Source of the DNA: an uncultured Acidobacteriota bacterium
GTDB taxonomy: Bacteria > Acidobacteriota > Blastocatellia > RBC074
Direction of reading: 5' to 3'
Length of the DNA stretch: 64,000 nt
Assembly (NCBI GenBank): GCA_963796275.1
Contig: CAWCKY010000007.1
Location: forward strand, 896,001 to 960,000
Under the pieces are notes generated by a model, which had not been told where the DNA came from, searched no databases, and worked only from the letters and a program-made list of their open reading frames with translations. This document shows, piece by piece, positions 1 through 64,000 of this stretch (position 1 is its first letter; every line of letters begins with the position of its first letter). Made by a program: the position numbers and the translations under genes.

Positions 1-836
1 GTACCATTTTCTTGCATTTTTAGGATAGGAAACGGCAGGTTAGCGGATTACGGTTGGGATCGCTCAATAGATTTTCTCTGCAATTACAATGGTTTAGATG
101 TTGTGGTAAGGGAAAATACGGGGGATGCCTCAGCGATGGTACGGTCCTTGCACTAAGTATATACCGACAAGCAATGCTTCAGCAGTTTAGGTACTCGAAT
201 ACGGAAGGTGTTGGGGGACATCTTAAACGACTGTCGCGAACGTAGTGATTGTTCCGTATATAGAGATAGGATGGCTGCTTGATTCCGCATAGTTCTTGGG
301 GGAGGCTATACGGAATCGAGCAGCCATTCTTGCTTTTTCAGAGATCATTTCTATTCCGCACATCAATCTCTTATCACATCTCTTTGTTACTTTTTTCTGT
401 GCACGCGATTCACGGTGACTTCCTGGTGCAGGTGAGCGTTGCGGGTTTCTATGCCGGGGAAACCACGCGGCCGATCTCGATCTCAGCCTCATCGTGATCA
501 TCGTGATGGAAATCCTCGACGGGAGGCAAATATGAACAACTCTTATTGACTCGAATGAGAGTCAAAACCAACTTTTCGATGGAACCTGCAATATTTCGCT
601 CAATTCGCTCAATAAGATAATCTTCCACACGGTTTCCAGCCATTTCCGCGAGATCTTGCCGGCACCGGCCTTGAGATGCTATCTCAAGCAAAATATATCA
701 TTCGAAATTGTCCACTATTGAACAGAACCCAACTACAACTTGATCGATCTTATTCTCTAAGGAATGAGCCGATGACCGCACGCAAACCACAAATCAAAAC
801 CAAAAAAAATCCAGCACTACTCAATAGAAGGACACC

Positions 837-2060
837 ATGACCCAAACCAGTAATACAAAACAAGGCAGCGAGCAATCAGACAAGAATGCGATTCGTCCGT
901 ATCAGGTGAATGTTCCGGAAGCGGAGCTTGCCGAGTTGCGGGGGCGCATCAAGGCAACCAGGTGGCCTGAACGGGAAACGGTCACGGATCAATCGCAAGG
1001 CGTGCAGCTCGCGACGATTCAGAAACTCGCGCGCTATTGGGCGACAGATTATGACTGGCGCAAAATCGAAGCAAAAATGAACGCCCTGCCGCAGTTTATG
1101 ACCGAGATCGATGGATTGGATATTCATTTCATTCACGTCCGTTCAAAACACGAAAATGCGTTGCCGCTGATCGTTACGCACGGATGGCCCGGCTCGGTCA
1201 TCGAACAGATGAAGATCATCGATCCGCTGACCAATCCCACCGCACACGGTGGAAATGCATCAGATGCTTTCCACGTAGTGATCCCGTCAATACCGGGCTA
1301 CGGATACTCAGGAAAACCGACCACCACCGGGTGGGATTGTCCCCACATCGCGCGCGCTTGGGTCGTTCTGATGAAGAGCCTCGGGTACACGAAATTCGTG
1401 GCGCAAGGCGGCGATTGGGGCGCGGTCATCACCGAACAAATGGGTTTGCTTGCGCCTCCGGAGTTGCTGGGCATTCACACCAACATGCCTGGCGTGTTTC
1501 CGGATGACATTAACAACGCGGCTTTTTCCGGGGCGCCGGCGCCATCGGGTCTCTCAGCCGACGAGAAACTCGCTTACGAGCGTTTGCAGTTCGTTTATCA
1601 AAAGGGTATCGGATACGGTTACCAAATGGGATTGCGCCCGCAGACGTTGTACGGAATCGTGGATTCACCGGTCGGCCTGGCGGCTTATTTTCTTGATCAC
1701 GATGCGCGCAGCTATGAGCTCATCGCGCGCGTCTTTGACGGACAGTCTGAGGGCCTCACGCGCGACGACATCATCGACAACATCACGATCGCCTGGTTGA
1801 CGAATACGGCGCTTTCTGGCGCCCGTCTCTATTGGGAGAACAAACTCGGGTATTTCAACGCCAAGGGCGTCTCCATCCCGGTTGCCGTGAGCGTCTTTCC
1901 TGACGAACTCTATCCGGCCCCGCGGAGCTGGGCAGAGCAGGCGTATCCCAAACTGATCCATTACAACAAGGTGGAGAAAGGCGGGCACTTCGCGGCCTGG
2001 GAACAGCCGCAACTCTTTTCAGAGGAAGTTCGCGCGGGCTTCAGATCGCTGCGCAAATAG
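837..2060 (+). CDS. Epoxide hydrolase (EHN N-terminal domain + alpha/beta hydrolase)
   Basis: 407 aa; HGWPGS oxyanion motif, nucleophile GGDWG, catalytic His in GGHFAAWEQP; AGAAGGA RBS before the ATG. Confidence 0.92.
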   Translation: MTQTSNTKQGSEQSDKNAIRPYQVNVPEAELAELRGRIKATRWPERETVTDQSQGVQLATIQKLARYWATDYDWRKIEAKMNALPQFMTEIDGLDIHFIHVRSKHENALPLIVTHGWPGSVIEQMKIIDPLTNPTAHGGNASDAFHVVIPSIPGYGYSGKPTTTGWDCPHIARAWVVLMKSLGYTKFVAQGGDWGAVITEQMGLLAPPELLGIHTNMPGVFPDDINNAAFSGAPAPSGLSADEKLAYERLQFVYQKGIGYGYQMGLRPQTLYGIVDSPVGLAAYFLDHDARSYELIARVFDGQSEGLTRDDIIDNITIAWLTNTALSGARLYWENKLGYFNAKGVSIPVAVSVFPDELYPAPRSWAEQAYPKLIHYNKVEKGGHFAAWEQPQLFSEEVRAGFRSLRK

Positions 2061-2087
2061 TTGAGAAGAGGATCGCCCGCGAGTTGG

Positions 2088-2183
2088 ATGTTGGTGGTGA
2101 ATGAATGGCGGTGCGATCCACCGCTGCCTGAGGATGAAGTTCGAGAGGTTGCCTCCAGCATCTGCAGATATCAGCCTGAGTGA
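2088..2183 (+). pseudogene. Remnant of a primase C-terminal (PriCT-1-like) domain
   Basis: Hand translation gives MLVVNEWRCDPPLPEDEVREVASSICRYQPE*, matching the N-x-x-x-C-x-PPL-x-x-x-EV-x-x-(I/V)A-x-S pattern of phage/plasmid PriCT-1 domains. No upstream primase. Confidence 0.55.
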
Positions 2184-2350
2184 AACGGTTGCACTGAAGG
2201 GATCAAAGTCGATAATTCTCAAGCTAAGTGCTCGAACCCTGGTCTTTTTATTACCATTCGCGCTCTTTAGCGTCGCTTTATTTATACGTCTTAGCCGTTT
2301 GGCTTACGCTCTGGCGAATTGTAGCCGTGGTAATGCGCGGCGCATAGACG

Positions 2351-4954
2351 CTACTGTTCGCGGTCGTCGTCATCAATGTCAACAGACAAGGCGCTGAAGA
2401 CCGCCTGCCTCACGCGCGGGTAAGGCGACTTCACGCCCTTCACCTGACGCCATACGATACGGTTCAGCCTCTCCGTCGGCGCCGCATCTGGCGTGTCGAA
2501 GCGCATCTTCAGCGAATCCAGGGCGTCACGCCGCAACTGCCCTCTCAGCGCACTGAGTTGCGGATTCAGTTCAAACAGAGACTGTACGGGCTGCACAGCG
2601 TCGTACGGCGTGAAGTCTGGTTCGTTCGTAAAGCTCGCCCGCATGTCGTTGGCGATCAGGTCGAAGAGTGAAAGCGTCGGCAGGCCGAGGATCAATTCAA
2701 TCGTCTTCAGCATGCTCTGATGCGCGTAGAAGGTCGAATCAACCGAGCCGCGGCGGATGTATGGGCTGATGGCGAGCGCTGTGGTGCGGTGGCCGTCCAC
2801 GTGATCTACACCATTCTGCGCGTCGTCTTCGACCACGAAGATCGCCATCTTTTTCCAGAACGGCGTTTTCGATAAAGCTTCGACGATTTGCCCCAGCGCC
2901 AGATCATTGTCGGCGACCATCGCCTTTGGCGTGTGCGCTCCGGGTGCGGTGCCGTTCGTGTGATTGCTGGGCAGTTGCAGCAACACCAGGTTGGGCATCT
3001 TCCCTTCGCTCTCCCACTTTTTCAGGTCGGCGATGAAGATTTGCGCGCGCACCACGTCGGGGATAGCGGTCGAATAGGCAGGGAAGTTTCTGGCCAGAAT
3101 GTTGTTGAGCGGTTTGATCGGTGCGGTGATGTTCCATTCACGGGTCAGGTCTTCGCCGGCCTTCCAGCGCTCGAAGAGCTTGACGCGCTGCTGCCGATCA
3201 CCTCCACTCATTCGCCCGGCGTATTCGCCGTACACGCGCACGGTCTTCTTCATCTTCAACGCCGCGTCCCAGATGAATCCACTGTCGGAGTAAGCAATCG
3301 GGTCGGAACCGTCGAAAGGATAACTCCGCCCGGCGTACCCAGGCCACAACGCGTATGAAGTTTCATTCGCTTGCGTCACCCATTGATGGCCGTCGCCGCT
3401 GTTGCCGCCGGTCGCGTAAAAATTGTCGAGCAGCACGAATTGATCAGCCAGCCGGTGCTGATTCGGCGTCACCTCTTCGCCGAACATGACCAGCGACAGG
3501 TCGCCGTTGCCTTTGCTCATATCGCCGAAGACCTGGTCGTAAGTCCGATTTTCTTTGATGATGTAGATGACATGTTCAATCAGCGAGGGATCGCCGGCGC
3601 GCGCGGGGATGGCGACGGGCGCGGGCTTAGCGGTGTTTTTCGCGGGGGTCAGCGGCGCGACCTTCGCCAAATGATTGTTCTCCCAGACCGCCGTGGTGTA
3701 ACTGGCGAGTTGCGCCTCATCGGGAACCGGCACTACGGCGACGCTGCCGCGATAGGCGTGAACGTATCGTTTGCGCGGCTCTTCGCGCCAACTCGACCCG
3801 GCGCCGAGCAGCGTGCCGATGGCGAGCAGTTTGCCGCCAGGGCTGAGCGACAGAGCGTTCGGATACCAGCCCGTCGGGATGTAGCCGGCGACGAACATAT
3901 CTTTGGTTTGGATAACAGCGACTGCGTTCAACCCACCGCAGGCCGCAAAGAGCGTCTTGCCATCTACGGTCAATGCCAATGCCGTTGGTGCGAAACCGCG
4001 TGTGTCCTGTGCCGAAAGCTTGCGAGTCTGAATTACTTTGTTAGCGGCGGTGTCAATCACGGAGATCGAGTCCTTGTTGCTATTTGCGACGTACAGCCGG
4101 TTCCCGCGTTCGTCCCAGACCATCGCGGTCGGGTGCAATTCGACCTCAATCGCATGCGTGGGCTTCATCGTCGCCAGATCGATGCGCGTGACCGTGCCGG
4201 TCGTGGCGATGCCGCGTTTGTCCACCACGACCTGATCTGCTTTCGGATCGTACCCGGTCGGCGCAGTCAATTCGCCCGGCTTCGGCGCTCGCCCGCCCCA
4301 GTTGGTAACATAAGCAATCGTCCCGATCGAATTGATGACGGCTCCGAACGGAGCGATGCCGGTGTCGGCATTGCCCAGCAATTTGCCGGTGTTCAGATCA
4401 ATAACCGCGAGTTGGTTGTTGTAAATCAGCGGCACGACGGCCAGCCGCTGGCCTTGCGCGTTCGCTTGCGGCGCGACGGCGATTGCGCCCGCAATGAAGT
4501 TGCCGAGTCCGTCGGCGATGATTTTAGATGCCTCGCCGCTGACCGTCAGCAGGCGCGTCTTGCCTTTGGGATCTTGCCCCGCCGCGCCCGCCAACGTTCC
4601 GCTGATGAGCGGCTGTTTGGCGATGGGGTCAAAGACGATCCCCTGCAAGCCGGGGTTTTCGGTGATGGGAATGCGTCTCATAATATTGTTGTTCACCCAA
4701 TCAAGTTCGAAGACTTGCGTGGGCGCGCTCCTGCCGCGCGCGGTCAGTGCCCAGATTTCATGGGGCGACGCGCCGAAGGCGACGCCGTAAACGCGCCCGT
4801 CGAAAATAGTCTGCACCCCCGCCGGAGTGATCGTTTGCCGCGTAGTCACGACACCATGATCGGTGACGGCGCGCGCGGGCTTGTCATTGGTCTGAGTAGA
4901 TGCGGGAATGGAAAAAAAGAGCGTCAGAACACATAGGACCATCAATTTCTTCAT
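2351..4954 (-). CDS. Secreted YVTN/YncE beta-propeller + alkaline-phosphatase-superfamily phosphoesterase
   Basis: Start reassigned to MKKLMVLCVLTLFF (signal peptide, GAGG RBS). Propeller repeats (YVTNWGG, LYVANS, PTGWYP); phosphoesterase motifs IIKENRTYDQVFGD and EDDAQNGVDHVDGHR. Confidence 0.87.
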   Translation of the reverse strand: MKKLMVLCVLTLFFSIPASTQTNDKPARAVTDHGVVTTRQTITPAGVQTIFDGRVYGVAFGASPHEIWALTARGRSAPTQVFELDWVNNNIMRRIPITENPGLQGIVFDPIAKQPLISGTLAGAAGQDPKGKTRLLTVSGEASKIIADGLGNFIAGAIAVAPQANAQGQRLAVVPLIYNNQLAVIDLNTGKLLGNADTGIAPFGAVINSIGTIAYVTNWGGRAPKPGELTAPTGYDPKADQVVVDKRGIATTGTVTRIDLATMKPTHAIEVELHPTAMVWDERGNRLYVANSNKDSISVIDTAANKVIQTRKLSAQDTRGFAPTALALTVDGKTLFAACGGLNAVAVIQTKDMFVAGYIPTGWYPNALSLSPGGKLLAIGTLLGAGSSWREEPRKRYVHAYRGSVAVVPVPDEAQLASYTTAVWENNHLAKVAPLTPAKNTAKPAPVAIPARAGDPSLIEHVIYIIKENRTYDQVFGDMSKGNGDLSLVMFGEEVTPNQHRLADQFVLLDNFYATGGNSGDGHQWVTQANETSYALWPGYAGRSYPFDGSDPIAYSDSGFIWDAALKMKKTVRVYGEYAGRMSGGDRQQRVKLFERWKAGEDLTREWNITAPIKPLNNILARNFPAYSTAIPDVVRAQIFIADLKKWESEGKMPNLVLLQLPSNHTNGTAPGAHTPKAMVADNDLALGQIVEALSKTPFWKKMAIFVVEDDAQNGVDHVDGHRTTALAISPYIRRGSVDSTFYAHQSMLKTIELILGLPTLSLFDLIANDMRASFTNEPDFTPYDAVQPVQSLFELNPQLSALRGQLRRDALDSLKMRFDTPDAAPTERLNRIVWRQVKGVKSPYPRVRQAVFSALSVDIDDDDREQ

Positions 4955-5025
4955 TTGTGCCTCACAGTTTGGAACATCGGCACAGAACTGCACGCAGTTC
5001 CGATCGGGTCTTGCGATATACTGAT

Positions 5026-8000
5026 TTAGAAGGTCAACTTCAGCGCCGCTTGCATCGTGCGCGGCCCGCCTATGGTCGAAGATATCCGCCCCGCCGTGCT
5101 CGGCAGCGTCGTCGTTCCCGGAGCGCATTGGCGCGAGGGCGACGGGATACATATCCCCGCCGCAATCGTCGACACTGGATTGCCGAAGGTCGGCGTGTTG
5201 GTTGCATTGAACAATTCCCAACGAAACTCAAGATTCATCGCTTCGCGCAGCCTGGTCGTTTTGCTCAAGCTCAAGTCGAGCTGCCGTTGGTTTGGTCCGC
5301 GCAGGATGTTGCGGCCCGCGTTGCCCCAATGATCCTCCGAGTTCACGAACGCAGTTGGATCGAAATAAAGATCAATCCGATCCTGCACGCGTCCGCTCAT
5401 GACCGCCGACTCAATCGTCCTGCCGGGCGCCAGGTCGGACCGCACTGAAGCCACTTGAAACTGATAGGCGTTACGCGTCGCCGGGCCGAAGACCGTGAAG
5501 GGAGCGCCAGATTGCAATGTCAGCAAACCGCTCGTCCGCCAACCCTGCGTCAGCAAATTCAAAAACCTCTGGCCCCTGCGCAGCCCCGGTAGGTCAATCA
5601 CGTACGACGCCGTGAAGCGGTGGGGCCGGTCAAAGTTTGACAGGCTGCGATTCAAAAACAGACTCCTGTTGTCATGCTGTGCCTGCTCGGTGTCGGACGA
5701 AATATTGTCAATCGATTTACTGAAGGTGTAGGCTAGATTCCAGATCGCGCGGCTGGACATACGGCCTCTCACATCGAGCTGCGCCGAATGATAAGTCGAG
5801 TGGCCGGCGTTGGCTACTTGCACGAAACCGCCGCTGCGGCTCAATCCCAAGAATTCCGTCGCGACGAAGAAGTCTGGGTTGATCAGCGCGCCGTCAGGAT
5901 TGGCCGTCGTACGGTTGCGGTCGCGAATGTCGGTGAAGCCGTTGACCGGCGTCACGCGCGGATCAACAGCCTGCGCCACATTGAAGCGTCCCAACAGACC
6001 CACGCCGCGCGAGCCGACGTAGCGCAGGTCGAGCGCGACGCCCTTCAACAATTCGTACTGTGCGTTGAGCGACCACTGTTGGACGTAAGGCGCTTTGATC
6101 TTCGGGTGGATGTAGACATTGCTCTTCGCGCCGAACGGTTCGGTGGCCGGGAACTCCTTGCCGTCGCCGCGAACCCAGCGCGGCGTGCCGTCGGCGTTGC
6201 GCGCAATGGCCACGTTGAATGGCAGTTGAAATGGGTTGATGTTCAACCGAGGATACGGGTTGTCCATGTCCACTGGGGAGGGCACGTTCTGAAAGACGAA
6301 GAACGGCGCGGCGCGTTGCAGGTCAACCTTGTACGACGCCGACGTGCGCTCGTAGAAGATGCTATAGCCACCACGCAGCACGAACTTCGGCAGAAAGCCC
6401 GGCTGCCACGCGAAGCCGAGACGCGGAGCGAGGTTATTGTAGTCATTGAAGAGCGTCGAATCGTTTTTTGCTTGGTTGATTTGGCGCAAGTCTATGGGCG
6501 TGCCTGGCTCGACGTAAAGACCGATGTCCAGCGGCTTGAAGCCAGGTTGGAAGATGCGGCTGTTCGACGGCACTTGAAAGCCGACCGGCAAACCAGTCTC
6601 TTTGGCCAGCGCCTCGGTGATGAACGTGCCGAGCCGCCCTTCCGAATCCGTGAAATTACCGAAAAAGTCGTACCGCACGCCAAGGTTTAGCATCAACCCT
6701 TTGCGGGCTTTCCAATCGTCGTGGACGTACCAACTGATGTCCTGCGCGGTCATGTTGCGGCGTGTGTCGCCCTGGTCTAGGTCGGAGCCGCCGCCCGACG
6801 CGCCGTGGCCTGTGAAAAACAATACCCACGTGTCGTAGTCCAAATCACCATTTGTGCGCGATTGGAACTCGCCCGTCAAATTCATCAGCCGATACTCCGC
6901 TCCAAACTGGAAGGCGTGGCCGGGGCGGACGTAACTCAGTGTGTTGACGAAGTTGTGGACCTTCTGACGGTCATAAAAGTCCCAGGCGTTGCCGATACCA
7001 CCTGAGCCGAACTGAGTGGTGATGTCAATTGTCGGCATCAAAGCCGCCAGCCCACCCAGCGCTTCGAGCGGGTTGAAGATGCCGAGCGTCGAATTTTTGA
7101 AATCCTGGTTTTGCGACAACCGGTTGTTGGCCAGGTCGAAGAAGCCCACCCGCAGCTCGTTCACCCAATTCGCGTTGAAAATATGTTGGTGCGAGAGCGA
7201 GGTCGCCCAGCCTTTTGTCTGCCCGTCAGTCGGCGAAGGCGAGGTATCTGGCCAGCCGAAGGCTTCGACTACGTTGCTGTTTGAGTAATTGAAGTTGAGC
7301 CGGATGCGGTCCTTCTCACGAGGCGTCCATTGCAACGAGCCTACGCCCGCCCACGAGTCGACCTCGGTCGGAATCACCTGTTGCAGAAACAGCTCGCGCC
7401 CAAACGCTCCGTTGCCTGGCAGAACGGGCAGATTGGGCGATGGCGTGGGAATTAGAAGGCCGACGCCCGCGCGTTTGGCCTTGAGAATATTGATCGCCAC
7501 CGGATGAATGTCGGCCGGCGTCAACTGCCGGAATTGCAGATTGTTCGTGTCCGGGTTGGGCGAGCCGAAGAACTGCGTGATCAGGGCCGACTGTTGGTCG
7601 GCAGGAAATGCCCGCAGCCGATTAAGGAAGTTGCCCGCGAAGGCGGGATTATCCGCCTGACCATTGGCCAGATAATCATTGGCGACTTTGGCAATGGTCT
7701 CTGACGTTCGAACATCGGTGAGGCCCACTGGCAGGCCTACGCGCGCCACGGCGTTGCTTGCGTAACCGGACAGGAAGTTCGTGCGCTGGACGGAGGCGAA
7801 GAAGGACAGCTTGTCCTTGATGATAGGGCCGCCGAGTGTGGCGGCCGATTCGTTGCGGCGGAACTTAGGCCGCTCGTCGCCGTCCCGGTTGAGGAAGAAT
7901 TCGTTGGCGTTGAACTTTTCGTTTTGCAAGAAGTGTGATGCCGAGCCATGGAACTGATTCGTGCCCGCGCGCGTGGCGATCTCGATGTTGCCGCCGCCGT

Positions 8001-8790
8001 TGCGTCCCGTGGGCGAATTATAAAGCGCACTCTGCACCGAGACGACTTCGAGCGCGTCGAGCGGCACGATCAGGTTGTTGCCTAAGCCGCCCGAACGGTT
8101 GAGCAGATTAGTGCTGTCAATCCCGTTCAGTCGCAGTGAATTGTTGGTAGGCCGCGCGCCGTTGACGCTGGGGTTGAGCGATTGCGCTGAGTCTTGTTCC
8201 TGCGTGCCCGGCGTGGTGGTGATGTTCAAGCCAGAACCGGTGCGGTCGGGCAGTGGCGCGCTTACGCCCGGTTCGGTCACGATCAAATGGGTGATATTGC
8301 GCGAAGATGTCGGGATGTTGGTCAGTTCTCTCTGCGTCAGCGTCGCTGCCTGCGTCGAATTTTCGGTCTGCAGCAATTGGCTTTCCGAAGTGATGTTGAT
8401 GATTTCGTCCACGCCACGCGGCGACAGTACGATCGTTAGTTTCACAGTGTTGACTGGTTCTACGATCACATCATTGATCGTATTTTTCGTAAAACCGTTC
8501 AGCGAAACTTCGACGCGATATTTGCCAAAGGGAAGATGGGGAAGGCGAAAAATGCCTTCGCTGTCGGAGGTCGAGTGCAGGCTCTGGGCCGTCTCGCTGT
8601 TGAAAGCTTTGATCACGGCATTCGGCAATTTGCCGCCGTTTGTATCTTCGATCAAGCCTTCGATGACTCCACTGCTGTTCTGCGCCCATGCCGGGATCAT
8701 TCCCTGCCATAGAACAATTGTGATTCCAAGGATCGCCATCAGGATAATGGCTATTACTCCGCTTCTACGTAAATCCTCCGAGAGACGCAT
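5026..8790 (-). CDS. TonB-dependent receptor, Oar-like, with carboxypeptidase-regulatory-like N-domain
   Basis: Start reassigned to MRLSED (GGAGGAGG RBS). Motifs GTNQFHGS, NEFFLN, NNLAPRLGFAW; C-terminus PRTMQAALKLTF ends in Phe. Confidence 0.92.
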   Translation of the reverse strand: MRLSEDLRRSGVIAIILMAILGITIVLWQGMIPAWAQNSSGVIEGLIEDTNGGKLPNAVIKAFNSETAQSLHSTSDSEGIFRLPHLPFGKYRVEVSLNGFTKNTINDVIVEPVNTVKLTIVLSPRGVDEIINITSESQLLQTENSTQAATLTQRELTNIPTSSRNITHLIVTEPGVSAPLPDRTGSGLNITTTPGTQEQDSAQSLNPSVNGARPTNNSLRLNGIDSTNLLNRSGGLGNNLIVPLDALEVVSVQSALYNSPTGRNGGGNIEIATRAGTNQFHGSASHFLQNEKFNANEFFLNRDGDERPKFRRNESAATLGGPIIKDKLSFFASVQRTNFLSGYASNAVARVGLPVGLTDVRTSETIAKVANDYLANGQADNPAFAGNFLNRLRAFPADQQSALITQFFGSPNPDTNNLQFRQLTPADIHPVAINILKAKRAGVGLLIPTPSPNLPVLPGNGAFGRELFLQQVIPTEVDSWAGVGSLQWTPREKDRIRLNFNYSNSNVVEAFGWPDTSPSPTDGQTKGWATSLSHQHIFNANWVNELRVGFFDLANNRLSQNQDFKNSTLGIFNPLEALGGLAALMPTIDITTQFGSGGIGNAWDFYDRQKVHNFVNTLSYVRPGHAFQFGAEYRLMNLTGEFQSRTNGDLDYDTWVLFFTGHGASGGGSDLDQGDTRRNMTAQDISWYVHDDWKARKGLMLNLGVRYDFFGNFTDSEGRLGTFITEALAKETGLPVGFQVPSNSRIFQPGFKPLDIGLYVEPGTPIDLRQINQAKNDSTLFNDYNNLAPRLGFAWQPGFLPKFVLRGGYSIFYERTSASYKVDLQRAAPFFVFQNVPSPVDMDNPYPRLNINPFQLPFNVAIARNADGTPRWVRGDGKEFPATEPFGAKSNVYIHPKIKAPYVQQWSLNAQYELLKGVALDLRYVGSRGVGLLGRFNVAQAVDPRVTPVNGFTDIRDRNRTTANPDGALINPDFFVATEFLGLSRSGGFVQVANAGHSTYHSAQLDVRGRMSSRAIWNLAYTFSKSIDNISSDTEQAQHDNRSLFLNRSLSNFDRPHRFTASYVIDLPGLRRGQRFLNLLTQGWRTSGLLTLQSGAPFTVFGPATRNAYQFQVASVRSDLAPGRTIESAVMSGRVQDRIDLYFDPTAFVNSEDHWGNAGRNILRGPNQRQLDLSLSKTTRLREAMNLEFRWELFNATNTPTFGNPVSTIAAGICIPSPSRQCAPGTTTLPSTAGRISSTIGGPRTMQAALKLTF

Positions 8791-8807
8791 TCGAAACCTC
8801 CTCCGTG

Positions 8808-8912
8808 AAAAAAAGGCCATACTCGGTTGACCGTGTACACTTGTGCCCGAGCCAGACCAATACATAGGTCACACTGATCCCACCCCAAGCCGGGTTCCAG
8901 CCGGTCAATGTG
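8808..8912 (-). promoter_or_regulatory. Candidate structured 5' leader/attenuator of the TBDR-phosphoesterase operon
   Basis: Minus strand: stem CACATTGA/TCAGTGTG enclosing a CCGG hairpin, then stem GGTC-TG-GCTCGG...CCGAGT-AT-GGCC followed by T7 just before the RBS. Confidence 0.35.
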
Positions 8913-9130
8913 CGATTCCTTTCTTGATTGTGTTAGCTGAATGCTAGTTCATAAGTTAGTGAAATTATTTATGATGTGGTTCAGTCAGAGAATAACATCA
9001 CGGCTTAAAATGAACGTTATTTGCAAGTCAAATGTTAGTAAAATCTGCTGGGCAAGTCTCGGGGGCGGCGCCGTAAATAAGTGAGGACTGTGCAAATAAA
9101 AGATCATTGGAATCAATGTTTTTGGTCCCG

Positions 9131-9160
9131 AGCGCCAGCGGCGCGGAATATTTATAGCAC
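9131..9160 (+). repeat. REP-like hairpin + TTTATAGC tail (copy 1)
   Basis: GCGC-cagcg-GCGC-GGAATATTTATAGC; same layout as 34969-34995. Confidence 0.45.
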
Positions 9161-9270
9161 TCGATCAGGTAAATAAAAGGGATGAGCTAAAGGCTTGTCA
9201 TTTCTAAAATCTGAAAAATAATTTGACTTTATGTTGCAAAGTTCTTGACGCTTTTAAGTAGGTGTTTTAT

Positions 9271-9308
9271 AAGCCTCATGCTTCCTTAGCTCGGAAGCAG
9301 GAAGGCTT
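9271..9308. repeat. Inverted repeat at the truncation junction of a serine hydrolase remnant
   Basis: AAGCCT-ca-TGCTTCC-ttagctc-GGAAGCA-gga-AGGCTT; the coding remnant starts right after it. Confidence 0.5.
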
Positions 9309-9310
9309 CC

Positions 9311-9859
9311 ATCCAGGCGCTGTTTGACCTGAAACTGATCTCTCAGGAGAGCCTCACATCGATGAAAACGATGAGAGACGGCGACGGGTTGGGAATGGAG
9401 CCCTTCACATTCGCCGGCAAGACGTTCTACGGGCACACGGGCGGGGGCGACAACTATGGAGCGTGGCTGGCTTACCTGCCGGAAGAAAAGCTGGCGGTCG
9501 CCTACACTACGAACGCAAAGGTTTACCCGGTAGTCAACATCGTGCGCGGCGTTGTCGATATTTACTACAATAAACCGTTTACGATTCCCGCTTTAGAATC
9601 GATCGCCGTCAGCCCGGAAGTTCTGGACAAATACGTCGGAGTTTATTCGACTCCGGCAGCTCCCGTGAAATTTACGATCACCAGGGATGGCGCGACGCTT
9701 TTCTTTCAGCCGCCCGGGCAATCGACTGTCCCGCTCGAAGCGACAGCACAGGATAAATTTCAGATCGAGGGTGCGGTAGTCATTGAGTTCGACGCCGCGA
9801 AAAACCAGATGACAATAAAACGGAGGAGTGGGGAGAGGGTTTTCACCAAGGAAAAATAA
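9311..9859 (+). pseudogene. 5'-truncated serine hydrolase (beta-lactamase family) with C-terminal DUF3471-like domain
   Basis: Frame reads IQALFDLKLISQESLTSMKT...YGHTGG...LDKYVGVY. The SxxK and YxN motifs are missing, so only the C-terminal part remains. Confidence 0.75.
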
Positions 9860-9914
9860 TCGGTATATAAAAGTAGGGACAGGGTTTCCCGCCTACCCCA
9901 AGCGAGGAACATAA

Positions 9915-10946
9915 ATGAAAAACTCCAGCAAAAATAGTTACTTCTTTCTTCTAGTATCGTTCGTAGTCACCGCCTTGCTTGCCGGCACGCCCGCTTACGC
10001 GCAAGACAAGACAGTCGAGGTCGACCATATCTTCAGCTGGACCAAGCCAAACGAACCCGGATGCGCAGTCGCCCTTTCGCAGAAGGGAAAGCTGGTCGTG
10101 AACAAAGCTTACGGCTCGGCTGACCTCGAGCGCGATGTGCCTTTGAGCACAAATTCGGTCTTTGATGCCGGCTCGGTGAGAAAGCAGTTCGTCGCCGCGG
10201 CGATCCTGCTCCTTGTTGAGGAGGGGAAACTTTCGCTTTCGGACGATGTCCGCCAACACATTCCGCAGTTGCCCGATTACGGCCACAAGATCACAGTGGA
10301 CCATCTGCTCACCCATACGAGTGGCATTCGTGACTGGCAGCCGCTTCTCAATCTGGCTGGCGGAGATCCCGACGCGATGACTATGATACTGCGTCAGCGC
10401 GAGTTGCATTTCGTTCCGGGCGAGGAATGGTCCTATTCGAACAGCGGGTATGTGCTGCTCCCCGAGATCGTCGTCCGCGTAAGCGGAATGCCTTTCTCCG
10501 AATTCGCTCGCAAGCGCCTGTTCGAGCCATTGGGGATGAAGATGACGACGTACGTCGACGACCCGCTCTACCTCATCAAAAACCGGGCACTGGCCTATAA
10601 AAAGGAGGCGAGCGGATGGAAGATGGACATGTATCTCGGCAACGATCGCGGAGGAGCAGGGGGGCTGTTTACGACGGCGGTCGACCTCGTCACATGGAAC
10701 GATGCCTTGACCGCTAACCGCCTAGGTTCGTTTGTCACTCAAAAACTCCAGGAACCGACAGTACTGAATAATGGCAGGAAGCTAAGTTATGCCAGAGGCC
10801 TGCAATTGGAACCCTTCCGCCGCGGCGGCCAACTGGTGTGGCATAGCGGCGGAGCCGCCGGGTACAGCACACTCGCAGGCCGCCTTCCGGAACAGGGGCT
10901 CTCTGTTGCAACCCGCTGCTCCGCAACATCAAATTCACGCGGCTGA
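9915..10946 (+). CDS. Secreted serine hydrolase (beta-lactamase/AmpC-like family), possibly 3'-truncated
   Basis: Signal peptide; SxxK (SVRK), LLTHTSG, YSN and HSG motifs. Similarity appears to stop abruptly at GLSVA. Confidence 0.85.
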   Translation: MKNSSKNSYFFLLVSFVVTALLAGTPAYAQDKTVEVDHIFSWTKPNEPGCAVALSQKGKLVVNKAYGSADLERDVPLSTNSVFDAGSVRKQFVAAAILLLVEEGKLSLSDDVRQHIPQLPDYGHKITVDHLLTHTSGIRDWQPLLNLAGGDPDAMTMILRQRELHFVPGEEWSYSNSGYVLLPEIVVRVSGMPFSEFARKRLFEPLGMKMTTYVDDPLYLIKNRALAYKKEASGWKMDMYLGNDRGGAGGLFTTAVDLVTWNDALTANRLGSFVTQKLQEPTVLNNGRKLSYARGLQLEPFRRGGQLVWHSGGAAGYSTLAGRLPEQGLSVATRCSATSNSRG

Positions 10947-11279
10947 TCGACCGCTAGGGATATTTACAAATAGAAGATGTCCTTTGCGGTAACGCGGCGG
11001 CGCATCTGGTTTCTTTTCCTTACTGAATTGCCGCAAGAACACCGACGTTCTCTTCGAATCGCCGCTCGAGATGATAGCGGAGTTCCTCATCGAGGTCCTG
11101 CTCGGCTCGCCATATTGCCATTCCTGGATATCATCTTCTTGATACTCTCAAATTCTTTCAACCTCGCGATGTTTGTTGAGCGGATTCTGACCGACCGCTT
11201 TGCGGCAACAGGGACGGGGATATGCTGAATTATCTGACTGCCGTATGTGCTTCGGTCAATCGGTCAATGATAGATAACA

Positions 11280-11291
11280 TGCGTCTGATAA
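11280..11291 (+). other. XerC-arm-like half site TGCGTCTGATAA
   Basis: Intergenic; 16-bp identity (ACATGCGTCTGATAAC) with 15730-15745 and 11/12 identity with the arm of the dif-like site at 23416-23427. Confidence 0.45.
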
Positions 11292-11327
11292 CGAAACCGC
11301 TCTTGTTGTCCCGCCCTCGCCAACAAG

Positions 11328-11367
11328 AAGGAGGCTGCTCTCATTCTAAGGAGGCTGCTCTCATTCT
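11328..11367 (+). repeat. Perfect 20-bp tandem duplication
   Basis: AAGGAGGCTGCTCTCATTCT twice, upstream of the lactonase gene. Confidence 0.9.
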
Positions 11368-11479
11368 GCGGACTGTTACCATGGCCGTCTTCAGCGATAT
11401 TCTGCTCACGGATGCTGATCAGATCTAGTTGGCTTTACATTTTTCGCATACTATTTCCAAACACAAAAAAGGAGGACAC

Positions 11480-12766
11480 ATGCAAATAAAAGACGTGCAA
11501 CATCGACACGACACGCATAGCGCGGTCTCGCGTCGCGGCTTCCTCAAGGGAGCTGCGGCTGTCGCTGCAGCTGGATCAATACCAGTTCTGACACAACGAG
11601 ATCAAGGCCAACACCATGTCGGCTCGGAACATGACAGAATTTTGGCTTATGTCGGCTGCTACACTCCGAATGGCCAGGGCATTTACCTCTTTGAGGTGAA
11701 CCCCGCAAGCGGAAATCTAACGCAAATCAAGGTGTTCCAGGGTACGGACACTCCTCTAGTTTCTACCATGAACCCGTCCTGGCTCGCCTTTGATCCGCAG
11801 AAAAAATATCTTTACGCTGGAAATGAGATCTCAAATTTTGGGGGGACCACGAGTGGCGCGGTAAGCGCGTTTGCCGTCGACCGTTCGAGCGGCGACCTGA
11901 CATTCCTCAATTCGATTAGCTCGCAAGGTTCCGGCCCCGCTCACCTCAGCGTCGACCCGTCCGGGAGATATGTGCTGGTGGCCAATTACGGCGGCGGGAA
12001 CGTGGCTGTCCTGCCCATCCAATCGGACGGATCGTTAGGCAATGCCACGGACGTCAAGAACGACGCCGACGCATGCGCGCCAAGTCCGTGCACCGTGGGC
12101 CCAACGCGCGCTCAAAACGCACCTCCGGGTAGCTTTGCCATCAGCGGCCACGACAGACCTCACGCCCATATGATCCAGACCGACCCAACAGGCAACTTCG
12201 TAATTGTGAGTGATCTGGGACTCGATCTGACGATAATTTGGAAATTCGACAAGGCGGCGGGAACGCTTTCAGATCCCAAGACCTTCCCGACGTCTCCGGG
12301 AGCAGGGCCGCGCCATTTTTCCTTTCACCCCAACGGTCGATGGTTCTACTCGCTCAATGAAGAGGCCTCCACGCTTGATTTCATGATCTACGACGCCAGA
12401 CACGGATCGCTGCAACCTGTAGAAGAAGTTTCGACACTGCCCTCTAAATTCGTCGGCACCAATTTCACTTCAGAAGTGATTGTCTCGCACGACGGAAAAT
12501 TCATCTATGCTGCCAACCGTCTTCACGATACCATCGCTATCTTCGCCGTCGACGGGACGGGGGCGCCGAGGCTGATCGGCGAGGAATGGACGCGGGCGGA
12601 TTATCCGCGCAGCTGCAACATCGATCCGTCGGGGAAATTTCTATTCGTTTGCAATCACAGAGGTGACAGCATCACTACGTTTCGCATCGTAGGAGGTGGG
12701 CGCGGTCTTAAGTTCACAGGCCAATACACTCCAGTAGGCAGCCCGGCTGTGATCGTCTTCCTCTGA
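11480..12766 (+). CDS. Lactonase family protein (6-phosphogluconolactonase YbhE/Pgl-like beta-propeller), Tat-exported
   Basis: AGGAGG RBS before MQIKD; twin-arginine SRRGFLKG; motifs NPSWL, ANYGGG, PHAHM, GAGPRHF, YAANR. Confidence 0.9.
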   Translation: MQIKDVQHRHDTHSAVSRRGFLKGAAAVAAAGSIPVLTQRDQGQHHVGSEHDRILAYVGCYTPNGQGIYLFEVNPASGNLTQIKVFQGTDTPLVSTMNPSWLAFDPQKKYLYAGNEISNFGGTTSGAVSAFAVDRSSGDLTFLNSISSQGSGPAHLSVDPSGRYVLVANYGGGNVAVLPIQSDGSLGNATDVKNDADACAPSPCTVGPTRAQNAPPGSFAISGHDRPHAHMIQTDPTGNFVIVSDLGLDLTIIWKFDKAAGTLSDPKTFPTSPGAGPRHFSFHPNGRWFYSLNEEASTLDFMIYDARHGSLQPVEEVSTLPSKFVGTNFTSEVIVSHDGKFIYAANRLHDTIAIFAVDGTGAPRLIGEEWTRADYPRSCNIDPSGKFLFVCNHRGDSITTFRIVGGGRGLKFTGQYTPVGSPAVIVFL

Positions 12767-12878
12767 AACTGGGCGTGGGTCAGAGAAAGGGAACTGCGTG
12801 GTCACTCACCCGCCACTAAGTCGCTTTGCAACTATAGTGGGGAGATCAGCCATCGATACTGCCGGGTGCTACACAAGG

Positions 12879-13003
12879 CGGATGGCTATGGAGTTAATCG
12901 TGCTAGCGCACGATCTCAAAAATTCCTCCCCATCCAAGCCGCCCAAGATGGCTGCTATGGATGGGGTATCCTTTTGAGGTTTCTGATGAATCGTAGTTAT
13001 TCG
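12879..13003. ncRNA. Unidentified structured RNA/ssDNA element, copy A
   Basis: Homologous to 35520-35639 with compensatory base-pair changes. Hairpin ATCGTG/CACGAT, long stem CCCCATCCA/TGGATGGGG, apical loop CAAGAT. Confidence 0.6.
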
Positions 13004-13277
13004 ATGATCGAGAAGAGAACTGCGCGATGCTCTCGAGGCGACTCTTGCAGCTGGCTCGCCTCCTGAGGGTAAACTACAACCGCGGTCTCGGCCGCAGCCT
13101 TGTCGCTTCACATATCTCCTGCGACTGGATTTGCTCGAACCATCCGCTAGTTACCGCTGTATCACTTGCAGTCGATTATGGAGTTGAGAAGGAGACGCAC
13201 CGAGATATCATATCTAACTAGGAGGGCATCAAACCGTGGGGTAGGCCTCCAACAGGAGTAGATCAGGAATTACAGAT

Positions 13278-15659
13278 ATGCCCGCTAAACATAATCGACT
13301 AATGAAATATCAATTGCTGATCTCGGGGATAGTTATAACCCTTATCGCCTGGGTTATAGGGCAGGATGTTCTACCTGGAACCGCTTCGTTGACTGCGCAG
13401 GGCGATCCCGCAGCCCAGATGCCGGGAACCTCTCCCTTGACAGAGCAAGGCGATCTCGCAGCTCAGATGGTGGGTGGCATAAACGATTATCTCATTCGTG
13501 AATCAGCTCAAGCCGCACGCGACCGCGAGCTCTTCTGGCAACGCGATTTCTCGACGCCGGAAGCATACAATCGCTCGATTGAGCCGAATCGGAGGAATTT
13601 GCGGCGGATTATTGGGGCATTGGATCAAGCAATGCCAGCGAAAGCTCTTGAATTCGAGGCTTCGACAAGGGTGCCGTCGCTCGTCGGGAAAGGAAAAGGC
13701 TATAAGATTCACGCCGTCAGATGGCCGGTATTTCCTGGTGTGTATGCCGAGGGACTGTTTCTCGATCCGGATAGCCCGCCACTGGCGCGAGTTGTCGCAT
13801 TGCCGGACGCGGATTGGCAACCGGAGGCGCTGGCCGGCTTGACGACGGATCTTCCACCGGCGGCTCAGTTCGCCCGGCGCCTTGCTGAGAACCGTTGTCA
13901 GGTGTTGGTACCCGTGCTGATCGACCGGAAGGATACCTGGTCCGGCATCCCCGTATTCCGCATGACTAACCAGCCTCACCGCGAATGGATATATCGCATG
14001 TCTTTCGAGGTAGGCCGGCACATTATCGGGTACGAAGTCGAGAAGGTGCGCGCGGCGGTGGACTGGTTCTCCAGCGAAAACGTGAGTCGACCCGCGCCAA
14101 TCGTAGTTGTCGGCTACGGCGAGGGAGGGCTTGTCGCGTTCTATACTGCCGCGTTTGACAGACGTATCGCCGCGGTGTTGGTGAGCGGATATTTCCAGCC
14201 GCGCGAGCAATTGTGGAAAGAGCCGATCTATCGCGATGTGTGGGCACTGCTTCGCGAATTTGGCGATGCGGAGATAGCGAGCATGATTGCGCCGCGCGGA
14301 CTCGTGGTGGAAGCGAGCACCATCCCCAAAGTGATCGGACCGCCATCTGCGACGCAGCAGCGGCGAGGCGCCACTCCGAATGGTGCGCTGACCACGCCGG
14401 CATTCGAAGATGTGCGAGCCGAGGTGGAGCGTGCGCGGCCTGTTTTCACCAGCCTGAATCGTTCCGAGAATTTGAAGCTGATCCCGGTTGGCGATGAAGC
14501 AGGATTGCCGGGCACGGACGCTGCCCTCTCGGCTGTGCTGAGTCTGGCCGGGGTCAAGCAGAGATTCGCCGCTCCAGCGCCCCCGCCGGAGAACCTACGC
14601 TCCAACTTCGATCCATCCGAACGGATGCACCGGCAATTCGATCAACTCGTCGAGCACACGCAGCGGCTCGTCCGTCTGTCTCCCGCGCGCAGAACGGAGT
14701 TCTGGGCGAAAGCCGACGCCACCTCGCCCGAGAGTTGGAAGGCATCCACCGACTTTTACCGCGATTACATCTGGAATGAGGTGATCGGCCGGATGCCGAC
14801 GCCGAATGTCCCGGCCAATCCGCGCACCCGACTAATCTATGACCAGCCGAAATTCCGCGGATACGAAGTAATGCTGGATGTCTGGTCTGGCGTGTTTGCC
14901 TACGGAATTATCCTCATCCCCAAAGATATTCGACCCGGCGAAAATCGCCCCGTGGTGGTCTGTCAGCATGGGTTGGAAGATCGGCCGACCCGGCTCACAG
15001 ACCCAGATGTAGACAACCCCACCTATCATCGGTTCGCCGTCCGGCTGGCTGAAGAAGGGTTCGTCGTCTACGCACCGCAGAATCCGTATATCGGCCAGGA
15101 CCGCTTCCGGATCATCCAGCGCAAAGCGCATCCGCTGAAACTATCACTCTTCTCGTTCATTATCGGGCAACACCAGCGCACACTCGAATGGTTGTCGAGC
15201 CTTCCGTTCGTAGATCCGGGGCGTATCGGTTTTTACGGCCTGTCTTACGGTGGTAAGACAGCGATGCGCGTTCCTCCATTGCTGGACGGATATGCGCTCT
15301 CCATCTGCTCGGCCGATTTCAACGAATGGGTCTGGAAGAACACGAGTATCGACTCCGGCTATAGCTATCTGCTAACCCAGGAATACGACATGATCGAGTT
15401 CGATTTCGCCAATGTCGTCAATTACAGTGATCTCGCCAATCTCATGGCGCCGCGGCCGTTCATGGTGGAGCGCGGGCATGGCGATGGGGTAGCATCGGAT
15501 GAATGGGTCGCCTACGAATACGCCAAGGTGCGGCGGTTCTATGAAACAAAGATGCGCCTGCCGGACCACACCGAGATGGAAGTCTTCGACGGGCCACACT
15601 CTATCAATGGCCAGGGAACGTTCGCGTTTCTCAGGAAGCATCTTCGCCGACCCAAATGA
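13278..15659 (+). CDS. Secreted double alpha/beta-hydrolase (dienelactone hydrolase / carbohydrate esterase-like)
   Basis: 793 aa with N-terminal hydrophobic segment. Two hydrolase domains: degenerate GYGEGG and intact GLSYGG. Short N-terminal repeat LTAQGDPAAQM/LTEQGDLAAQM. Confidence 0.8.
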   Translation: MPAKHNRLMKYQLLISGIVITLIAWVIGQDVLPGTASLTAQGDPAAQMPGTSPLTEQGDLAAQMVGGINDYLIRESAQAARDRELFWQRDFSTPEAYNRSIEPNRRNLRRIIGALDQAMPAKALEFEASTRVPSLVGKGKGYKIHAVRWPVFPGVYAEGLFLDPDSPPLARVVALPDADWQPEALAGLTTDLPPAAQFARRLAENRCQVLVPVLIDRKDTWSGIPVFRMTNQPHREWIYRMSFEVGRHIIGYEVEKVRAAVDWFSSENVSRPAPIVVVGYGEGGLVAFYTAAFDRRIAAVLVSGYFQPREQLWKEPIYRDVWALLREFGDAEIASMIAPRGLVVEASTIPKVIGPPSATQQRRGATPNGALTTPAFEDVRAEVERARPVFTSLNRSENLKLIPVGDEAGLPGTDAALSAVLSLAGVKQRFAAPAPPPENLRSNFDPSERMHRQFDQLVEHTQRLVRLSPARRTEFWAKADATSPESWKASTDFYRDYIWNEVIGRMPTPNVPANPRTRLIYDQPKFRGYEVMLDVWSGVFAYGIILIPKDIRPGENRPVVVCQHGLEDRPTRLTDPDVDNPTYHRFAVRLAEEGFVVYAPQNPYIGQDRFRIIQRKAHPLKLSLFSFIIGQHQRTLEWLSSLPFVDPGRIGFYGLSYGGKTAMRVPPLLDGYALSICSADFNEWVWKNTSIDSGYSYLLTQEYDMIEFDFANVVNYSDLANLMAPRPFMVERGHGDGVASDEWVAYEYAKVRRFYETKMRLPDHTEMEVFDGPHSINGQGTFAFLRKHLRRPK

Positions 15660-15732
15660 AGCAAATGGAGACGAGTCGTTATTGACCAGGTCGACCTGTG
15701 GCTACCTTAAATCGCTTTCTGAGTAGCCGACA

Positions 15733-15761
15733 TGCGTCTGATAACAAATATCATTTGTAAG
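15733..15761 (+). other. Degenerate dif-like site
   Basis: (T)GCGTCTGATAA-CAAATA-TCATTTGTAAG: good XerC-like arm, 6-bp spacer, weak XerD-like arm. Confidence 0.45.
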
Positions 15762-15931
15762 TGTATCCCTTCAGAAAACTAATTCTGTAACAAAAGGACA
15801 AAAGCTCTTTGGGAGAGGGTACATCTTGACACTAGATGCCGCTCTTTCCGACAATGGGGCCCAACCAATTCTGATGGGCGCGTATGTTAATCTGCGATTT
15901 AGATTAACCCGCTCAGCCTTACTGTTCTGAT

Positions 15932-15968
15932 GATCTGCGGTTATAAATTCGATCTGTGGTTATACATT
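15932..15968 (+). promoter_or_regulatory. 18-bp imperfect direct repeat upstream of the oxidoreductase (candidate operator)
   Basis: GATCTGCGGTTATAAATT / GATCTGTGGTTATACATT, 19-bp period. Confidence 0.4.
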
Positions 15969-16042
15969 GCATGATCGTTCAAGAAATTTGCCAGAAAAAT
16001 TCACGTCTCGTGTGAGCTCACATCGAGAGGAGGTTCACGACC

Positions 16043-17357
16043 ATGAACAGACGCAAGTTCATAGCAGGCAGCGGTGCGGCACTTGCAACAACAGCCTGTT
16101 CTGCAGCAAATCCTTCTTCAGCTGCGAATCAGCGTAAACTCAGGATGGCGATTGTCGGCACGGGTTCACGCGGCTCATTTACGTGGGGTAGGGAAGTCGT
16201 GGAAAACTTCAGCGACGTCGTCGAGATCATCGGCTTATGCGATCACAACGGGAAACGCGTCGAGGCCGCGAAGCAATTGATAGGCACGTCCGCTCCCACC
16301 TTCACGGATTTCGACAGGATGATCAAAGAGACGCGCCCTGATGCCGTGACCGTCACCACGGTCGATTCGACTCATGCCCGTTATATTATCCGCGCTATGG
16401 AGCTCGGGTGCGATGTTATCAGTGAAAAGCCTCTCTGTACGGATGAAGAGCAATGCCAGGCTATACTCGACGCGCAGAAGAAGACGGGTAAGAAGATCAC
16501 CGTCACTTTCAACGGCCGCCACGGGTTGAAAGACAAGAAGATTAAAGAACTGCTGATGCAGAAGGCCATTGGCGACCTCATCTCGGTCGATTTCCATGAA
16601 TACCTCGACACAAGCCACGGCGCCGATTACTTCCGTCGCTGGCACAGACTGAAAGAGAATTCGGGCACGCTCCTCGTTCATAAGGCATCGCACCATTTCG
16701 ATCTTTCCAATTGGTGGATTAAATTCGAAGCCCACATCTGTGACGGCTTCGGGTGAATTGAAATTTTATGGGCGCAACAACTCCTACCGCAGTACACACT
16801 GCCGCCCATGCCCGCACAAAGGTGATTGCAAGTTTTACTATGATGTGACCAAGAATCAGCGGTATGTCAAACTTTATGTCGAATGTGAATCGGAGGACGG
16901 CTATCTGCGCGACGGTTGCGTCTGGCGCGAGGATATCAACATCTACGACACGATGTCGGTGATTGTCCAATACGAGAATGGCGTACGCTTGAATTATCTA
17001 GCCAACGCTTATCTTCCGTATGAAGGGCAGGCGATTTCGTTCAACGGGTCTAAGGGTCGAATCGATTGTAATGAGTATTCCGGTGGTGGATTCAATAGCG
17101 ACGAGTTACGAATAACGCGCAGCTTCGGTAAGTCAGAGGTGATATCTGATTTCGGTCCCCAACGTGAAGGTGGGCACGGCGGTTCCGATACTTCGGTCCA
17201 GGATTTGATCTTTCGCGGGTTACCGAAGCAGGATCCTCTGGGCCTTCGCGCGGATGTGCTAGCGGGCGCACTCTCGAGCCTGATCGGGATAGCCGCGCGC
17301 CGGAGTATCGAACGTGGCAGCCAAACTGTCAGGATCGGCGATCTGGTCAAACTCTGA
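16043..17357 (+). CDS. Gfo/Idh/MocA family oxidoreductase, Tat-type N-terminus, split by one frameshift near 16721
   Basis: MNRRKFIAG; Rossmann motif IVGTGSRG; EKP; HKASHHFDL; GHGGSD. Removing one A from ATTAAATTCG joins ORFs 16043-16756 and 16740-17357 as WWINSKPTSVTASG. Confidence 0.85.
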
Positions 17358-17368
17358 GCGCGAATCTG

Positions 17369-19561
17369 TCACTTATCGTTGTTCTTTGTCGAAGCAACCG
17401 CGCCCCAGGGTTCGATCATGCGCAAATCCTTGCGCTTCAGGGCATGGTAACAGTCCGGCAAATCGAAGCTCCCAAGCACGCCTGGCAAGAATGAAGAGAG
17501 TGGCCACGCATATTGCTCGGATTCGGCTACCTCAGAGTACGAAGTCAGCGCGTTCTTTAATGTCACCCGTTTTACCTGGTCTGAAAGAACTGCGGCAAAT
17601 GTTGCCGGCAATGCACCCCATCCTCTGCCCACCAGGTGGATATTCGTATGTCCGCAAGCAGCCAGCCAGTCGAGCACGAGAAGCAGGTCGTAGGTCTTCC
17701 GTCCGACATAGGGGCGATCGAGCATGAGCGAGTGCGCAGCATAGAAATAATCGTTTCCGTAAGGATTGAGAAACGTATTCTCGCCGCTGGTGTTCGGCTG
17801 CGATTCGCCGATGCCGCGCACATCGCAGGTGAAGAATGCGGAGTCTCGCTCGGCCGCCGACAACTCAGCCAGCAAGGGGTCATCACGCAGCTCCGCGTCG
17901 CTCGAATGGTGGGCGACGTAGAGCGCCGCCCGGTCAGAACCGCGCGGCGGCCGCGATAAAAGGCGTTCGTCGCTCAGCCGATAGACCAGAGCAAGCGCAT
18001 CCGGTTCGGTCTGCACAGCATAGGTCGTGAAGTATGGCCTGGGATACCGGCGATTGCGCAGCTCGCGTAGTATCCGGTAATCGGGAGCGTGATCGGATTC
18101 GTCCGATTTCAAATTGCTCCGTTTACTCCGTCTGTTTCGTTCCCTCCAATCTTCCAGACGCAACGACTTGATCAGCCGATCGCGTAACTCTCGTTCGGCG
18201 AGTCCTGTGGGACGTTTCTTTCCTAAAGCCTCCGAGTCGGCGCGCGTGAAGGAATAGATGGGTCGGGAGCGCAACTCGGCGACTTGACCCCCAGGCGTGC
18301 ACAGGAGAGTTTCGTCTTCCTCAAGTGTGAGCTTCGGTTCCGTTATCCTGTCTAGTTGCCCCGATTGCCCCGATTGCTCCGAATGCCCCGTTGCGCGTAG
18401 GAACCAGCGATACATCGCTTCACGGGCAGATATGGAAAAACCGTGATAATTAGGGCCAATGGAGAGCGCGATGTTGCCTGGCGAACCAAGCAAGGTGTAA
18501 AGGTGTTTGAGCCTGCGGTAGGCTTCTTCCGCTCCACGAGCGTCAAAGTAATCTTTCTCCTGTGCGATGATGATGACCGGTTTTGGGGCCATGGCGGCTA
18601 AGAAGTCAGCGTGATCCAGTCCCAGCGCCAGAGCTCTTGGTGGACATTGCTCAGCGTCAGCGGAAAGCTCGTTCTCGAGATTGCGGCGGAATGTAGTAAC
18701 AAAACAGCTCGGCGCGGCCATCGTCCAGCGGCTCTCCACGCCGCAAAGCCAGGTTGTCATCGTCCCTCCGCCCGAATTTCCAGTGATGCCTATGTGCCTG
18801 GCATCGACTTCCTCGCGAGTCAGCAGATAGTCCAATGCCCTGATGCCATCCCAGGCCCGCCAGGCGCCGAAGAACTCACCAGTCAGGATTTGCTGGTGGC
18901 CGGCGTATTGATGCTCGGCCACGCCGGCGGCGAGCTTAAATTTTTCGGGTGAATATTGTCGCCGCTCTCCCTGGCCGATCGGGTCGAAAATGAGGCAGAC
19001 GAAGCCCAGACGCGCTAAGCCTTGCGCGAAGGACTGGTAGGTCTCCGCGGCCTTGCCATTGTCGGTATGCCCGCAAGAGCCGACCACGCCTGGCAGCGGA
19101 AGCTTACGGCCTTTGGGAATGTACAGGTTGGCCGTCACCAGGAAGTCAGGGCGGCTTTCGAAGATTACCTTCTCGATCCGATATTCATCACGCTCAACCA
19201 CGCCCGTGATGCGCGGATTAAGGGGCGTCCGCTCTGGCCACGGGCCGAAACTCTGTTGAATCTTCTGCCGCAGATCTCGTACGTACCCCAGAGCATCGGC
19301 GCGCGTTTTCAAGGCTGATCTGCGCTTATCGGCTTGCTCCTCAATCTCTCGAATGCGCTCGACGAAGTACTCCTGCATCATACGAGGAAACCGGTTGAGC
19401 GCAGTCAGCGGCGGGGATGAATCGTTCTCCGTGGCCCCTTCTACTGCCCTGATCAGTTGGCCCGTCGGTGAAAGCGCGAAGCCGGTTATTGAAAGACTGA
19501 TGCCGCGTAATATTGCGCGACGGCTGAAGCCCGCATAGACGTCGCGAGGTAATTGGATCAT
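17369..19561 (-). CDS. Acetylxylan-esterase-like double alpha/beta-hydrolase, Tat-like signal
   Basis: Start reassigned to MIQLPRD (GAGG RBS); SRRAILRG; FESRPDFLVTANLY, DPIGQGER, nucleophile GNSGGG; second domain degenerate (GRGWGA). Confidence 0.82.
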   Translation of the reverse strand: MIQLPRDVYAGFSRRAILRGISLSITGFALSPTGQLIRAVEGATENDSSPPLTALNRFPRMMQEYFVERIREIEEQADKRRSALKTRADALGYVRDLRQKIQQSFGPWPERTPLNPRITGVVERDEYRIEKVIFESRPDFLVTANLYIPKGRKLPLPGVVGSCGHTDNGKAAETYQSFAQGLARLGFVCLIFDPIGQGERRQYSPEKFKLAAGVAEHQYAGHQQILTGEFFGAWRAWDGIRALDYLLTREEVDARHIGITGNSGGGTMTTWLCGVESRWTMAAPSCFVTTFRRNLENELSADAEQCPPRALALGLDHADFLAAMAPKPVIIIAQEKDYFDARGAEEAYRRLKHLYTLLGSPGNIALSIGPNYHGFSISAREAMYRWFLRATGHSEQSGQSGQLDRITEPKLTLEEDETLLCTPGGQVAELRSRPIYSFTRADSEALGKKRPTGLAERELRDRLIKSLRLEDWRERNRRSKRSNLKSDESDHAPDYRILRELRNRRYPRPYFTTYAVQTEPDALALVYRLSDERLLSRPPRGSDRAALYVAHHSSDAELRDDPLLAELSAAERDSAFFTCDVRGIGESQPNTSGENTFLNPYGNDYFYAAHSLMLDRPYVGRKTYDLLLVLDWLAACGHTNIHLVGRGWGALPATFAAVLSDQVKRVTLKNALTSYSEVAESEQYAWPLSSFLPGVLGSFDLPDCYHALKRKDLRMIEPWGAVASTKNNDK

Positions 19562-19577
19562 TGAAATCCTCACTTTT

Positions 19578-22500
19578 TCAGAAAGAAACTCTGAGAGCGA
19601 ACTGTATAATACGCGGGTTTCCCGCGCTTTCAATGCGGCCCAACCTTGTAGGCGTGTTGACCGTGGTAACGGGGTTGCTGAGAGTGGGCGTATTGAAAGC
19701 ATTAAATAGCTCAGTGCGGAACTGGAGCTTTATCCTCTCGGTGAGCGGGAATACTTTCATCAACCCCAAATCGAAATTGACGGAGCCGGGGCCGCGCATC
19801 AAGTTCCTCGGCGAGGTCCCGAAAGTGCCAAGAGCTGCCGGGACAAACGCTCCGGTATTGAAGTAGCGGTCGATTTTCTCCGACCGCGATCGGTCTCTAT
19901 CCAGGTATGGATCGCCCACCAGATCTGCGAACGACGAGCCCAGGCCGCTAAATGCTCGGTCCGTCCCCGATGAAATGGAAAATGGGAAGCCGCCGCGCAA
20001 CGTGGAAATCCCGCTGAACTGCCACCCGCCCAGCACGAGTCGCGCAATCGGTTTTTGCTGTCTCAAATCCGGTAGCGACCAGACGTGTGAGATTACCAGG
20101 CGATGGGTTATGTCGAAATCCGACACTCCACGGTTCAACCTGAGGTTTAAGGGGACAACCTGCGAGACATTCTGCGGTGTTGTGTCAGCTGAGGCTTCGT
20201 CGATTGACTTCGAGTACGTGTAGTTCACCTCGAATGAAAGGTTGTTGGTCACCCGCCGCTCAACCGAGACCTGCAGGCCGTGATAGCTCGCTGTGCTGTC
20301 AGAGTTGGTGGTCAGAATTGCGCTGAAGTCGTGGTATGGGCGCCGCTCCTGTATGTTGCTGGTGTCCGCTCCGGATGCGTGGCGCGCATAATTCAGATCA
20401 TCGGTGTAACTAAGGTGGCGACCGAGATTGCCGATATAGCTGAGGCGGGCTACCAGGTCACGCGCCACCTCGCGCTCCACCGTGATGTTGAAGGTCTCCT
20501 GATAGCTCGGCCGGAAATCAGGAGCGAAGGACCCGAATCTACCCAGCGGTGTGAAAAATTGAGAATCTCCGGGAGGTACAAAAGGAGCGAAGCTGGTGGG
20601 GAAGGGATTTCCGACATTGGCAAACGGGTCTTCGAAGCGTACGCCGAAGCGCGTCACCTGTGGGCTGAACGGAGCGGAATTTACGAAGCCATTGTAAAGG
20701 GAAGTGAACTGTGGATTCCAGAACAAACCAAAACCGCCCCGTATGACAGTGCGGCCATCCGGTACGCGCCAGGCGAATCCGAGGCGTGGCGCGAGCTGCT
20801 TCCAGTAAGGGGTGAAGCCACCCTTGGGGCATCCTGGATCGCCGGCATGGAGGTATCCTGCCGGACCGTTGGGGAAACGCTCGGATTTCGCGCCAGGCAC
20901 GAAGCATTGGGTTCGCCCCAGTTCATCGTGGAAGGGAAACATAGGGTCCCAGCGCAATCCAGGAGTGAGCGTGAGATTGGAGTTCACTCTCCAGGCATCC
21001 TGCACGAAAAAACCCCATCTGGTGCCGTAAAGCTCCTTATACTCACCGCCGCCCTGATCGAACTGGTACGCCTCGCCCAACATGAAATCAGCCAGCGCGT
21101 TGCCAGTGATGTTGCCGTTGAAATTGAACAACCCCCATGTGCGGAAGTGGTTTTTGATGTCGTTTTTCGAGCGTAGTATTTCGCCGCCAAGCTTAATTTC
21201 ATGGCTGCCGGTCATCCAAGTGACGCTGTCGGAGAGATGAATATCGTAGTCATGTTTATCATAGTTCCAGCCGGGCCGAGCAGAAAACGCGTTTGCGACA
21301 TTTATGTACAGGGATGGAGGGTCCTGGACTGCAATACCTTTGACGCCGGCCCGCGCGAAGTCGATAGGTAACTCGATTGAACTCCAGTCATATAAGGTGC
21401 GGCGCCACCGAAGCGCTACCGTGGCTGTATTTATCAATTGCGGGGAGATGGTGAAGATGTCGCTGATAGTGAGCAGATTATATGGTTGCGTCGTGCGTCC
21501 GACTTCATCTGCGAACATGGAAGACAGGTCATCGACCTTTCCGGTGAACGGCCGCTGAAAGCGCTGCCAGAAATATCGCGCTGACAGGCGATGATTCCCG
21601 AGATTTACGTCCACTTTGGCGGTTAATTCGTCTTCCCCGGTTTTCACGGGGACTCCCACGAATCGTTGACCGTCCGGAGTTCCAGGGTCTGGGATGTACT
21701 TTAAAAATGAGAGAGTCACCGGATTGAGCCGTTGTTCAGGTATCTGGTTGTCCGGGAACTGACTATTGGTTAGTGGATCGATGATAGGGTCAAAGCCGCT
21801 GAAATCGCCGCGGCGCATGGCGGCGGTTGGCAGGAACTGTCGGTTCAGTTGTGGGTCGCTCCTCGTTATGGTTCGTTGATACGAGCCGAAGAAGAATAGG
21901 CGATCTTTGCGGATGGGGCCGCCGAGGGTACCGCCGAACTGCGAACGCTTAAGCGAGTCTCGTCGTGCAGCGAAGAAATTTCGCGCATTGAAAGCACCAT
22001 TACGCAGGAACTCGAAGGCCGAGCCGTGGAATTCGTTGGTGCCGGACTTAGTTACCACACTCACCACTGCGCCTGTCGCGTTCGCAAACTCGGCGCTGAA
22101 GTTGCTCTTCTGTATGCTAAACTCCTGAACTGCATCGGGGTTGGGGAACACGCCGCTGTAGTTGCGATAGGAGTCCGTATTCATCCCGCCATCCAGCAGG
22201 AAGTACACGCCGCTTTGCCGGCTGCCATTAACTACGAAGGCATCTCCCTCTGTGGTACCTGAAGCGCGCTGAATGACACTGGCTTGAATGGCCATGAGCT
22301 GTGTAATTTGGCGGCCATTGAGAGGGAGGTCGGCGATGCGCTGTTGATCCACCAGCCCGCGGATGGTGCCGGTCTGGGTTTCCAGCAGAGACGCTGCGCC
22401 AGTTATCTGTACTGTCTCGCTTGCCGTCCCGATTTCGAGCTTGAAATCCAGGCGGGCCACCTGGTCGACCTGCAATGTGATCCCGGACCTGCTGATCGGC

Positions 22501-22757
22501 TTGAATCCTGGTTTCTGTATGGTGATCTGATAATTGCCTGGAGGAAGCAGGGGGATCGAGTAATATCCGGTCTCATTGCTGACGCTCTCGACTTTCAAAC
22601 CGGTGCCATGGTTGGTTGCAATTACCACAGTACCCGGTACGACCGCCCCTTCAGGATCGCTGACCTGGCCAATTATTTGCGCCGTTTGACCGTACGCCGC
22701 ATGGCTGGAACAACAGAACAGCAGAGCACAAAGCGAGATGAATTGAATCTGCTTCAT
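19578..22757 (-). CDS. TonB-dependent receptor, Oar-like
   Basis: Start reassigned to MKQIQF (AGGAGG RBS); LPLNGR, KSGTNEFHGSAFEFLRN, APRLGFAW; C-terminus PRIIQFALRVSF. Confidence 0.93.
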   Translation of the reverse strand: MKQIQFISLCALLFCCSSHAAYGQTAQIIGQVSDPEGAVVPGTVVIATNHGTGLKVESVSNETGYYSIPLLPPGNYQITIQKPGFKPISRSGITLQVDQVARLDFKLEIGTASETVQITGAASLLETQTGTIRGLVDQQRIADLPLNGRQITQLMAIQASVIQRASGTTEGDAFVVNGSRQSGVYFLLDGGMNTDSYRNYSGVFPNPDAVQEFSIQKSNFSAEFANATGAVVSVVTKSGTNEFHGSAFEFLRNGAFNARNFFAARRDSLKRSQFGGTLGGPIRKDRLFFFGSYQRTITRSDPQLNRQFLPTAAMRRGDFSGFDPIIDPLTNSQFPDNQIPEQRLNPVTLSFLKYIPDPGTPDGQRFVGVPVKTGEDELTAKVDVNLGNHRLSARYFWQRFQRPFTGKVDDLSSMFADEVGRTTQPYNLLTISDIFTISPQLINTATVALRWRRTLYDWSSIELPIDFARAGVKGIAVQDPPSLYINVANAFSARPGWNYDKHDYDIHLSDSVTWMTGSHEIKLGGEILRSKNDIKNHFRTWGLFNFNGNITGNALADFMLGEAYQFDQGGGEYKELYGTRWGFFVQDAWRVNSNLTLTPGLRWDPMFPFHDELGRTQCFVPGAKSERFPNGPAGYLHAGDPGCPKGGFTPYWKQLAPRLGFAWRVPDGRTVIRGGFGLFWNPQFTSLYNGFVNSAPFSPQVTRFGVRFEDPFANVGNPFPTSFAPFVPPGDSQFFTPLGRFGSFAPDFRPSYQETFNITVEREVARDLVARLSYIGNLGRHLSYTDDLNYARHASGADTSNIQERRPYHDFSAILTTNSDSTASYHGLQVSVERRVTNNLSFEVNYTYSKSIDEASADTTPQNVSQVVPLNLRLNRGVSDFDITHRLVISHVWSLPDLRQQKPIARLVLGGWQFSGISTLRGGFPFSISSGTDRAFSGLGSSFADLVGDPYLDRDRSRSEKIDRYFNTGAFVPAALGTFGTSPRNLMRGPGSVNFDLGLMKVFPLTERIKLQFRTELFNAFNTPTLSNPVTTVNTPTRLGRIESAGNPRIIQFALRVSF

Positions 22758-22990
22758 CGGGCCTCCTGTATTCGGTTGGATTGTAAGGTCTATGTCGTGC
22801 GCCAACTTTGAGCGCCTGAGTAGTTTAGTGTCTGTATTCCTCAAGCATGTCTTATCCGAGTGTGAAATGTAAATACCAGGAGATATGACAAGCTCTATGA
22901 GGTTGAATACTCTTGATTGAATTGTGTTGTTATTGCTGGATTAATTGTAACTCGTACAGCCGCTGGCGTTCTGTGTTTAGAGTTAACCGA

Positions 22991-23002
22991 TTATCGGACT
23001 CA
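22991..23002 (-). other. XerC-arm-like half site TGAGTCCGATAA
   Basis: Intergenic; 11/12 identical to the arm at 23416-23427. Confidence 0.35.
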
Positions 23003-23398
23003 GGTTCACTCTAATTCTGAATGTTCGGTAAATTTCCTTCTGCTATCTCGCATCTCACGGAATAAAAGACGGAATAGAAGAGAGAAAGGATTGAGAAAGA
23101 AGGATCGAAGTGATATTAAGTGTGCAGACCGTGTGCGTATTGTCGCAAAAACAAAGCACGCGGTAATGCCTCTGAAAAATGCCCCAAAATGCCCCTTGAA
23201 AAGACAGACCGCTTGCTTGACTAAAATCATTGATAGAGACTCGGCGTCGCTCTACTTTGTATTGACGTTTGACTGCAAGGTCGGCCTGACCATATTTTAT
23301 CCCCAAAATTTTCACTCTTAAGGCCCCCTTAATCTTTTGCGAAATGGGGGTTGTGAAGCGCGGAAGACTGCAATCTTCTAATCTTCATGTCTGTACAC

Positions 23399-23426
23399 TT
23401 GCTACATAATATGTATTATCGGACGC
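23399..23426 (-). other. dif-like XerC/XerD recombination site
   Basis: Minus strand GCGTCCGATAA-TACATA-TTATGTAGCAA. 11-6-11 layout with the ATAA-N6-TTATGT core of E. coli dif (GGTGCGCATAA-TGTATA-TTATGTTAAAT); lies in an AT-rich intergenic region. Confidence 0.65.
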
Positions 23427-23578
23427 AGTCTCTATAATTGAGTTATATAAAAAGAACGACATGTTTCTCTAATTTCTGCACCATTAAGCGAATGTGTTTC
23501 ACATTTGGCTCGAACCACCAAATTTTCTTGCCCCACTTAATCAATTGTTCCCCTGCCCTTTCAGGAGGAGATAGGCTA

Positions 23579-26500
23579 ATGAACCAACCAATAATCCAAA
23601 TAAAAAAAATTCTCACGATATCCCTATTCTTATTCTTAATAATGCTTCCGGCAGTCGTATTCGGTCAGCAGGCTTCTTCCATAGTTGGAGTGGTCACAGA
23701 TCGCAATGGCGCAGCTATCAGGGGCGCGGATGTCAAACTGATCGACACCAAAACGGCTAAGGAGCGCACGACGAAGACTAATGATCAAGGGATATATGCG
23801 TTCCATAAGATGGCGCCGGGAACCGGTTACGTTCTCGAATTTTCGGCGCAGGGCTTCGACACCGTGGTGATTAAAAATCTCGCGCTCGGGGTTGGATTGA
23901 CGGAGACGCAGCACGCGGAATTACCCGTTGGGCAAGTAACCAACACGGCGGAGGTGACGGCTTCTGGCGGCGCAACGTTGAATACCACCGACGCCAGTCT
24001 CGGCAATGTCATCGATCCTCGCAGACTGCATGAGCTTCCGATTCAAATTCGCGAATCGCCGGCTGCGCTCCTGGGACTTCAACCCGGCGTCGTCGGGTCA
24101 AACTTGGGGACCGGGCCCGTAGGTAGCGCTGGTTCGCTGAATACATTAGGCTCCGTCACGGGGGCTCGCGCGGACCAGGGAAATATCACTACTGATGGAA
24201 TCGATGCCAATGATCAAGCTGTCGGACAAGCATTTATTACGGTCGGCAATGCCCCCATCGACGCGATTCAGGAATTCCGAACCATTTCAGCGAATCCCGG
24301 TGCGGCTGATGGCCGCAGCAGCGGCGCACAGATTTTTCTTGTGACGAAAAGCGGTACGAACCAATTTCACGGATCGCTGCGCGAATACAATCGTACGGCG
24401 GCGACTGCAGCCAACAGTTTCTTCAACAACAGGACCATCGATCCACTAACCGGCCAAAGTATCCCGAAGCCTCAATTGACCCGCAATCAGTTTGGCGGCA
24501 ACCTTGGAGGCCCGGTTTATCTGCCGGGTTTTAATGGCAAAGACAAGCTCTTCTTCTTCTTTGATTATGAAGGCCGGCGCGATGCTCAGGGGGTACCCTC
24601 CTTACGCACTGTACCTCTCAATAGTTTCAGGAGTGGTAATTTGGCCTACATCAATAACGCGGGAGGCATCTCCGTTCTGTCGCCGGCTCAGGTTGCGGCT
24701 CTTGATCCGCAGGGGGTCGGATCGAATCAAGCGCTCCTAGGCTTTATCAACAGCCGCTATCCACAGGCGAATGATTTGACTTCAGGCGATGGAATCAACA
24801 CGGGCGGCTTCCGTTTCAATTCGCCATCACGGAGGACAGCCAATACCTACACATCGCGCATCGATCTGGAAGCGGCGGAGAATCAGAAAATCTTCGGACG
24901 TTTCAATATTGTGCGAACACGTTTGACAGATACGGGGAATTCGGTGGCTCAGCAATTTCCAGGAGATCCTGAAAGCGCACAGGTCGTCTTGAGAGACGCT
25001 TCGTTTTCTGGCGGGCATACCTGGAACATCAGTTCGTCTCTCGCGAACCAGGTGACAGTCGGAGTGACGCGTGCGTCGTTTGGTACTCTCGCTCCGTTCG
25101 CACCGACATCTCCCAATATCTTTGGAACTCCGGCACCTATTAGCGGGGGGACATTTGGTGGAGCTTTTGCCATCGCCGCACCTTTCCCGACTATAGGTAC
25201 AAATAATCGACATATCCCGTGCCAACGTTTCGTGATGATCTGAACTGGCGCAAAGGATCGCATGACATGACATTCGGCGTCTCCGTCAAACCGATTCGCT
25301 CGAGATCTGGCCTGGTGAATGATTTCAATTTCTTGGATCTCGGTCTCGGCGGTAATCTACTTGGGCTCAACGCCGCTCTTCGGCCTGCGGATATTGGCGG
25401 CAACGCTTTAGCAACCTCGAGTTATGATGCCGCGCTCCCTTTCCTGTTGGGACGTTACTCGGGAGCAACGACCTTCTTCAATTATGATGCGGCTGGCAAT
25501 GTCTTCCCGCTTGGAACCGGAAAGAGCCGCGATTTCCGCTACAACGAATATGAAGCTTATGCTCAGGACAGCTGGCGCTTGCGCAATGATCTGACGATAA
25601 CTTATGGCTTGCGATATCAATACTACCCTGCCCCTTACGAGGCTAACGGGTTTCAATCGGGTAGTAATGTGGATCTTCAAACCCTGCTGGCCGCCAGGAT
25701 GCAGAATGCTGCTGCCGGAATCAGCAGTAATACGTCCGAGCCTCTGCTCACTTATAATCTGATCGGCGAGGCTAATAATGGTCGGGCATACTATGCGCCG
25801 GATCGAAACAACTTCGCTCCGCGATTTAACATCGCATGGAATCCTGCATACAACAATGGGCTCTTAGGCAAAGTCCTGGGTGACCGGAAGACTGTGATCC
25901 GGGCTGGTGGAGCCGTCGTCTATGATCGTACGTCCGGAGCACTTACGTTCTTTCAGGATCAATTATCCTATCTGTTTGACAGCATGTCATCAACGTTGTT
26001 CGGAGCGGCTGATGCAAATGCAAGCTTATTGAACGATCCACGATTCACCGGCATAGGCGCTTTACCTATACAGAATATTGCGCCTACTATTACACGCCCC
26101 AATACCCCTAATGTGTCCCCCGCCGGAGTTCCGATCGGAACTTCGATCGGAGCGACCAACTATGTCTTGGATCCCGCGTACAGAACCCCTTATTCGATCG
26201 CGTATAACTTTGGCTTCCAACGCGAATTGCCTCGCAATTTCCTCCTCGAGATGTCGTATGTCGGGCGGCAGGCGCGCAGGCTATTCTCTATTGCGGATGC
26301 CGCGCAGATCATGGATTTCCAAGATACCGCTTCGGGGCAGTTTATGTTGGCTGCATTCAATGGGTTACAAGCTCAGCTTCAAGCTGGAATAGCGCCGGCG
26401 GCCGTTACTCCACAACCTTGGTTCGAGAATCAGATGAACGCAGCGCTTGGGGCAGCCGTTCCAGGTCTGACATGCGCCGCAGCCTTGGGTACACCAAACT

Positions 26501-27414
26501 GCACATCTTTTGTCGCTACAGCTGCACCGACTTTGGTTCAGACTGGCAGTACTACCCCTGTTGTCCAGGGCCTCAATTCTCTGGGCTTGCTTAATCCCAA
26601 TGTTGGACTGAGCGGACAGTTCGTGGCGAATGGCTACGTCACTAACCTCGCATCATCGAGCTACAACGGTATGCTGGTCAGCCTGAGGAAGCGGTTCACG
26701 CAAGGTCTCCAGTTCGATTTCAACTATACCCTCTCACATTCGGTCGACAATCAATCGAGCATCTCGAATACGGCGATAGGCGCTTTGATCTGTGACTCCC
26801 GTAATCTTCGTGCCTGCCGTGGGAATTCGGATTTCGACATTCGGCATTTAATCAATGTCAATGGCATCTATGAGCTTCCCTTCGGCCGTGGAAGGAGTAT
26901 CGGCGGGAATACTCGTGGTATCGTGAATACCTTGATCGGTGGTTGGCAGGTGGGCGGCATCTTCACCTATCGTAGTGGATTGCCCTTCAACGCAACTACC
27001 GGTGTATTTCCGGTAAGCATAGTCAGTGAGAGTGCAGCGGTGCTTAACAGCACTGACCTCAGTGCGCTGAAACAGCAGATAAACGACGCTCCCGATGGCA
27101 GCATTCAATTCTTCGGTAATCAAGCGGGGGCGGCCTCTGCCTTGACTTACCCGCAACACGGAGTAGCTTCTGGCAACCGGAACGTCTTACGCGGTCCGGG
27201 CTTCTGGAATGTGGATACGTCCGTTCTGAAGAATTTCAGTCTGCCGTGGTCTGAGTCGCAACGGCTGCAATTCAGGTGGGAGTCGTATAATGCATTCAAC
27301 CACAATTCATTTAACCTGCCGAATACTAACTTCAGCTCAGCTCTTTTCGGACAGATCACTAGCAGCGCAACTACGCCGCGTGAAATGCAATTCGCGTTGC
27401 GTTTCGAGTTCTAG
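23579..27414 (+). CDS. TonB-dependent receptor, Oar-like, split by one frameshift near 25217
   Basis: AGGAGG RBS before MNQPII; KSGTNQFHGS; NNFAPRFNIAW; C-terminus PREMQFALRFEF. Adding one C to ATCCCGTG joins the two ORFs (HIPVPTFRDD). Confidence 0.88.
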
Positions 27415-27441
27415 TTAAATCAACCCGAACGGAATGTTAAG

Positions 27442-27476
27442 TGGGCTTCCCTGTTCAATCCGGGAAGCCCATTTTT
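27442..27476 (+). terminator. Rho-independent terminator
   Basis: TGGGCTTCCC-10 nt-GGGAAGCCCA-TTTTT, about 28 nt after the TBDR stop. Confidence 0.85.
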
Positions 27477-27513
27477 ATTGCAATAGGTCATCGATTCCTG
27501 GATTAGACGTCCC

Positions 27514-27612
27514 ACTGTGAAACGTCGTGAAACTCGGTTTTAACTCCTTTGGGATGGAGAGTTTCGAGGTGGACTCGGGACAAAAAACTTGAACTGTGAA
27601 ACACCGTGAAAC
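27514..27612 (+). repeat. Two pairs of GTGAAAC direct repeats with 10-bp period
   Basis: ACTGTGAAACGTCGTGAAAC (27514-27533) and ACTGTGAAACACCGTGAAAC (27593-27612). Confidence 0.7.
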
Positions 27613-27830
27613 GGCGGCCTTCGGCGCATTTAATTGACAGTTTTCGCTATCTACCTATGGACATTCCAATGAGGGAGGAGTATCTTCTTTGGCATGTCCA
27701 AATGGAAAATTAAGGAGACATCAGAAGCGTACGCTTGACCGGGCATGGCATCGCCCGCGGGATAGAGCAAGTGCGCGAGCAGGTGTGCAGAATCGGACAT
27801 CAGTTGAGACTGTCGGAACAAGGAGTGGAG

Positions 27831-30560
27831 ATGATTCACTATTTGCGTGACTTGGCGGCGAGGTTTCGGAAATTGTTCGGAGCTCGCAGAGCGGATCGAG
27901 AGCTCGACGATGAGATCGAGGCGCACTTGCGTCAACTGACTGATCGATATGTTCGCCAGGGGATGAGTGAGGTCGATGCCGCTTGTGCCGCCCGCCGCCA
28001 GTTTGGAAACGTGACATTGTTACACGAGGTGAATCGCGAGATGCGTGGGATCAGGTTTATCGAGACACTCTTTCAGGATTTGCGATTCGGCGTGCGGATG
28101 CTATCGAAGAATCGGGTGGTCACATTGATTGCCTTGCTCTCGTTGGCGCTGGGCATAGGCGCGAACGTCGCGGTGTTCAGCGTCATCAACGCGGTCATGC
28201 TGAAAATGTTGCCGGTGCGCGAACCGGAGCGGCTAGTCGAATTTCTGAGCCAGTACCCTGGGGAACCTGCTCTTAATGCCTTCTCGCGCCCCAGCTACGA
28301 TCACTTTAGGGACAACAACCGTACCTTAGCCGGAATCACCGGTGTCGCGAGTACGCGCTTCAGCGTGAAGTCCGATGGCGCGGAGCCGGAACTCGTCGAA
28401 GGCGAATATGTGATCGGGAATTTCTTTCAGCTCCTCGGATTGAAGCCGGCGCTGGGCCGCCTGATCGAACCAGACGACGACCGCCACGGAACCAATGCCT
28501 TCGCGGCCGTGATCAGCTGGCCCTACTGGAAACGCCGATTCAACCTGGACCCAGGGGTCGTTGGCCGCACCATCGCGCTCGACAACGCCATCCTGACGAT
28601 CGTAGGGGTCTCTCCCCTCACCTTCTCGGGTCTGAGGGTCGGGGAGCAGCCGGACATCTGGACGCCCTCGGCGGCCTATCCCGCCATAAATCCCTCGAAC
28701 CAACAAGGGCTCGGAGGGTTCGGAGCCTTTCAACTGGTAGGCCGGCTGGCGTCCGGAACCAGCCTGGAACAGGCCCGCTCGGAGTTTGCCATCCTGTTCG
28801 CATGGACGTTGCAGGAGAGAGTGCAGAACAGTAAGGATCCGCAGGTGCGCAAGCTCACGTTCGAGGTGCGGCCCGCGGGATCGGGTCTGTCCACCGGCCT
28901 TCGGGATCGCTGGGGGAAATCGCTTGTGGTGACCCTGGCTGTCGTCGCCCTCCTGCTGATGCTGGCATGCACGAACGTCGCCAGCATGCTGCTCGCGCGG
29001 GCCGTCGCGCGCCGGCGCGAGATGTCGATGCGACTTTCCTTGGGAGCGGGGCGAGGGCGTCTGGCGCGCCAGCTTCTCACCGAAGCGCTGTTGTTGGCCT
29101 CGATCGGGGGCTTGCTCGGCATTGGGGTGGCCTGGGCAGGAAGCAAGGCGCTGGTGAATATGATCAGTTCCGGACCACCGCTCATTGGGATGTCCGGTCC
29201 GCTCGAGATTCATGGGATGTCCGGTCCGCTCGAGATTCATGTGACGCAGGACCTCAACCTCCTCCTGTTCACGTTCGGCGTCTCTCTCCTGACTGGTCTG
29301 ATGTTCGGGCTCGCGCCGGCCTGGACGGTCTTCAAATCGGTCTCGGTCGCGTCGCTGCGCGAGAGCGGCAGGGTCACCGAGTCGAAACTGAGTCGCACTT
29401 TCGGCAAGACTCTGGTGGTCATGCAGGTGACCTTGTCGGTGGTACTGATGAGTTCGGCAGCGCTGTTCGTCGGGCACATGCTGCGCTTGCGGGGACAGGA
29501 GACGACCGGCTTCAGACGCGACAATATCCTCATTGTCCGGCTGGATCCGTCGCGAAGCGGGTACAATCCGGAACGCTTATCCCGCGCCTATGAGGACATC
29601 CTCGACCGTCTTCAGCAATCCCGACTCGTGCGTTCTGCCAGCATTGCGGCACCGACCCCGGTCGAGGGAAGCGCTGCGCCGCGCTTCGTCACCGTGCCAG
29701 GGTTCGACGAACGCCCGGAAGACCGGCGTTATATCAGCCTAGCATGGGTAGCGCCGCGATACTTCGACACGCTCGGCATTCACCTGTTCGCCGGGCGCGA
29801 CTTCCGCCGCGAGGACCGGAGCGGACCTCGCATCGCGATCATCAACCAGGCGATGGAGCGGTATTACTTCCTAAACCGGGCGGCGATCGGGCAGTACATA
29901 CGCTTCGATAACGACAACAGACCCTATGAAATCGTCGGAGTGGTGTCCGACGCGAAGTACTCGAGCATTCGGGAGGTGCCGCCGCGAACCGTGTATCTCA
30001 ACACCTTCCAGGCGCGGCAACCGGTAGGGGATTTCATCATTTACACCGGGAAATCCCCATACGCTGCGGCTCCGGAGGTGCGACAGGCGATCAACGATGT
30101 ACTCCGGACCGTACCCGTGTCCCGAATCACGTCGCTTTCGGATCAGGTGGATGCGTCCCTGATTGTCGAACGCGTCATCGCATCCTTGTCCGGGGTCTTC
30201 GCCGGTATAGGTTGCCTACTGGTGGGGTTGGGGGTATACGGATTATTAGCCTATACGACCGCGCGCCGTATTCATGAGATCGGCGTGCGCATGGCGCTGG
30301 GCGCAACGCGAGCGACCGTGGCGCGGATGGTCATCCTAGAAGCGCTCACCCTGACGATCCTGGGCCTGATCTTCGGCTGCGCCATTGCCTTCTGGAGTAA
30401 GCGCTACATCACGGCACTCGTACCTGATCTGCCTACCATCCAGGCGGCGCCCCTCATGTTCGGAGTATTCGCAACCATCGCTGTAGCGCTGATTGCGGTC
30501 GCTCTGCCCGCGTACCGAGCAGCGAGAGTAGATCCGATGACAGCGCTGCGCTACGAATGA
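27831..30560 (+). CDS. ADOP-family (acidobacterial duplicated orphan) ABC permease, MacB/FtsX-like
   Basis: ELDDEIEAHL...AARRQFGN...QDLRFGVRML; ACTNVASMLLAR; RIHEIGVRMALGA; C-terminus VDPMTALRYE. Start reassigned to MIHYL after an AGGAG/GGAG RBS. Confidence 0.92.
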   Translation: MIHYLRDLAARFRKLFGARRADRELDDEIEAHLRQLTDRYVRQGMSEVDAACAARRQFGNVTLLHEVNREMRGIRFIETLFQDLRFGVRMLSKNRVVTLIALLSLALGIGANVAVFSVINAVMLKMLPVREPERLVEFLSQYPGEPALNAFSRPSYDHFRDNNRTLAGITGVASTRFSVKSDGAEPELVEGEYVIGNFFQLLGLKPALGRLIEPDDDRHGTNAFAAVISWPYWKRRFNLDPGVVGRTIALDNAILTIVGVSPLTFSGLRVGEQPDIWTPSAAYPAINPSNQQGLGGFGAFQLVGRLASGTSLEQARSEFAILFAWTLQERVQNSKDPQVRKLTFEVRPAGSGLSTGLRDRWGKSLVVTLAVVALLLMLACTNVASMLLARAVARRREMSMRLSLGAGRGRLARQLLTEALLLASIGGLLGIGVAWAGSKALVNMISSGPPLIGMSGPLEIHGMSGPLEIHVTQDLNLLLFTFGVSLLTGLMFGLAPAWTVFKSVSVASLRESGRVTESKLSRTFGKTLVVMQVTLSVVLMSSAALFVGHMLRLRGQETTGFRRDNILIVRLDPSRSGYNPERLSRAYEDILDRLQQSRLVRSASIAAPTPVEGSAAPRFVTVPGFDERPEDRRYISLAWVAPRYFDTLGIHLFAGRDFRREDRSGPRIAIINQAMERYYFLNRAAIGQYIRFDNDNRPYEIVGVVSDAKYSSIREVPPRTVYLNTFQARQPVGDFIIYTGKSPYAAAPEVRQAINDVLRTVPVSRITSLSDQVDASLIVERVIASLSGVFAGIGCLLVGLGVYGLLAYTTARRIHEIGVRMALGATRATVARMVILEALTLTILGLIFGCAIAFWSKRYITALVPDLPTIQAAPLMFGVFATIAVALIAVALPAYRAARVDPMTALRYE
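29187..29240 (+). repeat. Perfect in-frame 27-bp tandem duplication in the permease gene
   Basis: GGGATGTCCGGTCCGCTCGAGATTCAT twice (GMSGPLEIH twice). Confidence 0.92.
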
Positions 30561-30711
30561 GTGCGATCCACTTTATGATTGTTTTTTGTTAAAGACTCGT
30601 TCTCGTTGAAGTAACTTTTCTGAAAATTTCTCCCGGTGCGGCCATAACCCCAATGAGCAGTTTTGACTTTTAGGGGTAAGGAATCTTTGCTACAGTAGAT
30701 ACAGAATATTT

Positions 30712-31104
30712 ATGCCCTACAACTATTTATCAGCGGAGGAAGAGCAAGTCATCGTCCATAAGGGCACGGAAAGGCCGTTTGCGGGCGAGTACGACAAGCA
30801 TTTCTCTCCCGGCACATTTATTTGCCGGCGCTGCAACAATCCGCTTTATTCGGCGGAGGCTAAATTTAATGCCGGCTGCGGCTGGCCGAGTTTTGACGAA
30901 GAATACCCCGATAGCGTGGAGCGTCACGTAGATGCGGACGGACGACGCATCGAACTCACTTGCGCTCATTGCCAGGCCCACTTAGGCCACGTCTTCGAGG
31001 GCGAAGGCTTTACCGACAAAGACACACGCCACTGTGTTAACTCCCTCTCCATTCGATTCATTCCCGAAGACAAAGAACTGCCGCCCGTGCTAGACGCTGA
31101 CTGA
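30712..31104 (+). CDS. msrB: Peptide-methionine (R)-S-oxide reductase
   Basis: GTERPF, two CxxC zinc motifs, GCGWPSF, HLGHVF, RHCVNS. Confidence 0.96.
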   Translation: MPYNYLSAEEEQVIVHKGTERPFAGEYDKHFSPGTFICRRCNNPLYSAEAKFNAGCGWPSFDEEYPDSVERHVDADGRRIELTCAHCQAHLGHVFEGEGFTDKDTRHCVNSLSIRFIPEDKELPPVLDAD

Positions 31105-31826
31105 AGCCAAAAGCTGTTTTTCAATTATCACGACACCCGGCACGAAGTGCTTGGCGAAATTCCAACGCCGCAGAAGCGTTCAGATTTGTGCCAATGCTAT
31201 CCGTCGCAGCCGCGCGCAGGTCGCGCATCCGCTGGTGAGTCTGTAGTTTTGGGGGGACCTCGATGCGTCGGCTTCGTTCGGCCGCATCGAGAGAGTGGTA
31301 GATGCCGACACTACGACGGCGCAGATACACATACGAGTCACACATACGAGTCGATATCCAGGACAGCCGTGCGGGCTGCGAGATGCGCTTCCTCCAGGGC
31401 GGCGGTGAGGAAACGCGCCCAATTTGAGGCAAAGCGGTTCTGCCATGTCTCCGAACTGTCTCACGACATCTACCCAAGGATGTGATTTTGTCAGTACTTC
31501 GGGATGACTGATAGGTATGGCCGAAGATGTAGGTGTCACCCAGCCGCCACATACAGCAACGACGATCCGGCGCCCCCCAAATTGGCGTCTCAGTGACTTT
31601 CAGGAAAAATCATACGCTAAGCCAGACATTAAGCCAGACATTTTTGTATGGATAGCGCATCGCCTTTATTTGCAGGCATTCCACTTTTTAGAAATGCGCC
31701 TCCAGGGTCAGCGGTCTCTCTGATGAAGCGGAACGTGGGTTCGTTCGCCCGCTGCTATTCCTCCTTTCCGAGAGGGTGGCCTTTTATATTCTCCTTGCTT
31801 ACCGAGAGGGCGATGGTTATACTCAT

Positions 31827-31839
31827 CTCGGTAACCGAG
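31827..31839. promoter_or_regulatory. Candidate PadR autoregulatory operator
   Basis: Palindrome CTCGG-TAA-CCGAG overlapping the padR RBS; related CCGAGAGGG half-sites occur twice just upstream. Confidence 0.5.
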
Positions 31840-31848
31840 GAGGATTAT

Positions 31849-32184
31849 ATGAGCAAACCAACTGGCCTGGTCCAGGGCACACTGGATCTACTTATACTGA
31901 AGATCCTCGCATTAGAGCCCCTCAACGGCTGGGCGATCGGGCAGCGCCTGAAGCAAGTCTCCGGCGACGTCCTGCAGGTCAGCGACGGGTCGCTCTACCC
32001 CGCCTTGCACAAGCTTGAGCAGGAAGGCTGGATTACTGCGGAATGGAAGCCGAGTGAGAATAATCGCCGCGCCAAGCTCTATTCGCTGACCCGACTCGGA
32101 AGCCAGGAGCTGGAAAAAGAAGCTGCCAACTGGAATCGGCTCTCCACCGCTATCTCGCACGTGGTAAAACTCAAGGAGGCTTGA
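31849..32184 (+). CDS. PadR-family transcriptional regulator (acidobacterial type)
   Basis: LVQGTLDLLILKIL, GSLYPALHKLE, SENNRRAK; GAGGAGG RBS; directly upstream of an ADOP permease. Confidence 0.95.
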   Translation: MSKPTGLVQGTLDLLILKILALEPLNGWAIGQRLKQVSGDVLQVSDGSLYPALHKLEQEGWITAEWKPSENNRRAKLYSLTRLGSQELEKEAANWNRLSTAISHVVKLKEA

Positions 32185-32187
32185 GAA

Positions 32188-34924
32188 ATGCGTATTGAAC
32201 GCTGGTTTTACACCATCCCATTGCGGTTACGCTCGCTGTTCCGCCGTTCCCAGGTGGAGCAGGAACTGGACGAGGAACTCAGCTATCACCTCGATCGACA
32301 AATTGAAGAACACATCGCCAAAGGCATGACGCCGGAAGAGGCGCGCTATGCCGCAATGCGCGCCCTGGGTGGCGTCGAGCAGCGGAAGGAGGAGTGCCGC
32401 GACGCTCGTGGAGTGCTGTGGCTTGAATATCTGTGGCAGGACCTGCGCTACGGCATTCGGATGCTGGTGAAGAATCCCGGCTTCACACTCACAGCTGCTA
32501 TCTCATTGTCGGTAGGAATCGGAGTTAACTCCACCGTATTTGGTTTCGTCAACGCGATCTTATTCAAGTCAATTTCTGTTTCTAACAGCGAGGGGCTGGT
32601 CTACGTTTTTGCAGGTGATCGCCGCAACCTGTATAGATCCTGCTCTTACCATAACGACATGCAATTTCGCGAACAGAATGACGTTTTTTCCGGGTTGGCG
32701 GCTTACGCGGCGCCGCCTATGTTGATGACAACCGGTGAGCAGACCAAAGAAATAAGCTCAGAGGTAGTAACCGGAAACTACTTCTCTGTTTTTGACGTCC
32801 CGATGCAGCGAGGACGAGCATTTACGGCTGCTCACGATCAATTGTCGTTCACTGAGCTCAACGCCGTGATTAGCGATAATTTCTGGAAACGGCGTTTCAA
32901 CTCGGATCCGGACATAGTCGGCAAACAACTGATCCTCAACGGCAACAGGTTCTTCGTTATCGGGATCGCTTCGCCTGTGTTTACCGGTACTGACCCCACG
33001 AATATAACGGACATCTGGGTTCCCGTCACCCAATGGGCCACAATAGTTCCAAAGGTAGTCGCTGCACCAACCGTCGGACCATCTCCTCAAACAACCGGCG
33101 CCGCGCAACCCAACAACGCAGCCACAGCCCCGCAGGCACAGGACAATGGCAGACTTAGTCGCAGTCAGAATTGGTTGCAAATGGTCGGGCGCCTGAAACC
33201 GGGTGTTTCTCTAGAACAGGCCCAAGTAGTGATGACGTTGATCGCCAGCCGTTTGCAGGACTCCAATACAGCCGCGGACGAACAATATAGAATAACTCTT
33301 TCGTCAGTGACCGCGGTCCATCCTGAAATTCTTCACCAGGTAATTCCGGACGTGTTATTCGTGATGGCAGTAACAAGCCTCATTCTTATGATCTGTTGCG
33401 TCAACGTGTCCAGTCTGATGTTGTCGCGCGCGGTCGCTCGCCAGAAAGAGTTTGCAATCCGTATCGCCCTTGGCAGCAGTAGGCAGCGGCTCATTCGGCA
33501 ATTGTTAACCGAAGCCATGGTCCCTCTCACTCCTGGGCGGCATTCTCGGACTCGTGTTTGCTTATTGGACCACTCGCGCTGTACTCGGATTTATACCTCC
33601 TGGCGATCTCGGTCTTTCCGCTGGAGTCGCCCTAGATCAGCGAGTGCTCTGGTATTCGCTGGTGATCTCGGTGGTGACTGGTCTCCTCTCCGGATTGCCT
33701 CCCGCGTTGCATAGCTTTCGACCAAATCTTGTGCAATCGCTCGGAGCCGCAACCATGTCGAGCCGCAGCGGAAGGAGAAAGATCAACCTGCGGCGTGTGC
33801 TGGTGGTCATACAGATCGTCGCCTCTTTGGTTTTGTTGATTTCGACGGGACTATTCCTGCGCAGCTTTCAGGAAGGGCAGTCGATTAGCAAGAACTTCCT
33901 GAGCGACAAGATTTTGCTCCTCAACCTCAGTCCGGGTTACGGCTACTCCGTAAAATACAACAAGGCGTTTTACAGGCAGTTACTCGCCAGAATCGGCGCG
34001 ACACCGGGCGTGGAGTCGGTAACGTTGTCGAATGTACTACCGTTGACGATGTACAAGGACAACGTCTGGGTCAGCGTCGAAGGAAGAGAATCGAAAGACC
34101 TGCAGCGTGCAATCGTTGCGGAAAACTATTTTCAGACTCTTAAGATTCCGATTGTTCGTGGCCGGGAGTTTGACGCTTCTGATGACGGAGCTGCGAGCCG
34201 CGTAGTAATAATCAACGAAGCGATGGCTCGCACCTACTGGCCTGACGAGAATCCGCTCGGCAAAGTGATCGATATGGCGGGCAAGCCGTACGAGGTCATT
34301 GGAGTTGCGAAGGACAGTCCTTACAGTAGCTTCGGGAAAAGTTCAGAGCCATTTCTTTACTCCTGGCTTTATCAACGTCCCGACGAGAATGTTTCGTTGA
34401 TTGTTCGCACGTCTGGTCAACCTACAAGCATGATCGGTACAGTCCAGCGAGAGCTGAAGGAGCTCGGAGGAAACCTGCCGATATTCGATTTTAAGACTCT
34501 CAACGACGTGTCCAACTCTCAGCTCGTTCCCGTTAAAGCGGCTGTGGCTCTACTAAGCTTGCTCAGTTTAATCGGGCTGATCGTGGCGTCGATAGGAATT
34601 TACGGCGTTACCTCTTATGCCTACAACCAGCGGCGACGCGAGATCGGTATTCGCATGTCGCTGGGAGCGCAGCGCACCGATATCTTGCGACTGATTATGA
34701 AAGAAGGTGTGAGCCTGGCACTCGTGGGTATCGGAATCGGAGTGTTGCTGGCTTTGGGCACCACGCATTTAGTGTCGCGGATCCTCTATGGTGTCAGCCC
34801 GGTTGATCCAATCGTGTTTATCGTGGTATCGGCACTGCTCGCCGCGGTGGCGATCGGGGCGAGTTTGGTCCCCGCCCTCACGGCAGCGAAGTCGAATCCG
34901 GTAGAGCTGCTTAGATACGAATAA
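32188..34924 (+). CDS. ADOP-family ABC permease, split by one frameshift near 33523
   Basis: ELDEELSYHL...KEECRDARG...QDLRYGIRML; C-terminus NPVELLRYE. Removing one C from GTCCCTCTC restores EAMVLSLLGGILG. Confidence 0.88.
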
Positions 34925-34968
34925 AGTGGCTTTGCACAAAAAGTCAGTTCTGGTTCTTTAAGGTCTTT

Positions 34969-34995
34969 GCTCCGTAGGAGCAGGATGTTTATAGC
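34969..34995 (+). repeat. REP-like hairpin + TTTATAGC tail (copy 2)
   Basis: GCTCC-gta-GGAGC-AGGATGTTTATAGC; abuts the gene remnant at 35000-35255. Confidence 0.5.
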
Positions 34996-34999
34996 TCCG

Positions 35000-35255
35000 A
35001 GATAGTAGACCTTTTGAAACGGAGCCGGGCCGCTGATATTGCCATTGCCATTCACGACGATGAGATATTCTCCGGGCGGAATATTCTCCAGTTGATAACC
35101 TCCCTGGAAATTCGTATAACCGAACTGCCAGGAAGCGGTGGAACCCGACGGATAGTGCAACAGAGAACAGACAACTGCTCAGCGCGCTTCCCTTTCGGTT
35201 GTAGAGCCAGGGACATATTGGGTAGTAGGCGCCCATCGGCATCTCGCACGTTTCC
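35000..35255 (-). pseudogene. Frameshifted remnant of a carboxypeptidase-regulatory-like (Ig-fold) domain protein
   Basis: Pieces in different frames: GNVRDADGRLLPNMSLAL and YTNFQGGYQLENIPPGEYLIVVN...PFQKVYY. Confidence 0.6.
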
Positions 35256-35519
35256 GGCCTAGAGTGTCAAGGAGAGATTGAACGGATGGTCGATATGCTA
35301 ACAATTTAGAATGGAAAAAGATGTCGCATAGGTGTTTCGTTCCGGTCAGGACCATGGGCAACGTACAAATTCCCTTTGACACTCCAGCCCCTATTTATTG
35401 TACATGTGGAGAGAGCAACCGAAGGTCTTAGCAAGTTGGGCCGCCTGCTGGTCAGTGGGGTAGAATTTATATTTGAATGCCTTCTGCACTACAAAAATAT
35501 TTTATCTCACATAGATGCT

Positions 35520-35639
35520 GTGGTAAGGCCCGTTAATCGTGGACGAAGCGCTCACGATGCGAAATTTATCTCCATCCAAGCTCGCCAAGATGCTTGCTAT
35601 GGATGGAGCATTCTTTCGCGGATTTTGATAAATTGTCAC
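35520..35639. ncRNA. Unidentified structured RNA/ssDNA element, copy B
   Basis: Homologous to 12879-13003. ATCGTG/CACGAT hairpin, stems GCGAAA/TTTCGC and CTCCATCCA/TGGATGGAG, loop CAAGAT. Confidence 0.6.
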
Positions 35640-35755
35640 TCGCCCTTTGACTGGAATGCTGGGCTCATGCGACTGTTGCTTGGTCGTAGCAAGACCACTA
35701 GCGCGACTACATCGCATGGGGAGTTTTCTTTTTTTGTGAATATGGGGAGATTGAA

Positions 35756-36523
35756 ATGAAGACATCCTTGAGCGCCAAGGAGACAATGCCCGTTAATGAG
35801 ATGCAAATGTACTATGAGATACATGGGCAAGGAGAGCCACTGGTCCTGCTGCACGGCTTCACTGGATCGGGCGCCAATTGGGAGCTCATCTTTAAGGCAC
35901 CGCCCAATGGATATCAACTGATCATCCCAGATCTGCGCGGCCACGGCCGGTCAACCAATCCATCAATAGTATTTACGCACCGCCAATCCGCGCTCGACGT
36001 GTTTGCATTGCTCGATCGATTGAAGATAGAGCGATTCAAGGCAATTGGCATGAGCTGTGGAGCCAAGACTCTCCTTCATCTGGCCACTCAACAACCGAAC
36101 CGAGTTGAGTCCATGGTGTTGATCAGTGCCGCGCACTATTTCCCAGAACTGGCCCGAGCCCTCATGCGCCAAATGACGGTTGACAGCCGAACAGATGAAG
36201 AATGGCAATTCATGCGACAACAACATAAACACGGCGATGATCAGATTCGAGCTTTGTGGACGCAAGGCAATGCCTTCAAAGATAGCTACGACGATATGAA
36301 TTTCACGCCTCCCTATTTGTCGACCATCACAGCCCGTACCCTGATTGTACATGGTGATCGGGACCCCCTCTATCCAGTCGACATTTCGATAGAAATGTAC
36401 AAAGCGATTGGTCAGTCGTATCTCTGGATCATTCCGAACGGTGGACATGTCCCAATCCTTGGCGAGATGGCAGACCGTTTTGCCGAGACCTCGTTAGCAT
36501 TCTTGCGCGGCGAATGGCATTAA
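35756..36523 (+). CDS. Alpha/beta fold hydrolase
   Basis: LVLLHGFTG, DLRGHGRS, nucleophile GMSCGA, HGDRD, GGH. Confidence 0.9.
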   Translation: MKTSLSAKETMPVNEMQMYYEIHGQGEPLVLLHGFTGSGANWELIFKAPPNGYQLIIPDLRGHGRSTNPSIVFTHRQSALDVFALLDRLKIERFKAIGMSCGAKTLLHLATQQPNRVESMVLISAAHYFPELARALMRQMTVDSRTDEEWQFMRQQHKHGDDQIRALWTQGNAFKDSYDDMNFTPPYLSTITARTLIVHGDRDPLYPVDISIEMYKAIGQSYLWIIPNGGHVPILGEMADRFAETSLAFLRGEWH

Positions 36524-36924
36524 ACTGATCATTCCACCAGGCACTGACACTTTATAGGTTAAACGTCTGACTCTTTGTGCTTTTAGTGACACCAAGCCCA
36601 AGAGCGAAGATCACGACTCCGAAGACAGTCAGTATATGGTTAAGTAATAATCTGTGGATTAAGGCAAAAGTTTGGCCGTGAAACGGACCATAGTCTGGCC
36701 AAGCCACGAGGATTCTACAGGGCTTAGAGACACTCCCGGAATCCTGGGGGACTGCAAAATCAACCATAGTTCGACCGAGCGATGGGCTGCGAGATCCACG
36801 CGCTCAGATCTGCTGGCGTCAGGAAATTCGCTTGCGGCCTTGGGGCAGCGAAGTCGCGTCGAGTGATGAGACCTGGCTCGAACGGTCGGACCGGCATCCG
36901 GCCCGGAGAACTCATCGACCGAGT

Positions 36925-37698
36925 TCAGTTTTCGAAATAGGTCCCACTAATTGAGATGGCCAAGACATATCTGCATGATCGGGTGATCTCCCCGAAGACG
37001 GCCTTCACATCCTGAAGCTCCTGAACGTTGGTTGTCATATGTGGGCCGGTATGTCTCATCTGGATGGAGTCCATCCAACTGAGATCAACGGTCTCTTTCT
37101 CGGCATATGCAACGACCATGGCCAACCCGTTCTGATAGTACGGGCCTGGGGGGCTCAGATCGGAGACTAGGTGTTTGCGGTTGCGATCTCCGCCGGAAGG
37201 CGGTACGGGGTAACCACGATGGTAACCACGACGCAGATCATCATAGTCGGTCATGATTCTTTGAATGGAACTGTAGTCGGGCGAAGTCCAGCCGTGATGA
37301 TTGAGCAGCATCTCAAATTTGATCATTTGCGCTTGAAAATCGCCATTGAAACCATAGAACTGTGTGGCGCGAAACTCGCAGCGATGAGCATACGAATCCA
37401 CGATCTTCCACTTGGCTTCCCCTTGGTAGCACTGATCGTGAGTGGCGATCGCATATCTGGTGAAACCCGGGATGGTATCCAACACCTTGAATGTTGCCTC
37501 GATGTCATTCTTCATGGAAGCCCTGCGATTGATAATCGCTGGGTTCTTGAGGTCCGGTGCCGGGATTCTGCGTTTGCGCATCCCTTCGAGGCCACCAGAG
37601 AATACAAAAGGTAGATAGACATAGAAAAATAGGGGCGGGATGGCCAGCACTGTCAGGATCAGTGAACTGATCACAATCGCCTTCTTCTTTCGACCCAT
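36925..37698 (-). CDS. Hypothetical protein with N-terminal membrane anchor
   Basis: Start reassigned to MGRKKKAIVISSLIL (GGAGG RBS); one hydrophobic segment; no family recognised. Confidence 0.65.
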   Translation of the reverse strand: MGRKKKAIVISSLILTVLAIPPLFFYVYLPFVFSGGLEGMRKRRIPAPDLKNPAIINRRASMKNDIEATFKVLDTIPGFTRYAIATHDQCYQGEAKWKIVDSYAHRCEFRATQFYGFNGDFQAQMIKFEMLLNHHGWTSPDYSSIQRIMTDYDDLRRGYHRGYPVPPSGGDRNRKHLVSDLSPPGPYYQNGLAMVVAYAEKETVDLSWMDSIQMRHTGPHMTTNVQELQDVKAVFGEITRSCRYVLAISISGTYFEN

Positions 37699-37902
37699 TC
37701 TTACCTCCGGAAATTCAGAAGCTGGGAAGAGCCACAATTGGGGCACTATAACACACCGAAATGAAATCCCAGAGAAAAGACTGCTGCCAAGGTAGCGTCC
37801 CATGTGGTCTGTGGGTTGCAGATCGATCAAATTCTGTCCTTCGCGGCCATTCTATGGTTTAGCTTATATAATCTTCTGTGTCCAATTTATGATTTGATCT
37901 CG

Positions 37903-37914
37903 TTATCAGACGCA
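37903..37914 (-). other. XerC-arm-like half site TGCGTCTGATAA
   Basis: Intergenic; reverse complement of 37901-37914 is identical to 11280-11293. Confidence 0.45.
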
Positions 37915-38118
37915 GGACGCACCAGAACTCCGGGAGCGAGGTAAAATTTTTTATATGCAATTGTCAAAAAAGTTCACGTCCGGGCTGTGACTGTGATGTA
38001 TGAAATCTTTATCGGCCGTTTCTTCAACCGAATTGAATTGATTTGATCGGTGATATAATCCATTCCGACATTGCTTACTAATATTTTAACTTTTATTTAA
38101 TCGTTACGATTTTAATCG

Positions 38119-40500
38119 ATGTATATACGCCGAATGCCTTGGAGACTTTTCTTTTCCATCTTCAAGGAAGCGTTACCATTCATTACGCTCTCTTTTTTCA
38201 TACTCACCACGCTGGTATTTATTCAGCAGGTTAGTAAGACTTCGAATTTTCCGTTGTTATTTCATGTTACACCTCTGATCACCTATCGTTTTCTGCTGAG
38301 TTTGATTCCCAATATAGTGGTAATCACGCTGCCGATCGCGTTGCTGATCGGCACCGTCATCACGTGCAGCCGTTTATCATCTGATGGCGAGCTGACGGCC
38401 GCGCAATCACTGAGCGTCAGTAAATTCAATCTCGCTCTGCCGTTCATTACTCTGGGACTTCTCGGCACTATGCTCACATTTTATCTTTCAAGCTACGTAA
38501 CCCCGAGCGCAATGAAAGAGCTGAAAGCGTTAAGAGATACAGTGTTGATCCATGCGGCTCGTACGCGGATCAGGCCCGACACTTTCATCGACTCTTTTCC
38601 CGATGTGCTGTTATACGTCCAGGATGTAGATACTCGCACCGGCGAATGGCTCGGCGTCTTCATTCTTCAACATGATGCGCAGCACGGCGTCTCAAAACTG
38701 CTGACTTCCGAGAGGGGGCAACTGACTCTCACTACGACCCCTACGATTACACTCGAGGCGGCGCTCTATAGCGGGTTATCCCTGGAGAGCAAGCTGACGC
38801 AAAACACGACGTCAGAGGATTCTAACTCTCAAACCGTAATTAAATTCGACAAATTCACAATCCAGTTATCCGGAAAAGGAGCGGGTGGGAACGGGGCCCA
38901 AGATTCTACGGAGATGTCCGAGATGACACTGAGTGAGGTCGCGCGGGTTGCAAGAGGGAATGGTAAAGATAAACTTCAAGCCAGGGTTGAATGGCACAGA
39001 CGACTCGCTTTTTCGTTTGCCTCTCTGACGCTGACTTGCATAACTTTTATTATAGCTCTTAGAGGCAAAAGGTTATCGACGCGACCGCGAACCGTCATCC
39101 TTATACTGTTTGTCGCGATGGCATTCTACCTGCTACTGATTGCCGGACAAAACCTGGCACTCTCAGGCGCGGTTCCCGCCTGGCTGGGCACCTGGTTTTC
39201 CACCCTATTGATCGCAGCCTATGTAATCAAGTCGTTTATTACTAATAAGCAATTTATATCTTTTTCCTTCGCTCCCGGTTTATTCGCCTGGTTTCCCAGT
39301 TCCCTACCCTTTTCGCCCTCCACGGACGGTGGGAACAAGAAAAAAAATTGGATAAGTATCAGCCCGGCCCGGCGTAGATTGATACCATCTGGTTTCAGCA
39401 TTCTGAATCTCATAAACTACATGATAGTAAGTGAGATCGCCAAATATTTTCTCCTGACTCTGATGGCGCTGGTTGTCACATCGATCATCTTCACCCTCTT
39501 CGACCTCATACCGTCAATGGCAAAGAGCGGAACTACTATAGGTTATGCCGCCAGCTATCTCGCCTATCTTGCACCGCAGTTTGCCTACACCGTATCACCG
39601 TTCGCGATGTTGGTTGCGATATTGATGGGATGCAGTGTCCTGGCCAGAAGCAATCAGCTCGTCGTCATCGCGAGCGCGGGACAGAGCAAGATGCGAAGCA
39701 CTACAGCGATTATGGTTGCCGCGCTCACCTTGGGATTCGGCCTCTGGTTCTTTTCCGATTACCTGCTTCCTTTTACGAATCGCGAGCAGGATGTACGCTA
39801 TCATAAAATCAAGAACAAGCAGTTGGAACAAACTACCATTGCCTTTGGGAAGAAATGGGTATTCGGACAAAACAATATCATCTACAGTTACCAGCGGATC
39901 GAAGGCAATAATAATCTGGTTAATGCTTCCATGTATTACCTCTCTCCCAAAAAAGGAGTGATCGAAAGAGCCACGCACTTTGGTGACGCAGTCCAACAAT
40001 CGCCCAATTTGTGGCGAGCGACAAATGGATGGATAGACATCATCAAACCCGATCTCGAAATAGCCAGAGAGAAACTGGATAACGGCAATCAACTTATTCG
40101 CATAGAGGATGGTCCCAACCTCTTCAGGCGGATGGTGAACGAATCGAGCAAAATGGCTTCAAGGGATCTGGATAACTACATCAAACAATTGGCTGGAATT
40201 GGAATTTCAACGATCGACTATAAGATAGACCTTCTGAAAAGGCTGGCGTTTCCCTTCTCCTGCTTATCTCTCGCTCTCATGGCAATGCCGTTTGCCATCA
40301 CCAAGCGCGCAAGAAGATCGACTCCTATTATGAGTATTACGCTTGGCGTCGGCATCAGCGTGGCATTCTTGTTTCTGATGACATTTTTCGAGGCCGCTGC
40401 CAAGCAGGCAAGCTTACCTGTAACTTTGGCGGTATGGGGCCCACAAATACTCATGCTCGCGTTTGGAATGTACCTGAATTTTCGATACCGCTCACAATAG
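38119..40500 (+). CDS. Fused LptF/LptG LPS export ABC transporter permease
   Basis: 793 aa with two YjgP/YjgQ-type halves: RLSSDGELTAA and EWHRRLAF, then LARSNQLVVIASAG and KRLAFPFSCL...AVWGP. Confidence 0.88.
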   Translation: MYIRRMPWRLFFSIFKEALPFITLSFFILTTLVFIQQVSKTSNFPLLFHVTPLITYRFLLSLIPNIVVITLPIALLIGTVITCSRLSSDGELTAAQSLSVSKFNLALPFITLGLLGTMLTFYLSSYVTPSAMKELKALRDTVLIHAARTRIRPDTFIDSFPDVLLYVQDVDTRTGEWLGVFILQHDAQHGVSKLLTSERGQLTLTTTPTITLEAALYSGLSLESKLTQNTTSEDSNSQTVIKFDKFTIQLSGKGAGGNGAQDSTEMSEMTLSEVARVARGNGKDKLQARVEWHRRLAFSFASLTLTCITFIIALRGKRLSTRPRTVILILFVAMAFYLLLIAGQNLALSGAVPAWLGTWFSTLLIAAYVIKSFITNKQFISFSFAPGLFAWFPSSLPFSPSTDGGNKKKNWISISPARRRLIPSGFSILNLINYMIVSEIAKYFLLTLMALVVTSIIFTLFDLIPSMAKSGTTIGYAASYLAYLAPQFAYTVSPFAMLVAILMGCSVLARSNQLVVIASAGQSKMRSTTAIMVAALTLGFGLWFFSDYLLPFTNREQDVRYHKIKNKQLEQTTIAFGKKWVFGQNNIIYSYQRIEGNNNLVNASMYYLSPKKGVIERATHFGDAVQQSPNLWRATNGWIDIIKPDLEIAREKLDNGNQLIRIEDGPNLFRRMVNESSKMASRDLDNYIKQLAGIGISTIDYKIDLLKRLAFPFSCLSLALMAMPFAITKRARRSTPIMSITLGVGISVAFLFLMTFFEAAAKQASLPVTLAVWGPQILMLAFGMYLNFRYRSQ

Positions 40501-40611
40501 GCATAAAAAATCGAGATGTTGCGCGAGTTCTTCAACGATGGCGTTCTCCCATGTTGGCACAAGTTGTAGCCTTGCCAGCTGCCGTCCGATCTCTGGTTTC
40601 CTGCCAGGCAT
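40492..40611 (-). pseudogene. N-terminal remnant of an ADOP permease
   Basis: MPGRKPEIGRQLARLQLVPTWENAIVEELAQHLD resembles the ADOP prefix MPDWK-EIR-RLA-L-L-PTRE--IVEELAQHLD; truncated at the 3' end of lptFG. Confidence 0.75.
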
Positions 40612-40660
40612 CGCGGTTCTTCCTTCGGCTTTTGATCTGCTTGGCGTTTTTCGCACCTTT

Positions 40661-41389
40661 TCATTTGGAGACGCGCAGATTGGTGAAGTGCGCGACCGTT
40701 CCTGTCCCAACCCATAACGCAATCTGGCCCTGGCTTTGTCCTTGTTTGAGATCGTTGACAACTAACACAGGCTGCGGCGCGTCATGCACGTACAAGCGCG
40801 CTTTGTCGCCGCGCACTTCGATCTTCACTTTCGTCCACTCGCCCGGCACGAGGTCTACGTAGCTTTCGTACTTTTCCGGGAACTCCTTGCGCAATCGGGG
40901 CCAGGGGAAGTCCGGGTAAGAGATGTACTGCGTCGAATGGTTGCGCCGCACCTGATCGTCGGCGCGGCCATTGGTCGGGCGCAGGTAAAAGCATTCATAT
41001 TGGGCCGCGTCAGCCGCAACGCGAAAGGCAACGCCAACAAAGCCGCGCGCTCCTGCGCCCGCATTGGCAGCAGGTTCGCCCGTCAACTCGATTTCGATCA
41101 CGCCGTCCTGAAATTGAGTCTTGTTCAAGACAACGAGTTGAATTCCGTCGGCGACGTTGGCCGGTGCAGCGTCAGTTGCGCGCAACGCTTTTCGACCCTT
41201 GTAACTCACCTGTTCCGTTTTCACATTGCGGGGCTGCATTTCGCTCGGATTGTCCAGTCGAATGGTTGTCGTCTTGACCTGTGTGAATCCAGTACCCAGC
41301 ACCATTGTCAGCACAGTCATCAGGATGAAGCGCGGTTGTTTCATTAACCGGCACGCACGGAAGTGCCGGTCTTGCCGAAGTCTTTGCAT
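40661..41389 (-). CDS. Secreted DUF1080/ConA-like beta-sandwich protein with ADOP-derived leader
   Basis: AGGAGG RBS; FQDGVIEIEL, RGFVGVAFR, FYLRPTNGR, GEWTKVKIEV, HFTNLRV. The N-terminus resembles the ADOP QDLR-G-R-L-K-PGF motif. Confidence 0.75.
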   Translation of the reverse strand: MQRLRQDRHFRACRLMKQPRFILMTVLTMVLGTGFTQVKTTTIRLDNPSEMQPRNVKTEQVSYKGRKALRATDAAPANVADGIQLVVLNKTQFQDGVIEIELTGEPAANAGAGARGFVGVAFRVAADAAQYECFYLRPTNGRADDQVRRNHSTQYISYPDFPWPRLRKEFPEKYESYVDLVPGEWTKVKIEVRGDKARLYVHDAPQPVLVVNDLKQGQSQGQIALWVGTGTVAHFTNLRVSK

Positions 41390-41420
41390 GGTTCCTCCTT
41401 TTATTATTGTGTTTCGGGCA

Positions 41421-41630
41421 TTCGCTTCGTAAAGCAATCATCGGGTCTACCTTTGTCGCCCGCCGCGCCGGCACGTAGCAGGCCAGCAGCGCAATGGCGA
41501 CCAGCAACAGCGCGATTCCTGCGAACGTCAAAGGGTCGTTTGCGCTGACGCGAAATAATAGACTGGACATCCAGCGCGTGAGGAAGAACGCCGACGACAA
41601 GCCAATCACGATGCCGAATACACCGACGGC
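41421..41630 (-). pseudogene. C-terminal remnant of an ADOP permease
   Basis: IGLSSAFFLTRWMSSLLFRVSANDPLTFAGIALLLVAIALLACYVPARRATKVDPMIALRSE; upstream body missing and stop codon lost. Confidence 0.85.
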
Positions 41631-41690
41631 AATGCATTTTGTTTCCTGTGCAAGCGATACGGTCCGATATGCCTTCCTTCCACCGCGCGG

Positions 41691-41780
41691 CTATGCCAGA
41701 CAGTCATTGGCGAGCAGACGTTCGACCTCGGCCAGCAGCCCTGATCGCCGGCGCAAACTTTGCCGGTGTTCTGACGGCAT
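41691..41780 (-). pseudogene. N-terminal remnant of an acidobacterial-type Ser/Thr kinase
   Basis: AGGAG RBS + MPSEHRQ; VCAGDQ and LLAEVERLLA in adjacent frames match the ACAGD--L--EVE-LL kinase prefix. Confidence 0.55.
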
Positions 41781-41803
41781 TTCTCCTAGAGCCTTGTCAA
41801 TTG

Positions 41804-42394
41804 CTATTCCGGAAGTTTCCCCTTCAATGCCTCAACTCGAAACGAGTTCATGGCAATGACGCTTCCCCATGCGGGCCCGATTCCAACAGCTGCCTCAAGC
41901 TTCTCAAAGTTGCCGTACCTTCGGGCGCGCTCCTTCCCATCGACGAGCACGCGCATCCCATTGGGATACATTTCCCAGGCTATGTCATGGTAGACGTTCG
42001 GCTCAATCTTTCCCTGGTTATCAACGCCGATTACCTCGTTCGTTGCAGGATCATGGAAGCGCAGTTCGTCTTCGTTCACTTCCCAGTTGAAAATCAGAAC
42101 CCCTGCGTTGTAGTAGAGGCGCAGATTCGTGGAATCCGTTTTCGCCTTGACGCGAAGCACGAACGGGGGTTTGTGCTCTTTTGCGGTTAGGACTTGCGCC
42201 CGATCATCGTCAGGCCCTTTCAAAACGATCGTGTTCTCCTGCTTGATTACCTCACAGCCCCACGTGCGAACAAGCTGCGGAAACTCGCCGGCTGGAACCG
42301 CAGGCAGCTGCTTCAGTGCATCCCCACTCTTTGATAGAGGGGGGAATGCAACCAAGAGGCACAGCACAAAGATGAACAACCCACTTACCGACAT
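41804..42394 (-). CDS. Hypothetical secreted protein, possibly ConA-like beta-sandwich
   Basis: GAGGAGG RBS before MSVSGLFIFVLCLLVAF (signal peptide); beta-rich pattern with MRVLVDGKE. Confidence 0.7.
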   Translation of the reverse strand: MSVSGLFIFVLCLLVAFPPLSKSGDALKQLPAVPAGEFPQLVRTWGCEVIKQENTIVLKGPDDDRAQVLTAKEHKPPFVLRVKAKTDSTNLRLYYNAGVLIFNWEVNEDELRFHDPATNEVIGVDNQGKIEPNVYHDIAWEMYPNGMRVLVDGKERARRYGNFEKLEAAVGIGPAWGSVIAMNSFRVEALKGKLPE

Positions 42395-42447
42395 GATGAT
42401 TCCTCCTCGATGAAAGTTCCAAACTACTCTTAGGCGGACGCCCAAAC

Positions 42448-42481
42448 TTCTTTTAGTGGAAACTCGTTTCCACTAAAAGAA
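42448..42481. repeat. Perfect 16-bp inverted repeat with 2-nt spacer (34 bp)
   Basis: TTCTTTTAGTGGAAAC-TC-GTTTCCACTAAAAGAA. Confidence 0.92.
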
Positions 42482-42687
42482 ACGACTTTCCGCGGATGGA
42501 AAGTTTCACCTTTTCACTAACTGAAAATTTTTGCTAACTGGCTTATTCACAAGAAGGAAGGCAAAGTGACAGGTGATTAAGCATAAATAAACGCCCATAC
42601 GAAAAGCGAACTATAGTGAAAACGATGTCCAGTGCTCAGCTAAGCAGGCAGCCTTAATGCATGAAAAAAAGTCACAATATCCCCTAT

Positions 42688-44244
42688 TTAACGTTTCGGT
42701 TCCACGAATTCTTTGATAAAGAGTTTGATTGTGGAAACTTCGGAGAGGGGAAACTTGATATTCAGGTCCAATGACGACAGAGGAACAAAGTAATAAGACC
42801 CGATCTCAAATTCCTCAAAATCCTTCTTATCGTTCTTATCGTTCTTATCCCTTTTTTTTCCTCCGCCATTAATGGTCAGGCCGAGATAGTAGTTGGGAAT
42901 ATCGAGGCTTTTTTTCGCGATCCATTGCGGGTTACTGGTGAATACTTCGTCCGCGTTCGGCTTGAAGCTCTCGCAGGAGACTTTGCCTTTCTTTATGATT
43001 AACCAGCAAGGAGAGTTGTTATCGGTGATGCGCCTCTGATCTTTATCAAGCTTCTCTCCGAAATTGACGCGAAACCTCGCTTCGCCACCGAGATCCAGCG
43101 CCTTGGTTGCGAGCTCGCGCGACAATACCGGGTCTTTGCGATAGTAGAGGTAGATCGCAGCCAACATCGAAATCGCTTCCGGCTTATCAGGTACCATCTC
43201 TCGCAACCGCTCGAGGATAGCCGTGGCATCATTGATCTTCTGTTCCGAAGCTTTTCCATCATTGAAGGGTCTGATCCGCTCGAGATGTTGATTAAACGAG
43301 CTGTAAAAGGTCGGTTTGTCCGGCTCTGCGATAGCGGTATATGCGCGCTGCAACTGGCCGCGGTAGCCTTCATCCGTCAGTCCTTTGCGGGTCACGCTCA
43401 AACGATAATCGCTCGATCTATTTGATCTATCGATGACACGCAGTGTGTATTCGCCTGCGGCAGGGAGGATCAATTGTCTGCTGGAAGGATCATCCGATTC
43501 GCCATCGGGCCCCATTTCAAGCGGATTCCCTGTTTGATCGATGACCTGAATTGACAGGTCCGCTGCCGGTTCGGATTGCAGATCGAATTGAATAATGTCG
43601 CCTCCGAGGGCGCCATCGAGCACGTACGAATGAAAGTATCCCTTCGTATTTTCAGCACAATAGGAAGTCGGTGGGCTGAGCTTTCCGGTTAATGAATCGT
43701 CGAACTTGATCCTCGGCAGCGTTGTCGGAGGAGGGTTGCAGATGCGCGCCTCTTCAGTGGAGGCGATCTTTTCGCGCGCGGATGCGACGAAGGAGGCCGA
43801 GCCGTTTTTCGCCAGATTAGTGATTGTGACGGATGCGAGGTTGAACACTAACCCATCGTGAGCGGGTATGATTTTATAATTACGTTTGCAAGGCAGTTTG
43901 TTAAATTTGTATGTGCCAGTTCCATCGGTTACGCCGCTGCTCTGGTCGGCATCGTCCATAGTCAAGGTTACAGCTGAGATCGGTTCGCCGCCTGGTGTGG
44001 TTACCTTGACATTAATCGTACAAGTATTCGCGGCTGTATTGCGCGATCGTGGCGGTTTTTGTCGCTGTCGTTCAGGTTTTGGTGGAACTACGGCAGGTTT
44101 GTTTTCCTGCGGGCTTCCACAGCTACCATCTTTATTCGGAGGTCTGCCTCCAGGGCATTGCGCGTTGGCATTGTCCGGGGAGACGGAGACAATCGCAAAC
44201 AACAGCAACAGGGATAATCTCCTCAGGAGGAATGAAAAAATCAT
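42688..44244 (-). CDS. Secreted multidomain protein (Ig/carboxypeptidase-regulatory-like, PPC-like, helical domains); last gene of the T6SS-like operon
   Basis: ATG overlaps the kinase TGA (ATGA coupling); signal peptide ending ANA-Q; GVTDGTGTYKF; LPAAGEYTLRV. Confidence 0.72.
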   Translation of the reverse strand: MIFSFLLRRLSLLLLFAIVSVSPDNANAQCPGGRPPNKDGSCGSPQENKPAVVPPKPERQRQKPPRSRNTAANTCTINVKVTTPGGEPISAVTLTMDDADQSSGVTDGTGTYKFNKLPCKRNYKIIPAHDGLVFNLASVTITNLAKNGSASFVASAREKIASTEEARICNPPPTTLPRIKFDDSLTGKLSPPTSYCAENTKGYFHSYVLDGALGGDIIQFDLQSEPAADLSIQVIDQTGNPLEMGPDGESDDPSSRQLILPAAGEYTLRVIDRSNRSSDYRLSVTRKGLTDEGYRGQLQRAYTAIAEPDKPTFYSSFNQHLERIRPFNDGKASEQKINDATAILERLREMVPDKPEAISMLAAIYLYYRKDPVLSRELATKALDLGGEARFRVNFGEKLDKDQRRITDNNSPCWLIIKKGKVSCESFKPNADEVFTSNPQWIAKKSLDIPNYYLGLTINGGGKKRDKNDKNDKKDFEEFEIGSYYFVPLSSLDLNIKFPLSEVSTIKLFIKEFVEPKR

Positions 44245-46586
44245 CTTGGTGTTATCTCTTTTGCGCAACGAAAACCTAATACTGCATAGGCGTTTCTGAC
44301 CTGGCTCAACGCGGACGGCTGATATTCACTACGGAATACTGCCGAAGCGTCTCGAGGCTGATCAAAATATGCGCCACCTCGGATGACTTTGCAAGGTTCG
44401 TCGCATTTCCCTGGTTCTGTTTGATAGGAGCTTCCCGGGTATACTTTGAAATCGCTAGACGTCCACTCCATAGCGTTACCTGACATGTCTGAGACACCGA
44501 ATGGGCTGTCTCCGCTCGGAAAACTGCCGACCGTCGAAAATCCGCCAATGGTATTGGCAATGTTCGCTCTTCCTGTTTCGAAAGCATCCCCCCAGGGATA
44601 TAACCTGCCGTCAGTGCCGCGCGCAGCGAATTCCCATTCTTCCTCGGTGGGCAGGCGCTTACCCAAAGACCTACAAAAACGGTCAGCCTTAACCCAGGTT
44701 ACACCAGTTGCGGGTAGTCTGTTTCCATCTTTATTCCGATCATTCCGGTATGCGCCGACAGTCACCTCATATTTGTCGATGAAAAACGGATTCACCGTCA
44801 CTTCGTGAGATGGCCCAGATTGATTATCGCTTGCCGCCGTGCCAAAACCCAATTTAAATGTTCCGCCGCGAATGTAGATCATCCCTTCAGGCGCGACCGG
44901 TTCAGCATCAGCCCGACCAGACTGGTTATTCGGGGCAGGCGGAACTGTCGAGGATGTAGGAGCTGTCGTATCGGCGGCAGGCGAGTTCGTCTTCGTTTCC
45001 GATATTTGATCGGCTTTGTTTCCCAACCAGATAAAAATCGCCACTATCAAAACGGCTACGGCTGCCACTGCCGCGTATACCAACCATCTGCTTTGATTGG
45101 GTATCTGTGTGCTGCATTCCGGGCAGAACTTAAGCAATAAGGATACGCGCGCACTGCAATTACTGCATGTCTGCTTGGTCTCTATGGCACGCCATCGTTG
45201 CGCCAGCTCACCGATTATACGTTTGACGGGTTTCAACAGATCAAATTGAGGGCGGATGTCTAACTGCATCGGAGCATATGCCTGTTTCCATACCTCGACT
45301 TTAAGCGGCGATTCGGCGGGTAGATATTTGGGATGTGTGACCCTGATGGCATATGAACCGGCAGCGATCGATTCTAAATAGAGTCTGCCGTTTTGATCGG
45401 TATTTCCATAGGACTTACCGGAAATCTCTACGCTCGCGTTCGGCACGTTGCAGGAAATAATCAATTCACCTATTTGCTTGCGCTCGAGCTTCGCAACGAC
45501 GGTCAATTCTTCATTGGGTTGGAGTTCTACTGATCTGTTCAGGGAGACGTAACGCGGTGATTCAACCTCGATCAGATACTGGCGCGGCGTCATATTTTTC
45601 TTACTCCACCACCCATCCTCTCCGGTACGTCCTTCGTGCTTGCCGTTCAGATATATCTCAGCTTGCGTAACGATCAGGCCGCTATTGTCGTCGACGCATT
45701 GAAGCACGATCTCGCTCATAGCGATGTTGGCCGCCTGCCTTAAGGCGCGCGCAAAATCGATCGCCGTAGGATAGCGATCGAGCGGTCTTTTTGCGATCGC
45801 TTTCAACACGACATCCTCGATCGCCTGGGGGATATCGGGGTGGATATCGCGCAGCGGCCGGGGCAGTATCGACCGGTGCATATCCATCACCTGCCCCTCG
45901 CTATCGCCCTCGAATGGGACCTGACCGGTCAGCAATTGATAGGTTATGATGCCGAGACTGTATATATCGGCGCCCTGATCGATCGGGCTGTGAGCAATGG
46001 TCTGCTCCGGTGAGATGTAGTATGACGTACCGGCCACGCGAGTGTTGGTTCCTATCGTCGTGCTGAGCACCTTGGCGATCCCGAAATCCAGTACGCGAAT
46101 ACTCTCTTCCCCGTTCTCCTCCCGAACGAGCATGATATTGCCCGGTTTCAGGTCTCGGTGAATGATCCCTTTCCTGTGAGCGTATGCCACGGCATCGGCG
46201 ATCTGATCGAGCATTTCGATCACGCGCTGAAGCGATGGGGCGCCGCTCGCTTTCAGCTCCTCGGCGAGCGTCAGCCCGTCTAGCCATTCCATCACCATAT
46301 ACGCCGAACCGTCCGGAGTATAATCGGCGCTGATGACCTTAATGATCATGGGATGACGTAATGCGACCGTCTTGGTGGCTTCTTCGAAGAAAAACCCGAC
46401 GCCCTCCTCATTGCTGATCGTCAGGTCGGGCCTCAGTATCTTTATGGCAACTCTGGCTTTGGTGATCTCGTGCTGCGCGCGGTAGACGACACCCATACCA
46501 CCGATTCCGATCAATTCCTGAATCTCGTATCGTTCCAGTATTGTGCCTACAAGTTTGTATGGGTCGCGTTTCACCTGTGAGTTCAT
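44241..46586 (-). CDS. Membrane Ser/Thr kinase: kinase-PEGA-zinc ribbon-TM-FGE/SUMF1 domain
   Basis: GIGGMGVVY, AIK, HRDLKPGNI, DFGIAK; CSNC...CPEC; TM WLVYAAVAAVAVLIVAIFIWL; FGE motifs RLPTEEEWEFAARG, DMSGNAMEW, GFRC. Confidence 0.92.
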   Translation of the reverse strand: MNSQVKRDPYKLVGTILERYEIQELIGIGGMGVVYRAQHEITKARVAIKILRPDLTISNEEGVGFFFEEATKTVALRHPMIIKVISADYTPDGSAYMVMEWLDGLTLAEELKASGAPSLQRVIEMLDQIADAVAYAHRKGIIHRDLKPGNIMLVREENGEESIRVLDFGIAKVLSTTIGTNTRVAGTSYYISPEQTIAHSPIDQGADIYSLGIITYQLLTGQVPFEGDSEGQVMDMHRSILPRPLRDIHPDIPQAIEDVVLKAIAKRPLDRYPTAIDFARALRQAANIAMSEIVLQCVDDNSGLIVTQAEIYLNGKHEGRTGEDGWWSKKNMTPRQYLIEVESPRYVSLNRSVELQPNEELTVVAKLERKQIGELIISCNVPNASVEISGKSYGNTDQNGRLYLESIAAGSYAIRVTHPKYLPAESPLKVEVWKQAYAPMQLDIRPQFDLLKPVKRIIGELAQRWRAIETKQTCSNCSARVSLLLKFCPECSTQIPNQSRWLVYAAVAAVAVLIVAIFIWLGNKADQISETKTNSPAADTTAPTSSTVPPAPNNQSGRADAEPVAPEGMIYIRGGTFKLGFGTAASDNQSGPSHEVTVNPFFIDKYEVTVGAYRNDRNKDGNRLPATGVTWVKADRFCRSLGKRLPTEEEWEFAARGTDGRLYPWGDAFETGRANIANTIGGFSTVGSFPSGDSPFGVSDMSGNAMEWTSSDFKVYPGSSYQTEPGKCDEPCKVIRGGAYFDQPRDASAVFRSEYQPSALSQVRNAYAVLGFRCAKEITPR

Positions 46587-46758
46587 AAACTATCGCCCTC
46601 AGGGGATCAAGAATAACTGAATGTCAATCAGTAGATAGGTGAAGAGGGCTGCGCAAAGCATATTATGGAAAAAAAAGGAGATACGCAAGTCCGACGACCG
46701 TCGGTTTGACGGTCCTGTTATATAGTTACTGCGCATGCCTCCATTCCAATAATAAAGA

Positions 46759-48996
46759 TTAATAAGGTATCTTCGCGATCTCGTTTCTCAACTTTCCTGC
46801 CCATTCGGATCCCAGAGCTTGAAGCTTGTTGTACTGACCGGTTGCTTCATTCCTGCGTCTCTGAGCAACATAAATCAGCCCCAGGTGATAGATGGCCAGC
46901 TCGTTCTGCGGATTAACGTCGATCAATCTCCGGTAAAAATCTCTGGCAATATCATGACCACGCGACTGAGCGAGGAATGCTTTCTGAGCGCAAGTATATG
47001 CTTCCAGGTATTTGACATCACGCCTGATCGCCTCTGCACATTGATTGGCGGCGACCTGATATTTAGCCTGGATGAGATAGATATTTCCGAGTTTCACGTA
47101 AACTATGGGATTCTGGAACCCGAGATTAATGGCCCGGTAATACTGCTCGATCGCCTTATGATAATTCTCCGGCATTCCCGAATAGGCGTCACCGAGCCGA
47201 AGGTTGGCAGCCACATCGCCAGGCCTGACCTTCAATATCTGCTGAAAAGAATTGGCAGCGCTCCTGTACTGTCGGCGGGCGAGAAAATAACTGCCGAGCT
47301 GATGGTACGCCTCCAATAACCCTTCCTGCGCGCTGCGGTTATTCCGTTGAAGGGCCAGCGCCTGCCTATAACTGTCGACTGCCTCCTGAAAACGCTTCGC
47401 CTTGAACGCCTGACCGGCCTTTGCCATCAAATCATCGAATGATTCCGGGCCAGCCGGAGTGGCAGATGGATCAGGTGAGGGTTTGGGATCGATATTCGCT
47501 TCGTCCCCAGTATTACCGGTTATGGGAGTTGGCTCGACGACCGGTGTTGGAGTTATATTCGTCGATTGGTTCTCATTAAACCATTTACGATATGCCCCAT
47601 AAACGACCAGCGAGAGGAATAGAACCAAAACAACCGGAGCGATAATTCGGGGAGAGCGCCATTCAATGCCTACCTTGGGCTCCATAGTAAGATCGAGGCT
47701 GTTCCGCTGCCATGCCTCGATTTCAATTGCGGCTTCTACAGGCTGATGTTTCGGGTGAATGAGCTTCACTCTATGTCGACCCGCATCTACCGAATCGGAA
47801 GTGAACCGCCGGTTGTCATCCGTCACTCCGATTCTTCTCCCGTCAAGCTCTACTCTGGCATTTGTTACATTACACTTTATCTCCAAACTTCCGCGAAGCT
47901 CCCGTTCGAGTTTGATTGCCACGACGAGTTCTTCCTGCGGCTCGAGCGTGAATGATTTTTGTGCGCTCCGGTAACGCGGGAATTCGATCTCAATCCGGTA
48001 TTCCCTGGGAGTCAGCTGCTCTAATCTCAATTCGCCGCTGGCATCGGTATTACCGGCGAACTTGCCGTTGAGATAGACGGAAGCGCCAGCCAGACGCGAC
48101 TGATCGGCGGCATCGGCGCACTCGACGATCAGCGTCGCCGGCTGGATGTTGGCCGCGCTGCGGAAAGCGCGCGCGAGTTCGGTCGCTGACTGATAGCGGT
48201 CTGCTGGTTTTTTGGCGAGCGCCTTGAGCACTACATCCTCGATAGCCTGCGGAATCTCGGGCTTGACTTCTCGCAGCGGCCTGGGAGATGCCTCGCAATG
48301 AAGCTTGATCATTTCCGGCATCGAGTCGGCATCGAACGGTTTCTCCCCGGTCAGCATTTGGTAGAGCACGATGCCGAGGCTGTAAATGTCCGCCCGGCGA
48401 TCTATCGCGGCGCCCTTGGTGAGTTGCTCGGGTGAAGTGTAGTAATAGGTACCGGCGACCTGTGTGTTTGTTCCGAGGGTCGCGTCTAGTACTTTGGCGA
48501 TGCCGAAATCCAGAATGCGTATCGTCTCTTCTTCGTGTTCATCGGACACCAGCATGATGTTGCCCGGTTTCAAGTCGCGGTGAATCACGCTCTTACTGTG
48601 GGCGTGTTCGACTGCCCCGCAGATTTGATCGAGCAATTTCGAAGCCCGTTCGATTGAGAGAGACCCGTGATCTTTCAGCTCGTCAAATAATGTGCGCCCG
48701 TCGAGCCATTCCATCACGAGATAAGCCCAGCCCTCTTCCGTTTGATCGACGTCATTGATGCGAATGATCGACGGGTGCCTCAAAGTAGCGGTATTTCTCG
48801 CTTCAGCCAGAAATGAGGTGACCATCTTCGGATCGCCGGCGAGCGTTGGATCGAGGACCTTCACGGCCACAACATACTCGCCGATTTCGTGCCGCGCACG
48901 GTAAACGACACTCATACCGCCCTGCCCGGCGAATTCCTCGATTCTGTACCGGTTCAGCTTCTCTCCGATTAAACCCAATGGGTCGCGTTTAGCCAT
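46759..48996 (-). CDS. Membrane Ser/Thr kinase: kinase-PEGA-TM-TPR
   Basis: GQGGMSVVY, AVK, HRDLKPGNI, DFGIAK; TM IIAPVVLVLFLSLVVYGAY; several C-terminal TPR helix pairs. Confidence 0.92.
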   Translation of the reverse strand: MAKRDPLGLIGEKLNRYRIEEFAGQGGMSVVYRARHEIGEYVVAVKVLDPTLAGDPKMVTSFLAEARNTATLRHPSIIRINDVDQTEEGWAYLVMEWLDGRTLFDELKDHGSLSIERASKLLDQICGAVEHAHSKSVIHRDLKPGNIMLVSDEHEEETIRILDFGIAKVLDATLGTNTQVAGTYYYTSPEQLTKGAAIDRRADIYSLGIVLYQMLTGEKPFDADSMPEMIKLHCEASPRPLREVKPEIPQAIEDVVLKALAKKPADRYQSATELARAFRSAANIQPATLIVECADAADQSRLAGASVYLNGKFAGNTDASGELRLEQLTPREYRIEIEFPRYRSAQKSFTLEPQEELVVAIKLERELRGSLEIKCNVTNARVELDGRRIGVTDDNRRFTSDSVDAGRHRVKLIHPKHQPVEAAIEIEAWQRNSLDLTMEPKVGIEWRSPRIIAPVVLVLFLSLVVYGAYRKWFNENQSTNITPTPVVEPTPITGNTGDEANIDPKPSPDPSATPAGPESFDDLMAKAGQAFKAKRFQEAVDSYRQALALQRNNRSAQEGLLEAYHQLGSYFLARRQYRSAANSFQQILKVRPGDVAANLRLGDAYSGMPENYHKAIEQYYRAINLGFQNPIVYVKLGNIYLIQAKYQVAANQCAEAIRRDVKYLEAYTCAQKAFLAQSRGHDIARDFYRRLIDVNPQNELAIYHLGLIYVAQRRRNEATGQYNKLQALGSEWAGKLRNEIAKIPY

Positions 48997-49024
48997 TTAT
49001 TACTCTAATTACTTATTACTCCGC

Positions 49025-50566
49025 TTACTCCGCTTTTCGTCTTCCGCCGGCAGACCGCTGAAAGATCAAGGTCGCCGCGCCCGCCAGCGATATCTCGTTC
49101 TTGTTTCGCAGTAATTGCCCATTCTCCTTCGGCACCGGCTGTCCATTCACGAATGTCCCATTCACGCTCTCGTCGATTATGTAGAAATCGCGATTCTCCT
49201 GCCAGATCAGGCAATGCCTGCGCGAGATAAGCCGTTTGCGATCGTTGATGACGATGTCTGCTTCACCGTCAACGGCACCGATGAGAGTTTCCGGCCCATC
49301 GAGCACAAAGGTCTCACCCTTGCACGGTCCATCGACGCATCTCAACTCCCAATTTCCGGGGCGAAAGAAAAAATAGAGGCCGAAGAACAACCCGGTAATT
49401 GCCAGGAGGGCGAACCCGATCCAAAAATAAGTGACCGAGGAACACCGTGATGCCCAAGAATCGATCTCTTTATCAAGTCTGGAAGCCAGCAGGTTAGATG
49501 AGTCTATCTGACGCGCCTGAACGATAGTCTCCTTGGCTATCTCGGACTCTTCACAATTTCGCGCAAAGAAAATATCTTTCGCGATGCCGATCTTCAGCAG
49601 AGCATCGAACCGGGAGACCAATCCTTGAAACTCCGAGAATCTGACTGAACCGTCTCTCGCTATCTTTAAAGCATCTGCCAGCCGGTCATCCCTTTCTGCG
49701 GAGTTAATCTGATCATAAAGGGATTTCTTATCGGCATCTTCCGCGATCTTGTCAAGATCTTCCTCGTGCTTCTTGATCTCTTCCTGCAGTCTCCCCCGCG
49801 CGCCGAGGTCCGTCGGATCCAAAAAATCTATCATCAAATTGTCGAGCGCGACCTGTCTCGTCGGATTCCCTTTTGCCTGATCATGTAGTTCCAGCAATCG
49901 CCGCATCCCCTCTTTCTTATCGTCATTAAGTGATGCTGACGATTCGCTCGGGCCAGATCGGCGTAAACTGAGTTCCTGTAGACCGCGCTCGGTCAAGGAC
50001 AACTCGACATGTACCGCCTGCTTCGGTCCTTCCCGGATAATCCGTTCGATCTTCACCAACCCTTTATCCTTCGCCCTGCGTACGGCCGATTCGATCGCGG
50101 CCTGATTGGGACCGGCCAAATCGAAGACGATCAGATCCTGGCTCGAATGTGGCGTCTTATCAGGATCCGCGATTATGTATCCCCGTTTGCGCAGTTCGGC
50201 CAGGACGGGCCGCCAGGTCTCAGGCTTCTCCACTCGCATGTTGGGTGGAAGTGATATCCCCTCGACCTGCGCGTAATGACGAATTACGCCTAGTTGATCG
50301 CTGGCCGCACGAAAACCGGATGTCAGACGCGTGCCGTTCGGCAAACAACATTCCACCAGCAGAGTGAAAGCTACAAAAACAGAAACGTTATCCTTCTCGA
50401 TGACATCCACGCCTCCCTGCTTCTGCTCCTTGGCCGTCTGACCGGAGACACGAGCGACGATCACAAAAGTAAAAAGACCAGGTGTGAAAACCAAAAAGAC
50501 AAAGAGAGGCATGAGAGGCAAATTTTTTTTGTCCCTTTTGCCCCTCTCTATCTTTCTCGTCTCCAT
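49025..50566 (-). CDS. Membrane protein with peptidase-M15-like N-domain and C-terminal FHA domain
   Basis: N-terminal hydrophobic segment; LTSGFR-x-x-x-x-Q, TPH...FD, VHVE; TM FWIGFALLAITGLFFGLYFFF; FHA motifs ISRRHC and SVNGTFVNG. Confidence 0.78.
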   Translation of the reverse strand: METRKIERGKRDKKNLPLMPLFVFLVFTPGLFTFVIVARVSGQTAKEQKQGGVDVIEKDNVSVFVAFTLLVECCLPNGTRLTSGFRAASDQLGVIRHYAQVEGISLPPNMRVEKPETWRPVLAELRKRGYIIADPDKTPHSSQDLIVFDLAGPNQAAIESAVRRAKDKGLVKIERIIREGPKQAVHVELSLTERGLQELSLRRSGPSESSASLNDDKKEGMRRLLELHDQAKGNPTRQVALDNLMIDFLDPTDLGARGRLQEEIKKHEEDLDKIAEDADKKSLYDQINSAERDDRLADALKIARDGSVRFSEFQGLVSRFDALLKIGIAKDIFFARNCEESEIAKETIVQARQIDSSNLLASRLDKEIDSWASRCSSVTYFWIGFALLAITGLFFGLYFFFRPGNWELRCVDGPCKGETFVLDGPETLIGAVDGEADIVINDRKRLISRRHCLIWQENRDFYIIDESVNGTFVNGQPVPKENGQLLRNKNEISLAGAATLIFQRSAGGRRKAE

Positions 50567-50587
50567 CTTATCTCCATTTGATTACCG

Positions 50588-50599
50588 TTATCGGACCCA
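50588..50599 (-). other. XerC-arm-like half site TGGGTCCGATAA
   Basis: In the 36-bp gap between the Clp and FHA genes; 11/12 identical to 23416-23427. Confidence 0.25.
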
Positions 50600-50602
50600 A
50601 GT

Positions 50603-53164
50603 TCACAGATGAATACTCAATCCCTCAGATTCGGAATACGAAATTATCAGCCTCTGCCCGGGCTGGACCTCTTCGGCGATCAACATCTTCGCGATGGGCG
50701 CCAGCGCCAACCGCTGAAGCGTGCGTTCGACCGGGCGAGCGCCGTATATCGGATCATAGGCTTTCTGGGCGAGATAGGTCATGGCTCCGGATTCGATTTC
50801 GAGTTCGACCTCGTGTTCTTCGACAAGTTTTTTGCGCAGGTCATTCATGTTTCGGGCGACTATCTGTTCCAGGACAGGTTCGTCGAGAGAATTGAAGCAT
50901 ATGACTTCATCGAATCGGTTGTAGAGCTCGGGCCTGAGGCTGGCCTTGACCACCTCCACGATGATCTCGGTCTTCTTCTGCAAATCATCGGTCAGTTCGT
51001 TAGCCTCACGAACTCCGAGGTTCGAAGTGCAGACGACCATTGCGCTGGAGAAGTCGCAGAAACGACCCTTTGCATCCGTCAATCGACCTTCGCCGAGCAC
51101 ACCGAGCAGAAGGTCGTGGACCTCGCTGGCGCCCTTCTCCACCTCATCGAAGAGCACGACGGAATATGGCTGTCGCCGCACGCGTTCGGTCAGGAACCCA
51201 CCCTCATCCGAGCCGACGAGCCCCGGACGAGAGCCGATGAGGCCGGCGATGGAGCTGCTGTCTTTGTATTCGGCCATATCGACCCGGATCAAACTATCTT
51301 CATCGTCGAAGAGCGCTTCCGCCAGGGCCTTGGTCATCTCGGTCTTGCCGACGCCGGTCGGGCCGACGAAGAGGAACGATGCGGGGCGCCTGGTGCGCCG
51401 CAGGTCGGTGCGCATCTGCCGCGCCGCGCTGGCTGCCAGCTCTATGGCTTGCGGCTGGCCGAAGACGCGGCCGCCGATACGCTCTTCGAGTTTCATCATT
51501 CGTTCGCGTTCCGACTCGAACAATCGCGCCACGGGTATGCGGGCGCGGCGGGCGACGACTTCCGCGATCTGCTCTTTGCCGACCTCCTGCGGGACCAGCC
51601 CCCCATCTCGTTCAATCTCGGCGACATCGCGCTCGAGGTCCGCCAGCTGTTGTTCGAGGAATTTCAGGCTGCCATAACGGATCTCCGCCGCACGCGCGAT
51701 CTCCCCGCGCGCCTCGGCAGCCTCCAGCGCCACGCGCTGTTCCTCGATCGCCTGCTTCGTCTTCTGCAGGTTGGCATTCGCATTTCGCTCCCGCTGCCAT
51801 CGCCCCTTCAGCTCGTCGAGCTTAGCCTTCATCTCCGCGGCCTCTCCCTCTTTCGACCGTATGGCGGAGGGGTCTTCTTTGCGCAGAATTTCTAACTCGC
51901 CCTGAGTTCTGACGTACTTTCGTTCGAGTTCATCGATCGCGTTCGGCTTCGACTCCAGCTGCATCCGGATGCGTGATGTCGCTTCGTCGATCACGTCGAT
52001 CGCTTTGTCTGGCAAGAAGCGGTCGCGCAGGTAGCGGCGCGAGAGTTTGACCGCCAGCACCAGGCTCTCGTCAGGCAGGCGCACAGCGTGGTGGGCCTCG
52101 TAATACGGGCGCACGCCGCGCAGGATGGCGAGCGCCGTCTCGTCATCGGGCTCCTCAACGACCACGCGTTCGAAGCGCCGCGCCAGCGCGCCGTCCTTCT
52201 CGATACGTTCGCGGTATTCGTCGTATGTCGTCGCGCCGATGCACCGCAGTTCGCCGCGAGCGAGCGCCGGTTTCAGGATGTTCGCAGCGTCAAGGCCGCC
52301 GGCATTACCGCCCGCGCCTACCAGCGTGTGCAGTTCGTCGAGAAAAAGAATGATCTCGCCCTGGCGCGCTGTGACCTCGTCAACCACGCTCTTTATGCGC
52401 TCCTCGAATTCGCCGCGGTATTTTGCACCTGCGACCAGAAGCGTCAGGTCGAGCGCATACAACCGGCACGCTTTCAGCGAATCGGGAACGTCGCCCGCGA
52501 CTATCCGCTGGGCGAGCCCCTCAACTATCGCCGATTTCCCCGTGCCCGGATCGCCGACCAGAACCGGATTGTTCTTCGTCTTTCTGAGAAGAGTCTGGAT
52601 GACGAAGCGGATCTCCTGGTCGCGCCCGACGACCGGCATAAACTTCCCCTGCCGCGCGAGTTCGCACAGATCGCGTCCGAATCGCTCGAGCATAGAGCCC
52701 GGATCAGATCGCTTCCCGAGCACCTCGCCCGTATTGCTCTTCGCCTGCGCCGCCTTCTTCACCGCTTCCGTCTGCAACCCCGCATCGCGCAAAGTCGAGC
52801 GCAGTCCATCCTCGCCGCCTTCCAGCGCCGCGGTCAGGAAATCCGATGGCTCGACCAATTCGGAGGTTCGGCGTTCCGCGATATTGAACGCGACGTCGAT
52901 CAGATCGCGCAGAGCCTTGCCGGCCACGGGACGTTTACCGGGCTCAAGCCTGACGGCGCGATCTTCATTGGCACTCAGGAGATCGAGCACGCGCGCGCGG
53001 CTGAGATTCAGCTTCTCGGCCATGGCTGCGAGCGCGCCGTTCGTATCGAGCATGACGTGAAGCAGATGAACGGGAGTCATGAACGCTTCGCCGCGCCGTT
53101 CGGCAAAATGCCGCGCGTCTTCCAGCGCGCGTTCGAATTCTAGGGAAAGCTTATCTAGCTCCAT
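50603..53164 (-). CDS. ClpB/ClpV-type AAA+ ATPase (probable T6SS TssH)
   Basis: Clp N-domain; Walker A motifs GDPGTGKS and GPTGVGKT; GAKYRGEFEER; coiled-coil M domain with AAEIRYG; lies inside the tssG/tssK operon. Start reassigned to MELDKL. Confidence 0.88.
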   Translation of the reverse strand: MELDKLSLEFERALEDARHFAERRGEAFMTPVHLLHVMLDTNGALAAMAEKLNLSRARVLDLLSANEDRAVRLEPGKRPVAGKALRDLIDVAFNIAERRTSELVEPSDFLTAALEGGEDGLRSTLRDAGLQTEAVKKAAQAKSNTGEVLGKRSDPGSMLERFGRDLCELARQGKFMPVVGRDQEIRFVIQTLLRKTKNNPVLVGDPGTGKSAIVEGLAQRIVAGDVPDSLKACRLYALDLTLLVAGAKYRGEFEERIKSVVDEVTARQGEIILFLDELHTLVGAGGNAGGLDAANILKPALARGELRCIGATTYDEYRERIEKDGALARRFERVVVEEPDDETALAILRGVRPYYEAHHAVRLPDESLVLAVKLSRRYLRDRFLPDKAIDVIDEATSRIRMQLESKPNAIDELERKYVRTQGELEILRKEDPSAIRSKEGEAAEMKAKLDELKGRWQRERNANANLQKTKQAIEEQRVALEAAEARGEIARAAEIRYGSLKFLEQQLADLERDVAEIERDGGLVPQEVGKEQIAEVVARRARIPVARLFESERERMMKLEERIGGRVFGQPQAIELAASAARQMRTDLRRTRRPASFLFVGPTGVGKTEMTKALAEALFDDEDSLIRVDMAEYKDSSSIAGLIGSRPGLVGSDEGGFLTERVRRQPYSVVLFDEVEKGASEVHDLLLGVLGEGRLTDAKGRFCDFSSAMVVCTSNLGVREANELTDDLQKKTEIIVEVVKASLRPELYNRFDEVICFNSLDEPVLEQIVARNMNDLRKKLVEEHEVELEIESGAMTYLAQKAYDPIYGARPVERTLQRLALAPIAKMLIAEEVQPGQRLIISYSESEGLSIHL

Positions 53165-53310
53165 AGTAAAGATAATCAAAAGGCCAAAGGAAAAAGGCAA
53201 AAATCAAAATGTCGGATTTTCTGTCTTTATTATCTGACTTCCATGCTTACGTATCCGTCTTTTGATTATTGTCTCTCTCCTTCTGCCCTCTGCCTTTGAT
53301 TTCAGGGTTA

Positions 53311-55004
53311 TTACTCTAGCCGCCTGCGTTTCTTCGGCTGATCTTGGTCGAATGTACGCGGTTGTTCTGTCCTCTCTTCTGTCGGCCATGATTCGGATAA
53401 TCTGTTGTTCGTTTCCTGGGGTGCGACCGCCAGCTTCGGAACCAGAGGCGGCGGCTCTGGCGGAGGCGGTACCGCCTGCGCAACCCGCGACGCTCCGGGC
53501 GTGATGAGGCGCCGCCTGTACAGCAGGCAACTGCGAATGCGATAAGCCGAATTGACGGTCACACGCACATCGGAGATCGTATGTATTTCGGGTGGGAGCC
53601 TGAAATCGACTGCGAAGTTGCGCTGATCGTATAATTCAGACTTCGCCTTCGGATATATCGGTTCATGGCCCTGCCCCGCCCCCTGATTGATCTGCACTAT
53701 TGTGGCGATGCTATCGCCCACGTCGAATTGCGCATCATTATCGCGGATCAATACGATACGAAAGTTTTGACGACCGTCCAGTCGCAGCGGCGCAAAGACG
53801 AACGATAGGTCATCACCGTAAATCTGTGGGCGCGCCGGCCGCGACTGGGTCTCAAAAAGAGCGGATCTTCGGTACGGCGATCGAAGAAGAATGGCAGCGC
53901 TTCCAGCGCCGTGCTCACGCGATAATCGAGATATTTGCCCTCCAGCGCCTCTTCCAGTCGCCGCAGCCTGTTCAACGCCGCTTCGATGCGCGACACGTCC
54001 TCGCTCAGGTTGTCGTGTATCGTCAATTCGCGGTTGGCCAGCAGTGCCTGCTGCTCCTGCTCGAGCAGTGAGCTGAACTCCGTCATGCCCAACGCCACCA
54101 ACTCTCTGAAATATTCGCGCGTCGGAGGGCTGAGATCGAGATAGACCGATGCGCTGCGAACCACGCGATAGAGTTTCTGAAGAAATTGCCGCGGCGGCTG
54201 CAACGGGTCGAGGACATCGTAGATGCTCGACTCGAGCGCTATCACCATCCTCCCGACGAATTGCAGCACCTCGTTATCTCCGCCGGTCGGAATATAACTT
54301 CCCGCAGCGATAGCGATGTATTCGACGATCGCCTTATGCAATTGCAGGTAACGTTCGCTGAGCGAGATGATCTGGTCGCGCAGCCGTTCCCAGGCTCGCT
54401 TCAGCTCGCTATGACCGATGAGCGTCGTACAGACCGGGATGAGACCTGGGATGCGTTCGTAACGAATACTGCCTTCAGCCTTGCGCAATCGGCTGACCAT
54501 CAAACTATGCGTCGCCTCGGCGGCCGTCACGTCCAACTGCAGGCGGTAACGCTGTCGCCGCGTCGATTTGACCTGCGGATTGGCCGGATCCTCGTAACCG
54601 TTTTCGATGACCTTATCGTGCGGCTCGCCGACGATGTAGACGCCTATCTCCTGATGGCCTTCGATCTGTGATTTGGGAAACGAGTTGTCTATCGCGTTCG
54701 ACGGAGAGATTTCGATGATGTCGCCCGAAGGAGTGATGCCGCGGCACTGGGTGACCGAAACCTTGACTGCCTCGCCGTCATCGTCGACACTGATGACCGG
54801 ATCATGCTTGGCCGCCCCGCGTTCAGCCGGTTCCGCCCTCGCTCCGGATCCGACCAGCCCGTATCCATCTAAACCATAGTGGATCGCCCATAACAACGCC
54901 GAATCGAAATACTTCTCCTGCCTCAGAAAATGCTCCGGCGTGAGCAGCATCCCCTGCGTCCAGTTGACGGAGCCGAGATTTATATCTTTGTCATTCATGT
55001 TCAT
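53311..55004 (-). CDS. tssK: T6SS baseplate TssK-like protein with C-terminal extension, split by one frameshift near 53856
   Basis: N-terminus VNWTQGMLLTPEHFLRQE is a TssK signature; QCRGITPSG; IPVCTTL. Adding one T to the minus-strand T-run joins it to ORF 53311-53751 (ETQSRPARPQIYGDDL...). Confidence 0.7.
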
Positions 55005-55027
55005 TCATTTTCATTTCATACATAAAT

Positions 55028-55939
55028 TTACCGACTTCCCAGGTGGCTATTGATGCCCAGGACCGCATTCTCGATCTCGATCCCGAGGCGGGGGCCGCGG
55101 TCGACATCGCCCGTCAACCATTTGAACCGATAGACCCAGTGATAGGGGGCTACCAGGCGCATCACCTGATCGATTCGCCGCTGGCCCTCGCCCGTCTGGT
55201 GACGGCGAAACTTTTCGAGCGTCTCTGCGCGTAATGTAATCTCCATCAACGCCTCGTCGTCGATCCCGTCGCCGACGATCATATCCACTCCCAGACGACT
55301 GGCGCGCGCCCCGAGCGATGAGCGATCCGATGGATCCATGAGCGTGCGGCGCGCGCGCCACGTGATCGACGCTATTTCAAGCTCGAGCAGCATTCGCATC
55401 GACAGCCGCAGACCCGATTCGCGCCCGGTCAAATAACGCAGACATGGCAGGAGGATCGCCAACTTGTACCATCTCTCTTTCGGCCAGTCTTCCGGCTCGA
55501 TGCCGAATAACTTTATCCAGCGCGCGCATCCTACTGGATTCGACGGCCGCACGTCGAAGAAGAGGCCGCCCAGACGCATATAGACAGCAGCCTTCTCGAC
55601 CGCATCGTCAAAGATCGATACCATCTCACGCGTTCCGATCTCGCCGTCGTTGGACGATTCCTGCATTCCGACCGGCAGGTGATAGAACATACTGTCGCCT
55701 TCGACGGTCAGTTCTACTACCATCTCCTGTGTGAGCGGTGTACCTGGAACCGGTTGCTGATCAATGACGCGCGACTGCGCCCATCCACGCCCCGCCTTCC
55801 TGATCGTAATGCGATCGGTCCCGATGCCCACGCGCAACAATGCCAGGAGCGCCGAGTCGACGGTGTGATGAAATCCGTGACGTGGTCGGATCAAGTCCGG
55901 CATAGACTCATCTATTTCAAACTCTTCGGGTGGCATCAA
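55028..55939 (-). CDS. tssG: T6SS baseplate TssG-like protein with PASTA-like N-terminal segment
   Basis: MFYHLPVGM, IFDDAVEK, GRESGLRLSMRMLL, SSLGARASRLGVDMIVGD, PRLG...VLGINSHLG; directly upstream of the tssK-like gene. Confidence 0.65.
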   Translation of the reverse strand: MMPPEEFEIDESMPDLIRPRHGFHHTVDSALLALLRVGIGTDRITIRKAGRGWAQSRVIDQQPVPGTPLTQEMVVELTVEGDSMFYHLPVGMQESSNDGEIGTREMVSIFDDAVEKAAVYMRLGGLFFDVRPSNPVGCARWIKLFGIEPEDWPKERWYKLAILLPCLRYLTGRESGLRLSMRMLLELEIASITWRARRTLMDPSDRSSLGARASRLGVDMIVGDGIDDEALMEITLRAETLEKFRRHQTGEGQRRIDQVMRLVAPYHWVYRFKWLTGDVDRGPRLGIEIENAVLGINSHLGSR

Positions 55940-56019
55940 GATATCCCAACAACCACGTTTTCCTGGATCGAAACCGAAAATCTACAACTCACTGAATCAT
56001 GTTCACCTGTTTCTATAAG

Positions 56020-56484
56020 CTATCCGCATAAAACAGCCACTGCATAACCTCTCTTGGCTGCCTCTCTGATCGCTGACTCAAAGGCGTAATAAACTGTTTC
56101 TACATACTTCTCTCTTTTTTTCAAAAATCGCTCGACCTCATTCTCTGAGATCGCTTCGTAGCTATCATTCAGATCTTTAACAACCGCCGGCTTGAAATAT
56201 CCAAAATCCGGATAATCGTCATTATCGGGATCCAGTAGATTATGGGGAGAATTCGCAAAAGAAAATGTTGGCATCAAATCCGTCCCCCCCGTCACTAGTT
56301 GATCGATCGATTCCAAAGCCTCCGCAAGCGGTAAAAAATCCAACGAGATCATTTCCCATTGACTTCCCACCTCTTTTACCTTGGCCAAGAGTTTCTCGTA
56401 CTTCTCCACTTCAGAAAGCCCCGGAAGAGCCATCGGTAACTTACCCTCGTCGACTACATAAAGGAGGTATGTGTCATTCATCAA
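56020..56484 (-). CDS. Acidic hypothetical protein, candidate second immunity protein (DUF1877-like)
   Basis: 154 aa, acidic, overlaps the preceding immunity gene; FGYFKPAVVKDL...EAAKRGYAVAVL; AT-richer than the flanks. Confidence 0.55.
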   Translation of the reverse strand: MMNDTYLLYVVDEGKLPMALPGLSEVEKYEKLLAKVKEVGSQWEMISLDFLPLAEALESIDQLVTGGTDLMPTFSFANSPHNLLDPDNDDYPDFGYFKPAVVKDLNDSYEAISENEVERFLKKREKYVETVYYAFESAIREAAKRGYAVAVLCG

Positions 56485-57256
56485 TCGACCCCAATAAATG
56501 CAAAGGGAGGTAATCAGATTTCACGGTTACATCCATCTGCTTTTCACGCCCCAGCTGGGCCAGCATCAATCCCGGCAAACAGATCAACCCTTCGTACATC
56601 AAGCGATACTCTCCGCGTAATGCTTCCCACTTATGAGCTTCAACCAAATCCGTTATTGCCCTATGAAAAGCCGGCTGGTCGCTATCCATGATCGCCTTGA
56701 CCCCTCTGATCTTGGGCAGCAGGAATTTCATCTCTTCTTTCGATGCTCGATCCGATGAACAGTACACTTCCAGTCTCTGTATCTCGTCCTCAGCCCAAGC
56801 GCCCTCAGCTACGTATCGTTTCTCAACCTCTAAAAAATCAGCCCTTATTAGATACTCACCATGCTCGGGGAAGTTATATTGCCACCGTTGTATCCCGGCC
56901 AGCTCTCTTCTCAGCTCTCTTTTCCCGAAACAGACAGCCAGGTCTATGGTCTTTTCAAAATCACCGACAAACCGAGTTTCCATCTCTCTTGGCTCGGCTC
57001 GTTTCGAGAGGAACATGACATAAAAATCTGCCGCGCTTCTCATGTGGGAAACGATCTCTTCTTTCGGCGCCTGCTGCTGGTAAAGCAGCATACCAGTTTC
57101 AAAATTTAATTCCGCCAGCTTTTCGAGATGTTTCAGGCTCTCGCTCGCATCACCAGAGGCTTCCAGCTTGGCTACCCGGCGAGGAATAATTTCGAGATTA
57201 TCTTTAATCTCCTCTTGGGCATTTTCGTCCGATATTTTGTTAAGTTTTAACCCCAT
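56474..57256 (-). CDS. Immunity protein, Imm49-like
   Basis: Directly downstream of the RHS toxin; C-terminal FHRAITDLVEAH...GLICLPGLMLAQL...VKSDYLPLHLL fits the Imm49 pattern. Confidence 0.72.
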   Translation of the reverse strand: MGLKLNKISDENAQEEIKDNLEIIPRRVAKLEASGDASESLKHLEKLAELNFETGMLLYQQQAPKEEIVSHMRSAADFYVMFLSKRAEPREMETRFVGDFEKTIDLAVCFGKRELRRELAGIQRWQYNFPEHGEYLIRADFLEVEKRYVAEGAWAEDEIQRLEVYCSSDRASKEEMKFLLPKIRGVKAIMDSDQPAFHRAITDLVEAHKWEALRGEYRLMYEGLICLPGLMLAQLGREKQMDVTVKSDYLPLHLLGSIDE

Positions 57257-57292
57257 AATTGATCTTTCCCCATGCAGTTACTAGCATGATCA

Positions 57293-60200
57293 TCAGTTGT
57301 AGATGCCTCCGTCCGGAACTGGCAACTCGCGCGTCGAGCCATCCGGTTGAGATTGAACAACCATGCCCCTAACCTTCGGTGGCGGGCCATTTTTCATGGC
57401 TTTCTGGATATCTTTCGCCACTGGATTTCCAGATTTAGCCCACTCATCCGCGGAATTCTTCACCCATTTTTGACTCATTTGCGGCCCTTTCTTCGCCTTT
57501 GTGCTGAGTTCAGCGCCTGGTCCCTTTGCTTCGACAACCATATATTCAGTGACTTCGCCCGCTGCGTTTCGTTTAACGTAGACCTGATCATAGCCGGTCC
57601 CCGGAGCAAATCCACTCACCATCTCATACCCCGGATGGTTCTGCCTCATGTGTCTCGCCGTCCCGGTTTCACCTATGGCCTCTGTAACTTTCGCTTTGTA
57701 ACCGCCCTGAGATTGTTTACTTGCCCCTCGCTGCCTCGCCCTATCCGTTTTCCTCTTGTATTTTCTCTGGTGAGCTCCGACATCCTGCATATGCTGTGCG
57801 AAGACGGGTCTGGGATTCCTGGCGATTCTTCTTTGACGATTTAATTTCTTCCATTGCGCTCTGGTCATACTCCGAGGGACCGACACGTCTGTCCTCGATG
57901 GTCGACCGTCACCGTCACCACGACTCCTGCTTCGAGCCGGACCGCCCGGATGAAGCCCTAGAATGTCGACTCCAGTCAGCGGATTGGCCAGATAGGCATA
58001 GAGATTATAGCCGCCCGCTATTCCCAAGGGATCGCACTGCAAATAGCGCCCGAGTTCCGGGTCATAATACCGGAATCGATTATAGTGCAGCCCAACCTCG
58101 GCATCATAATAATGCCCTGGAAATCGGAGGTTGATATCATCCGAATTGCCAGATTCAACTCGGATCGCGCCATATGAAAAGACTTCACCCTCCCAGATGG
58201 TTCTTCCAGATTTATCTTCTAATCGCTCTGGCACACCTAGCTGATTGGTGAAAAGATATTTTATTACTCCGCTTTCCGGTTCTGCATCGAGGCTTGCATA
58301 CTCGACAAACAGAAAAGGTACCAACGCTTCCACATCCGCATACACATAGATGCGAACGTATCCATCATCTCTGATCTCACCCGATAATCGATCATGATCC
58401 CAGTAATACTCGGTCTTCTGTCCCTTCCAGCGTTTCCAGATTCTCCGACCGAGCACGTCATATTCGGCTCTCCACTCGCGGCCATTCATTGAGATCCCGA
58501 TGATTTGATCGAAAGAGTCGTATTCATAGCGCATTGTCCTCTTTTCACTCTCACGCAGCGTGACATTGTCGCGTTTATCATATTGGAACTTCTCGCCGTT
58601 GGCTTGCTTGAGCTTATTTCCGGATCCGACCCGTACGCCATCCAGTCCTGGCTGCAAGACCAGATTCCCTGCTTCATCGTTAGCATATAGTTCGGTCCTC
58701 CCGTCCCCGCGCTCTGCGATCTTCAACCTGTGCGCCGCATCGTAATGATATTTCACCGTCCCGCGCCTGCTGTCTTCGACCTGCAATAGATCGCCAGCCC
58801 CACTGTAGCGGTAGTTTCTGACATGTAGCTTCCCCTCAGCCATAGCCGCTACTTTACGCAGACATCGTCCTCCGGAATCATACTGACTCAGTTCCCTGGT
58901 TCCGTTGCCCAGTTCCTTAAGGATCAACCCATTATTACTGAAGTGAAATGTGTGTGCGCCACCTGTCGGATCGTTTATGACGAGGTTGCCGTTATACCCT
59001 CTTCTGTACGCGATGACAAACTTTCCAAATATCGTGGTGGAGAACAAACTATCCCCAATGAATTCGTGTTCAACCCCTAATCCATTGCGGATGTCCTTGA
59101 TCAGCCGTCCCTCCTCGTCGTAATCGAATGACATCCGGGCACGACGTGTCTGTGCTCTGATAATCTGGCCGCGTTTGTTGTACTCAAATTGATAAACTTC
59201 ACCATCAGCAAACCGCTGAATACGATCGAGCCGCCCAAATCCTGGTTCACGATCTAGCAGTCTTCGCCCCCTGCCATCCAGTTTTTCGATCAGATTGTCA
59301 GCTTCGTCATAGCGGTAAATGTCATAGGCGACTCCATCGCGCCGCACCTCGACCAGCCTGTCCTTCTTGTCGTAGACGAAGTCGTGAACGACTCCACCCG
59401 CATCGATAAACTGGGTTATCTCTTCAGTTGGTGAATATTTAAATGTGCAAGTGCTGCCGACAGGATCGGTTTCGCCATGGAGAAGATTCCAAGACGTGTA
59501 CGCTCTGCGGCGTATTCCGCCATCGCCATCGACGTACAAAACCTCATTCCCTTCTTCATCGTACTCCCAATGCTCAACCGAGCCGTCTTCATTTCGCCGC
59601 TCAATCAACCGCCCCAGCAGATCATAATTCTCTTGTGGAATCGATCGCTGGTACCTATTTGATCCGGCATTCCATGATTGCGCGAGCTCAGAAGCGACTT
59701 CCGGAAAACCTTCCAGTAGAGGATCATTCGTAGAAACAAGTTTGATAAACTCCCGGTCCAGCAGATCGCCGAACTCCCATTCGAGCGGTGTTTCGGGTAC
59801 CCTGTGTTCCAGTGGATCTGCTGGATGCGGCTCCAAATCCAGCGGCGGCGCCCAATATCCCCACGGGTCTCGCCTGCCCGTGTGCGCTCCCTGCTCATCA
59901 TATAGAAGATCAGTCGGATTGCCCGCCGGATCGAGCTCACGGCTGACTAATCCAGTATCCGGGTCAATGAGACGGTGGTGCGTTCCGCCATAAGGATCGG
60001 TGATCTTGGCTATCGTTCCCAGTTCGTTGTACTCGTATTCCCAACTGCCTCCGTCGGAATACTTCACCACCGTCGCATTGTCTTCCGGATAATATTTCAG
60101 CCACCCTTCGTACATTCCGTCTTCCCCGCTCGTATAGACGCAACGCCCCTGTTCATCGTACTGATACCGATAACTGTATCCGCGCCGGTCGGTCTTGCGC

Positions 60201-61801
60201 GTCATACGGCGCGCGGGGTCATATTCGTACCGCGCAACTCGATCGAGCGCGTCACGAAATTCAATCAGGCAGCCGTCGTCGTCATAACGGTATCTCGCCA
60301 CATAGACAACTTCATGCCCCGGCCGCTTCAGCAACACCTCACTCACCAATCCCGCCGAAGAATAGTTCAACTGAATCGTTCTCTCATCATCAATCCGAAT
60401 TCCGATGAGCCGTCCCTGTTCGTCATAAGCGAACGTGAAATTCCTATCTTCATCCCGTAGCCTCACCAGCCGCGCAGGCTCCGTCATCTCGCGAAATTCA
60501 AACTCTATCGCCGGTCGATTGTGCGAATTCAGCTCGAATCGCCGCGCCGCGAGGCGTTTCAACGCATAACCGTGCTGTGTGACACGCTCGCTCGGGTATT
60601 CGGTGATAAAAGACGGGAATGGGAAAGAGTTTCCTTCCGGATCCGTGTATGTGTATTGCGAAGTGGATTGGTCGTATGTCAGCTCCAGTTGATATTCATG
60701 TCTGAATCCCCATCCCAGCGGACCTGCCCCTGCCAGCTCCTGCAGTTGCGAGTTGTACCAGCGCCGCCAGACGAACCGAGGGGCAGGTAGCATGAAGTCG
60801 GTAAAATCGTCGACATTGGCCCCGGTGACTACGTCGATCGGTTCGAACAACTTGCCGCAACCCTGATTGAGTCCCATTCTTTGGGAGAGCTTCATAGCTC
60901 GACGCTTGAGCAGCTTCCCCAACCCTCTCAGAATCACGTCCCATCCCGGCATCGGCAGTCCGCCGATCAATACGTTCTGGCTCCCGGTGATGAATTTCCC
61001 CCAACAGTTTAACGGAGTGAATCCCGGGTCTTTTCCCATCCCGATTGACAGGGCCATCGCCGCGATGTCCGCCGCCATCTGAAGCCCCGCCATCGCCGCC
61101 TCGATTCCCGCCGCCTCCGATTTCGCCGCTGCCTCTTTAGCATCCGACTCCGATTCCGCGCTGTCCTCCATCTCCTGGTAGCCCACATGATCGGCCAGCG
61201 CCGCCGCCCCGCCCAGCGCTCCCATCGCCACCGGGAGAGCCATCATTGCCTTATCCAACTTCGACAGTCCCTTAAATCCCTTTTTCGCCGCCTTGACTCC
61301 TTTCAATCCCGGAATCCCCGGCAGGCAGTGCTTGGTGAAGTCGATCAAGAATCGGGCAGGCCTCGCTCCACCGATAAATACGTTTGAGGAACCTGTGAAG
61401 ACTTCGAACAACGGATAGTAGCCCCCACACCAAACTCCGAATCCCACGTCTCCGGTCCTCACGGCCGGCAAGCCGTTGATCAGAACGTTGACCGCCCCGG
61501 CGCAGATAACCGGCCCGATGCTCGGCAATGGGAAGCCAAAGGACGGCGGGTGCGGATGGCTGTGCGGCCATCCCAACACCAGGTCTATAAACAACCGCGC
61601 GGCGGGAAAACTCGGCAGAGCGTTGGAGAGCCAATTAGTCGCTTTCGCGACTCCCAGATTGGCCATATCGACAGGCTTCGTGGCGACCGACATGACTTCG
61701 CCGACAAAATTCTGTACGTCGCGCGCCGGGTTGGGCGGCGGCGGCAGCGCCTCGTTCGATGGATTGGCTGGGAGTTGGGTAGCGCGTTTAAGTTTTTCCA
61801 T
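57293..61801 (-). CDS. PAAR-RHS polymorphic toxin with C-terminal PD-(D/E)xK (PoNe-like) nuclease
   Basis: PAAR-like NVLINGLPAVRTGD and TGSSNVFIGG; EPIDVVTG (DUF6531-like); YD repeats; core end YNRFRYYDPELGRYLQCDPLG...VDILGL; toxin motifs GYDQVY...VVEAKG...QMSQKW. Confidence 0.92.
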   Translation of the reverse strand: MEKLKRATQLPANPSNEALPPPPNPARDVQNFVGEVMSVATKPVDMANLGVAKATNWLSNALPSFPAARLFIDLVLGWPHSHPHPPSFGFPLPSIGPVICAGAVNVLINGLPAVRTGDVGFGVWCGGYYPLFEVFTGSSNVFIGGARPARFLIDFTKHCLPGIPGLKGVKAAKKGFKGLSKLDKAMMALPVAMGALGGAAALADHVGYQEMEDSAESESDAKEAAAKSEAAGIEAAMAGLQMAADIAAMALSIGMGKDPGFTPLNCWGKFITGSQNVLIGGLPMPGWDVILRGLGKLLKRRAMKLSQRMGLNQGCGKLFEPIDVVTGANVDDFTDFMLPAPRFVWRRWYNSQLQELAGAGPLGWGFRHEYQLELTYDQSTSQYTYTDPEGNSFPFPSFITEYPSERVTQHGYALKRLAARRFELNSHNRPAIEFEFREMTEPARLVRLRDEDRNFTFAYDEQGRLIGIRIDDERTIQLNYSSAGLVSEVLLKRPGHEVVYVARYRYDDDGCLIEFRDALDRVARYEYDPARRMTRKTDRRGYSYRYQYDEQGRCVYTSGEDGMYEGWLKYYPEDNATVVKYSDGGSWEYEYNELGTIAKITDPYGGTHHRLIDPDTGLVSRELDPAGNPTDLLYDEQGAHTGRRDPWGYWAPPLDLEPHPADPLEHRVPETPLEWEFGDLLDREFIKLVSTNDPLLEGFPEVASELAQSWNAGSNRYQRSIPQENYDLLGRLIERRNEDGSVEHWEYDEEGNEVLYVDGDGGIRRRAYTSWNLLHGETDPVGSTCTFKYSPTEEITQFIDAGGVVHDFVYDKKDRLVEVRRDGVAYDIYRYDEADNLIEKLDGRGRRLLDREPGFGRLDRIQRFADGEVYQFEYNKRGQIIRAQTRRARMSFDYDEEGRLIKDIRNGLGVEHEFIGDSLFSTTIFGKFVIAYRRGYNGNLVINDPTGGAHTFHFSNNGLILKELGNGTRELSQYDSGGRCLRKVAAMAEGKLHVRNYRYSGAGDLLQVEDSRRGTVKYHYDAAHRLKIAERGDGRTELYANDEAGNLVLQPGLDGVRVGSGNKLKQANGEKFQYDKRDNVTLRESEKRTMRYEYDSFDQIIGISMNGREWRAEYDVLGRRIWKRWKGQKTEYYWDHDRLSGEIRDDGYVRIYVYADVEALVPFLFVEYASLDAEPESGVIKYLFTNQLGVPERLEDKSGRTIWEGEVFSYGAIRVESGNSDDINLRFPGHYYDAEVGLHYNRFRYYDPELGRYLQCDPLGIAGGYNLYAYLANPLTGVDILGLHPGGPARSRSRGDGDGRPSRTDVSVPRSMTRAQWKKLNRQRRIARNPRPVFAQHMQDVGAHQRKYKRKTDRARQRGASKQSQGGYKAKVTEAIGETGTARHMRQNHPGYEMVSGFAPGTGYDQVYVKRNAAGEVTEYMVVEAKGPGAELSTKAKKGPQMSQKWVKNSADEWAKSGNPVAKDIQKAMKNGPPPKVRGMVVQSQPDGSTRELPVPDGGIYN

Positions 61802-61818
61802 GGAGGTTCATCAAATGC

Positions 61819-63042
61819 CTAAGATTTCAATTGAGAAAGCGCAGCCTTGCAGACGGAGAGGCGCCGGGAATCCCCCAGCTCTCGATATAGATCTCGCAGG
61901 CGCTCCCAATTCGCCCGCTGCCCTTCTTCGAATTTCAACTTGCGGCTCAACTCAACCGCCTGTTCCCAGTTCTCGGCGGCTTCAGCCGATTTTCCCATCC
62001 GGTGATTAGCCGTCCCCATCTGTTCAAGAGCCTGTATCTGTTGTACCGGCAGATTCGAAGCCCTCGCGAGTTGCTCCATCGCTTCGTAATAGACAAGGGC
62101 GTCGGTAAATCTGTTCTGCATCAACAGGGCATTACCCAGATTGAACCCCTGGTATAGAACCAAAGGCTCCGATTTCAATCCGACCGAAACGTTGATGGCA
62201 CGCTCGTACCAGTTTTGAGCCTCTTTATATTTTTTCTGCGTGTAATGCAGATCGCCGATGTTATTCAACACGATGGCCTCTTGATGTCGCTGCCCGGCGC
62301 GCCCGAAATAACCGGCCAATTCCAGATTGCGAGACAGCGCCATGTCGTAGCGTTGATGTGCGACGTCAAAACCGGTCAGCATCATCTGAAGCTGCGCATG
62401 TTCTTCCACAGGAAGACGCGGATCGTTCGCTTTCTCTTCAAGCTTCTTTTCGAATGATTCGGGGTCGAGTCCCGGGCGGTATATTCTTACGTTCGGCTGA
62501 GCGCCAATCCCTCGCTCAAGATTCGGAGAAATCGCGCCGTCACGGACGATCAACTTAGTCATCCGCAATGACCCTGTCTTCAACTCGTCGTAGACATTAC
62601 TGACCAACTCAGCATATTTAGTCGTGGCGTCGATCTCCAGCGGAAAGAAGGTCCAGATCACGCGGCGTTGGTCAGTAACCAGGTTTTCGACATATCGCAT
62701 GAGCCCGACCAGCCGAGTGGTAGGCTTCTGCGATTCATCCGTCAGCTCAGATGGTGGAGCCGGAAGAGCAGACTCGCCACGCTTAGCTAGTTCCTGATTG
62801 ACGCCGGCAAGTTGGAGGCTGATGATCGGAGGGATTTCCCGGACGTATTGGCCCGGATCGGTGAACGGATGACCGAAGGTCAGGAAAAGGTCGAGCGACC
62901 CCGGGTCGTCGTCCAGAGACTCGAGTGCCTTGAATAGAAGCGCTGAATGATCCGGCTCACATGGGACGATCAAAAGGTTTTCCGTTCGGCTGTCAATGAA
63001 CCGCTGAAACTCCGATTGAATGTCCTGCATGATGCTTCTCAT
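61819..63042 (-). CDS. TPR-containing protein, candidate effector chaperone/adaptor
   Basis: C-terminal TPRs (AIVLNNIGDLHY, FNLGNALL, ALEQMGTAN); sits between the VgrG-tip and PAAR-RHS genes. Confidence 0.7.
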   Translation of the reverse strand: MRSIMQDIQSEFQRFIDSRTENLLIVPCEPDHSALLFKALESLDDDPGSLDLFLTFGHPFTDPGQYVREIPPIISLQLAGVNQELAKRGESALPAPPSELTDESQKPTTRLVGLMRYVENLVTDQRRVIWTFFPLEIDATTKYAELVSNVYDELKTGSLRMTKLIVRDGAISPNLERGIGAQPNVRIYRPGLDPESFEKKLEEKANDPRLPVEEHAQLQMMLTGFDVAHQRYDMALSRNLELAGYFGRAGQRHQEAIVLNNIGDLHYTQKKYKEAQNWYERAINVSVGLKSEPLVLYQGFNLGNALLMQNRFTDALVYYEAMEQLARASNLPVQQIQALEQMGTANHRMGKSAEAAENWEQAVELSRKLKFEEGQRANWERLRDLYRELGDSRRLSVCKAALSQLKS

Positions 63043-63079
63043 CGCGCCTCCGCATAATGTGCCGCTTAAAACGCCTCGT

Positions 63080-63643
63080 TCAATTGATCTTGACGATTAC
63101 GCCCTGAATAGTCACGCCCGTGCTGTCAATCTTGATCGACCCGCCCGGCCCCTGAATGACCAGCTCTACCCCCGCGTTGATAACGATCGTCTCCTTGCCG
63201 AATTCGCTGATGTGTCTAGCGTTAATGTTCCGGGCATTGGTCACGCTAACCATCTGATCACGGGTAATCGTCACATTCTGATCATCGATGACAGTCACTA
63301 TTTGATTTTTTCCGACCGTCAAAGTATCGCTCAGCGTTACCGCCGTATTACGATTTTGATCAAACTGGAGCACATCCTCAGGGTCGCCGTCGCGAACGCG
63401 GAACATGAATTTCTTTTGAATCTCCTCCAGGCGCTGTCCTTCCGATACCAGGGCCGTCTGATCACCGACCTTGATCAAAACCTGCTCCTGGCCTGGTTTC
63501 GGTCCGGCCAGAAAACTTTCGCTCGTAATTGATCCCCAGCTCGCCGCGCTGCCGTTTGTGGGAATATGGTTGTCGGAGCCAGCATTGGGCACCGCAGTGC
63601 CAGTGCTCGTTTGAGTGTCTGCGCTATATACTTCACCCGGCAT
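63080..63643 (-). CDS. Stand-alone VgrG/gp5 C-terminal spike-like protein
   Basis: GGAGGA RBS; KPGQEQVLIK; 8-residue beta repeats (TLTVGKNQ IVTVIDDQ NVTITRDQ MVSVTNAR); VgrG-type end GPGGSIKIDSTGVTIQGVIVKIN; no gp27 hub domain. Confidence 0.72.
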   Translation of the reverse strand: MPGEVYSADTQTSTGTAVPNAGSDNHIPTNGSAASWGSITSESFLAGPKPGQEQVLIKVGDQTALVSEGQRLEEIQKKFMFRVRDGDPEDVLQFDQNRNTAVTLSDTLTVGKNQIVTVIDDQNVTITRDQMVSVTNARNINARHISEFGKETIVINAGVELVIQGPGGSIKIDSTGVTIQGVIVKIN

Positions 63644-63686
63644 ATGCTAATCCTCCAATATAGAACCGTTGGCAGTTTGGTAAGGA

Positions 63687-64000
63687 CTAAGTTATCGTTC
63701 GATATATAAAAAAAGCTCCCGTCAGAAACAATGCAACCGCAACTGCAATAAGCGCTAATCCTGCATAATACAATTTGCCGCTCTTGATAGGCATCCACAG
63801 CCGCGGGAATTGAATTCCATAGAAAATAGGAATTTGATCGCCGAGCTGCGTCTGATCGAACTCTTTCTGCGTAACGGACAAAACACCCTGGAAGCTATTG
63901 CCATCCTCCGGATAGGTAAATTTGAGTTCGCATCCATTTTGAGTAAGCTGTTTTTCTACAACCGTGCCATTGCCTTTGATATAGGAGACCTGATCGGAAT
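63687..64000 (-). CDS. Partial membrane protein, DUF3592-like (5' end outside the window)
   Basis: Open frame to the window edge: IKGNGTVVEK...LKFTY...LGDQIPIFY, followed by a C-terminal TM helix. Confidence 0.55.
   Translation of the reverse strand, partial: SDQVSYIKGNGTVVEKQLTQNGCELKFTYPEDGNSFQGVLSVTQKEFDQTQLGDQIPIFYGIQFPRLWMPIKSGKLYYAGLALIAVAVALFLTGAFFIYRTIT

Follow-up and report, generated by a model that had tools for sequence, protein, structure and literature searches.

IS608 of Helicobacter pylori is the structural paradigm for the transposase TnpA, with TTAC recognised by the guide AAAG at the foot of a hairpin, and the end of IS608 is shorter than the conserved region of about 100 nt described here. 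In IS608 and in the elements of this study alike, the subterminal hairpin belongs to the top strand and the 4 nt directly 5' of its foot form the guide that reads, or here would read, the flanking cleavage motif. The pairing rule found here (guide base 1 with motif base 2 and guide base 4 with motif base 4) also fits the TTAC/AAAG pair of IS608. What sets the left end (LE) studied here apart is its span of about 100 nt, an additional helix (P2) that encloses the main hairpin, and the presence of a second hairpin (P1); it is known from sequence and predicted fold.

A set of elements of similar organization, ISGst1-5, has been described in Geobacillus stearothermophilus. The preprint on them (Meers et al., bioRxiv 10.1101/2023.03.14.532601) states, in the excerpted text, that IS200/IS605 elements read the flanking motif with a short stretch of guide DNA at the foot of the hairpin, that the HEARO region, which lies upstream of iscB, has the transposon RE as its boundary, and that TTCAT and TTTAT are the LE-adjacent target motifs (TAMs) of the IscB (ISGst5) and TnpB2 (ISGst2) of that host. 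As far as this excerpt extends, ISGst1-5 and the present elements have in common that similar ends recur across IscB-bearing, TnpB-bearing, TnpA-bearing and gene-less types in one genome, that HEARO/ωRNA lies upstream of iscB and is RE-bounded, that TTCAT (IscB) and TTTAT (TnpB) TAMs adjoin LE, that TAM and guide covary, and that most copies are without tnpA; the likeness described here is one of layout and motifs. Measured against the same excerpt, the present elements differ in their host lineage, in one TnpB-type subfamily that also uses TTCAT, in the larger number of motif variants in relatives (TTCAC, TTCAA and TTTAC) and in a cognate TnpA that survives only as a remnant in this genome. 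HEARO RNA (RF02033) is itself represented, by five full HEAROs in the genome and by the first 42 nt of HEARO, with which one of the copies treated below starts. REP/REPIN sequences with their RAYT transposase are, like the present repeats, short, palindromic, multi-copy, intergenic DNA of a kind moved by a Y1 HUH enzyme, and differ in that the repeats here are the ends of iscB/tnpB-carrying elements with distinct LE and RE.

The DNA analysed here, termed the window, is a stretch of 64,000 nt from a genome (G000) of 9.46 Mb in seven contigs that is 94.7% complete. An earlier note had described in it a structured element present twice, and had offered it chiefly as an unknown new noncoding RNA or cis-regulatory motif and, thirdly, as an ssDNA recombination hairpin. 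Both copies, A (12879-13003) and B (35520-35639), were recovered, and a 35-nt core pattern with five Ns has exactly two matches in the window versus none in 100 shuffles. The third reading proved right in kind. We are highly confident that the element, on the complementary strand, is the LE of related IS200/IS605-family insertion sequences, including PATE-like and truncated derivatives, and specifically the subterminal hairpin region of the transposon end. Its membership in insertion sequences, its boundaries, its gene partners and the covariation both within the hairpin and between guide and motif are all observed in these genomes. The headline of a new RNA or regulatory motif was not borne out: the element sits in insertion sequences, is multi-copy and patchy, and has no consistent downstream gene. 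It is also distinct from HEARO, lying at the opposite transposon end and matching no Rfam family. The whole window gave no Rfam match at the gathering threshold, and copy A at E ≤ 10 gave chance-level matches only (SNORD86, E = 0.24; RAGATH-10, E = 0.43). The kind of object is known, and the family may so far be unnamed in this lineage.

Copies A and B have in common a small hairpin and a long hairpin with a CAAGAT loop. The compensatory differences reported between them are present (CTCAAAA/TTTTGAG versus GCGAAA/TTTCGC, and CCCCATCCA/TGGATGGGG versus CTCCATCCA/TGGATGGAG), as is the pair swap beneath the CAAGAT loop. With its closing stem of 12-13 bp included, copy A folds at -54.6 kcal/mol (z = -6.3); on the + strand the fold of copy B reaches z = -1.7 only. 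Copy A does fold into the three-way junction that had been claimed for it, but the 3' half of the stem (12991-13003) is host flank outside the repeat. The junction was rejected as a feature of the element, with unrelated sequence at this position in four of four sister copies, and by this comparison it is a chance property of one copy. Likewise, each of the two copies is indeed followed, on the same strand, by a hydrolase-fold gene (starting at 13278 for copy A and 35756 for copy B), but other copies precede unrelated or convergent genes, and the association was rejected as coincidence.

The features of copy A are as follows; the minus strand of the window corresponds to the top strand of the IS, which puts LE on the high-coordinate side and RE on the low-coordinate side.

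12801..12985, minus strand: all of copy A, an IscB-type IS200/IS605 element reduced by internal deletion to a gene-less, PATE-like derivative
12801..12842, plus strand: what is left of RE, 42 nt from the start of the HEARO/ωRNA scaffold (GTCAC...TAGTGGGG), holding the RE hairpin
12843..12985, minus strand: LE segment, containing the element of the earlier note; homology to other copies stops at about 12990
12897..12914, minus strand: inner small hairpin P1, ATCGTGC-TAGC-GCACGAT
12915..12978 (12915-12921 with 12972-12978), minus strand: outer helix P2, enclosing the guide loop and P3/P4
12928..12966, minus strand: main imperfect palindrome P3/P4, with the CAAGAT loop on the plus strand; presumed TnpA-bound LE hairpin
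12967..12970, minus strand: presumed LE DNA guide, GATA on the top strand (TATC on plus), the 4 nt 5' of the hairpin foot; identical with the conserved internal loop
12986..12990, minus strand: target motif (TAM), TTCAT on the IS top strand, which is ATGAA on the window plus strand
12991..13003, no strand assigned: 3' half of the closing stem, host flank past the TAM; not kept in four sister copies

In a BLAST of a full IS of 1645 bp, from contig C2, against its own genome, C7:908801-908842 in copy A corresponds to IS positions -1546..-1505 (95%) and C7:908841-908990 to IS positions -53..+95 (94.7%). Copy A thus matches only the two tips of the full IS, the 42 nt of the HEARO end and about 145-150 nt of LE (150 nt at 12841-12990, TAM included), some 190 bp in total. 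As in a PATE, both transposon tips are kept and there is no protein-coding gene. The HEARO remnant of 42 nt is too short for a working ωRNA.

Copy B, on the same strand, consists of the following features.

35397..35627, minus strand: all of copy B, the LE part of a TnpB-type IS200/IS605 element that breaks off inside tnpB
35394..35492, minus strand: tnpB 5' remnant, 33 codons (VVQKAFKYKFYPTDQQAAQLAKTFGCSLHMYNK) and then a stop
35571..35608, minus strand: main LE hairpin, with the guide adjoining at 35609-35612
35628..35632, minus strand: TAM, TTTAT on the top strand (ATAAA on plus)

Copy B is 90.4% identical over 240 nt to C4:75674-75913 and 83.9% identical to C2:357019-356784, and upstream of 35397 there is no homology between copy B and its relatives. 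The ORF on C4 that is homologous to the tnpB remnant matches Pfam HTH_OrfB_IS605 (3.6e-19) and OrfB_IS605. The guide of copy B is AATG, versus AATA in its nearest relatives, and is mismatched to its own TTTAT motif, which we take as a sign of decay. Upstream of copy B, window positions 32188-34924 hold two adjacent, slightly overlapping ORFs (508 and 456 amino acids), each with a MacB periplasmic core and an FtsX permease domain. A lactonase-family gene with a TAT signal lies at 11429-12766.

The element is not confined to the two copies that had been noted. BLAST of copy A against its own genome found 20 places, and an iterated nhmmer search gave 30 matches, equivalent to about 28 loci after overlapping matches on both strands were merged. 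The family alignment resolves into five subfamilies, and the copies are dispersed tens of kilobases apart in mixed orientation. When the ±1 kb flanks were compared all against all by BLAST, homology always stopped at model position ~95-103 on the 3' side; upstream, within subfamilies, it extends over 6 to 711 nt. The 3' flanks are unrelated even between copies that are up to 96% identical. A homology edge that stays fixed on one side, as it does here, marks the tip of a mobile element.

The genes on the inner side of this edge identify the element. In three members of the copy-A subfamily, a same-strand ORF starting MQVAVIDQNRRPLAPT precedes it. One of them is a full copy on the minus strand (G000:C2:296570-298214, locus L002), in which 1645 bp comprise a HEARO ωRNA, iscB and then the element, with both edges sharp. 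The ORF of the full copy, 444 amino acids long and reading into the element, has Pfam RRXRR (6.5e-68) and HNH domains and is an IscB; with its HEARO ωRNA, this IscB element appears to be intact, judging from its sequence. The gathering score of HEARO is 83; the genome-wide search gave 108.8 bits over model positions 1-211, and locus L002, cut on its 5' side, gave 97.7 bits. The earlier note had named a strong Rfam or IS match as what would overturn its proposal, and in substance the HEARO score of 108.8 bits and the IscB ORF of the full copy are such a match. In each of the five full HEARO matches of the genome, model position 1 falls on the opposite boundary of the IS. The HEARO side is RE, and the iscB-distal tip, which holds the element on the complementary strand, is therefore LE. 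Further deletion derivatives of the IscB element keep 338+167 nt and 498+445 nt. The iscB frame of the full copy passes through the LE hairpin, which encodes about its last 27 codons, and its stop is the TGA inside TTTTGAGG. A second copy of the IscB element (C2:23079-24464) is without LE.

The other subfamilies adjoin different genes of the same group. In the copy-B subfamily, TnpB fragments (HTH_OrfB_IS605, 3.6e-19; OrfB_IS605, 3.8e-31) are found on the other strand, with their start some 42 nt away from the element, and in a third subfamily a full TnpB of 402 amino acids (Cas12f1-like_TNB, 2.8e-21) starts just inside the element, again on the opposite strand (C6:2822628). A broken Y1 transposase adjoins the element in a fourth subfamily, as the TnpA remnant beside C6:2593496. 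In the relative G005 an intact TnpA of 140 amino acids (Y1_Tnp, 3.1e-40) reads towards the element, with tnpB divergent. The element is thus physically contiguous with IS200/IS605 genes (Y1 TnpA, TnpB and IscB) in consistent orientation. It is a subterminal imperfect palindrome, and the full element does not end in inverted repeats; the likeness of the LE and RE hairpins is weak (local score 27 versus 16.5 ± 3.0 in shuffles, maximum 32).

The bases just outside the element are GATGAA or GATAAA on the strand of the earlier note, that is, TTCAT or TTTAT on the transposon top strand. Among 35 copies (28 from the window's genome and seven from relatives), 32 have a readable tail and three are truncated; the motifs are TTCAT in 12, TTTAT in ten, ATCAT in five, of which at least two are register errors of the search pattern, GTTAT in four and ATAAT in one, the last ten being counted as one-base variants. 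Guide and motif were tabulated in 53 copies from 14 genomes (24 copies from the window's genome and 29 from 13 others) by setting the four top-strand bases directly 5' of the P3 hairpin against the last four motif bases. The pairs that obey the pairing rule are as follows.

guide AATA, motif TTAT: 20 copies
guide GATA, motif TCAT: 12 copies
guide GATG, motif TCAC: 4 copies
guide GATT, motif TCAA: 2 copies
guide AATG, motif TTAC: 1 copy

In 39 of the 53 copies the first base of the guide complements the second base of the motif and the fourth complements the fourth, with five combinations among them. The 14 copies that break the rule include arm-parsing failures, small deletions and true point mutants, among them copy B with AATG beside TTTAT. 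This covariation is, among the sequence evidence, the strongest single argument for a TnpA DNA-guide mechanism, and a guide role would explain the conserved internal loop that had drawn attention in the earlier note. The relatives G051, G069 and G080 (loci L052-L054, L062-L064 and L071-L073) carry TTCAC with GATG, TTCAA with GATT and TTTAC with AATG. The five guide/motif pairs form a clean natural series that illustrates how DNA encodes the target choice of TnpA.

The helices themselves covary. Run on an ordinary MAFFT alignment, RNAalifold found the P3/P4 helix and no other, since P1 and P2 are both misaligned there. A covariance model was therefore built from ten well-aligned copies and used to align 29 (23 from the window's genome and six from three relatives). 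In this alignment 92.1% of 787 cells are paired and both sides change in 15 of 28 pairs; given the relatedness of the copies and an alignment fitted to the model, these figures overstate independence and favour the structure. Both sides have changed in seven of seven pairs of P1 and in four of seven pairs of P2, and one P3/P4 pair carries three pair types across copies (GC in 14, CG in nine and AU in six). None of 500 shuffles reached the observed values, except for further pair types (3/500), and sliding the partners by 1-3 columns lowered pairing to 33-44%. The wobble cells are balanced, with 21 G·T versus 25 A·C, as expected for a DNA hairpin without an RNA strand preference; a recurrent C·A pair (nine cells) would be T·G on the transposon top strand. 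This balance accounts for the doubt about the strand that the earlier note had expressed, and a strand call from wobble pairs was dropped.

By analogy with characterized members of the group, these elements would move as single-stranded DNA through the Y1 (HUH) transposase TnpA. TnpA would bind the imperfect subterminal hairpin of the top strand, here P3/P4. Base contacts with the guide at the hairpin foot would direct it to its site of cleavage and insertion, which is a 5-nt motif next to LE. The conserved internal loop would then hold the DNA guide, and the sharp 3' edge of the repeat would be the transposon boundary beside TTCAT or TTTAT. The compensatory changes would arise because the hairpin must form in ssDNA. 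Binding by TnpA, folding of the single strand, and mobility at present or in the past are all extended to this family from those members, and precise insertion beside the motif would likewise be expected; a search for empty sites in two same-genus genomes found no alignable orthologous locus. The conserved LE region, about 100 nt with two hairpins, may in part have another role.

One coincidence bears on how the element sits in its host. TTCAT is the reverse complement of ATGAA, and in TTCAT-type copies the 3' arm of P2 (TTTTGAG in copy A) continues on the + strand into GAGG, with an ATG 5-6 nt further on. Among the 15 copies with a TTTTGAGG tail, ten have an ATG, within the motif or overlapping it, that opens an ORF of 95 codons or more, and for eight of these ten Pfam confirms that the frame belongs to a gene (SDR, GT2, glyoxalase, α/β-hydrolase, Phd antitoxin, DUF6351, FecR/DUF6600 and PD40). 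The Pfam domain in these eight starts at residue 1-7, after a signal peptide or deeper in the protein, and in the PD40 case the start is shifted by two bases. In a ninth copy a Pfam-supported cupin frame begins 7 nt further on, and a tenth has no Pfam match. The ATG at the motif of copy A opens an ORF of 26 codons only (12986-13066). The single same-genus copy, in G002, likewise precedes an ORF of 387 codons, the start of which resembles a signal peptide. Other motif types in relatives (GTGAA and TTGAA) are followed by no consistent long ORFs (at least 100 codons in three of eight), and motif types without ATG have no start-codon pattern. Against a null of 22-25% of ATGAA sites in a comparable position, itself crude and derived from ORF-based gene calls, P is 0.008-0.019 for 8/15 and 0.0003-0.0009 for 10/15. 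The excess of TTCAT-type copies at host starts is suggestive, though founded on rough gene calls and subject to survivor bias.

This arrangement, together with the covarying helices, is what a cis-regulatory leader RNA would look like, riboswitch- or thermometer-like, in which P2 sequesters the Shine-Dalgarno GAGG of the next gene. We consider such an RNA very unlikely: the same sequence forms the tip of iscB, tnpB and tnpA elements, copies of up to 96% identity have non-homologous flanks, and TTTAT-type copies, copy B included, are without GAGG or ATG and often face convergent genes. The downstream genes (SDR, GT2, glyoxalase, hydrolase, Phd antitoxin, cupin, DUF6351, FecR and PD40) are mutually unrelated, and there is neither an Rfam match nor a strand bias of the RNA type. 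With the element read as a transposon LE, a tentative and rather improbable proposal can still be made for the start codons, namely that the TTCAT-type LE has evolved into a portable translation-initiation region, which lands before host start codons and supplies the GAGG Shine-Dalgarno. The TGA stop of iscB within TTTTGAGG overlaps GAGG, and the host gene could then be co-transcribed with iscB and translationally coupled to it rather than knocked out, with the folding of P2 modulating its translation. If so, an IS200/IS605 element would have a way of entering gene starts that costs the host little, or of capturing host-gene expression. The excess at host start codons is in any case a testable hint as to how such elements limit insertion damage. 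In the titles and opening lines of abstracts on TTCAT and IS605 left ends, among the matches listed, insertion at start codons is not addressed, and the observation may be new.

The sharp 3' edge followed by variable sequence, in a strongly structured element, is also the geometry of a TnpB ωRNA, and the element could on this ground be a guide-RNA scaffold reading out of the transposon into the flank. This is still less probable than a leader RNA: the ωRNA of the IscB element (HEARO) sits at the opposite end, in TnpB elements the repeat lies 5' of tnpB on the opposite strand and not at the tnpB 3' end, and the first bases of the flank are a fixed motif rather than a variable guide. Equally improbable is another kind of ssDNA recombination site, either an integron attC or a REP/REPIN mobilized by a RAYT transposase. 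Such sites are imperfect palindromes with bulged bases, multi-copy and mostly intergenic like the present repeat, and the ORF beginning directly after the site recalls gene cassettes, but the dispersed copies of mixed orientation form no cassette arrays, no GTTRRRY/RYYYAAC pair was found by inspection, and copies are physically linked to iscB, tnpB and tnpA, while HEARO bounds the opposite end. A group II intron domain V/VI, suggested by shape, was rejected with no Rfam intron match. The correction is of some general value, in that a convincing covarying structured RNA turned out to be a transposon end. Covariation alone cannot tell RNA structure from ssDNA hairpins, and copy number, boundary sharpness and neighbouring genes are the first checks for such repeats.

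Beyond its own genome, the LE of these insertion sequences was found by model search (E ≤ 1e-6) in 13 of 86 other genomes of the same family, and in seven of 17 genera including that of the window; 16 genomes from six other families of the class gave no match. These sets are samples, and many of the genomes are incomplete. Copy number ranges from 1 to 26 per genome, with many copies at contig ends. In G069, G078 and G080, many copies lie about 35 nt from a contig start (e.g. G069:C273:35-140, C270:35-140 and C68:36-140). The repeat evidently breaks assemblies, so that copy numbers in draft genomes are underestimates.

In the window's genome, matches to the relevant gene families occur at three places for RRXRR, five for HEARO, three for OrfB_IS605, 11 for the TnpB zinc-ribbon domain and nine for Y1_Tnp. 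This assembly holds no intact cognate TnpA of the G005 type, only two broken remnants, at C6:2593607-2593891 (65% identity to residues 41-134 of the G005 protein) and C2:165999-166225. The other Y1 genes are at most 26% identical to the G005 TnpA, and tnpB of the copy-B type is represented by fragments only. From these remains the family looks largely decayed in this 94.7%-complete assembly and is probably no longer autonomous in this genome.

A fold-back mini-element of about 88 bp was also observed (G000:C2:48056-48143, L012), with a similar one at G000:C6:1790208-1790268 (L025). It is a single hairpin with a TTCAT-type LE tip on one side and the reverse complement of a TTTAT-type LE tip on the other, and with two opposed tips it matches the model on both strands and forms a near-perfect long hairpin (-42.4 kcal/mol). 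Template switching at a hairpin and an aberrant TnpA event are both possible origins.

Follow-up and report, generated by a model that had tools for sequence, protein, structure and literature searches.

The stretch of DNA analysed here (the window) is 64,000 nucleotides long and comes from a Blastocatellia-like genome. From 42688 to 64000 it is occupied by co-oriented genes on the minus strand. The initial annotation had counted twelve of them; the co-orientation holds, but the region contains 13 genes in 14 ORFs:

42688..44268, minus strand: secreted protein of about 518-526 aa with an N-terminal hydrophobic signal (CarboxypepD_reg 4.6e-7, below cut-off)
44241..46586, minus strand: receptor Ser/Thr kinase 2 with Pkinase (2.1e-47), two PEGA domains, a TM helix and a periplasmic FGE-sulfatase-like domain (1.8e-43)
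46759..48996, minus strand: receptor Ser/Thr kinase 1 with Pkinase (9.7e-52), two PEGA domains (7.9e-15), a TM helix and periplasmic TPR matches
49025..50566, minus strand: TM-FHA membrane protein of 513 aa (FHA 7.9e-15, Yop-YscD_cpl 4.4e-9)
50603..53200, minus strand: ClpB-family AAA+ ATPase of 865 aa (ClpB TIGR03346 924 bits vs ClpV1 TIGR03345 686 bits, both below cut-off)
53311..55004, minus strand: TssK baseplate subunit, split in two ORFs (TIGR03353 9.6e-13, below cut-off)
55028..55939, minus strand: TssG baseplate subunit of 303 aa (PF06996 8.7e-6, just over cut-off; TIGR03347 1.2e-6)
56020..56484, minus strand: 154-aa protein, weakly matching DUF7691 (PF24740 4e-5, below cut-off)
56474..57256, minus strand: 260-aa candidate immunity protein of the Imm49 family (PF15575 4.5e-10)
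57293..61801, minus strand: 1502-aa PAAR-DUF6531-RHS effector (RHS_repeat 2.2e-37, DUF6531 1.8e-14, PAAR 2.5e-6)
61819..63042, minus strand: 407-aa TPR protein (TPR_2 1.5e-13)
63080..63643, minus strand: 187-aa gp5-C-like beta-helix protein (Gp5_trimer_C 3.8e-4, below cut-off)
63687..64000, minus strand: 3' part of an ORF for a 139-aa protein, the full gene reaching L001:2106 outside the window

These genes are the distal part of a T6SS cluster of about 60 kb on the minus strand, the rest of which lies past 64000. As had been guessed, sheath and Hcp genes are present there once the contig is extended. VgrG (Phage_base_V 1.7e-26), a small gp25-sized gene, Hcp, TssC (PF17541 3.6e-20, 72.7 bits), TssB (PF05591 5.2e-7) and a TssF-like protein (TIGR02243 6.4e-8) follow in this order, and past tssF an insertion of about 25 kb precedes three membrane proteins. 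In the source genome effector cassettes lie between the gp25-sized gene and tssG.

An AF2 model of the Hcp-like protein (pLDDT 85.3) has its best PDB matches in Bacteroides Hcp of 8gra (4.3e-5), B. fragilis Hcp5 and F. johnsoniae Hcp1, which supports a predicted tube protein with Hcp fold. The TssG assignment was borne out, PF06996 being matched by 23/23 family members scanned; relatives carry a PASTA-like N-terminal stretch, with PASTA at residues 28-94 in two of them. The genome-wide best non-self matches of the TssG (1.3e-5) and TssK family HMMs both lie in a T6SSi locus. This canonical T6SSi, with TssM and TssC, is located on a separate contig (C3).

The tssK gene consists of ORFs at 53748-55004 (418 aa) and 53311-53751 (146 aa), whereas TssK of the relatives is a single protein of 557-646 aa. 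The split is a 1-nt frameshift near 53862 in this assembly, which the initial annotation had overlooked, and the homologue P0122 (562 aa, 93% identity) aligns with both frames. The AF2 model of P0122 (pLDDT 79) retrieved TssK chains at foldseek ranks 1-15 (E 3e-12 to 6e-6), followed by IglD at rank 16, and this structure prediction supports a TssK fold for the product of the split gene, as had been proposed. For the gp25-sized gene, the call as gp25/TssE draws on where the gene lies, how large it is and an Atlas lead (0.92). Pfam matched 0/23 members of this family and PHROGs none, and hhalign against T6SSi TssE gave P=0.056, no better than a control family; its identity as TssE is thus not confirmed.

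The 865-aa protein, correctly recognised before as a Clp ATPase, has two Walker A motifs and a full coiled-coil middle domain. It is distinct from the two other ClpB paralogues of the genome, with which it shares 43-44% identity, as well as from the T6SSi ClpV (38%). A ClpB-family ATPase is encoded in the cluster of 6/6 relatives examined, and we regard it as candidate TssH for sheath recycling. Francisella T6SSii uses ClpB, and here too the sheath would be recycled by a ClpB-type and not a ClpV-type unfoldase. In difference to Francisella, the cluster itself carries a third ClpB paralogue dedicated to it, and sheath and baseplate are of another type, IglD ranking only below the TssK chains.

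Several matches point away from an envelope-anchored secretion system and towards an extracellular or cytoplasmic contractile injection system (eCIS/CIS). In a single-sequence PDB search the best match of TssC is a pyocin sheath (0.0013), TssC also matches a PHROG tail sheath family (1.7e-10), the best PDB match of the TssF-like family profile is the Streptomyces CIS baseplate-J chain 9gtp (4e-4), and the known membrane complexes were not found. However, the sheath consists of two proteins, TssB and TssC, and TssG, TssK and a Clp unfoldase belong to the cluster, all marks of T6SS rather than eCIS. Tape-measure, tail-fibre and terminator families are absent from all Pfam scans of the cluster, and an immunity gene accompanying a PAAR-RHS effector suits contact-dependent competition, so that we consider an eCIS very improbable.

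The first description of the spike and effector genes was confirmed in part. The suggested VgrG tip is the 187-aa gp5-C-like protein, whose match is weak; it is probably a spike-tip extension encoded separately. It has an orthologue in L026 (52% identity) and a 229-aa paralogue outside the window (L001:3725-4414), which matches PHROG 430 (baseplate hub/tail lysozyme, 9e-5). The TPR protein was confirmed by its HMM match, and the order TPR gene then PAAR/RHS gene is repeated in L028 (52% identity), which is consistent with a role as candidate adaptor or chaperone of the effector. In the proposed PAAR-RHS nuclease the PAAR-DUF6531-RHS architecture stands, and T6SS Rhs core structures (e.g. 8qjc at 1.1e-20) are matched by the last part of the RHS core; for the putative C-terminal toxin domain the one lead, from the Atlas, points to Mrr-type restriction endonucleases (score 0.90, rank 20). 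Of two suggested immunity proteins the Imm49 protein holds, and the DUF7691-like 154-aa protein is a second candidate immunity or accessory gene. The 139-aa protein had been called DUF3592-like, but its full-length sequence matches neither this nor any other Pfam family at E<=0.01; hydropathy predicts TM helices at 8-26 and 116-134.

No TssJ, TssL or TssM had been visible in the window, and none is found in the cluster; no canonical tssJLM lies upstream of it either. TssM, DotU/TssL, TssJ and T6SSi-type TssC were detected in 0/5 other carrier genomes (99-100% complete), with a positive E. coli control. Pfam models of TssN, TssO and TssR likewise matched in 0/5 carriers, in searches run without a Bacteroidota T6SSiii positive control; under the same limit the TssR model had no match anywhere.

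The Bacteroidota T6SSiii combines TssB-K with a TssNQOPR membrane complex (PMC10781749, as far as its available text goes) and is described in the available text of two papers without TssA and TssJLM (PMC13584744, PMC10781749). The cluster could therefore be an ordinary T6SSiii acquired by Acidobacteriota, whose TssN-R have diverged beyond the reach of the Pfam models, a reading to which the missing control lends weight. Both have the same genes for tail and baseplate as well as a Clp ATPase, and both are without TssA and TssJLM. The likeness extends to a PF17541-type TssC of about 450 aa, the family being matched by 70/77 full-length TssC relatives scanned, and to a small Hcp with its nearest solved structures, all of Bacteroidota, in Bacteroides and Flavobacterium. 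However, the score of TssC on PF17541 is modest, and in the TssC tree (from a fast LG+G4 search, with its root placed on a single long outgroup branch) the source TssC falls in a 26-row clade (SH-aLRT 98), apart from a 41-row clade (99) with all 4 named anchors, Hoylesella, Phaeodactylibacter, Spirosoma and KSB1 (of 20 representatives looked up, only 4 bore an organism name). TssC is therefore not nested in the clade with the named Bacteroidota T6SSiii sheaths, but lies outside it. The gap between tssG and tssK holds no gene, whereas in Bacteroidota tssN is systematically found there, according to the available text of PMC10781749. TssK here is about 560-600 aa long; its C-terminal beta domain is larger and its disordered tail ends in a conserved basic motif. 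The ATPase scores nearer ClpB than ClpV1. Finally, the conserved membrane proteins bear FHA and vWA domains and are lineage-specific, as are the Ser/Thr kinases, while the T6SSiii membrane-complex paper (PMC10781749) has 0 occurrences of "FHA" in its main text. An acquired T6SSiii is thus quite unlikely.

The core cluster was found in 8/401 sampled Acidobacteriota genomes (5/228 genera), and a TssC relative was confirmed in 174 stretches of a collection covering 185,579 species. Six relatives have the order vWA-TssB-TssC-Hcp-(gp25-sized)-TssF-TssG-TssK-ATPase in common, followed in 5 of them by TM-FHA. The cluster of the source genome is therefore a rearranged local copy of a conserved acidobacterial lineage and no one-off oddity.

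This copy may be inactive, unless the tssK frameshift is an assembly error. It could be decaying, or depend on the T6SSi of contig C3 by borrowing its TssJLM. The frameshift contrasts with intact homologues of 562 and 581 aa (92-93% identity), the vWA gene and tssF are about 25 kb apart here and adjoining in the related loci L024/L030, and the T6SSi of the same genome includes TssM. One extra G was found at 53862/53865 in six contigs from four metagenome runs; in the runs searched the exact source strain was not found (best share of sampled words 0.17). On the other hand, every other gene is an intact ORF, and in an assembly with long contigs a one-base indel may be erroneous. As 5/5 other carriers are without TssM, TssL and TssJ, the lineage as such borrows no TssJLM complex, and decay or dependence appears unlikely.

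The main reading is a separate lineage with a candidate envelope anchor of its own. Among the 401 genomes, the multi-pass FHA protein (E<=1.8e-104) and the vWA protein (E<=3.5e-137) each have full-length matches in the 8 with TssC and in no other, although these carriers represent 5 genera only and the counts are not independent. The genes for the two proteins share 1-4 nt and lie immediately before tssB or tssF, and hydropathy places a TM helix at the C-terminus of the vWA protein. By co-distribution both are strong anchor candidates; they could instead be purely regulatory. An outer-membrane component of the system was not identified.

The 513-aa protein had been read as M15-TM-FHA. The FHA domain behind two TM helices was verified, but M15 has no support from Pfam, PDB or PHROG: between TM1 (19-37) and TM2 (383-401) lies a periplasmic domain of about 345 aa without Pfam match at E<=0.5 or PHROG, and with only one irrelevant chain among PDB sequences at E<=10, followed by the cytoplasmic C-terminal FHA domain. 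Orthologues with 72-78% identity are located after the ATPase in all of L105-L110, whereas in 5/6 relatives the TM-FHA proteins have 710-742 aa and a periplasmic domain of another kind. The T3SS ring protein SctD/YscD of the inner membrane also joins a cytoplasmic FHA-type domain and a periplasmic domain, in agreement with the Yop-YscD_cpl match. However, the domain order is reversed in TM-FHA and the homology is confined to the FHA domain. The protein is a candidate anchor or phospho-reader.

Both receptor kinases were confirmed, each with PEGA domains and a TM helix. Kinase 1 (TM at 451-469) follows TM-FHA in L105-L109, and kinase 2 (TM at 501-519) is kept after kinase 1 in L107, L108 and L109. 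The secreted protein is indeed coupled to kinase 2: its likely start, the ATG at 44244, overlaps the kinase stop as ATGA, and an orthologue (65% identity) occupies the same position in L107. In the P. aeruginosa H1-T6SS, threonine phosphorylation runs through PpkA/PppA/Fha1, with a vWA domain in PpkA. The present clusters likewise combine Ser/Thr kinases, FHA proteins and a vWA domain, and a PP2C phosphatase adjoins TM-FHA in relatives G289 and G199. In difference to H1, the FHA domains form part of integral membrane proteins, vWA is a separate membrane protein, the two kinases have TPR and FGE-sulfatase-like sensor domains, and TssJLM is missing as a target of the pathway.

In the proposed mechanism, both kinases would sense envelope or neighbour cues via their periplasmic domains and phosphorylate threonines. 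These marks would be read by FHA domains built into inner-membrane proteins, namely the multi-pass FHA protein translationally coupled to the vWA protein, and TM-FHA encoded after the ATPase. Together they may form or license a platform in the envelope, where the TssK-TssFG baseplate, bearing the VgrG/tip/PAAR-RHS spike, would dock. TssBC would polymerise round Hcp, contract and expel the spike; the sheath would be recycled by the ClpB-like ATPase and kin protected by Imm49.

A literature search found no description of such a system. The uncharacterised acidobacterial T6SS variant proposed initially thus stands, while the other envelope anchor, probably phospho-regulated, is suggested by co-distribution. 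We consider it likely that the cluster represents an unclassified, Acidobacteriota-wide T6SS lineage, akin to the Bacteroidota T6SSiii yet distinct from it, in which a phospho-regulated FHA/vWA envelope anchor would take the place of TssJLM and TssNQOPR. Clusters of this type are widespread in soil Acidobacteriota and form a conserved lineage.

Minus-strand ORFs fill positions 42688-64000 of the window as one row, and ORF calls together with Pfam and NCBIfam scans gave the following identities:

Genes of the row within the window, from its end downwards
63687-64000, minus strand: 139-aa protein with two TM helices, truncated by the window end; no family match
63080-63643, minus strand: gp5-C-like beta-helix protein; weak match
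61819-63042, minus strand: TPR protein; TPR_2 1.5e-13
57293-61801, minus strand: PAAR-DUF6531-RHS protein, 1502 aa; RHS_repeat 2.2e-37, PAAR motif 2.5e-6
56474-57256, minus strand: Imm49; 4.5e-10
56020-56484, minus strand: DUF7691-like protein; weak match
55028-55939, minus strand: TssG; PF06996 8.7e-6
53311-55004, minus strand: TssK-like protein; TIGR03353 9.6e-13
50603-53200, minus strand: ClpB-family ATPase; TIGR03346, 924 bits
49025-50566, minus strand: TM-periplasmic-TM-FHA protein (TM-FHA protein); FHA 7.9e-15
46759-48996, minus strand: receptor Ser/Thr kinase with TPR sensor; Pkinase 9.7e-52
44241-46586, minus strand: receptor Ser/Thr kinase with FGE-sulfatase-like sensor; Pkinase 2.1e-47
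42688-44268, minus strand: secreted protein, coupled to the second kinase by ATGA; CarboxypepD_reg, weak

The gene row described in the initial annotation is mostly correct; its DUF3592 label found no support in family searches. For the RHS protein, Pfam and PDB searches for a toxin domain gave nothing past the RHS core. In a promoter and terminator scan of window 41500-57400 sites were no more frequent than in shuffles. Downstream of the cluster a 793-aa ORF (38119-40500, plus strand) carries two LptF/LptG permease matches and is apparently a fused LptF-LptG. Also downstream, a 258-aa 3-keto-disaccharide-hydrolase-like protein (40661-41437, minus strand) shares its domain family with the periplasmic part of the TM-FHA protein of other Acidobacteriota genomes with the same cluster (carriers).

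Sheath and Hcp genes had been suggested as possibly lying past 64000, and TssB, TssC and an Hcp-fold protein were indeed found upstream on the same strand, in L001, the stretch of the source genome G000 that continues past the window end:

Genes past the window end in L001, going up the strand
First past the window, minus strand: two paralogous proteins of 254 and 262 aa
After this pair, minus strand: second gp5-C-like protein; its tail is hydrophobic
After the second gp5-C-like protein, minus strand: VgrG, 543 aa; Phage_GPD 2.7e-11, Phage_base_V 1.7e-26
L001:6174-6533, minus strand: barnase/RNase-type protein, 119 aa; PF00545 3.6e-6, over cut-off
After the barnase-type gene, minus strand: gp25-sized protein, 117 aa
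Between the gp25-sized gene and TssC, minus strand: Hcp-like protein, 141 aa; AF2 model
After the 141-aa gene, minus strand: TssC, 452 aa; PF17541 3.6e-20, over cut-off
After TssC, minus strand: TssB, 160 aa; PF05591 5.2e-7, over cut-off
Last, beyond TssB, minus strand: TssF/baseplate-J-like protein, 580 aa

The whole cluster spans approximately 938,688-999,023 of contig C7. L024 and L030 are the closest loci (92% TssC identity), and in them the genes for the 4-TM Cys-rich, multi-pass FHA and vWA proteins are followed by TssF, TssB and TssC. In G000 the first three are found some 26 kb upstream of tssF (C7:995462-999023), and the vWA gene and tssF, which are adjacent in L024 and L030, are separated by about 25 kb of unrelated genes (C7:969990-995201) including a sigma/anti-sigma pair, a 1179-aa TPR-CHAT protein, a caspase-domain protein and PQQ-type propeller proteins. 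Effector cassettes lie between the gp25-sized gene and tssG in G000. The 119-aa barnase-type protein, encoded between the gp25-sized gene and vgrG, has no signal peptide, no barstar-like neighbour was seen, and a 68% identical copy occurs in a relative's locus (L027); it may be an RNase effector carried by Hcp or VgrG.

The contractile sheath consists of two proteins, TssB and TssC, both over the cut-offs (PF05591 and PF17541), and the spike is represented by VgrG (Phage_GPD, Phage_base_V) and the PAAR motif on the RHS protein. No HMM of Pfam or NCBIfam matched the 141-aa Hcp-like protein; its AF2 model (pLDDT 85.3) was closest to T6SS Hcp (TM 0.57-0.66), with Bacteroides Hcp (8gra, 7yw0) and Flavobacterium Hcp (6bdc) as best matches. 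TssG was matched by PF06996 in 23/23 family members scanned. TssF is weaker than TssG and TssK (TIGR02243 6.4e-8; Baseplate_J in 4/23; PDB 9gtp at 4e-4), and family profiles gave weak matches against PDB sequences (TssK 0.019, Hcp 0.11, TssF 4e-4). The 117-aa gp25-sized gene occupies the place expected for TssE, and an Atlas lead connected it to gp25-like clusters (0.92). Its family had no match in Pfam (0/23) or PHROGs, and hhalign against 16 T6SSi TssE sequences gave P=0.056, equal to an unrelated control family. The TssG N-terminus of this lineage (window 55028-55939; relatives' L076:15029-16003 and L061:15017-16066) contains a PASTA-like stretch (E 1e-4 to 4e-4, below cut-off; 14 of the 92 sequences scanned), which is odd for a cytoplasmic baseplate protein.

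The tssK gene is split into a 418-aa ORF and the next ORF of 146 aa. These are two frames of one gene, as the alignment with TssK homologues of 562 and 581 aa (92-93% identity) spans both. Near 53862 the sequence has a 1-nt deletion compared with all related contigs aligned and with the 92-93% identical proteins, and an extra G at 53862/53865 is present in 6/6 contigs of four metagenome runs (soil or plant). Because these contigs come from related strains and not from this one (the best run's share of sampled words was only 0.17), the frameshift may be either a real pseudogene or an assembly error. The intact orthologue was modelled with AF2 (pLDDT 79) as a beta shoulder, a helical neck and a beta head, and foldseek ranks 1-15 were TssK chains throughout. 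In six relatives with fetched neighbourhoods TssK is 571-646 aa long. The C-terminal ~60 residues of the family alignment form a Pro-rich tail of low confidence (pLDDT <50), the end of which is conserved and basic (consensus terminus RRRRLE, R560 invariant), a possible docking peptide.

Extracellular and cytoplasmic contractile injection systems (eCIS and cytoplasmic CIS) are characterized by a single-protein sheath, a tape measure and tail fibres, without TssK and Clp. Membership in this group was rejected on the basis of the split sheath and the presence of TssK, TssG and a Clp ATPase, and Pfam scans of the cluster showed no tape measure or tail fibre families.

A TssC search was positive in 8 of the 401 genomes sampled from the phylum; these represent 5 of 228 genera. 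Six of these eight, those whose neighbourhood was retrieved, share the order vWA, TssB, TssC, Hcp (1-2 copies), gp25-sized protein, TssF, TssG, TssK and ClpB-like ATPase, and a 710-742-aa TM-FHA protein comes next after the ATPase in 5/6. A scan with one genome per species yielded 174 confirmed stretches with a TssC relative. The titles of the 80 kept loci name mostly Blastocatellia, Acidobacteriaceae (Granulicella, Terriglobus and Edaphobacter, cultured strains included), Bryobacteraceae and Ca. Sulfotelmatobacter, with other phylum names on a few metagenome bins. Among the cultured soil carriers are Granulicella mallensis X5P3, Edaphobacter modestus DSM 18101 and a Terriglobus sp. ORF clustering of the 80 loci recovered the vWA protein in 70, TssC in 69, the multi-pass FHA protein and Hcp in 64 each, TssF in 60, TssK and a ThiF-type E1 in 57 each, TssG in 55 and the Clp-family ATPase in 54, where many loci end before the ATPase position. 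All these values are undercounts, since loci stop at the contig end or the 10 kb flank and the greedy ORF filter lost some true genes (TssC, by construction in 80/80, was counted 69 times). The cluster is a conserved lineage and not a one-off.

When 1.84 billion representatives were searched exhaustively with TssC by phmmer, only 151 clusters matched at E<=1e-3. The query and 76 of the 150 matches listed (400-640 aa) formed a set of 77 sequences, 70 of which were matched by PF17541. With five relatives and the G000 T6SSi TssC as outgroup a tree of 83 rows was calculated (IQ-TREE quick search, LG+G4, support as SH-aLRT). The 26-row clade (98) in which the window TssC is placed is separate from a 41-row clade (99). 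The latter contains all four named representatives, from 20 looked up: the P0342 cluster with a Hoylesella oralis member, P0310 (Phaeodactylibacter), P0323 (Spirosoma) and P0352 (candidate division KSB1). As the root lies on one long branch, the tree speaks for separation of the clades, not for sisterhood. With regard to T6SSiii, the window TssC matches PF17541 yet stands outside the clade of the four named anchors. P0352 is a PF17541-clade TssC assigned by NCBI to KSB1, so T6SSiii-type sheaths may not be strictly limited to Bacteroidota. As for T6SSi, the window TssC had no NCBIfam match, and the VipB-type TssC model (TIGR03355) matched 0/5 carriers and, in G000, only a separate locus on contig C3. 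This is a canonical T6SSi (C3:1488401-1504828) with TssM, TssB, TssC, TssE, TssG, TssK and ClpV, identified by HMM or BLAST.

No TssJ, TssL or TssM had been visible in the window, and this holds further: Pfam scans found no TssJ-TssL-TssM in the cluster, and genome-wide TssM, DotU, TssJ and T6SSi TssC were found in 0/5 other carriers (99-100% complete), the E. coli control being positive. The T6SSiii membrane search comprised Pfam TssN, TssO and TssR, and each matched 0/5 genomes, G000 included, in a search run without a T6SSiii positive control in which TssR matched nothing anywhere. The TssNQOPR complex and the TssN-TssK contact are described in the text of Bongiovanni 2024 (PMC10781749). 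In Bacteroidota tssN is described as sitting between tssG and tssK, whereas no gene occupies this position in the present lineage.

Four membrane proteins co-travel with the system, namely the multi-pass FHA, vWA, TM-FHA and 4-TM Cys-rich proteins. The multi-pass FHA protein of Terriglobia-type loci has 316 aa, 4-6 TM helices and a C-terminal FHA domain; in G000 it has 423 aa with an added N-terminal soluble part. The vWA protein has a signal or lipobox-like sequence at its N-terminus, a vWA domain in the periplasm (8.6e-17), a C-terminal TM helix and a cytoplasmic tail, and 1-4 nt of its gene are shared with the gene of the multi-pass FHA protein. The periplasmic domain of the TM-FHA protein varies by class, being without family here and 3-keto-disaccharide-hydrolase-like in relatives. 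The 'M15' label of this protein was dropped after no match was found in Pfam (E<=0.5), PDB phmmer (E<=10) or PHROGs; three short motifs invariant in 6 orthologues resemble LAS/M15 motifs. The 4-TM protein with the Cys-rich tail matched only Prok-RING_2 (E=0.034). Full-length strong matches to the FHA protein (E<=1.8e-104) and the vWA protein (E<=3.5e-137) occur in exactly the 8 TssC-positive genomes of the 401, further profile matches being weak and confined to the domain (9 FHA, 1 vWA); with 8 carrier genomes in 5 genera this is co-distribution and not statistical proof. From topology, strict co-occurrence, translational coupling and the lack of another candidate we infer that these proteins anchor the baseplate. 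Complex prediction of the multi-pass FHA protein with TssK residues 360-562 scored 0.00 in both runs, which speaks neither for nor against binding.

Compared with the Terriglobia orthologues the Blastocatellia multi-pass FHA protein (L104:6895-8166, minus strand, in G000) is without the last C-terminal FHA strands, and a similar '...DDILVGRTTLRF' segment is found in the soluble part added at its N-terminus, ahead of the TM bundle. The FHA domain thereby seems to be divided, or permuted, about the membrane domain. The FHA/vWA pair is adjoined by the ThiF-type E1 (57/80), an E2-like protein (34/80; UQ_con 0.0036) and the RING-like 4-TM Cys-rich protein (41/80), a set present in many Terriglobia-type loci (e.g., L009:5012-7583, L024-L103), which hints at a ubiquitin-like conjugation module linked to this T6SS.

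A Clp-family AAA+ unfoldase is encoded inside the cluster of 6/6 relatives. The ATPase of the window scores higher for ClpB than for ClpV1, both below the curated cut-offs, and has a full middle domain. Two other ClpB-like genes are present, which makes it a third paralogue, and it is also distinct from the T6SSi ClpV. In Blastocatellia-type metagenome contigs the ATPase is followed, in conserved order, by TM-FHA, kinase 1, kinase 2 and the secreted protein: L107 has all five genes, L108 and L109 have both kinases, and L105 and L106 end inside kinase 1. The proposed two-kinase module therefore holds for this subclade. Other carriers have one or more kinases near the cluster, along with VgrG and, in two of them, a PP2C phosphatase.

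The separate TssC clade and the failure to find TssJLM support the proposal of an uncharacterised acidobacterial T6SS variant. The system is read as an unclassified Acidobacteriota lineage without either known membrane complex, for which the strictly co-distributed FHA/vWA membrane proteins would be the likely replacement. More tentatively, and with slightly less than an even chance in our estimation, the system would be a fifth T6SS subtype, one native to Acidobacteriota, with a third, independently recruited complex of FHA inner-membrane and vWA proteins as its envelope anchor, in which Ser/Thr phosphorylation would act directly on the TssK-docking anchor instead of a soluble Fha adaptor.

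The full texts searched, with subscription journals outside the scope, describe no acidobacterial T6SS subtype, and supplementary files may list acidobacterial hits. An August 2026 review still recognises four clades and assigns i to Pseudomonadota, ii to Francisella, iii to Bacteroidota and iv to Amoebophilus (PMC13584744). The passages on T6SSiii in Abby 2016 (PMC4793230) have it identified only in Bacteroidetes, and those of a 2026 plasmid survey with profiles for i-iii call it Bacteroidetes-specific (PMC13098142). As these large scans describe their profiles, only subtypes i-iii are covered (PMC13098142, PMC4793230), and such profiles would be expected to miss this system. A phage-like tail and baseplate without either known membrane complex bears directly on the manner and frequency of T6SS anchor recruitment, raised as an open question in the text of the T6SSiii membrane-complex paper (PMC10781749). 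Since cultured strains are among the carriers, the anchor question is testable at the bench. The ecology of this phylum, among the most abundant in soil, would gain a contact-dependent weapon with this system.
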